A stretch of DNA of 63,942 bases, the filler included, from Collodictyon triciliatum (taxonomy: Eukaryota): NCBI GenBank assembly GCA_043381765.1. It is 23 parts of 23 records of this genome, joined end to end, with 100 filler letters (N's around TTAATTAATTAA, not from the genome) between each part and the next. Parts side by side here need not be neighbours in the genome. Positions count along the whole stretch, not along the records: positions 5,712 to 8,465 come from JBHJMP010008351.1; positions 8,566 to 11,319 come from JBHJMP010008352.1; positions 11,420 to 14,173 come from JBHJMP010008353.1; positions 14,274 to 17,027 come from JBHJMP010008354.1; positions 17,128 to 19,880 come from JBHJMP010008355.1; positions 19,981 to 22,735 come from JBHJMP010008356.1; positions 22,836 to 25,657 come from JBHJMP010008357.1; positions 25,758 to 28,509 come from JBHJMP010008358.1; 15 more parts are not named here. One strand, given 5' to 3'. Positions 1 to 63,942 of the stretch are shown piece after piece. A program made the translations under genes and the position numbers. How positions within the stretch are numbered: position 1 is the stretch's first letter; each line of letters starts with the position of its first letter. The notes below the pieces were generated by a model, which was not told the DNA's origin, ran no database searches, and worked only from the letters and a program-made list of their open reading frames with translations.

Positions 1-534
1 GGCTGCCTGGGCGCCTGCTTCGGACTCGACGGCACTTTCTATGCCACGAGTCTTTCGCAAAAGTCGGTCTCGGCCTTCTCTGCCAACCCCCAATAACCTC
101 TCTTTCACTTTCTGACTTTGCAACACACCACTCAACAACCAACAAAAAAAAAAAAAGATTTACCCACCAGAATCGTCAATCAGCAACCCTCCTGATTTCC
201 CGTTGCCTGCCCCCGAGGAATAAATAGGCACAAGAAACTAGTCGTTGAGCAAAAAGAAGCGCTGGTGTTGTGGGAAGCTGACTTACCGTTTGCCGTTGCC
301 TCTTCATAACCGGAAAATATAGCATATACGTGCTCACGAGATATCAATCGCGCAGATATCACCAAAACGCCACCATTCTATACGGCTGCGCCTCGTTGGT
401 CAGTTATAGGTGTGGCATATTGTTGGGGAACCAGCTTCTTCCGTTCTCGCCATTCATATCACCACAAACCACGTAGATTTGGGTGGATGGGTGGGTTATT
501 TATTCAGTGGCAATGTGCTCTGCTTCGATTTATG

Positions 535-1078
535 ATTTCTTTTTTCCTTTATTCGATTCATAGCGCAGCGAGGATATTTCATATAAGGAGTGAGAGAGGT
601 GCACATGGTAGAGAGCAAACGTGAGCAAGAGAAGACGCTACTGTGAAGTTAGCACAGGAAAAAAAAATCAGTAATAGCGAGTGTGTCAGATGGGCGGCCC
701 AACTGGTTGATTGGCTGTGTGGGTAGCAGTGGGTGAATATGCTGTGGGAGATATCGCAAGATACACTCCCATATGTCTCTTCGTTTGCAGTCAGAGTAGC
801 GAAGGATGCGGGCGTGTTTCAGAAGGTTCAGTAAAGATAAACGCCGAATGCCGCTGCCACACAGAATAGGTGCTCCTGAGTTGAAGTTTGGAAGATGAAC
901 ATCTGAATCGATGAGCAGGAATATATGATGTATTGCAAGTATATGTAATCCTTGACAAGAAAAAGAGACGATACATTGCTGAATACTTCTTGGGTGTAAT
1001 TATCTGTGTCTGGGTCCCAAAAGCACCTGCAAGCCATTCTTGTAGGGAGTTGGAAAAACGAAGTTGTGACAAATTGAC
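535..1078 (-). mobile_element. Probable 5'-truncated non-LTR retrotransposon remnant carrying the family 3' tail
   Basis: On the minus strand it ends in ...CTATGAATCGAATAAAGGAAAAAA, the tail also seen in the micro-insertions. The upstream minus frame has YSVWQRHSAFIF, loosely like the W-x2-RN-x2-IF motif at the end of LINE ORF2. The 5' boundary is uncertain. Confidence 0.4.
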
Positions 1079-1080
1079 GG

Positions 1081-1410
1081 AGAAGAGGAAAAGAGAAAAA
1101 AGAGAAAAAAAAGAAAAAAGAGAAAAAAGAGAAAAAAGAGATGAAAAAAGAAGGAAAAGAGGGAAGAGAAGGAAAAGAGAGAAGAGAAAGAAAAGAGAAA
1201 AGAGAGAGAAAAGAGAAAAGGGAGAAAAGAAGGAAAAGAGAGAAAAGAGGGAAAAGAGAGAAAAGAGAGAGAAAAGAGAGAGAAAAGAGAAAAGGGAGAA
1301 AGCAGGAAAAGAGAGAAAAGAGAGAAAAGAGAGAAAAGAGGGAAAAGAGAGAAAAGAGAGAAAAGAGAAGGAAAAGAAGGAAAAGAGAGAAAAGGGAGAA
1401 AAGAAGGAAA
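1081..1410. repeat. Purine-rich (GA/GAAA) low-complexity tract
   Basis: Degenerate AGAGAAAA-type repeats that generate spurious K/R/E and F/S/L ORFs. Confidence 0.9.
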
Positions 1411-2756
1411 TGGACATGGAAATGGGGAGGAAAAGCGTTTTATTAAATGCAGATTTGATCTAATATTCATGATGGTATGATTTTTTATATTTGCTTTCAA
1501 TTCGTGGGATATTATAACATTTGGTCTTGCTCTTCAAGAAGTGTGATATTGATTGAGCACATAAGATTAACCGTACAGCGTAGTGAGAAGATGGCTTACC
1601 TGACTCCCTCTCCTCTCTGTTCTCCAATAACAACCTGAATGATGTATTTGTATCGCTCCAACTGCATGTCTATGATTTATGATATGACTGTCATTGAGAT
1701 AATTGATTTGATGAAGATGGATTGTTTTCTATGGTTTTTTTTTGTTCCACTTGAAATCCCGAAAGATGGAGCATTAATGAATACCTTTCAGTCGTGTCTT
1801 TATTTCGTCACTGATTTCACGTGCCCATTGAGATGTATGCTCTGGATGATATTGGAGTCCACTAAGTTTCTCGTTGAGAACTGCACGTATGATCTCTTTC
1901 ACAACGGCTGGGCGGAATCTGAGAGATGAAACATGAGTAAAGTGCCGCAGCCAAGTGTTGAGGGACCAGATAGGTATATGAATCGATTATCTTCGCTTTC
2001 GAGATATTCATTCTCGAGACTTTTTGGTTTTAATAGAATTGAATAATGAAAAGGGAAAGAAAAAAAACAACAGAGTCAGGAAAAGATTTGAAACCGGTCC
2101 TTTCTTTCGCTTGAGCGTGGAGTGAAATGTGAGAATAAGGCAAAAAAAAAAAAAAGATATACTTTTTCTGGTAGTTTGGGCGAATGACATAGCTGTTATC
2201 CGCCGCAGAGTCGAGGACGAGTTTTCGATCAGCCATGATATGCTCTTTTTATTTTCTTTAATATGTACCTAGAAAAGTGACGTTTACCGTTTAGCGATGA
2301 ATAAGTCAAGGTTTAAGTGCTACTGATTGGTATGGTTCTGGATGAAAGAGAACGGAAGTAAAGAAAATCCATAAGGCTCTTAAGGCTAGTCCTATGTGTA
2401 AAGGAGGCGATCTTTTCTCTTTTCTTTTCTTTTTTCTTTTCTTTTTTCTTTTCTTTTTTCTTTTCTTTTTTCTTTTCTTTTTTGTTCTTTTTATTCTGTT
2501 CTTTTTTTGTTCTTTTTTGTTCTTTTTTGTTCTTTTTTGTTCTTTTTTTGTTCTTTTTTTGTTCTTTTTTGTTCTTTTTTGTTCTTTTTTCTTTTCTTTT
2601 CTTTTTGTTCTTTTTTTGTTCTTTTTTATTTGTTCTTTTTTATTTGTTCTTTTTTATTTGTTCTTTTTTATTTGTTCTTTTTTATTTGTTCTTTTTTTGG
2701 TTCTTTTTTGGTTCTTTTTTTGGTTCTTTTTTTGTTCTTTTTTTATTTGTTCTTTT

Positions 2757-2856
2757 NNNNNNNNNNNNNNNNNNNNNNNNNNNNNNNNNNNNNNNNNNNN
2801 TTAATTAATTAANNNNNNNNNNNNNNNNNNNNNNNNNNNNNNNNNNNNNNNNNNNN
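2757..2856. other. Artificial contig spacer (N44 + TTAATTAATTAA + N44), first of 22
   Basis: Identical 100-nt spacers with stops in all six frames start at 2757, 5612, 8466, 11320, 14174, 17028, 19881, 22736, 25658, 28510, 31361, 34211, 37059, 39908, 42755, 45602, 48448, 51294, 54140, 56986, 59829 and 62671. Intervening contigs shrink from about 2756 to 2742 bp. Confidence 0.98.
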
Positions 2857-2857
2857 A

Positions 2858-3520
2858 ATGCTTAATATCACCAATAGGGAGCTATGGATAGGCACACGCG
2901 CGGCAAAAGCTGGCAAAGTCTCCCAACAATGCACACTTTGCAGCAACGGTGATGAATCCATTGAGCACACATTTGTGCAATGTCCTTTCGCTCAAAACCT
3001 GCGCGAAACAGTCGGTGAGATTCTCCGACTGAAACTCAAGACGGCTGCAGCTGTTGGCCCAATCCAGGCGATATTTGGGCCTCTGCAAAAGCTGCGACCA
3101 GATGCAAAAACACTCTGGGCAGTGACGCGAGGCCATTTGCTATGGACTATGTGGATAGCACGTATATACCCACGCAAAGCAAGACTCAACAACCAGCCAC
3201 CCATTCCTGATAACAGGCTTAATGACATCATACAAATCTCTTTCCTCAATAGCTTCTTCGCCACCTGCACGTTCTCTACTACTCCGACCCCGTGAGAAAA
3301 GACATGTGGAAAGAAGCTGAGAAGGATATTAAACCTCGCCTTGTATCTCTCATGCAAGCACAAAACCCAGGATTCAGGCCAAATCGTAGGATGCAATTCC
3401 TGATTACCGACTACTTCTCCGCCACCCGGCCACCAAGTAGCGCCCATGCAAACGATGGCTAGCGAACCAAAGCCAAAAACCTCTACCATCTTGAACAAAT
3501 TAAAAGAGAAAATAAAAATC
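2858..3520 (+). mobile_element. 3' end of an L1/Tx1-like LINE (zf-RVT region of ORF2, 3' UTR, A-rich tail)
   Basis: CTLCSNGDESIEHTFVQCPFA matches the C-x2-C-x5-E-S/T-x2-H-x4-C zinc finger found after LINE reverse transcriptases. It is followed by LWTMWIAR and an A-rich end near 3500-3520. Confidence 0.8.
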
Positions 3521-6072
3521 AAATCAAATGAAATTAATTGGTCATGTTAATTATTTAGGAATTAGATGGAGACCTTTGAATGCCCAATATACCTTATTTG
3601 ACTATGAAGTAATGTGGCCACTATTAATGACTTTGCTGTAAAAAAAAATTAATCAGATGGCGCAAATGCTTTTATTTCCCTCATTTTTCGCAAATATGTG
3701 ATTGAAATATTATGCTTTTTATTATTATTTGTCTATTTCGTGTTCGATTATAATATCATCATGAATTTGAAAACTGAATTTCAGTGATGTATTTAGAATA
3801 ATTTTATTCAATATTTTCAATCAAAAAATTAATCTTAAAAGGAATAATTTTCTTATTGGTATCAAAAGTGTCTGGAGATTAACCTTTCATTTTTCCTGGT
3901 TTTCCTAGATACAGGTTACTTAATGTGGAGTCAGAAGTTATGAAGGAATGATGATAACATTATCATATATATAAAAACAACGAACTGAAGAGAGATAATT
4001 GTCATTCAATGTCACTATACTAGTTTATCTACAAAGAGTGATGGATGATTGCTTAAAGCGCGTCAATATTTCACTATTCTTCGTTTAGTGATATTATGAA
4101 TTATTTCAATCTCAAACTATGACATACATATAAATTATACTTAAGTTTCAATGATTTTATATAGCACTCTGAATCTTGAAGGTCATAGCAAAACGAGACA
4201 AAAAAATCAAAGAAACTGTTACATCTGCTGAAACTACTAAGGGGGTAAGAAGTATTTGGATGGAAGGCTTCTAGTTTTTCTCATGAAAAAATGAATAGGG
4301 TTTAAGGAAACAATTTCTAGAGTTTGTAGAAATGTTATGTGTGAGAAACAGTAAGTTTCAATGTTTCCATAATCCTCAAAATCTAATAGAAGAATTATTT
4401 CAATTTATTTGGTTTCATCCTAACAATTTATTGAGAGAATAAAATAGAAGAATTACTCCAATAAATTCGATGCAATAAAATTGAACGAAGCGCGGAGGGT
4501 ATGTCAGCAACAAACCATATTCTATAAATACATAAATTGCTCTACTCACAAAAATTTTGACGTTTTGTTTTTTTTTTTTTTACAAAGAAATCAACAATTC
4601 CATTATGCCAAAGGAAACCGACGAAATACCTTGCCGAGCTTGTGGTCACTTCTAACATGAAAGTACTTTATCTACTTATGCATATTCTATAGTATGATGT
4701 CCTTTTTACTCAAGCACAGCTACCTGCTCGAAAACCCCGTGACTCAGTGTGCCGCCTTAACACCACCCATACCCGACTCGACTGCAACTGTCCACTTGGA
4801 AAAAGCTCATCTTAGTCCGCACAAAATATTGCCTTGCTTCGGCTGCACTTTTTGATGGTATATGGCGAAGAACATGAAGTGTTTTATTATATTTTTTTAT
4901 AACTCTGCTTTGTCCGAGTGGGAGTGGTCTAACAAACCAAAGCCACCCTCCTCCCTTAGTATGTACAAAAAGGGAAATAGACAAAGATACGCGCGCATAC
5001 ATTATTATATACCTAATCTGGAAAATTAAGATGGTGATTGTCGAACTCATTTTTGCAACAACTTTTTTCTGGTCACAATCACTTCTATCGCTGCACCTGC
5101 TCTTGTATGCCTCCCTGAACCATGGCCATTATGCCCAGTTCTATCGCTCCGTGGATTGGTTCTATTCGAGTTCACCAATAACATTCTCCACCTACGCTGT
5201 AAGCTTGACCTATATGTGTATTTATTGACTTTTGTGGGCAGTCGCAATCAGAGTTTTAGTTGATTTCATACCGATAATGTTCTAAGCTGGATATTAGGCT
5301 CATCTTCCAGTTCTTTCACTCAAACAATCTTGTTCAAAGTATAGAAAGTGGAAAAGTTTCAGTCAGTATTACTGTATTACAGATTTACTGTTCTTTAGTA
5401 CCTCTTATACCTTTTGCACCTTTTTTTTTTACCTTTTATTCCTTTCTATACCTTTTATCCTTTTATCCTTTTATCCTTTTATCCTTTTATCCTTTTATCC
5501 TTTTATCCTTTTATCCTTTTATCCTTTTATCCTTTTATCCTTTTATCCTTTTATCCTTTTATCCTTTTATCCTTTTATCCTTTTATCCTTTTATCCTTTT
5601 ATCCTTTTATCNNNNNNNNNNNNNNNNNNNNNNNNNNNNNNNNNNNNNNNNNNNNTTAATTAATTAANNNNNNNNNNNNNNNNNNNNNNNNNNNNNNNNN
5701 NNNNNNNNNNNATAAGCACTAGGTCGAGTGCGAAGAGGACTTCTCTGCATGATTGACTCACCTCCTTCCAGACCGTATTAGGGTCTTTTCAGTAGGGGTT
5801 GTCGAAGGGATTTCTCCCTCTTGCTTGCAAAAGAAAACCTATGGCTATAAGCTTCCACTCCCTGGTGTCTCTCTCAACCAAGGTCAGGAGTTTTGGCTTC
5901 GTTACCGCAGGTCTTGCAAGTGGATTTGGTCAGCTATTAAAGAGTCTGGAACATATGAAGATTATAATATTAGTGGTATTGAAAATATTTTTCAACGTAT
6001 GTTTTTTTTGTTTGTTTGTAAGGTGCACCAATGTTCAGGTCCAACCCAGAATTTTTTGGTCTGTTCTTAACC

Positions 6073-6145
6073 TCACATCACATCACATCACATCACATCA
6101 CATCACATCACATCACATCACATCACATCACATCACATCACATCA
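6073..6145. repeat. (CACAT)n pentanucleotide microsatellite
   Basis: About 14 tandem copies visible. Confidence 0.95.
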
Positions 6146-6715
6146 CTATTGACGAAAGCAGGAGCTTTGATGAATCCAAGAAGCAACCAGAATAATATAA
6201 TAGTATGATTAGTTTATATAATAATAAGGTTAAAATACTGCAATATCTCATTCTATTCCTGTAATTAATTTATATATTATTTTCCATCGTGTAATTATTG
6301 TTTTGGATTAAAATTCAAAAATACAAGCAAGCCCTTGCGTTAGCCCAGACAGAACCCACCCTATACACCTGCCAGCAAGCATACATTTCAAAAAAGCATA
6401 CTATCCACACTTGCGGTGGTAATCAAATTGTTTGGGGCCGAAATGTTGACTTTCAGTCGCAATGGCTATACGGCCGTCCTTTCGAACTCGCCGAATCGGC
6501 TCCCAGCGTTTTCTCTCAAATCACTTGTAAAAAACTTTGTGTGTTTGTTTGCCACAATGCGCACATTTTGAGAGTATCGGCAGATGCTTAATTTTACATA
6601 AATTGGTTTTATACAGTTATCTTTTTATTTATTAAATCGACTAATTGACTGAAGTTTTATTAAAATTGAAAACTCGGTAGTTCTCTAAAGGAAAAAGCAA
6701 AACAAGGACTTTCAG

Positions 6716-8465
6716 ATGAAGAAAAGGAAACGTCTTGAGTCTGAGAACCTAAAGTCTATAAAACCAGACTATCAAAATGTGAAAACATCTCAAGTCGATT
6801 GTTAAGAATCCGGATGACTATGAAAAAATCATCAATACGGTTTTATTGTGTCATAATTTGGTTACCGACACTTATCTGTTTGCAAGATGTTACATATTGA
6901 AATCATAACAAGCCCTAACCGTGAAATATTTTTTTTTGTACGCTTTAAAGACTACCAGAAAAGTTTCACGGGATAGACCCGCATGATTAAAAAAAACCAG
7001 ATGTGAGCATCACATGATGACTTTTTATCTCCATGATTTTCGATTCCTTTTGTCCCGAGAACGCTTTCCGTTGGTTGGACTATCTCATGTATTACCGTAC
7101 TTGGCGAAGCAAATGTTAACAGCTTATCATAATAACATTAAGGTACATTTTGTAAAGAGGTTACTGTGCTTTATAAATCAAAGTTCCCAAAGATGAGAAT
7201 ATTACGGAAGCTATTAGCGAGTTAACTTAAAAAAGATCTTCAAGAATTCGAAATACCGGAACAATAAAAAGGATGGGCTACAACGCATCTGAATCGTATC
7301 ATTCCCAGCGATATTGTAAAAAGTATCGAATATGATGCCAAAGTCAATGAATCGAATAAAGGAAAAAATGATGCCAAAGTCAATTCAAATAAGCCCATTC
7401 CATGTCTGATTTACATGAATCGCATTTTTGAGGACATCGGAGCCAAACTGTTTCAACCAATCTCTATAAGAACTAATACTATAGCATGTCATATTAGTCT
7501 AGATACTGTATGTTTGATAGGTCTATTAGTATTATCTGGAAAAACATTATTACTGAAGAATATATCAGGATGCAAAGAGACACTATGGGATGAGTTCTTT
7601 GAAATGAAGAAGAGGGTCTTTCATCAAAAAGACTACAACTTTAAACACATGATACAAACAGACGGCTTGGTGGTGTTATTATTGTTTGAAAAGAAAGGTA
7701 TTTCAAATTCAAAACCCAAATTATAACAAAAAAAAACCCCAAGAATATGTTTATTTCAATTAACTTTCCAAAGACCAGTTATCTTTATTAGCGACAAAAA
7801 AAAATTGTTGTAGTGGACGCAGGCAAGTTTAATTTGGTTTACATGGTGGATGAGACAGGTAAGAAATTATGTTACACGGCACACCAAAGAAGACATGATA
7901 GCAAATCTCTTAAAAATCACAAAATACTCATGCACTAGAAAAAAAAAGTACAATTCTTCAGCGATATGCATGGCAACAGATTTACAAAGTGCTTTTTCTT
8001 TTGGTCTCAGGGCTTTTGAAGAGAATCAGCAGTTTGAGATATCAAGAGTATCTTTCATCGATTTAGAGACATAACTGGATTAATATAATTCATGCACGGT
8101 CGATTATGAACAATTTCGAGAATATGCATCTATGAAATCAAAATACCAGATGGAATTTTCCAGATTTTATGAACAAGTAACTTTTCGGAAGATGAGGTGG
8201 AGACATTATGTTAAAACAAAAAGAAGTGAAGAATTATTTATGGACCGAATCAAAAAGACATTTGGCAAGGATGTTGTAGTGGCGTATGGAGACTGGAGTA
8301 GAAAATGTCCGATGAAACATTTAACGCCAACAATCAGAAGAGGGTTACAAAAAATACTATCCAAAAGTTTTGAAACAGTTAGTGTAGATGAATTTAGAAC
8401 CTCCAAGATGTGTTGTAACTGCGAAAAGGAACTGGAATATATGAAACTGAAAGGAAATTCAAAAA
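6716..8465 (+). pseudogene. Degenerate Fanzor1 (eukaryotic TnpB-derived RNA-guided nuclease), cut at the contig end
   Basis: Motifs occur in Fanzor1 order across frameshifts: VKTS.KSIV, YLAKQMLTAYHNNIKVHF, LIYMN...KLFQPISIRTNTIACHISLDT, IQTDG, RuvC-I VVVDAGKFNLVYM (Asp 7816-7818), FRKMRWRHY, VVVAYGDWS, RuvC-II VDEFRTSK (Glu 8390-8392) and Zn-finger CCNC. Several stops and frameshifts are present. Confidence 0.88.
7332..7384 (+). mobile_element. 19-bp retroposon tail insertion with 17-bp target-site duplication (TSD)
   Basis: ATGATGCCAAAGTCAAT (7332-7348) + GAATCGAATAAAGGAAAAA (7349-7367) + ATGATGCCAAAGTCAAT (7368-7384). Confidence 0.85.
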
Positions 8466-9146
8466 NNNNNNNNNNNNNNNNNNNNNNNNNNNNNNNNNNN
8501 NNNNNNNNNTTAATTAATTAANNNNNNNNNNNNNNNNNNNNNNNNNNNNNNNNNNNNNNNNNNNNCTAACCACCGCTTACATAAAGTGGAAGAAAAGAAA
8601 AAAAAAAAAAGAAAGACGAGAAAAACTTGCGATCTGACAGCCACCTCATCCAGGCGACAGGAATCATATTTCTTTTTGATGATGGATTCAATGAGATTAC
8701 ATTCTTCATTGTGTGGTTCAGTGCAGATGAAGGATATTGGGAAACAATCGCACGTGAGTCGTTCAGCTGCTTCGTTGCCGAGCGAAGACGTCCCACCCGC
8801 CAAACTCCCTCTCGGCAGCCGGTGAAAAGACAAGCACACCCGCCAACGCAAAAACCAAAGCCGGCGCGACCCTTGCGGCCCGCACAAGATACAAAGAATT
8901 TCAGTATATCTGGATTTGAAAGACAGAGGATTCACAGAATCCAGACGTTGAATCGCCATTTGTGCAGATGTCAATATCTCAGTTTGTACATTTGCGACCC
9001 ATGAGCATTGAAAATCAGGCGCGTCCTGAAAGGTATAAATTAAATCTCTTTAATGGAATACACGATATATCAAAAGTTCTCATTCGTTTCTACAATCGCC
9101 AGGCTTGTCCGTAGCATTTGTCAGCATCTCGCTTCGTCATACCAAA

Positions 9147-11319
9147 ATGGGGAGTCTAACATTGTCGGACATCCACAAAATTGCCGATGAGTGGAAACCC
9201 GGGCATGTGCGGCCCGTAAACCGGACTTTGCTCATTATCACGGAAAAGCGTCTTTCAGTATTCCCAAATGTAATGTCAGAACTGCGAGACCTACTCAGAC
9301 TCGATTTGAATGACAACATCCTGAGTGTCATTCCTGAATGGATTTCATTGCTGTCCAAACTCGAAACATTTCAAACTTACAACAACAATATCATGACTAT
9401 GCCAAAGACAATATCGAGTCTAGTAAATCTGAAATTACTGCGACTCGATGGAAACAAGATAAAAAGAATCCCAGATGAAATATCACGTTTGACCAACCTT
9501 GTAGAATTTCACCTTTTTGACAATCAAATCACAACTTTACCTAACGGAATATCTCGACTCACAAAATTAACCTCCTTCGGCCTATGGAAGAACAAAATAT
9601 CAGTTATTCCGGACTGGATATCTTGTTTGGCAAAAATGAAAGACTTGTATTTATTTAACAATAATATCATACTAGTCCCAATTGAAATATCGGAATTGAG
9701 TACCATTACATTACTGCGACTCGATGGGAACAAGATAAGAAGAATCCCAGATGAAATATCACGTTTGACCAACCTTGTAGAATTTCACCTTTTTGACAAT
9801 CAAATCATAACTTTACCTAACGGAATATCTCGACTCACAAAATTAACCTCCTTCGGCCTATGGAAGAACAAAATATCAGTTATTCCTGATACAGTATTTT
9901 TTCTGCCCAAGCTGAAGAGCTTATCGATCAACAACAATCAAATTACATCACTTACGGAAGAAATATCGAGATTAAAAAACCTTACCGTTCTTCGCATGGA
10001 CGAGAATATGATAACTGCTCTTCCCGAGGAGGTATCTTGTTTGAGAGTATTGGTTGAACTCCATCTGTTTGACAATCAATTAACATCCATTCCAAATGGC
10101 CTGTCGCGACTGAATAATTTATTGCATTTAAACTTTGACAGAAACAAAATATCGTCTATACCAGATCGGTTGTCATGTCTATCTGTATTGAAGAGCCTGT
10201 CCGTCAGCGGTAATCTTATATCGTCGTTGCCCGATTGGATATCACGTCTGACAAACTTGACTACACTGGACGCTGATGACAACCAAATATCATCTATTCC
10301 AGACGCAGTTTTTTATCTGCCTAAATTAAAGGACCTATATATCAGTGATAATTTACTTACATCATTGTCAAACGAAATATCCCGATTAACTCTCTTGACT
10401 ACTTTAAATATCAATGGGAATCAAATAATAACCCTTCCAGCTGGACTCTTTTGTTTGAGGGAGCTAGTTGAATTCAATCTCTGTGACAATCAAATCTCCT
10501 TATTGCCCAATGATATATCGCGATTGAATAAGCTGACATATATGCTTATTGATCAAAACAAATTAGGTATACTTCCCGGTGGATTATTTTGTCTGAATAA
10601 ATTGAGATACTTTTCAGTAGGCTATAATCTTCTCACATCCTTGCCCAGTGAGATATCGCGATTGACCAACTTGACGTGCTTGCAAATCAATGGGAATCAC
10701 ATATCAGTCCTTCCAAATGGACTATCTCGTTTGCCTAAATTGAACGAATTGATACTTTTTCAAAACCAGTTGTCGATTATTCCTGGTTGGGTTTCTGCTC
10801 TATCGCATCTCTCAACCCTAAGCGTTTGGGATAACCCGGTATGCTTCAAAATAAGATATTTCAACTATAAGTATTGCTATTTCTGCATTTGGTTTATCCT
10901 TCATAATTCATTAGATGACTGAACTGCCTCCTGAAATCGTTCTATTGAGAAAAATGGAAGAGTTGACACTAGAAAATAATCAAGGAGAGGCTGGCATTAC
11001 CCGTGCACCCAAAGGAATATCCAAACTTCCCTGTTGGAAAAACAACACGAAGCCGCAGCCATTTGAAGATACTTTTTGGACGAGGACTTATGCTGAAGCT
11101 CTTAGAAGATTGACTCTCTATGAAACTGTTTGTTTTTTTCTTCTAACAGTCAACGGAATAAATGTAATGTTTTGAATCATCAACCAGAAAAATCATGATA
11201 TCGCATTAAAATTTTATCGTGAAAGGTACAGGACGTGACAAATCCTCCAGAAGCATTAAAATTAGAAGGGAAAATAACATCCGAAAAATCTCGATATTCG
11301 GAAGAAACTTCAACAATCG
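9147..11319 (+). CDS. Leucine-rich repeat protein (over 20 LRRs of 23 aa), 3' partial
   Basis: ATG at 9147. Exon 1 runs to 10838 with repeated LxxLxLxxNxIxxLPxxI. GT-AG intron 10839-10914, exon 10915-11127, and a further exon from about 11226 to the contig end. Confidence 0.92.
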
Positions 11320-11733
11320 NNNNNNNNNNNNNNNNNNNNNNNNNNNNNNNNNNNNNNNNNNNNTTAATTAATTAANNNNNNNNNNNNNNNNNNNNNNNNN
11401 NNNNNNNNNNNNNNNNNNNTGTTTTATGTTTTATTTTTTATGTTTTATTTTTTATGTTTTATTTTTTATGTTTTATTTTTTATGTTTTATTTTTTATGTT
11501 TTATTTTTTATGTTTTATTTTTTATTTTTTATTTTTTATTTTTTCTTTTTTCTTTTTTATGTTTTCATTTTCTTTTTCTGAATAGTACATCTCTTTCTGC
11601 TATCATTTTTATCTGCAACTATTCTCTCTTGTCTTCGCCCACCCCGGAGCAGAATGCAGTCTTTATTGCGAACCCAACTTCATCTCTATCGGTTTTTCCT
11701 TTGTATTTCTTCATCAAACTTAACTATCTGCAG

Positions 11734-12231
11734 GGCGTCATCATATCAGAGAATAAGGAAAAAACTCGCTTTGTCGTTGAAGATGGAACTGGGTTCATCA
11801 ACCTCATATGCGACCAACTTCTCCCAGTCGGACAGTCACTTTTTCAGAAAGGTGCCTGACCTCGTCCTTTGCTGTTTAATGCTTTACAGTATTATTTGTT
11901 TTTAAACTCGTGTTTACTGCTTTGATTATTGTATTATTTTTCTTATGATTTCATCTGTATGCTCCACACAATCCGCAGGAGTCTCTGTCGCCGTGATTGG
12001 ACATGTGACAAAGCAAGGAACAGCGTGGTACATAATCCCGGAAAAGATCACCGATGTATCACAAGATCCAAACAAGGACACGATGTGGATGTTAGAGGTG
12101 ACCTCATTGACCATATCTCTGACATTCATTTCTATCAATCACATCATTTCTATCAGCCACATCATTTCTATCAATCGCATCCATAGGTCATCGAAGGCAC
12201 AATGGACCTCCAGGAGCAAGCCGGCAACTGA
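11734..12231 (+). CDS. RMI2: RecQ-mediated genome instability protein 2 (OB fold), 5' partial
   Basis: Exons 11734-11851, 11979-12097 and 12187-12231 splice in frame. KITDVSQDPNKDTMWMLEV parallels the RMI2 C-terminal motif KMTDLSDNP.HESMWELEV, and a DGTG OB-fold motif lies upstream. Confidence 0.75.
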
Positions 12232-24840: not shown

Positions 24841-25657
24841 ATGGGAAATACTTTGTCTGCTGAAGACGCGCTTATGGAAGAAGTCCGGAAACTCTCTTAC
24901 TATCCATTTGCTGATATTGCCACTCTGAAAAGCTCCACATCTCTGAATCTCGGTAACAGGAATCTGTCATCTGTGCCGCCTGGTGTTTTTTTGTTGACTG
25001 GTCTGAAACTATTGGATCTTGGTCGCAATCAGTTGTCATCGCTACCTGCACAAATATCGTGTTTGACTGGTCTGAAAGAATTGGATCTTGATAGCAATAA
25101 GCTGTCATCGCTACCTGCACAAATATCGTGTTTGACTGATCTCACATATCTTTCTGTTTATAACAATGAGCTGTCATCACTACCTGCACAAATATCGTGT
25201 TTGACTGATCTGAAAGAATTGAATCTTGGTAGCAATAAGCTGTCATCGCTACCTGCACAAATATCTTGTTTGACTGGTCTCACATATCTTGCTGTATGCA
25301 TAAATCCGGTATGATTTTATTCATATATTATATTTCTATTTGTGTTTAAAAGATAATGACTGACAACGATACACGCAGATGGAGGAGCTTCCAGCACAGA
25401 TCACAGCACTCACAAATCTGAAAGATCTCTGGATAAACGCTGGATGCACACAAACCATAAAGAGAGCCCCGCGTGGCATCTCAAATCTCCCCTGCTGGAA
25501 CAACACAGGACACAGAGACTACCAACACATCCGCGCATTGCAGCTCTACGACCCCGTAAGCACACATCCACCCCCAACCCCCACATACACAACACAGGAC
25601 ACAACTAACATACCCCTAGGTCGATACCGCAGCTGAAGCTAAAAGAGCAGCTGAAGC
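24841..25657 (+). CDS. Short LRR protein, paralog of the 9147 gene, 3' partial
   Basis: Starts MGNTLS. Exons 24841-25308, 25379-25555 and 25620-end. Near-identical 69-nt units encode LSSLPAQISCLT. Confidence 0.9.
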
Positions 25658-27631
25658 NNNNNNNNNNNNNNNNNNNNNNNNNNNNNNNNNNNNNNNNNNN
25701 NTTAATTAATTAANNNNNNNNNNNNNNNNNNNNNNNNNNNNNNNNNNNNNNNNNNNNTCGTTGCTGTTGAGGGTGCGCTCCCGCTTTGTTCCAGTCTGCT
25801 CCGGCGTGTGGGCGGCCGTGGAGGTGGGTCTTTGGAACACAGACACAGATGCAGATACACTTGAGGGAGGACATCTGGTGGGCAGCTTTCTCTGCGATAG
25901 CAGCTTAGCGTGTTACTCTGCGGGTAGCAGACACACCAGCCTTTATCGTGGAGGTGGCTGCCTCTGTCGGCTTTGTCTGTTTGAGGGTGCTGCGAAGTGT
26001 TGTCTGTTTGCAGACATCGGAGTTGCCGCTCGCCTTCGCTTGGGCGGCGACGGGCTTTGTTTGCGTCCGCTGTGGGGCGGCGTTGGGTGCGGCTTTGCCT
26101 GTGAGCGTGCCTGCCGAGTTGGAGGGCGCGTTTGGGTCTTTGTCCGCAGCGGAAGGGGAGCCCATTGTGGAGTCTTTGGAGTTGGCGGGGGGTTTACCTG
26201 GGTTGGTGTGTGTGTGCTGACTCAGGAATCGGCGCGAGCAATGGTGTGGCTTTGCCTTTGTTGTGGCGCAAAGCGCTCGGCCATCTCCCTGCGTAGTTAC
26301 GCAAGGCCCAGGCCGCTCGACAGGTTGGATACCAGCAGCACAATGCCCTCCGTGGCGCACTCGCGGGTGCGATGGACTTCGCACAGCTGCTCCAGCAGAC
26401 GCAGGCGTGTGGCGTGTATCAGTGTCTCAGTGTACTCGCCCACAAGGCGCACCACGCAGCCGGCCAGGTAGAGTCCCTTCTCCTGCAGTCCCGCTGCTCG
26501 CTCCACCGGTCGCGTCCGGTAATGCTCGTATACCACATTCTCGTCGTCAAGTTGAGGCTTGGTTGCCATTCGTGTAGTTTTTGTGCAAAACCAAAGGGGC
26601 ACTGAATACAACCTACCTTTAAATAAAGCGCATAAAGAGATATAGATATTCTCGTTTGGACAAGAAAAAACAGAACTTTGAAGCCATTGTTTGGATGCTT
26701 TGTGTGTAAATGACTTGAAAAAACAACCAGGAAAAAAAATGAAACCATAATTCTTGTTCAAATAATGGTGACATACACGCCGAGTATGGATACACGCCCG
26801 ACCCAACACAGCACCATCGCCATCAGAACCCTCTAAAAATCTAAGTAAGTCTGCAGTTGTCTACCAATATATATTTATATGTTACAATCAGAACCAGAGG
26901 CATAGTTGAACTGTCGATATTTATTCATCTCCAAGTGCCCAACTATTTTTTTCATATGCTCCGCAACTATATCTATCCAAGACGCCTCTTGATTCCATCG
27001 TGGTAATTCGATTTTTTTTCCAAACACTGGATTAGATGATATTTCCCAGCCTCATCCGCATGTTGTTTGCATGGCCATGGTGCATCTTGCAAAGGTTTCT
27101 GCCATGAAAGTGAGAAAAGTACATCATCCAAAATCCAATCTGCCGCACGTCATTCATCGTCGATGTGTAAGAGAATACAATTTTTCTGTTTTCTTATACC
27201 TTTCATGCAAGATAGATGTTTTATTTTTCTCGTTCTTTTTATCCCGGAGCGCAATCCCCGATGCACAAGTGCCTATTTCTCGCCACCTTTCGCAGCTTAT
27301 GACGTCGACTGAATGCGGATATGTGGTGCATGCTTTCAGTTGCTAGGATTATGTTGTGCTTCTTTGTGAAACGGTTGCTCATCACCGCGGCCGAATATTG
27401 CAGCGTCTATCAATCGGTAAATGAACTCAAATCATCACTAATATAGATTAGCCAAGCATTTAAAAATAGTAATCATCTCCTCTTGTGAGTAAATATCGAA
27501 GTTCAAGGATAATGGAATCAAAATTGCTCGAAAAAGTATTTATTCTTTTGATATCGGGGGGGTTTAAAGATCTGGTTTACATTCTAAAAACTTGATGTTT
27601 ATCTTGTGTTTGGCATCGAGCCTCTTCATTG

Positions 27632-28509
27632 ATGACTCTGCACTGTACTCGGTAAATGACTGCTCTCATGTAATTAAAAAAACGACATATGCGTCAATCA
27701 TTGCGACTTGGAAAAAGAGATATATTTCGCACAGAATACTGATGATAGTATTTGGTGTCAAATAAGTTTTGATTGGAAAAATGACAGTAATAGCGAAGAA
27801 ATGAAAGTGCCACTCATTTACAGCAAAAGCAAGAAGGAAAGGCAAACCCATTTCTTTGTCTTTCCAACGGCAAGTTTTGGAAGCCCGCGATAAGGCTATC
27901 GAGCAGAAAGCACGCTTTGCAGACTTTTTTTGGCTGCTGATGTATCCGCATCGTGAACACACACTTTGCATAGGAGTTCGCCCTGGTTATCAAAAGTCAT
28001 CGCTTCGACCGATTGGATGATATCTATTGAGATAGTCTAGACACATGCGCAGCGCATCCGCATGAACTAAATCAAGAGTACAAATTTAACATTATATTGG
28101 TTTTTGATAAAAAAAAAAGGCCACTGATTTGCATGGAAGTAAAGAGAATACACTAAATATCTACTTTTCATATTTATTTTTAATGCTATTAGTTCAACGA
28201 ACACATTTAGATGAAAAAAAAACCTACAATTTCACTCGGCCAAATACACTCCTAATCGTTGAGATAGTCTCAACCAAACCTGTCATGGGTATTCGATGCA
28301 TACCTAAAATGAAAGAAGTTACGGTTTGAGTCTTTATTTATGATTGTCGAGGATTTACAAAGGGAGGAAAGTTCGCATCCCAATCTCTTTCTCGTAGCAA
28401 AACTTGAGAGGTTTGTGCCATGGGTGTGGTGCTAAAGAAATCAAAAAATTGAAATAAATTTGTAATAAAGTGAAAATATTAAAATATATGAGTTTTCTTG
28501 TGATTGTTT
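27632..28509. repeat. Dispersed repeat of at least 880 bp, copy 1
   Basis: Collinear and highly similar to 57086-57988. Confidence 0.92.
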
Positions 28510-29277
28510 NNNNNNNNNNNNNNNNNNNNNNNNNNNNNNNNNNNNNNNNNNNNTTAATTAATTAANNNNNNNNNNNNNNNNNNNNNNNNNNNNNNNNNNN
28601 NNNNNNNNNGACGTGCAATAGCTCTTTGGAGTTGTTGCCCATGAAAAAAGGACTTAAAGATGGCCCGATAATGGTTTGTGATCAGAGCTGGCTCTGGCTG
28701 TGGGTACGTAGAAGACGGAGAGGAAAAGGAAAGGGAAAGGAAAGGGCGATCCTGTCCTTTGGGCGCGGTGTCCACAGCCGCAGATTTATCGAAAGACATC
28801 CCACATATGTTATTTCCAAATTCTGCAAAGGAAGAATCGAAAAGAAAAGCCGCCAGACTAAATTGCCCACGGGCTGGGTTCGTCCGGCACAAGAAAATAC
28901 AGCAAGGCAGATGGGAAGGCTGTAAGTAGATTGTAAGACAATGCACATTTAATTGTGTGGGTGGGTGGAGGGTGATAAAATGGTATTTTTTTTTCCTTTA
29001 TTCGATTCAAAGATTTCAATTTGCGCGAGATGTATGCTCTGGTCATGGTTTGCTGGCCACGTAAATATCATCAGGTATAGCTAAGTGCTATAGGCTAAAG
29101 TTTGGCTATTTAAACATAAACACAAACTAATCCACGATAGAAACATAAATTGAGAGTGGACATGGTCATTATGGAAGACAAAAAAAAAAAAAGAAGCTAT
29201 TGGCACCCCGCAATTCTTCACGGGATATCGCATTTATTATGGGCAACAGGTACATAATGCGTAGTCATACGAGAACG

Positions 29278-29375
29278 AAGCTTTTGATTGATTTTCCCCC
29301 TTTATTCAATTCAAAGTGAATGGGGACAAAGCCTTACACAGAGCGAGAAAGATGCATGTGGAAAGCTTTTGATTG
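29278..29375 (-). mobile_element. Diverged retroposon tail insertion (about 72 bp) with 13-bp TSD
   Basis: AAGCTTTTGATTG at 29278-29290 and 29363-29375 flanks ATTTTCCCCCTTTATTCAATTCAAAGTG... Confidence 0.65.
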
Positions 29376-29885
29376 GTTTAATTACAAAGGTACTTCGATG
29401 CTTGCTTAGATGGAGGTGAGGACATGTTATTGTTGTTTTTGAAGCTGCCTCTGCCGCAGGGAGTAAGAAGTCTAAAATAACATTGTGTTTAAATTTTTCA
29501 CATCTCTTACTCAGGTTTTTTGAAAGAAAAGTAGATAGGCTAAAAAAAAAAAAATGAAATTATCTCAATTGGCACTGATCAATTCCACTTATGATTGTTG
29601 TCTACCCTAATCTTTTGAAAACAGATTATCAATATTGTGGGAAACTTCAACAAAATAATTACAATAATTCTATTTTGCTCTGGAGTTTCATTTCCTTCTG
29701 TTCTTAGCTGCGTGATTGTTGTTCTTTAATCTATATAAAAGGTAGCAAAGACTAAGAATTACATTTAACGTCCCTACATAACTTTCAAGTATCCTAAGGG
29801 GTAAGAGAGGATGCGATGATTTACAGCAATCCAATACAGATATTGTATTATAATTAATTGAAAGAGAACAAAAGTGCATGTTTCC

Positions 29886-30625
29886 TTACCTTTCAGGTCG
29901 TGATAAGTAGCGCAGTGATGAACAATTCTCTGTGGGCATTAATGAGTGTGGTGAAACTCCCATTTGATTCAAGTGAGTGGTAACAGAGGAGATGTCACCG
30001 CTTCTACGCAAATTGTCACGTAGTAAGCTACTAAAAAAGTTGTGGAACCTATTTGCTCTAATCAGACGTGATGGCTTCCAGACAAACAAATAGACCCTTG
30101 AGTTACCCCCGCCATCCAGCAAATTAGTTTCAGGCGGAATGTTTGGATTAGGTCCGGCCATGTAATCTTGTGGTTGAGTGTTAAAATTATCTGTGTCATG
30201 GGCACCAGGCAGAATCGTCGATCCGGTGCTCGTTTCAGATTCATGGGCACTCGTAGAAATTACACCTTTTAGGAATGATATTGCCGATGAAAGTAAGTGA
30301 ACGACATAATCAATAGGGGAGTAGGGCAGAGGAGTTTCGCCAGTGACTACATTGGTTCCCGCAGGTGGATTTGCAACCCCAAGACTTTCATCTGCGGATG
30401 AAGGTGTCTCCTGGCCAGGGTTTGAGAAAACGACCCATACTATGGACGGATTCACTATGTTGCGATATTGTGTTTCAACAAAGAACGCAAATCTTTCTGG
30501 CTGTGATACTCCCCCATACTCAAAGAGAATTGCCAGCAGGGCGAGAAGTATGAGACCCCACGTGAAATAAGAGTCGAAAACTGATGTGTTCTCCGATGTC
30601 AAACTATGACCAACTTGGAGCTCCT
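29886..30625 (-). CDS. Uncharacterised protein exon with one predicted TM segment
   Basis: Open frame of about 245 codons after a CAG acceptor, containing hydrophobic WGLILLALLAILF. No family recognised. Confidence 0.45.
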
Positions 30626-30726
30626 GTAACGAATAAATAATGAATTTTGACGGGAAAAAAAAATATATCCTATTCACTCTCCGGAAAAAGGATGGTACTG
30701 TCGGATGAAAAAAAAAATTAATCATG

Positions 30727-30795
30727 AAAATGAGAATGAAGATTATTTTTTTTCCTTTTATTCGATTCAAAGTGTAGCAAAATGAGAATGAGGAT
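30727..30795 (-). mobile_element. 35-bp retroposon tail insertion with 17-bp TSD (1 mismatch)
   Basis: AAAATGAGAATGAAGAT (30727-30743), then T-run+CCTTTTATTCGATTCAAAGTGTAGC, then AAAATGAGAATGAGGAT (30779-30795). Confidence 0.75.
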
Positions 30796-31495
30796 GAAAA
30801 TGAGAATGAGGCTGAGTTCGAAGACTCCACGATAACTTGGCATAAAAACCTTTGCATAGTCGTGAGATTTCTAGTTTTACCGCAAAGTCTGGAGGAAAAA
30901 AAACCATATGTGATTGATACTCAAAATTCACCATCTTAAGCTGCAGGGGTCAGAGGGAAGACTTCGTATACTTGTATTGAACGGAAGGTTTGAAGGTAAG
31001 TAATGAGTGTTCCCGCCTGCCAAGGTTGGATTTTTGTGTGAGGTAAATACGACAATGTGTTTGATGAACATGGTCATGACAGAAAATACTATTCTAATAA
31101 CATAGAAGACAGGGGACAGTAGAAAAAAAAAGGATGAGGCAAGAACAACGTAAAACCATGTGTGTTCTAAGAAGCCCCCTTTTTTTCTTTTTTTCTTTTT
31201 CTTTTTCTTTTTCTTTTTCTTTTTCTTTTTCTTTTTCTTTTTCTTTTTCTTTTTCTTTTCTTTTTTCTTTTTTCTTTTTTCTTTTTTCTTTTTTCTTTTT
31301 TCTTTTTTCTTTTTTCTTTTTTCTTTTTTCTTTTTTCTTTTTTCTTTTTTCTTTTCTTTTNNNNNNNNNNNNNNNNNNNNNNNNNNNNNNNNNNNNNNNN
31401 NNNNTTAATTAATTAANNNNNNNNNNNNNNNNNNNNNNNNNNNNNNNNNNNNNNNNNNNNGCATGTTCACTGCCACCAGCTGGTACTGGTGTTTA

Positions 31496-33743
31496 TCATG
31501 CACGCTTTGACTTTGCTATGCCACCCATACATTCTCTGAATTGGGTGCTGTATCCGGTTCTGTCCTCATCCAAGACGGGTTTTGAATTGGCTTTCTACAG
31601 TTACATATTCATGGTATAAATATACACCAATAATGGTTCTTTCATAAAAGCATAAAGAGTTGGTGGTGGATATAAAACGACCAGTTAATCTGTTGCATGC
31701 ATATATCTTGAAAATAATGTTAATGTTAATGTTTATGACATGACCCTGTATCTTGTTATCGTGTGATTCTCTAGAAAGAAGTAAAAGCAAGTATATACCA
31801 AATATTGGGCGATGTAAGAGATGATAATTGAACGGAAAGAAGAAAAGAAAAAGGAACGATTATTTGCTCTTACAGGATTGAGGAGCAGCTTTGACCTTTC
31901 AGCCTCTTTTTGCTCTCTCTGCAATCTTTCTTGTCTTAGTTTTTCGATTGTAGGCAATCCACTCTCTTGTTTTTGGGCTAATCCCTTTTGCTATACCAAT
32001 TAAGTGAGAATGGTGCCATAGAGGAGTATAATAATTTGTTTATTTGTTTTTATAAAAAAAAAATACATTTCTTTCGATTGGGGTGAATGCAGATATAGAC
32101 AGATAAAATATTTTTTTCCTTTATTCGATTCAAAGATAGACAGATAAAATATAGAAATATGAGACATAAGCCAACATCTTCACCATCCTGCACAAAATTG
32201 AAAGGAAGAATAAAAAAAAAATAGAAATATGAGACATAAAGTGCATATAATGGGGATATGCTTCAATCATTAGTGAAAAGTGGTAATTCGATTTCCCCTT
32301 TTTTCTCGCTGAAAAATAATAATAGTATATTATTTCACATAAACAAAGAACCAATTTGTAGGCTTACCTTGTCTTTACGCTTTTCCTTTTTCTTGTGTTC
32401 ATCATGCTCCTTTCCCTTTTTCTTTTCGAGTTCTTTCGTAAATTGCTGCATGGGATCCATGTCCTTCTTTCTCATTTCATCCTTTCTAATGGTAGAGACG
32501 ACAATAACAAAGAGAAAAGAAAAAAGAAAGAAAAGAAAACTAAATTTCGCGCTAGTTATGTTTGATACATCTACCATTACCTAAGAGGCACACAATATTG
32601 AGCGGAGGAGATAATTTGCCATATGTTGAATAGTAGTTTGTAATGCATCAACAAACAAACTTGAGATCGACTTCAGATAGTTTTTTTTTCTCATCCTGCT
32701 CAAGATACCATGGCTTTGATTCTGTGGGATATGCCGAGTCATGTGATAGAACCATCCATTTTCATCCATAATATTACGCTTATAATTTACTTCACAGAAA
32801 TAATAACTATAATAAAAAAAAATAGGCAACGTCCAGACAAGCATTTCGAAATGTTATTGGCTACAAGCCATTTCTGCTTTGGCAATTAGCTGCTTTTTCT
32901 AAAATATATATGTAAAAAAAAAATCACACCACACCAACCACACAGAGCGAGAGACGAAAACAAAAGAGAGAAAGCAATAAGCTAGAATGAGTTACTGGAC
33001 ATCTCGAGAGACCCATCGCCAAGATACGAGGTCATGCTCTTGGCCTGCAGCTTCTTGGCCTGCAGCTTCTCGGTCTCGGCCTCCTCATTGCCAGGCTGCG
33101 AGGGAAATTTCGTCAGAGAACAGAAGGGACCGCAGACGGAGGCGGGCAGTGGCCACGTACCGGTAGGAGGAGGAGGGCGGGGGAAGTTCCGAGGAGTGTA
33201 GCCAGAGGGTCGGGTTTGTCGTGGGGCGCCGGGGGCGGGGCAGGAGAGTCCTCTGCCTCACGCGATCTGCGCCGCTTCAACTCCTCTACTTTGGCCTCAA
33301 GCTCCTGTGTCAGGCGAGAGGGAATCAGAGAGGGAATGAGAAAGGGAATGAGAAAGGGAATGAGAAAGGGAATGAGAAAGGGAATGAGAAAGGGAATGAG
33401 AAAGGGAATGAGAAAGTGAATGAGAAAGGGAATGAAAGAGAGGGTTTGTCTGTCTGTCTGTCTTTCTATGTATTTGGTGGCTTAGTCGAAGCCCTCTTTC
33501 GGTCGCACAAACACACAAACGCGCTGGTAAGGGCGCTACGTACCACTTCGTTCCTGCGCTTCCGCTCCTTGGAGTCCTTGGCTGCCTGCTCTGCCTCATC
33601 CCTGTGTCAGGACAGACGGAAAGAGGGCGGTGTTTGTGCGTCTGTGTGTTTGTCTGCATGTGCTTATGCGTGCCTCACCTCGCCACCTTGGCCAGGTTGT
33701 CCCGATTCCACACATGCCAGCTCTTGTGGTGGAGGATATTCAT
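31496..33743 (-). CDS. LENG1: Leukocyte receptor cluster member 1 homolog (CIR N-terminal domain), multi-exon
   Basis: Starts MNILHHKSWHVWNRDNLAKVAR|DEAEQ. Later exons give MTSYLGDGS, KPWY, DPM, TIEKLRQERLQREQKEAERSKLLL and GYSTQF, all in LENG1 order. Confidence 0.88.
32095..32152 (-). mobile_element. 24-bp retroposon tail insertion with 17-bp TSD (in a LENG1 intron)
   Basis: ATAGACAGATAAAATAT (32095-32111) + TTTTTTCCTTTATTCGATTCAAAG + ATAGACAGATAAAATAT (32136-32152). Confidence 0.85.
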
Positions 33744-34550
33744 TCCGCGGGTCTGCTCCTCTGCTCAAAGCTCTCAGTGTTCCTGCGCGGTTGATCGCTT
33801 CTTGTTTCTGCAGCTCAGAGTCAGTCGCATTATCTGTCGTTGTGTTCTTCCGTGTGGTTTTGGCAGGCTTCTCTCAATTTGCCGTGTGGAGTGTTTTATT
33901 CAGCGATTGGGTACAGGGCGTGGAGAAGTGCGAAAGGTGTCCAGCGGGGAGGTGGCATGGATGGGGATACATGAGGTGATTAGGCGGTGTGAATACAGTG
34001 TCCGTGTGTGCGTATGTTTGTGTGTGTATGTGTGTGTGTGTGTGCGTGCGGTGGTCTATGCGATGGGCGCAGAGTGCGCGTCGGTGGGCGGTTGTGCGAG
34101 TGCCGTGTCAGAGTCGATGTCGTCGTAGTCGTAGTCGTAGGCGTCTGCGTCGATGTGGACGGCGTTGTGGATGAGCGACAGCGAGAAGGGCGCCGGGGCG
34201 GGCAGCGAGCNNNNNNNNNNNNNNNNNNNNNNNNNNNNNNNNNNNNNNNNNNNNTTAATTAATTAANNNNNNNNNNNNNNNNNNNNNNNNNNNNNNNNNN
34301 NNNNNNNNNNATAAAAAAAGATATAAAAAAGATATAAAAAAGATATAAAAAAGATATAAAAAAGATATAAAAAAAGATATAAAAAAAGATATAAAAAAAG
34401 ATATAAAAAGATATAAAAAAGATATAAAAAAGATATAAAAAAGATATAAAAAAAGATATAAAAAAGATATAAAAAAAGATATAAAAAAGATATAAAAAAA
34501 GATATAAAAAAGATATAAAAAAAGATATAAAAAATTTGAGATAGGCTCAC

Positions 34551-37043
34551 CCCACAAAAGTTTGCAAAAACTTTAATTCTTGTGGCTTCATCCTTGTATC
34601 GCTTCAACGTGGATAGCATGTTGACTAGATTCTAATAGAAATTGATTCTAAAATTGATAACAAAGGACATTCCAATATATGATTTCAATAAGCAAGCAAC
34701 ATAATCAATTCACTTTATTCGGGTGATATATTTAACATACCCCCTCAGCTAGATGTCTCAATCCGTACTTGTTTATAAAATAATCATAAACAAATTCAGT
34801 CATAGACTGTCGAGGATGATGCATTCTATTTTATATTGGAAATTTCCTTAATTCAATTTAAAAAAAAGGCAGAGAGCAGATGAATTTTTACAGGAAAATT
34901 GGAGAAAAATTGAACGAGGTTACTGATTGATATCTCATACTTATCATCTATATCATCAGCTATCATTTTTTCTTGGTAGATGCTGCTTATCATCTTCATC
35001 AAAGTTTTCATACTTAGTAGATTTGTAGAGCCTAACATAATTTTGTGGAAAAGGAAAGGTGAAAATTGATATGGGTGATTAATTTACTTTGGATATATTT
35101 ATACCTTTGAGAAGTTTGGTGAACAGTTTGGAGTTAATGAATCGGGACCACATCTTTAAAGGTACCTTTTTATTTTCAATAGATAGAATATGACATCGCA
35201 TTAAGGCAACTGTAATAATATGATAACGATACAATAATTTCAGCCAAGCAAGGGGAAGGGGACTGAGGGTTGAAATGGAATAGTGATATCGACACAATAT
35301 ATAATTCAAAGAATTGCTTTTTTTTTTTTATAGATAACAAATGATATACACCTCTGCTAAAGGAGCCTTTGTAGCTTTTTTTTTATCGTTATCAAAAAAG
35401 ACATATATTTTCGATAAGTATGCTATTCATAATTGTTTGAAATAATATCCGGTGATTTGAAAAGTGAAAATTATCAATGTGTTACCCCTAATTTTATTCA
35501 TATAATTAGTTGTTGAAATTGTGTAAAAATTCTCTCATCAAATCCAGGATGAAGATTCCGAAAAAAAAAAAAGAGAGAAAGAAAATGATAATATCCTAAA
35601 AGTTTGTTACCCAATCTCATCTTTCGTGACAGCAACAGGTTGTTCGAAAACTACGCAAAAAAAAAAAAAAAGATATTAGATACAGTAAAATACTAAAGAT
35701 TGACTCAGTTCGCACCATCCGTTTCGGGTAATTCATCATTCCTGGCCTCATAAGTTTCTGTCTGTGTTGCTTTGGCTGCTGAGTCGACAAACAACTCAGA
35801 CCTCAAGTTTCGAAGCCTTTCAAGTTCTTTTCATACATAATGTAAATCAGAAAGAAATTACCAAGATATAATGAGACGTATGATCATTTCTTTCGGTGTT
35901 TATGAAGTGTGCGATGGTTTGTTAAACCATGTTTTTAAGCATGCTTTATGAGGTGAATAATTCTTTCCTTTATTTTTGTACAAACAATTCAGGGTTAAGA
36001 TACATATAAAACAAAATAAATATATAATACCTTCAATCAATGAGGTATTCAACTTTTCCAATTGTATCATACGGTGCAGCTTCATGTTAAGATCTGGATC
36101 TATCTTCGATCTTATGTGTTTGTTCAGATTTCTCAAGTATTCCAGATCGTTCATGTAGGTAAAGATTCTTGTGCCTGAAACACTTCTGTTTATAGTGAAT
36201 TTTTTTGATGTATTCAAATCTCGTCATAGACGCCATGATTTCAATTGTGTGTGTTTTTTTAATACAGAGGGTGAGTCAAGTAAAGGAACCCAGAAAGTGC
36301 GAAAATTTACAAACATATCAAGGGGTGCATCTGTAGAGACGTCTAATTCGTTTCCACTAAATTCATGGGCATTCGATTTCACTGGAGTAGAATCACCATG
36401 AACTTGACGTATTCTTCCAGTGTACTCATCTTGGAAAAACAACCCAAAATATATTTCATGTAATCAAATCATAATTGAACGCGGGTTTATTTATTGGCTG
36501 GTAGCACTATGCCTTTATACATATGGCAGTATTTTTTTGATAGAAATATAAAATTACGCATTTGTTCCAACAATTCCTGGTACTTTCTTGATAGCTCCAA
36601 AGCCTTTTCGTTAGTATGCTGTTTTAAGAAAGAAGAAAAATTAAATATAAATTTCCTGGGGTAATTACATTCATTCGGACACAAACACAGACGCTGATAT
36701 ATACAGATAGATATATGTATAAAAGAAATATTCTGATAACCTTTTCTTTCCAAAATTTCTCATTTTCTAACTCTAAGAATCCTAATCTCTCTTTAAGTTG
36801 GATATTTTCGACTTGGTACCTGAAATGAAGAGTTAAGGTCATGAAGGGATTGAGTGACTATTGGTTTTAGTGAAGCAAGGAAAAGGGAAGGTAAAAAAAA
36901 AAAAAAAACTTGATACTGGTCAAACGGGGATTTATAAAATAATCGAACCTTTGTAGCTCCTGTCTCATTTTTTCTATTTCAGATTCACCGTTCCTCGATT
37001 TATCTTCAAAATCAGTGCAGACTTTTAAATACTTTCTGTGAAC
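34551..37043 (-). CDS. Uncharacterised coiled-coil protein with TSNAXIP1-like C-terminal region, internal fragment
   Basis: Many short exons, including LMKMISSIYQEKMIADDIDDK, MTEFVYDYFINKYGLRHLAE and LSTLKRYKDEATRIKVFANFCG. The family label is tentative. Confidence 0.5.
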
Positions 37044-37158
37044 TAAAAAAACAAAAAANNNNNNNNNNNNNNNNNNNNNNNNNNNNNNNNNNNNNNNNNN
37101 NNTTAATTAATTAANNNNNNNNNNNNNNNNNNNNNNNNNNNNNNNNNNNNNNNNNNNN

Positions 37159-37462
37159 TAAATCATACGCAAACAAGCGGGAATGGTAGCTTCCCAAGGA
37201 CTTTCCGGTAACCGCCTCAATCAGCATGGCCAAAAAGAACCCGTCCATTAAGTCATCGCAGATGTTCTTCGCCTTGAGCTCGATTTTTCCCAGGTGGTGG
37301 TTCACCCATTCCAGGGCAGCCTGTACTCAGTTGCCAGGTTAAGTAATCAATTCTCTTCGACATATATAAATATTCCTTGAAGATAATATTTGTATTTGTA
37401 CAGACTTCGTCAATGGTGACAAGGCTGACGTTGGCCTCGGTGCTTGTTTCGGTTGCAGACAT
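37159..37462 (-). CDS. N-terminus of a calponin-homology (CH) domain protein
   Basis: Exons 37462-37406 and 37320 to the contig edge. WVNHHL...ICDDLMDGFFLAMLIEAVTG is the CH1 signature (W.N..L...DL.DG..L..L.E). Confidence 0.8.
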
Positions 37463-38869
37463 ATTTTGAATCTTCCTATTCCTTCGTGTGTTGCAATAAA
37501 ACGTCGTATTCATGGGTTATAATATATGCCAATTATCAATCAACTCTAATATAAATCAAGCTATCCTACTTTTTCATGAATGGATATTGTTTGATTTATC
37601 AATTTTTATTTGAATGCGTTTTAGATAGTTTCATAGGCTAACAAGGCTATATTGTATTAAAGCTTAAAGCTCAATATTACACCTCCTAATATTTTATTTT
37701 TCTTTGTTATGAAATAAACTGTTTGTGAATACAAATATATCTCAATATGAAATGAATTCTATGCTTTTAATTGCTCTTCTTTTTTTTTTTTTGTAAATAA
37801 TATGGATGTGATTTGCTTATGCATCATACGGCCACTAAACATTCTCTAATGCTAAATATTTCGTATAATATAAGAAATGTGATGTATGAAAGTCTGCGTA
37901 ATAGATTGATATTCTTCCAGGTCGAATTATATAATTCCTTTGAATCTATTCGAAACTGTGCAAATGTTCCAAACTATATGTGATGGTTAGTATGTTCCCA
38001 CAGAATGTCAAATTCACAAACAAAATAAAATTGTAATACCGATACTCGTGGACTACTCTTCGTTAATTATAGCCTGGATTTCATCGTGAACGCTTTACAT
38101 GGGATAAAAAAAATACCACCACCACTTAAGTTTTCCAGGCATAGGTGCTTGCCTTCCATCCAACGGAAGCGTTTTTTCCATATGTGCCTTGCATTAACAG
38201 ACAAATCATGAAAAAATAAGCTTCGTTAGGAATTATCATTGTAAAATATTACTATTCGAGTGAAAAAGTTAACTTCCGTTTTGCGTGAAAATAAAAAATA
38301 ATTCTGAATTCATATTATTGCACCTTGAATTGCTTGCCCAGACTGTTTTAGTGTGAGGCGCGTCTCCAAGAATCCGTCCGCTCTTTTTGGAAAGCTCTTG
38401 TGTGAGTTGCTCCTTGTTTGAGCGATGCTTATTCTTCCATAGCTCCGGGTGGTTGGGTCTAAAAGGGTCGACATTGTCTTTCTATACTTGTCAGCTCGTT
38501 CTGTTAGTATTTGCGGCGGTGTTAACCATGATATTTTCTTTTGGCTTTTTCCTTGTGTTCTCTGACAGAGTACGAAATAGAGAAGGGAAAAGTAACATAG
38601 AGTTTTTTTTCGTACTTTGGGTAGTTCTGATGCTGGATTGTTATTCAGCGCTTCATTCATCAAAAACACGTTTTAACCATTGAAGAATACTGCGAATATG
38701 TTGTTTGTTGTTTTTCACGTACCTTCAGTGTCGCCCTTGATGAAGCTCGGAGGAATGCGGCAGATAATGGGTAGCAAAAGAGCTGGCCTCTCTCGTTATG
38801 GGCACAAAAAAAAAAAGCAGTTCATTATTATTTTACTCTCGTCTCTGCGATAATTTTTTTTTTGGGAAA

Positions 38870-39165
38870 GGATGCTATGTATTCTTGAAGTTGATCGAAT
38901 AGCTGGTTTATAGTCATCTCATTATGGCACTCAAGATCTTTCAGGACTGGGCTTATTCTTTCCTTACCTGTATGCGGGCGTGGTAGTTCTGGGGCATTTG
39001 TGCTTACCTCGAAGGCGGACGTGGCAGCCGGTTCCGTACAGGTTCTGCTTCCGGGTGCTCTTTGTGGGCGATTAGGTGTGGCTGGGAACCTTTGGTCGAG
39101 CGGAGGGCTCCGTTCTTGCGTTCGGTTGTGTGTTTGCTTCAAGCCAGCACTTTCGATCTCCGTGC
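38870..39165 (-). mobile_element. Second copy of the 19311 repeat
   Basis: The reverse complement aligns with 19311-19620. Confidence 0.8.
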
Positions 39166-40924
39166 GTTATTCCAAGAAGGAAAAAAATGATAAAAAAAAG
39201 CAATAAGAACAAAATAGAGAAAATAATAATAAAAAATATAGCTATATGTTTGATTGACGATGTGTATGCAGTTCATCATATGAAAACAAAAAGATAAATG
39301 ATGAGTATTGATTCAGACAACCATCAATGCTGTTCCATCAAAGGTTTTCTTATTAAGTTCTCGTTGATTGTGGGAATAAGAGAGGGAATGAACCTTGGAT
39401 CGAGCGTGTGATAGCATCGACCGGTGATCGGCTGAAAATATGCCTTGCGATTGCCAAGAAAATCAATAAATGCACAAGCAAGTCGATCGGCAGCTAGTGT
39501 TGAGCGTCCTTCAGGACAAAACGAAAAGATTGGGAAGGACGGCGGATGGAGAATGGTTGAGTGAAGGGCAGCTGTCACGGCAAAACATCAGAAAGCTGAA
39601 GGGGATTGTGATTGGAAATAAAAAAATAGATGAGTCGGAGAATAGTCGAAAATCAACCTTGTAATTCCAGATTAGGATTTTATAGGAAGATAGCGTGATA
39701 GTGTCCATATATAGATTACAAACATATATAACTTTATATTTCCTTTTTTGTACTTACTTGAGGGGGGAAGGGGTGTTTTTGGGTTTGTTAAATCTACACC
39801 TACACCGGGAAAAAAAAGAAAAAGAAAAAGAAAAAGAAAAAGAAAAAGAAAAAGAAAAAGAAAAAGAAAAAGAAAAAGAAAAAGAAAAAGAAAAAGAAAA
39901 AGAAAAANNNNNNNNNNNNNNNNNNNNNNNNNNNNNNNNNNNNNNNNNNNNTTAATTAATTAANNNNNNNNNNNNNNNNNNNNNNNNNNNNNNNNNNNNN
40001 NNNNNNNAAAGAAAAAAAAGAAAAAAAGAAAAAAAAGAAAAAAAGAAAAAAAGAAAAAAAGAAAAAAAGAAAAAAAGAAAAAAAGAAGGAAGAAGGAAGA
40101 AGGAAGAAGGAAGAAGGAAGAAGGAAGAAGGAAGAAGGAAGAAGGAAGAAAAGAGAAAATAAAAACAAAAAAGGAGTACATGCGCAAACAGTCTATTAAA
40201 TGATGTTTCAATTTTTTTTTATCGTCGCAACGATGTAATTACTCCTTCGATTGTTCTCTTAGACTTAGCATAGAGACGCATTTGCGAAATAGCGAGAAAG
40301 ACCCATTCACTCAGACGCGATTGACTATCGACATGTTACAGCCGAGTAAGTCACCATTAAGTACCAAGCCTCGATGGACTTATAGATTTGTATTATGTTT
40401 AATTGCATAGTAACTTGGTGTTCCCGATATTTTTTTTCTGTCTGAAGCGGCTAATAGTCAGCTATGATTTTAATTACAAGATATGACCAATACAGAGATA
40501 AATAGAGCTAATTATATTCTGGTACTTGTTTGTAGATGACGATTTGCGCAGGCGGATTCAAGAATGGATTGAATCCAAGAGATCTTCAAAGTCATCCTAA
40601 ATGCGCGTGCAGAGTGTCGCTTTTCTTCTGTGGGACTATTGGCTTTTCGGGAAAAAAGGATGGGAAAAAAAGTCCAGTGAACTAAAGCAAAGTGAAGGAA
40701 TTGAAAATTGGATGCAAATCATAAAACACCAGAAGAAAATCCACCCCAATTGATTCCCAGCAAATATCGTGTTGGTATGTCAACTTAAAACTGACAGTAG
40801 AGACGGCAAGCTTAATCAGAGCCTTCTACAGTATGGAATGAAAATATCTGGTGCACGTTTGTCTGGTAATTTTCCAGAGGGTTAGGCGAATCTCGCTTGT
40901 CTCAAAGTCTAACCATGGTTGATT

Positions 40925-41058
40925 TGTGTATGTGTATATGTATGTGTATGTATGTATGTTTGTATGTATGTATGTATGTATGTATGTATGTATGTATGTA
41001 TGTATGTATGTATGTATGTATGTATGTATGTATGTATGTATGTATGTATGTATGTATG

Positions 41059-41087
<29 letters not shown>
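40925..41087. repeat. (TATG)n microsatellite
   Basis: Directly visible. Confidence 0.97.
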
Positions 41088-41089
<2 letters not shown>

Positions 41090-42886
41090 TTGTTCTTTTG
41101 CACGTGAGGCGCTTGAATTCCTGGAATCTGTCAAAGTCATCGCGATTTTATCATTTTTATTTACACCACTATTAACACCGTCATCACCACTGCTATTGTA
41201 AAAACTCCTGGTGACTTTTGTGGAGCCGTTGTCTAGTTTGCCTCCATTCAATATTGATTGTGCCAAGTGAAAACCAGAAGTCCCTTACTTTCACTACTTC
41301 TACTTTCTGCTAATAAGCCTCAACTTATGACCCCACTGGCATTGAGAGGCAATCTGTTTGGCTCTCGCTATTGGTTGAAGGGAGTTCAAAGCCAGCCGAG
41401 TTTGATGGTTCTCCACGAGAGATTCTCTAATAGAAAGAATACAAGCTAGCCCGTTTATTTTTGTATCTTTTCCGATGATGATGATGGTGTGCTTGTGATA
41501 AGACGACTTGGCCATACAAACCCAAACGATAGGCGCGTGTACTATCTAAGCAGGTCTGTCACCAGGCTTTGCATTCGTCACTTCTGAGTATTTTGCCTCC
41601 TGAGTTACGTGTGTGCCTATGCGAAAGCTGAGTCGTTTGTCAGGTATCCCTTATTTTTGTCTCCCATTTATTCACATATAATGCGAGGAATCCGGAGCAA
41701 GTGTTTTAGAATCATTTTGCCTTGAGATGTATAGATGCACATATGTAAGCATGTTATACAGCACAGATGGCGCAACACAGTATCATAAAGCAGCTCTCTT
41801 TTATGGATGGCGCTTTGCGCCAAGCAGTTTCTTGGAATCCTTTGCAGTATTGCGAATCGAAAGGCCAGCTATAAAAAAAAAACTGTATGGAATACAATGC
41901 ACCACAATACATATAAAAAGAGGACGTATTCGTCGGTCGAAGGTTGCTGTCAAATGAAACTACTTCGCTTATGTAAGTATGCCATAAGAATATTTTGTCG
42001 ATATATTATCTATACAATAAATTTCAAAAGTGTTTGACCTTACGCAAAGGATGTAGGGCTTTACAGTTCCTACGCGCATTATTGCATATGAGATTCACAT
42101 TATACGATTCGAACATACCCGTCGGACTAAAAGCCTTTTTGAGCCATTTTCCCTTTTATTTCACAATCGGCTTCTTCATTTATTTGTGTATGAATCATTT
42201 TTAAATCTCAAGCCGGGGAGGTATTGGAAAATATGATTCGATTTGCTGGAATATACGAATTTCGATGCAGATATACTTTCTCATAATGTCTTGAAAGCGT
42301 GTTCACTTGTTGAAGGAAAAACAAAATGAACCCCATATATGATTGATTTAGTATCATGATAATGAGATGTAGGATTTGGAGCGCAGCAAAAAGACTGGTT
42401 TCAAATGAAGTCGTCTATGAAATGGGTGAGTGCCAGATATTATACAGTTCTGTTCCGCATTGTGCAAATATAAGATAACAAGTACAGCGCAACGAAATAA
42501 ATTTACTTTATAACGCGAGCTTCTGATAGGAAACTGAAGCAGACAGGTGGTTCGAAGTACTTGGGTATTAAATTAAATTTAATTCATAGAATACCCTTGT
42601 ACGTGATGAGAGCCCATCGGCAAAAGAAAAGAAAATAAAAGAAAATAAAAGAAAATAAAAGAATAGAAAAGAAAAGAAAAAAGAAAAGAAAAGAAAAAAG
42701 AAAAGAAAAAAGAAAAGAAAAAAGAAAAGAAAAAAGAAAAGAAAATAAAATAAANNNNNNNNNNNNNNNNNNNNNNNNNNNNNNNNNNNNNNNNNNNNTT
42801 AATTAATTAANNNNNNNNNNNNNNNNNNNNNNNNNNNNNNNNNNNNNNNNNNNNTTGTTTCGTTTTTTGTTTGTTTGTGAACAAAC

Positions 42887-43584
42887 CTGCAGCAATCAAA
42901 TCAGTCTCAAGTTCATTAGGATTTCCGGAGCGGGCGCCGGAGAGAGCGAGGATATCCACAACACCGTCATTTTTGACACGGAGAGCATCTTTTTGAATGT
43001 TAGTATAGGGAAGGAAGATTATGGAGTGAAGAAAGTTACTTTTGAAAGGTATGATCTTGAACTATAGTGTAATATTTCTGTTTTCATTGTATCGTTTCTG
43101 TTTCTGTTTCTGTTTCATTGTGCTTATGTTTATGTTTATGTTCAGCTTCTCTCACATACAGAATAGAAAGACATCTGCTTGAATGGAGCCATACCATCCA
43201 GAGCCGTGTTTCCCCAACGATCAAGCATGTTGAGCGGGCTGCCGCGGAATATCAGCAGGCGAACCACTTCAGCCTGACCTTCGGACGCTGCCACATGCAG
43301 AGCCGTGCGTTTGTCATAGTCGCCCACTTTGACGTCCACTCTGCCCTGGTCAAGCAGAGACGCGATTGTGCGGACATCGCCGCGGGAAGCCGCGTATAGC
43401 AAAGCGCCAATAGCCTGTGAATAAAATAGGTTGGAGACCTTGTTTCATGCTTCCTTCAGCTTCTACACACTGCTTTCTTTTTTCGTCTTTCAATTTTTTA
43501 TTTATTTATTTTTATTTCGTTTTGTTTTGTTTTGTTTTGTTTTGTTTTGTTTTGTTTTGTTTTGTTTTGTTTTGTTTTGTTTTG

Positions 43585-43615
<31 letters not shown>

Positions 43616-43787
43616 GTTTTTCGTGGCAATATATAGTCATATTAGCATTTCAAAGGGTATGTGTTTCGCGTGAGGAGCACGACAAACAAGAAAACAAAAA
43701 TAAGATATTTTTTTTTCCTTTATTCGATTCAAAGTGTAGCGAGGTTATGAAAACAAAAATAAGATAAACACTTGCCTCTCCTTCCAT
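42887..43787 (-). CDS. N-terminal ankyrin-repeat protein, 3' partial
   Basis: Exons 43787-43776 (MEGE, GC donor), 43414-43195 and 42988-42887 give LLYAASRGDV...DYDKRTALHVAASEG...DRWGNTALD|DAL. This ankyrin type is seen in glutaminases, AKT channels and ILK-like kinases. Confidence 0.85.
43690..43766 (-). mobile_element. 41-bp retroposon tail insertion with 18-bp TSD (in ankyrin gene intron 1)
   Basis: GAAAACAAAAATAAGATA (43690-43707) + T9-CCTTTATTCGATTCAAAGTGTAGCGAGGTTAT + GAAAACAAAAATAAGATA (43749-43766). Confidence 0.88.
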
Positions 43788-44620
43788 GAGCGACACCCCA
43801 GGCGGTTGGCTTATCGTCTGTCTATAGTATTATCGCGTGAAAGGGAATCAGTGCGTGACTTCTTGTTGTAGATCCTTTCATAGCTATCTCTGAATTATGT
43901 GTTTTGTCTGTCTTCAAGCGACGCTTCGTTGGTGTGGCTCGTTGCCAACCTCTTTCAACTGTGTCAGATGCATTCATTGCCTTCGATGCCGCGATAAAAG
44001 CGTGGGTTGGATTCGGTGCAGGTTTATATAGATGTCAAACGGGTCTTTTTTTTTTTTTTTGTGGGTGCGCGTGCCTTTTGGTGGAAGTGGTGTGGAACTG
44101 TGGACATTATGAACGGAAATTTTTTTCAGTGATTATATAAGATTATTTATATATGCGCATGTCTCTTCCTTTATATTTGATTGTCATATATTTCGGTGTC
44201 TTTTCTCAGATGATTTCCATATATGCAATGGTTCTAGGAAGCTGTGCACCCACAAAAGTACCTCGCACGAGCAAGAATTGAGGACGTTATAATTAGCACT
44301 CTTGATAATTTAATATATAATATTGTATATACATTATTTTACTATATACATGGTTATATGAATTAAATCGATTATTTAATTGAATTTAATCTATATAATA
44401 ATATTTTCCACAATGATTCAGACAGAACAGGCCATTTCGCACCCTTTTCTGGATAACAAAAAGCAAAGGATCAAGCGTGACATTTGCCAACCCGGCGGTC
44501 AGATCCACAACATCCGACACCCAAGCAGCTCACAAGGAAAAAGAATCTGCCCCAGCTCACTCCAGACTCAATAATATCAACCGAAGAGACTATTAGGACA
44601 GTCTCCTGTCCCACTCCCCC

Positions 44621-44720
<100 letters not shown>

Positions 44721-44746
44721 ACACACCCCATAAAGACGCTCCTGTG

Positions 44747-45369
<623 letters not shown>

Positions 45370-45558
45370 TGAAACCTTCTCCCTCCTCTCTTTTTTCTTC
45401 TTCATTCTTTTTTTTTTATAATCCTTCCATGGGACTAATTTCAATACCAATTAATACCTTACTTACGCAGGCTTATTTTCAGTTGTTTTTTTTTTTTGTC
45501 TATTTCTATTTCTATTCCTATTTCTATTTCTATTTCTATTTCTCTTTCTTTTTCTATT

Positions 45559-45601
<43 letters not shown>

Positions 45602-45701
45602 NNNNNNNNNNNNNNNNNNNNNNNNNNNNNNNNNNNNNNNNNNNNTTAATTAATTAANNNNNNNNNNNNNNNNNNNNNNNNNNNNNNNNNNNNNNNNNNN
45701 N

Positions 45702-45754
<53 letters not shown>

Positions 45755-46443
45755 AAAAAAAAACAAAAAAAAAACAAAAAAAACCAAAAAGCACTGGGTT
45801 AAAATTGTTTTCTAAGCGGCCTTTAAGAAGTACCTCTGCCTTCTGAATGATAATTATTTTTTTACTTAAAAAAGGGAGATAAATATTGCTGATGTTTCTT
45901 GCAGCGCCACGTACTTGACTTGTATGAGGCTCAATATATAAGAAAAAAAGAAAAAAAAAGAGAAAGCTCTAAAATCAAAAAGGATGGAACCGAAAAGATA
46001 AATTCGGGTTGTTGTTATTGCGAACCTACACAATTTAATCATACCCATTTAGTTATGAATGCACACGAACATTTTTTTCCGGTCATTTTAATTTTTACAA
46101 TTAAAGTCTATATCTTCGGGTAAGAGTCATAGAGATGGATTAGAATGACATAAAACAGACAACGCTTATTCGATTTCTTCTCAATTAATATAACTATTAA
46201 TATATCTACAACATCCAAAAATTCCCACTGTGCAAGTATGTCATGTAATCACCATTTCTTTCCCTACAATTACGTCGGGCTGTAAAAAAATCTAAAAACC
46301 TTTCCTTCCTTGAATGGAATAAAGGGAAAAAAAAACTTCATTCCCCCTCGTGCCACATCTATACATCTAAATTATCTTGTGGTTTCGTATACTTCTCTGC
46401 TTTAATAATTTTATTTTCTTCAAAGAGCACTGCATGTCTTAGC

Positions 46444-48278
46444 CTAGATATCCGTGAGACAGACCTGTTCAGCGTGATCAACTTTCTTTTCAATCAAGTC
46501 CCGGAATTGAGGACGAGCGTCAGGATTACCATTCCAACAACGTTGCATAGTCCATGCAAAGTCTCTGTCCATGTTACTGCGTATCTCTGGGCGCAATCCT
46601 TTCACTATTTCAAATTGGAGCTGTATAGCATCTTTACCACGATAGGGAGTCTCTCTGGACTCCATTTCCCATAGGAGAACAGCAAAGCTGTACACATCGG
46701 CTTTTTCACTGTACCGTTGTCCTTTCATCACCTAGAATATATATGTATATTTAATAGATTGGGGTGGGAGTGCCCCTGCTAAATTAGCAAAATGTAGCTC
46801 TTGAAGCGTATCGCTATATGACAAAAAGGTATAAAAGTATTGACCTCAGGTGCTTGGTATGATATTGTACCACACTTTGTCATCGTTCGGTTGTTTGCTT
46901 TAACTCTGGCAAAGCCGAAATCACATATTTTGCTTTCGAATTTATCATTTACCTGGGAAATTTATTTTAGTGATGTTTTGCCCAGAAGTGAGCGGAAGCA
47001 AAGTTTATTTATGATTTTTTTTTTAAATCAAGGAAAGCCTACAAGTACATTTGCCGGTTTCAAATCTCTGTGTAATATGGCTGGCTCGAGGGTGTGGAGA
47101 TATTCCATACCGCATATTACACCATTTAGGATTTTTATTCTTTTGGAAATTGAAAGAAATTTAATTATTCTCTGTGCTGTGAAGGACCGTGCTGATATCT
47201 GAACATATGTTTTTTTTTTTCACATATAATAATTACTTGTCTGGTTTGCTCAGTGCAACGTCTCTATTATGAATGAGTTGGTGGAGACTTCCAGGTTCAA
47301 CAAGCTCGGTCACGATTGCAAGGTCGGGCCTTTCGATACTGGCTCCAATAAATTGAATGATGTTGGGGTGCTTCAGCTTCCTAAGAAAAATCATGATTTT
47401 TAATCGCCATCACCGAGTAAAGTTTTTGAATGTTTTGTAAGCCATCTGCAGAGCAGGAATAATAAAATCAATTCAAAACGCATGACGAGTACCTGAATAC
47501 AGCGATTTCGGCTAAAAATATAAGATAATACTGGTCGTTAATTCGTTGGCCAAGCATTTTTTTAATTGCAACTCGCTTACCCTAGTTCAATCAAGTTACT
47601 TCTACGACACATTGAAAGAAAATAATAAAAAAAAACCTCTTGAACCTAAAATGTAACTTAAAATATCTACATACCATATATTCTCCAGGAAACACTGACC
47701 CATAAGAGCCCGAACCGATGGGCTTTTCTTCGATGGCGAGGTCTTTGTAAGAGACTTCCCAATCTTTCCTTTCCACGATACGAGGCTCGTCCATATCAGA
47801 TAGGCGCATGGGATATTTCGGTTTGGTGGGTACTTTGTCTTCGATTTGTGGAGTGTTGAGAATTAAAGATGTATGATTTGCGGTATCTGGCAGATTTTTC
47901 ATCGCGCTTGATACCATAGGTGTCCCACCAGAGTGAGACTAAATGATTTTTCATTACAATTAACAATATTTTATTAATTTTTTTTTGAAGAAAATGCGAA
48001 AATAAAGGAAAGGAATTACTGAAATTTTTTTAAGAACCTTATGCATCGATATGAACTCTTCATTAAATTCACCACGAATGTCATTTAAAAGCTTCGTTCT
48101 GTTGGGAAATTTCATAGATAATATCTATTGCATACTTAGCATTAAAGTTGCACTAAATGAAAATGGTTAGGATATATTCTACCTCATACAACGAGGCATC
48201 CCTGCGTTGGGCTTCATTGGATTTTAAAGGTTTAATTATACAATCATTCTCAAGTATTTTCACTCGTGCCTGGATTTC
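46444..48278 (-). CDS. Tyrosine-kinase-like (TKL) protein kinase, 5' partial, multi-exon
   Basis: IGSGSYGSV, LKHPNIIQFIGA, GMEYLH...LHRDLKPANVL, KICDFGFARVKANNRTMTKCGT...APE, KADVYSFAVLLWEM and CW...PDARP appear in order. Confidence 0.95.
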
Positions 48279-48370
48279 CTGTGGTAGAAGAAAAAAAAAA
48301 GAAAACAAAATATAATATGTTAGATGGTGAAGTCCCCCCCCCCCCCCCCCCAAAAAAAAAAATATTTTTT

Positions 48371-48416
<46 letters not shown>

Positions 48417-48555
48417 ATATTTTTTTTTAAAAAACAACATGGGCCGTNNNNNNNNNNNNNNNNNNNNNNNNNNNNNNNNNNNNNNNNNNNNTTAATTAAT
48501 TAANNNNNNNNNNNNNNNNNNNNNNNNNNNNNNNNNNNNNNNNNNNNTTTTGTTT

Positions 48556-48642
<87 letters not shown>

Positions 48643-48767
48643 CCGAAGCTCGATCAACCACAACCCAGAAAGATGCCTGCTTGATTTTCTTCAAAACGGC
48701 TCAAAGGACAAATGTTAAATGATGGAAATACCTTGTTCATCTTGTGTCTCACTCGGTTTTGCTTTAG

Positions 48768-50598
48768 GGAATTGGATTTGAAATCGTCAAGCGCTTGGTT
48801 GTTCTTCCCAACTACCACGTCATTCTCACCGCCCGAAATGCTGAGCTCGGCCAAAAAGTACCCACTCTCCGATAACTCATATATTCAGCACACCTACAAA
48901 CAAGTCTCATGAGTATTGATTGGATCTATTATGTGTTTTCTTTTCTGTATGAGCTAATGGTTCATGTTCCTATTCTTAATTCATGCCGTGACTCCTCATA
49001 TTAAGGCTGTCGACGAGGTGAAAGCCTCTGGCAATGCCAACGTCGAATACGCACAGCTGGACATCACCAACAAAGAGTCAGTGGCCTCATTCAAGCTGGA
49101 AGTCGAGAAGCGTGGTAAAAACAAATAATTTTTAAAACTGTTCCTTTTGCAACATTCTATGTTCAACCACATGGCTATACCTTATTGACTTGAAGTATAA
49201 TGTGTACGTCCCCATCCAATCATATTGTCGGTCCTATGTAAAAATCAAATCCGCGTGTAGGTGGCTATGATGTTTTGATCAACAACGCTGGAATCGCCTG
49301 GAAGGGAGATATATCCTTTCAAATAGTTTGATGATAAGGCGATTATTCTACCTTTATGTGTATATATCAAACCAATACATCCAAGCATAAGTCTTGCAAC
49401 TCACAGCAGGATGGGCAGAATAATGGAGCGATTGTTTGTTTTGATAAGATTGGCAACCCAATTTATTGTGCCGACCTTGGTGTTGCTCTGTTTTTCTATC
49501 TTTACCTTTATTATTTTTTTTCTCTCTCTTCTTCTTTTCAGTTCTCAAACCAAACCTCACACTGTGAATCAGCCTTAACGATGTCGTGATTACGCCTTCG
49601 ACGATGAAGTTGTGCGTGCGACTCTCGGTACTAACTTTTACGGAACCATCACCGTCACCGACGCTCTGATCGGACTCGCCAAACCCCACGCTCGCATTGT
49701 CAACATCACCAGTCAGATGGGACGAACAGCGTAAATCACATCTTCTTGTATCATATCCATCTGCGTTTTATCTGATATCCAACTCAACTACTGTTTCCCT
49801 TCATACCCAGACGCCTGCCAGAACACCTGCGCGAAAGATTCCTGAAAGAGGAACTCACCCGTGATGAGCTTTTCGCATTGGTGAAGGAGTTTGAAGACTC
49901 TGTGCACGATGGAACGTACAGCGAAAAGGGCTGGCCAAAGTCAGCATACTCCATCTCCAAGGTATCATTTGGAGAGCTGTGTATTTTTAACCTCGCCAAA
50001 ACATGTCTTCTCATATCCAGCTAAATAAACATCGACATTTCTTTGAACTTCTATTTTTCTATCCCAAGATTGTCACGCCAAACTATGACAGAAATACATC
50101 CCATCACACGCATACTTTTCTTACGAAATATATGATTAATGTGATGCATTGATTGTGGCGATGTGCACCCTAATGCCGATTCACTCAAAGATTGCCGAGA
50201 ACGCATTCACTCGCATCCTCGCCCGCGACAACACCGAGCCCATTCTGATCAACAGCTGCTGCCCTGGCTGGTGCAAGACAGACATGGGAGGGGAGAGGTA
50301 ATACCCTTGCGTTGTTCCAGATGTTGCTCCTCTCCTTCCCCTCTCCCCTCTTTTCCCTACTTTCCTTGTCATTTTCTATGTCGATGGAATCGAGGCTCTA
50401 GAGTCCGGGCTGCGGCTGCGTATTGCGGCTGTCCGCATGATGACTGCAGCCTACTAATGCATCCTATCTTGCAACTCTATGAATAGAGCCACATACACGG
50501 CTGCCCAAGGTGCTGACACACCCGTTTTCCTTGCCACGCTCCCCGAGGATGGCCCGTCCGGCTTCTTCTTCATGGAGAAAGATGTTGCCGACTGGTAA
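48768..50598 (+). CDS. Carbonyl reductase (CBR1-like) short-chain dehydrogenase, 5' partial
   Basis: Exons 48768-48857, 49006-49114, 49261-49310, 49594-49730, 49811-49961, 50191-50297 and 50487-50598 splice in frame. Motifs: GIGFEIV, LINNAGI, TNFYGT, GWPKSAYSISK (YxxxK), CCPGWCKTDMGG, GADTPVFLA. Confidence 0.93.
49311..49593 (+). other. U12-type (minor spliceosome) AT-AC intron
   Basis: 5' end ATATCCTTT, branch point CCTTAAC at 49573-49579, 3' end AC. Removal restores ...AWKGD|AFDDEVVRATLGTNFYGT. Confidence 0.92.
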
Positions 50599-51393
50599 GG
50601 CCGAACGCTACAGATAGGAAGGGTTGGAAGAAACAGAAGGCTCAAGAGGCACCTGCATGGATACTCGCATTCATCGGTCTTTCAGTTCGAATACCTTAAT
50701 AAAAACAGAGGATGGAAGGAAATATAGAAGGAAAATGAAAGAGAGGGAAAGCGAGAGGGGCTCGTGGCTTGGTCTCTGCCTTTGCCGGTTTCGTGTGTAT
50801 CTACGGGGATGTGCATCTGTTGGGAAAGACGGACGCATTTGGTATGAGAACAATGCGCCTACAAATATCATCACAAACATATTTTCCAGATATAGATAAG
50901 GATGCATTTCTTGCCGTTTTTTGCCCGGATTATTTCGAATGGTTGCTCTGAATAGCCTTCGTATTCCTGAGAGCCGATGAAGCAGGTTGCTTGTCACGCA
51001 ATAAGCGCAAAGCATTCAATCGGCGTTTATCTCTGTTGCCAAAGAGATGTGTGCGGGTGACTGATATGCATGCTGCTTGAAAGTGCAGCCCATGAAGCGC
51101 AGCATGAGCACGCAGGAGAGACACATCGATTCGGTCTGCCGCATCTACATCGATCCGGGCAAAGAAAAGCTGCCCACAGTCGGTCTGTGCTGTTTTTGTT
51201 TTTGTTTTTGTTTTTGTTTTTGTTTTTGTTTTTGTTTTTGTTTTTGTTTTTGTTTTTGTTTTTGTTTTTGTTTTTGTTTTTGTTTTTGTTTTTNNNNNNN
51301 NNNNNNNNNNNNNNNNNNNNNNNNNNNNNNNNNNNNNTTAATTAATTAANNNNNNNNNNNNNNNNNNNNNNNNNNNNNNNNNNNNNNNNNNNN

Positions 51394-63942: not shown

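Follow-up and report, generated by a model that had tools for sequence, protein, structure and literature searches.

A probable non-functional, 3′-truncated Fanzor1 copy on an unplaced eukaryotic contig

Fanzor1 is a TnpB-derived, RNA-guided nuclease of eukaryotes and giant viruses that is borne by transposons. Fanzors employ an omega-RNA from the 3′ end and cut DNA beside a TAM (PMC10530073, PMC11423790). A total of 3655 unique Fanzor sequences have been reported (PMC10530073). In Fanzors, Gly or Pro stands in place of the canonical RuvC-II Glu and a conserved downstream Glu is used instead, a rearranged catalytic site (PMC10530073). The G500/E536 pair was described as Fanzor1-specific, and the Fanzor1 constellation was given as D-X(125,275)-[TS]-[TS]-X-X-C4-X(5,50)-RD (PMC3627910). 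The elements PGv-1, PUl-1, and PUl-4 of giant viruses and protists were classified as Tc1/mariner-type Fanzor1 elements (Bao & Jurka 2013, PMC3627910), and protist genomes have been known since 2013 to contain decayed copies of Fanzor1 (PMC3627910). Fanzor families A–C, also of the Tc1/mariner type, were reported in an endogenous giant virus of Chlamydomonas, and Fanzor fragments in host genomes were reported to be akin to the Fanzors of the hosts' endogenous giant viruses (bioRxiv 10.1101/2024.09.03.611062). The Tc1/mariner and Fanzor1 architecture found in the giant-virus relatives of the present locus is already published.

The window, the whole stretch of DNA analyzed here (positions 1–63942; 63,942 nt), consisted of 23 contigs of approximately 2.75–2.85 kb each, in roughly descending order of size. 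Artificial linkers (N44 + TTAATTAATTAA + N44) separated the contigs and repeated approximately every 2.85 kb through the window; genes adjacent across a linker are therefore not genomic neighbors. One such linker directly followed position 8465, which shows that the contig break noted there is real. The G+C content of the genome was approximately 35%. The other contigs carried many microsatellites and the eukaryote-type domains TMEM132-Ig, LRR, and IPT/TIG, and these domains indicate that the host is a eukaryote, plausibly a protist as the initial annotation had it. On the complementary strand, a 949-codon frame (51342–54191; 914 AA of real sequence, 51396–54137) was open through its entire contig and contained Ig domains of the TMEM132 type (PF16070, E 1.3e-12); it represents a stretch without introns from a large gene that resembles those for surface proteins. 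Long leucine-rich-repeat ORFs occurred on the forward strand of two separate contigs at 9054–10922 and 24748–25314 (LRR_8, E 1.3e-58 and 6.9e-24, respectively). An imperfect hexanucleotide-type repeat of approximately 2 kb (59929–61900), with several frames open and SQ/SL/NL runs, ran into an IPT/TIG-domain ORF (PF01833, E 3.5e-17). The whole window gave 0 Rfam matches at the gathering threshold, the Fanzor1 contig gave a single chance-level snoRNA match (E 0.55) when Rfam was searched at E ≤ 1, and the tRNA search found none.

An exhaustive phmmer search with the open piece at 8084–8464 (127 AA) against 1.84 billion representative proteins retrieved 1813 proteins at E ≤ 1e-3, 596 of them at E ≤ 1e-10. 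The best match was P0001 (57% identity), and the best full-length match was P0003 (634 AA, 50%). Full-length relatives were approximately 590–690 AA long and matched this piece at residues of approximately 430–560. A word-index protein search with the pieces 7268–7726 and 8084–8464 returned no relatives, whereas the exhaustive search did find them. A family profile of 608 positions was derived from an alignment of 30 full-length relatives, and five pieces of the window matched it with E-values of 8.1e-12 (profile positions 19–58), 2.2e-19 (92–156), 2.5e-38 (193–330), 3.6e-17 (359–403), and 1.7e-54 (422–546). All five were collinear, and collinear matches of this strength are far beyond chance. 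The pieces spanned profile positions 19–546, the N-terminal REC/WED half included. When compared with solved Fanzor1 chains, the profile matched Parasitella parasitica Fz1 (9cf0; E 2.6e-100), Spizellomyces punctatus Fz1 (8gkh; E 3.2e-90, profile positions 7–598 of 608), and Guillardia theta Fz1 (9cer; E 7.4e-71), while the only structure matches besides Fanzor1 were two LaTranC chains at approximately 1e-3. A window piece by itself matched 9cf0 with an E-value of 1.1e-12, with defrtsk..c..ce aligned, and phmmer of the piece 7268–7726 alone against the PDB gave 0 matches. In Pfam, the five pieces matched only PF07282 (E 0.038), at 14.6 bits and thus short of the curated threshold (26.3 bits), and a search of three relatives against NCBIfam returned nothing. 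By homology and catalytic signature, the gene at 6716–8465 is a Fanzor1 gene. The assignment to Fanzor1 is supported by the profile matches to the solved structures together with the Fanzor1-specific Gly/Glu pair.

The seven motifs named in the initial annotation, from NNIKVHF to CCNC, were all present on the forward strand in the order given there, and the reading frame was indeed fragmented, with stop-to-stop pieces in frames 2, 0, 0, 2, 1, and 2 (Table 1). Both visible catalytic residues, the RuvC-I Asp and the relocated Glu, were intact as claimed. The invariant columns of the 30-relative alignment were D372, G496, E530, and R580-D581 in P0003 numbering, and the window retained the first three in VDAG, GDWS, and DEF; the Gly (GDWS) and Glu (DEF) columns were invariant in the 30 relatives. 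The sequence RTSKMCCNC at 8396–8422 corresponded to [TS]-[TS]-X-X plus the first CxxC and aligned with the same block of PpFz1 (9cf0). The copy stopped at profile position 546 of 608, approximately 80 residues before the C-terminus, which places RuvC-III and the omega-RNA beyond the break, as had been suggested. Past the contig end would lie the last fifth of the gene, to which the second CxxC and RuvC-III belong in Fanzor1; the relatives carry CLVCxxC and TRDLNSA. Outside the Fanzor1 contig, 0 of 324 HSPs were found elsewhere in the window by tblastn with all fetched relatives.

Table 1. Features of the Fanzor1-bearing contig, in window coordinates
Feature	Position	Strand	Remark
Fanzor1-bearing contig, 2754 bp, unplaced	5712–8465	.	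Linkers on both sides
Open piece	6689–6805	+	Frame 2
Putative Fanzor1 pseudogene	6716–8465	+	Collinear with residues 2–554 of 634-AA P0003; cut by the contig end
Ancestral start codon ATG	6716–6718	+	MKKRKR... N-terminus against MKRKKA... of P0003
Open piece	6783–6908	+	Frame 0
Frame change 2 to 0, inside conserved VKTS-LKSIV	6786–6794	+	X2 loose-end consensus (by eye) stays in frame
Premature TAA	6906–6908	+	Alignment to P0003
Premature TGA	6984–6986	+	Alignment to P0003
Open piece	6987–7196	+	Frame 0
NNIKVHF motif	7131–7151	+	Includes family-invariant Asn (N148 of P0003)
Frame change 0 to 1	7181–7184	+	Other copies have 2 extra nt and keep the frame (consensus, by eye)
Premature TAA, Tyr in P0003	7265–7267	+	Alignment
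Open piece	7268–7726	+	Frame 2
In-frame 36-bp tandem duplication, DAKVN...DAKVN	7329–7384	+	Absent from some other copies (36-nt skips)
KLFQPISIRT motif	7445–7474	+	Seen in the sequence
TDG motif	7658–7666	+	T318, D319, G320 of P0003; invariant or nearly so
Two frame changes (~7724, ~7791) at or near poly-A, and TAA 7761–7763	7724–7806	+	Alignment
Open piece	7792–7938	+	Frame 1
VDAG, RuvC-I motif	7813–7824	+	Catalytic Asp 7816–7818 intact; aligns with invariant D372
Frame change 1 to 2 at an A9 run	7936–7948	+	Alignment
Lineage-specific coding insertion, ~33 residues	7955–8053	+	Common to relative P0001 only
Family-invariant Glu (E422 of P0003)	8066–8068	+	Kept
Two premature TAA, 8072–8074 and 8081–8083	8066–8083	+	After the invariant Glu
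Open piece	8084–8464	+	Frame 2
GDWS	8288–8299	+	Gly 8288–8290 at the canonical RuvC-II Glu position
DEFRTSK	8387–8407	+	Relocated catalytic Glu 8390–8392 intact
CCNC, first CxxC of the C4 zinc ribbon	8411–8422	+	Second pair past the contig end
Artificial linker after the Fanzor1 contig	8466–8565	.	Nothing past the linker is part of the Fanzor1 locus

A frameshift-aware alignment of the window with the intact P0003 covered residues 2–554 of that protein with 225/527 identical positions (42.7%). The path included five frame changes (near 6791, 7209, 7724, 7791, and 7936) and eight stops (TAA at 6906, 7223, 7265, 7761, 8072, and 8081; TGA at 6984 and 7194). The lesion count is path-dependent and amounts to at least five frame changes and six to eight premature stops, in keeping with the earlier description of a dead copy. 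Three of the five frame changes lay at or beside runs of 9–10 A and may reflect errors of sequencing or assembly instead of mutations; the nonsense codons within well-aligned blocks cannot come from homopolymer sequencing errors. We estimate a probability of roughly 90% that 6716–8465 represents a non-functional, 3′-truncated Fanzor1 copy on a 2.75-kb unplaced eukaryote contig, as judged from sequence comparison. Five or six of the stops were TAA (6 of the 8 on the alignment path), a skew that could hint at an odd genetic code. An intact gene under a variant code, with TAA read as an amino acid, is nevertheless extremely improbable, as such a code would rescue neither the TGA stops at 6984 and 7194 nor the frame changes, of which there were at least five. 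Moreover, two host ORFs of approximately 623 and 950 codons on other contigs contained no TAA, TAG, or TGA, the first ending in TGA, and stop-free ORFs of this length at approximately 35% G+C indicate that TAA is not a common sense codon. The variant-code reading was rejected on the basis of the TGA stops, the frameshifts, and the TAA-free host ORFs.

Further copies of the family could be observed in public sequencing runs. Contigs of four runs were aligned to the Fanzor1 contig, namely X3 and X5 (organisms A and B) and the metagenomes X1 and X2; the run kind of X3 and X5, with X5 possibly being RNA, is a guess, and contigs cannot show expression. The word share of the Fanzor1 contig in public runs was at most 0.10, and no RNA run was listed among those sharing words with it. 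Short contigs, 384 from X3 and 380 from X5, were distributed over the entire Fanzor1 contig including the 1-kb 5′ flank, with a likeness of 85–99% to it. The numbers in the likeness classes 99+, 95–99, 90–95, and < 90 were 51, 79, 152, and 102 for X3 and 31, 103, 157, and 89 for X5, and up to 25 distinct contigs covered one position. The metagenome runs contributed 19 (X1) and 75 (X2) contigs. Many window positions differed from every matched public-run contig and are private changes of the window copy. As other copies, read by eye from the loose-end consensus, were in frame at 6790 (X2) and 7182, the window frameshifts at these sites would be private 2-nt deletions. The public-run contigs also indicate that the frame change near 7209 probably comprises two events, at 7182 and at approximately 7230–7245; with two events instead of one, TGA 7194 would be out of frame. 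The public runs show a multi-copy Fanzor1 family in which other copies are less broken, the frame being kept at two sites as assessed by eye.

The breaks of the window copy could alternatively be read as short spliceosomal introns and homopolymer sequencing errors in a live Fanzor1 gene. Eukaryote Fanzor genes can have introns (PMC10530073), three of the frame changes fell at poly-A runs, and a metagenomic relative described below has two stop-filled, intron-like insertions. Two contigs of X5, a run only guessed to be RNA, also skipped 62 nt bounded by GT..AG at 7183–7244; however, excision of this segment would remove approximately 20 residues of a stretch of approximately 25–30 residues that relatives have, and the skip was rejected as an intron. 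The sequence between the open pieces was homologous coding sequence and hence not intronic, as in EYVYFN*LSKDQLSLL against YPFHYVEDLHDEQLENL, and 7724–7806, still being homologous coding sequence, is not an intron. At VKTS/LKSIV, the frame changed without spare bases for an intron, and six stops lay within well-aligned blocks. The initial annotation had considered approximately 100 bp at 7948–8056 to be an extra insertion or an intron. The insertion could be confirmed, since the window copy had 33 extra residues at 7955–8053 compared to P0003 and P0001 carried the same extra segment in a single open frame; the intron was excluded because P0001 reads the segment in frame. Among 124 relatives covering both sides, the spacing at this site was 31 residues in 64 relatives and 64 residues in P0001 only. 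The segment, shared with one of the 124 relatives, is therefore a rare lineage-specific coding insertion, and its in-frame presence in P0001 also speaks against the intron-bearing live gene, a reading that we consider very improbable.

The 5′ part of the Fanzor1 contig showed features of its own. The first approximately 230 bp (5712–5940) were matched by contigs of all four runs (X1, X2, X3, and X5). The same loose ends recurred at 5716 and 5775 in each of the runs and at 5938 in every run but X2. This segment resembles a separate repeat or conserved piece, one that is widely shared and borders on the Fanzor-family sequence. An (ACATC)n microsatellite of approximately 90 bp (6060–6152) was located in the 5′ flank of the Fanzor1 copy, and public-run contigs broke there. 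In the same flank, contigs of X3 and X5 skipped approximately 103–106 bp at 6223–6328, which suggests either an AT-rich insertion in the window copy or a deletion in the others. The 5′ flank at 6320–6600 folded no better than shuffled sequences (z −0.36).

The ten closest protein clusters examined (P0001–P0007, P0013, P0015, and P0024) were all metagenomic. A search of a viral collection with P0003 as the query identified P0003-like genes (80–88% identity to P0003) on four IMG/VR giant-virus contigs of 57–254 kb. Comparison of two of these contigs, L081 and L083, delimited a 3.3-kb element (3631–6952) with terminal inverted repeats of approximately 33 bp and TA at the flanks. The element contained a divergent DDE_3/HTH transposase of 343–346 AA (E 1.3e-13) and a Fanzor1 ORF that stopped approximately 47 bp short of the right end, and in L083 an mRNA capping enzyme gene adjoined it. 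In the last approximately 300 bp of the element (L081 6644–6952 and L083), nucleotide conservation was 0.75–0.90 compared to a mean of approximately 0.72, a weak hint of an overlapping omega-RNA from two sequences. A further metagenomic Fanzor1 relative (L059, 1144–2118) had two stop-filled insertions in conserved blocks together with frame changes. These insertions look like short spliceosomal introns and, if so, would mark L059 as a eukaryote-borne, intron-bearing copy.

A quick tree built from 45 rows placed the window copy within a starred clade of 21 rows that included giant-virus contigs. Its end branch was 1.12 compared to a median of 0.062, which fits decay. Its best identity in the tree set was 45% over 410 columns, and the placement holds to the level of the 21-row clade. 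The shared clade with ORFs on IMG/VR giant-virus contigs, the capping enzyme gene next to one of those ORFs, and the host-genome Fanzor fragments akin to those of endogenous giant viruses (bioRxiv 10.1101/2024.09.03.611062) could also suggest that the contig comes from a giant virus, either integrated or contaminating, and not from a host transposon copy. However, identity to the giant-virus ORFs reached just 45% over 410 columns, with a long branch, and the Fanzor1 contig carried no other viral gene and no transposase. The best tblastn match to a transposase had an E-value of 0.20 and lay elsewhere in the window, and terminal inverted repeats on the Fanzor1 contig were limited to short imperfect pairs, the element ends not necessarily being on the contig. 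Variants of the entire contig at 85–99% likeness, 1-kb 5′ flank included, were numerous in the public runs, which fits an old multi-copy genomic repeat. A viral origin of the contig is improbable.

As a decayed transposon copy, the locus would have the following history. The ancestor may have encoded a protein of approximately 630–670 AA with an N-terminal REC/WED half, the RuvC-I Asp, Gly at the RuvC-II site, Glu in DEFRTSK, a C4 zinc ribbon, and RuvC-III. Judging from the family, it would have resided in a DNA transposon and used an RNA from the 3′ end of the gene as its guide; bound to this omega-RNA, it would have cut DNA beside a TAM, aiding the persistence of the transposon. The copy may then have decayed neutrally through 2-nt deletions, homopolymer indels, nonsense substitutions, and the 36-bp duplication. 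The window copy belongs to a diverged repeat family with multiple copies, and this copy yields no working nuclease. A broader interpretation is possible, although doubtful, in which the contig represents a large Fanzor1 transposon family, perhaps still active, from a freshwater lineage of eukaryotes as yet unsampled. This family would be characterized by an insertion of 33 residues downstream of RuvC-I, the Tc1/mariner-Fanzor1 elements of giant viruses would be its closest intact relatives, it would have entered the host by giant-virus exchange, and intact pairs of nuclease and omega-RNA would be present in the genome. By itself, the locus matters little, being of a known kind with thousands of Fanzors catalogued. 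It is useful as a pointer to the source organism and to organisms A and B, whose multi-copy Fanzor1 family bears a rare insertion, and a better assembly could yield an intact member and its omega-RNA.

Compared with known systems, the window family showed full-length profile homology to PpFz1 (9cf0), SpuFz1 (8gkh), and GtFz1 (9cer; Xu et al. 2024, PMC11423790). It has the RuvC-I Asp, the Gly at the RuvC-II site, and the Glu in (D/N)E(F/Y)xTS followed by CxxC in common with these solved Fanzor1 proteins, whereas the window copy is broken and lacks the last approximately 80 residues. The 33-residue insertion of the window copy lies between RuvC-I and the conserved NSKT block, a different site from that of the FRI insertion of PpFz1 (profile 454/455). 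The closest full-length relatives (P0003 and the ORFs of L081–L084) share the 3.3-kb TIR/DDE_3 architecture of Tc1/mariner Fanzor1 elements, whereas the window contig showed neither a transposase remnant nor a terminal inverted repeat. CMe-1A of Cyanidioschyzon merolae, with copies approximately 80% identical to the consensus (PMC3627910), is likewise a decayed multi-copy family, and in the window family, too, single copies bear frameshifts and stops, but the window family is a different sequence family. Prokaryotic TnpB (IS200/IS605 and IS607) and Cas12f have the split RuvC and the zinc ribbon in common with the window copy, which matched PF07282 weakly (14.6 against 26.3 bits). In contrast to TnpB, the window copy has Gly in place of the canonical RuvC-II Glu, and its long N-terminal half is homologous to Fanzor1 only.

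Follow-up and report, generated by a model that had tools for sequence, protein, structure and literature searches.

Ultra-short, duplication-flanked insertions of a LINE 3' tail in Collodictyon triciliatum, with a candidate checkpoint 18 nt from the 3' end

We analysed a window of 63,942 nucleotides, filler included, of the Collodictyon triciliatum genome. The window consists of ~23 short contigs with a fixed N-linker between them, so copies of a repeat within it sit on unrelated contigs. One 3'-anchored tail motif recurs across it, with 9 matches at no more than two mismatches against 0.20 expected, a number reached by 0/100 shuffles (Table 1). The original prediction had described this recurrence, and had placed inserts of 19, 24, 35, 41 and 72 bp between direct repeats; we found exact repeats at all five. 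The 35-bp insertion is the least secure of the window copies that bear a target-site duplication (TSD), because it lies inside an 18-bp tandem repeat; by reading, its duplication is 17 bp if one mismatch is allowed, giving the 35-bp insert. The 41-bp insertion is 100% identical to the 3' end of a parent LINE over 46 nt, tail included. We also observed the 72-bp insertion, with 6 internal differences, in a contig of run X2 that looks spliced.

Table 1. Positions of LINE-tail insertions and related elements along the window.
Feature	Position	Strand	Evidence
Tail-only insertion, 19 bp (~14 nt LINE tail + A5)	7349..7367	+	17-bp exact TSD 7332-7348/7368-7384
Modal-class insertion, 24 bp (~18 nt + A tail)	32112..32135	-	17-bp exact TSD 32095-32111/32136-32152
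35-bp insertion, ~25 nt LINE tail	30744..30778	-	13-bp exact TSD 30727-30739/30779-30791
41-bp insertion, ~32 nt LINE tail	43708..43748	-	18-bp exact TSD 43690-43707/43749-43766
Diverged LINE-tail insertion, 72 bp	29291..29362	-	13-bp exact TSD 29278-29290/29363-29375
Modal-class copy (18 nt + A9), no duplication seen	28986..29012	-	Motif match
Diverged probable copy near contig start, without clear duplication	17173..17192	+	2 mismatches
5'-truncated copy of donor B (SINE-like), ~60 nt + tail	46265..46335	+	Matches donor-B 3' ends
Parent LINE 3' fragment, ~300 nt (end of ORF2, 3' UTR, tail)	532..834	-	BLASTN to natural copies L023 and L032, 79-82%
Old internal fragment of parent LINE (zf-RVT region)	2859..2997	+	70% over 138-140 nt
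Decayed multi-copy Fanzor/TnpB-like element, host repeat of the 7349 insertion	6184..8465	+	84% to L212

Four further copies had been proposed that lack a clear duplication. Those near 28986 and 17170 were retained. The match near 540 is not ultra-short but ends the ~300-nt fragment of the parent LINE, and the copy near 46310 does carry the tail motif, but its source is a second, SINE-like donor (donor B). The Fanzor/TnpB-like element that hosts the 7349 insertion has 305 candidates genome-wide and a weak Cas12f1-like_TNB match below the cut-off (E 0.038); the 36-bp gain at 7349 (insert plus duplication) keeps the frame of its decayed ORF. Retroposition of a Fanzor element through the SINE tail was rejected, with a flanking duplication in 0/6 composites.

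The parent is a ~5.9-kb L1-type LINE whose 3' end is the tail motif, and which probably has two ORFs and encodes an endonuclease, a reverse transcriptase (RT) and a zf-RVT domain. ORF2 begins with an APE endonuclease (PF03372, E 2.9e-12, above the cut-off in copy L128) and also holds an RT domain (PF00078, E 3e-26) and a C-terminal zf-RVT domain (PF13966, E 1.6e-7). An upstream open frame in the ORF1 position extends for at least 588 aa in copy L136, with no Pfam match. Among solved structures the parent RT is closest to human L1 ORF2p (E 1e-32, versus 1e-19 for R2); its named homologues are LINE-1/TX1 proteins at ~30% identity, and relatives at 58-73% identity exist. None of the copies read was intact, all having stops and frameshifts. 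The only common subfamily variant is A/G at -21 (31:18 of 49). In other organisms we found one metagenome match, a long copy of the same LINE without a testable duplication.

We observed a strong TSD in 56/100 of a first set of copies, compared with 2/494 swapped controls and 120/1,018 other A runs, the latter figure probably being inflated by simple repeats; duplications are thus far more frequent than the swap control would give. They measured 15-19 bp in 60 of the 67 duplication-bearing copies, and the target was T|A-rich, TT|AA being the commonest form (18/67). The site of the 7349 insertion was empty in 11/11 paralogues checked, with exactly 36 bp absent, and that of the insertion in L032 was empty in 5/5 aligned LINE copies; of the 8 loci compared for the latter, two yielded no alignment and one aligned elsewhere. 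No empty allele was seen in the 4 of 14 listed public runs compared at 28620-31150, where coverage is too thin to tell. Freshwater public runs shared small proportions of words with the sequence, which we do not take as evidence of habitat. The tail copies have a fixed 3' end with an A tail and are truncated at the 5' end. The original prediction of a LINE origin was borne out by the longer element that ends in the motif, together with the duplications, the target preference and the empty paralogous sites, and we conclude that the tail copies almost certainly arose from this LINE by target-primed reverse transcription (TPRT).

Across the 75-Mb assembly, we counted 2,399 exact occurrences of the 15-nt tail; exact matches fall to 1,830 reaching -18, 650 reaching -21 and, in the commoner of two subfamilies, 352 reaching -24, with reversed-pattern controls at 0. 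About two thirds of the copies that reach -18 stop within three bases. Shorter copies, in which A5 directly follows 12-15 nt of element, are rare (162). From 21 exact copies among 71 found incidentally, we extrapolate a genome total of about 8,000 tail cassettes. The element part was no longer than 40 nt in 88/100 first copies, in line with the proposal that the RT usually aborts within tens of bases. The 5' truncation, described as variable in the original prediction, is not smoothly so: 17-20 nt accounts for 59/100 first copies and 40/71 incidental copies, and 21-25 nt for 4/100 first copies. This truncation peak, and the existence of two donors with a common tail, had been missed. The main sample required an exact 15-mer, and a degenerate scan gave the same peak; many long copies run off contig ends in this fragmented assembly and are therefore under-measured.

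Junctions of 52 short copies comprised 22 that were blunt, 17 overlapping and 13 with 1-4 extra bases, which argues against microhomology joining as the rule; 18/22 blunt junctions fell at -18/-19 (18 or 19 nt of element). Total insert length peaked at 25-27 nt (22/56). The A tails are uniformly short, mostly 4-10 nt, and element length showed no trade-off with tail length (rho -0.04, p 0.79). Copy lengths grade continuously into LINE fragments; the short copies lack a common 5' flank, and the inserts hold only LINE tail sequence. A crude splice-donor test on 178 copies detected no strand bias relative to introns, as might arise if a poly(A) signal were avoided or supplied (18 vs 19 and 37 vs 27; p 1.0 and 0.26).

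Donor B is a ~295-nt non-coding, SINE-like element that ends in LINE 3' sequence plus an A tail and has duplication-flanked copies of its own, with 137 candidates genome-wide. Only the last 16-17 nt are common to it and the LINE; the upstream sequence differs. Of the 20 copies fetched, 4 that stand alone and 6 that are joined to a Fanzor element begin at a common 5' position. Its head may be tRNA-like, given a likeness to A- and B-box motifs judged by eye; ARAGORN and Rfam gave no match to a tRNA-, 5S- or 7SL-derived head. Among copies reaching -18, the peak was weaker for donor B, with 9/30 at no more than 21 nt versus 45/71 for the LINE (Fisher p 0.0025). Donor B may have its own small 18-19-nt class, and it could be of greater age or mobilised by another RT.

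One possible reading is that a checkpoint built into the sequence of this LINE, 18 nt from the 3' end, brings most reactions to a close as complete insertions flanked by duplications, so that the main product would be a stereotyped ~25-nt cassette with AATAAA and not a LINE copy; we give this reading a probability of roughly 0.45. By the established chemistry of L1 elements, the endonuclease would nick an AT-rich site, the RT would use the A tail for priming, and the duplication would come from a second, staggered cut. The steps that follow are the least certain. The last 18 nt together with ~7 A may make up a launch segment, single-stranded and ~25 nt long, which is copied with ORF2p holding the RNA just upstream, probably at a small stem-loop spanning ~-39 to -18; the RT would usually fail to release or unwind this stem, and joining of the cDNA to the target would follow at -18/-19. 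Copies extending beyond -18 would mostly stop in the next 10-25 nt, few continuing to long copies. In human L1, ORF2p grips a stem-loop of the template, from which ~20 single-stranded nt lead to the active site (PMC10830416).

Folding of 3' ends between 40 and 250 nt long predicts a stem at -36 to -21 (to -18 in some folds), but this stem is weak and scores at chance level (z -0.15; 102/500 shuffles fold equally well), and a 30-nt fold gives a different weak hairpin instead (-0.3 kcal/mol). The A/G variant at -21 turns a U-A pair of the stem into U-G, and one wobble-compatible variant is not covariation. We regard the odds that stem-held RNA causes the stop at -18/-19 as even. Stalling at the terminal hairpin itself was rejected, since the hairpin is worth only -0.3 kcal/mol and its 3' arm would be the first part to be copied. 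A cDNA folding back on that hairpin was also rejected, there being no stable cDNA fold and no frequent C at -19 at junctions.

The same peak would be expected if the LINE enzyme copied to the end of a discrete ~25-nt RNA, a 3' transcript fragment made by host cleavage or by trimming to the ORF2p footprint, the inserts then being full-length copies of a processed small RNA. The very sharp 5' end, with 18/22 blunt junctions at two bases, and a modal length that matches the 16-17 nt common to both donors are consistent with such a template; the 1-4 extra bases in 13/52 short copies also fit run-off from a short RNA, and one review names cleavage or degradation of the RNA among the possible causes of L1 truncation (PMC10760644). 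A footprint on the common tail, however, predicts an equal peak for donor B, whose peak is much weaker, and we consider this explanation rather unlikely. A fixed length could be read from the 25-27-nt peak in total insert length if the RT stopped, or host repair cut the intermediate, after ~25-26 nt of cDNA of any sequence, and with tails this short a fixed length would mimic a fixed position. Such a rule is at odds with the lack of a negative correlation between element and tail length, and with donor B, in which 20/30 copies are 22-48 nt despite similar tails. Because tail lengths change after insertion, the missing correlation leaves room for a fixed-length stop, which we nonetheless judge quite improbable.

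It is very doubtful that the 18-nt tail is an independent micro-SINE, transcribed alone from one or more master loci and spreading as a family of its own. The fixed 5' end resembles that of a full-length SINE family, and the 18-nt class outnumbers longer copies ~2 to 1; against this, the short copies lack a common 5' flank, their lengths are continuous with those of LINE fragments, and an internal promoter would not fit within 18 nt. Selection against long insertions, short-read assembly or the search pattern might also have shaped the peak, given the under-measured long copies and a main sample limited to the exact 15-mer. None of these could give a peak two bases wide with both the 12-15-nt (162) and 21-25-nt (4/100) classes depleted, and the degenerate scan returned the same peak, so that we give a by-product of this kind scarcely any credence.

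If the checkpoint reading is correct, the cassette would be the shortest recurring retroposon product that we found described in the literature searched, and it would offer a natural view of TPRT passing from initiation to elongation. Why LINEs become truncated at the 5' end is, according to one review, unclear (PMC10760644); an element in which roughly two reactions in three terminate at a single defined base opens that question to direct testing. This may be relevant to retrotransposon-based gene insertion, where truncation limits yield. Thousands of ~25-bp insertions also provide clean presence/absence markers, and represent a class of mutation that annotation with a length filter may lose; the minimum was 30 nt in one published screen (PMC5322556).

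We found no description of fixed-length, tail-only LINE insertions in the literature searched, which left most subscription papers out of reach. The system resembles 5'-truncated copies of L1-clade elements such as human L1 in a parent that has APE endonuclease, RT and zf-RVT domains and probably two ORFs (PMC10760644, PMC3747384), and in its A tail, ~16-bp duplications, T|A-rich nick site and mostly 5'-truncated copies. It differs in that typical truncated members are given as 100-1,000 bp long and cut at various positions (PMC3747384), whereas 88/100 copies here have no more than 40 nt; in that human ORF2p needs ~20 A (PMC10830416), whereas the tails here are 4-10 nt; and in its modest junction overlap (17/52 short copies, versus 22 blunt). 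Donor B, like SINEX-3_CR in the stringent LINE/SINE pair that it forms with L1-1_CR of Chlamydomonas, ends in LINE 3' sequence plus an A tail, but the sequence common to donor B and its LINE is only 16-17 nt, compared with ~80 nt in that pair (PMC3747384). The tailless retropseudogenes of therian mammals are likewise duplication-flanked, L1-made insertions whose ends cluster at defined, structure-related positions; by contrast, they are 3'-truncated, internally primed host RNAs, whereas the tail copies described here retain the 3' end, and it is their 5' ends that cluster (PMC5322556).

The window consists of about 23 contigs, each of about 2.8 kb, concatenated via a fixed linker. We observed nine matches to the tail motif (the LINE 3' end followed by an A tail) at two or fewer mismatches, against 0.20 expected. 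The original prediction of a family of tail insertions was confirmed: its five inserts with direct repeats lie where it had placed them, between exact repeats of 17, 17, 18, 13 and 13 bases. Two further copies carry the motif as claimed, but the one near 540 is not ultra-short and forms the end of a roughly 300-nt LINE fragment, while the one at 46310 was assigned to a second donor rather than to the same one.

Features of the window and of natural loci fetched from the genome (L numbers)
Feature	Location	Description
Tandem array	window 59929-61945	6-bp unit, 2 kb, 336 copies, strong GC skew
Tandem array	window 22836-23569	54-bp unit, 13 copies, possibly coding
Tandem repeats	window 9434-10079 and 24994-25295	periods of 69, 138 and 276 bp; by-eye likeness to leucine-rich-repeat coding sequence
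Fanzor/TnpB-like element, decayed, multi-copy	window 6184-8465; L204-L214	305 genome candidates
Probable spliced transcript in sequencing run X2	window 29269-30057 (-)	3' part includes, in the sense direction, the 72-bp insertion with its AATAAA
LINE copy, ~600 nt	L010 2118-2189	a tRNA-Glu(CTC) gene lies ~25 bp upstream of its start
Parent LINE		long putative ORF1, APE endonuclease, RT, zf-RVT, in this order

Across the whole assembly (75.4 Mb, 14,576 contigs), the exact 15-nt and 18-nt 3' ends occur in 2,399 and 1,830 copies; there are 650 exact copies of the 21-nt end, with both subfamilies pooled, and 352 of the 24-nt end of one subfamily, all evenly split between the strands. Reversed-pattern controls gave 0. 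About 64% of the copies that reach -18, counting back from the 3' end, stop or are mutated within the next three bases, compared with a loss of 24% over the preceding three, and of the copies followed immediately by an A5 tail only 162 are 12-15 nt long. Since 21 of 71 incidental copies in flanking DNA are exact, the genome would hold, by rough extrapolation, about 8,000 copies in total. The best named match of one housekeeping protein is to Acanthamoeba castellanii (80%), which, as a single gene, is weak evidence of an amoebozoan affinity.

We then took the first 100 copies among the 2,399 matches listed. They carry 15-16 nt of element in 7 cases, 17-20 nt in 59, 21-25 nt in 4, 26-40 nt in 18, 41-80 nt in 7 and longer in 5, with several long copies extending past contig ends. 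A duplication score of at least 12 was reached by 56 of the 100 copies; among the controls, 2 of 494 pairs of swapped flanks and 120 of 1,018 other A runs scored as high, the latter figure probably inflated by simple repeats. Of the 97 copies that a second duplication finder could analyse, 56 were positive and 37 had a perfect duplication, and 11 of the 71 incidental copies have a duplication. Among the 67 duplication-bearing copies of the main sample and the incidental set, the duplication is 15-19 bp long in 60, and the commonest target is TT|AA (18 copies). Junctions of 52 short copies were blunt in 22 cases (at 18 or 19 nt in 18 of these), overlapped the target in 17 and had 1-4 extra bases in 13.

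The 19-bp insertion at 7349 sits inside a multi-copy repeat, and all 11 paralogues fetched, out of 43 matches listed, lack exactly 36 bp, the insert plus one duplication. Similarly, a 42-bp antisense gain within the LINE RT gene of locus L032 is missing from all five other LINE copies that align there, indicating that both gains are true insertions. No empty allele was found in four public runs compared with 28620-31150, at thin coverage. A contig of run X2 skips two intron-like stretches and then reads, in the sense direction, across the 72-bp insertion, inside which there are six differences. It is probably RNA-derived; contigs do not show where an RNA ends. We found no strand bias of tail copies near splice donors.

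Upstream extension yielded a parent LINE of about 5.9 kb, a length summed from overlapping natural copies, which are mostly 82-96% alike; human L1 ORF2p is the solved structure nearest to its RT. Every copy read is broken; young copies that are still intact could escape a short-read assembly. Two copies (L034 and L051) have large internal deletions that fuse ORF1 or early ORF2 to late ORF2, and a metagenome contig (L202) contains this LINE's 3'-terminal 1 kb and the same tail. The single case of L010 is no evidence for tRNA targeting.

The second donor, donor B, was recognised by a variant base at -17, present in 112 copies; 47 copies run on into upstream sequence unlike the LINE's. Its long copies start at a common 5' position and outline a SINE-like, non-coding element about 295 nt long. 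The head of this element has no match in ARAGORN or Rfam, and only its last 16-17 nt are shared with the LINE. Lengths of 21 nt or less were seen in 9 of the first 30 variant copies and in 45 of the 71 copies of LINE type (Fisher p 0.0025); mutation of LINE copies may explain some of the nine. Very short products therefore come from both donors. The sharp peak, however, belongs chiefly to the LINE, a contrast that implicates sequence upstream of -18. Six of 20 long donor-B copies (L246, L249, L253, L254, L257 and L259) are joined to the Fanzor-like element at one junction; in four the shared sequence terminates at the A tail, and none of the six is flanked by a duplication. Locus L212 joins the same Fanzor-like element to 437 nt of the LINE 3' end. 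The Fanzor/TnpB-like copies have a common end, CTAG on the gene's strand.

Target-primed reverse transcription is marked by a LINE 3' end, an A tail, duplications, a target preference and empty sites. All are present here, supporting and sharpening the earlier reading of a LINE whose RT usually aborts within tens of bases. Human ORF2p is described as gripping a template stem-loop, with about 20 single-stranded bases reaching the active site (PMC10830416). In the Collodictyon LINE, a stem is predicted from -36 to -21, sometimes reaching -18, followed by 18 nt and about seven A; the only common subfamily variant retains a pair in it. An RT holding this stem would copy the single-stranded A tail and 18 nt and stop at -18. 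We give this hypothesis about even odds, because the predicted fold is no better than that of shuffles (z -0.15; 102 of 500 as good). A less likely source of the short products is a processed RNA, about 25 nt long, that serves as the template. Less likely still is a fixed-length ruler that sets the stop, a model weakened by the missing trade-off between element and tail length (rho -0.04) and by donor B.

Whether or not a held stem sets the stop, the tail insertions are, in working and identity, 5'-truncated L1-type retroposition. Searching a collection of open-access papers, we found no comparable fixed-length, tail-only case, which is no proof of absence from print, and the cause of LINE truncation is described as unclear in one source (PMC10760644). 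Truncated LINE members are elsewhere described as 100-1,000 bp long, with ends at various positions (PMC3747384); by contrast, the Collodictyon tail insertions differ in both scale and precision.
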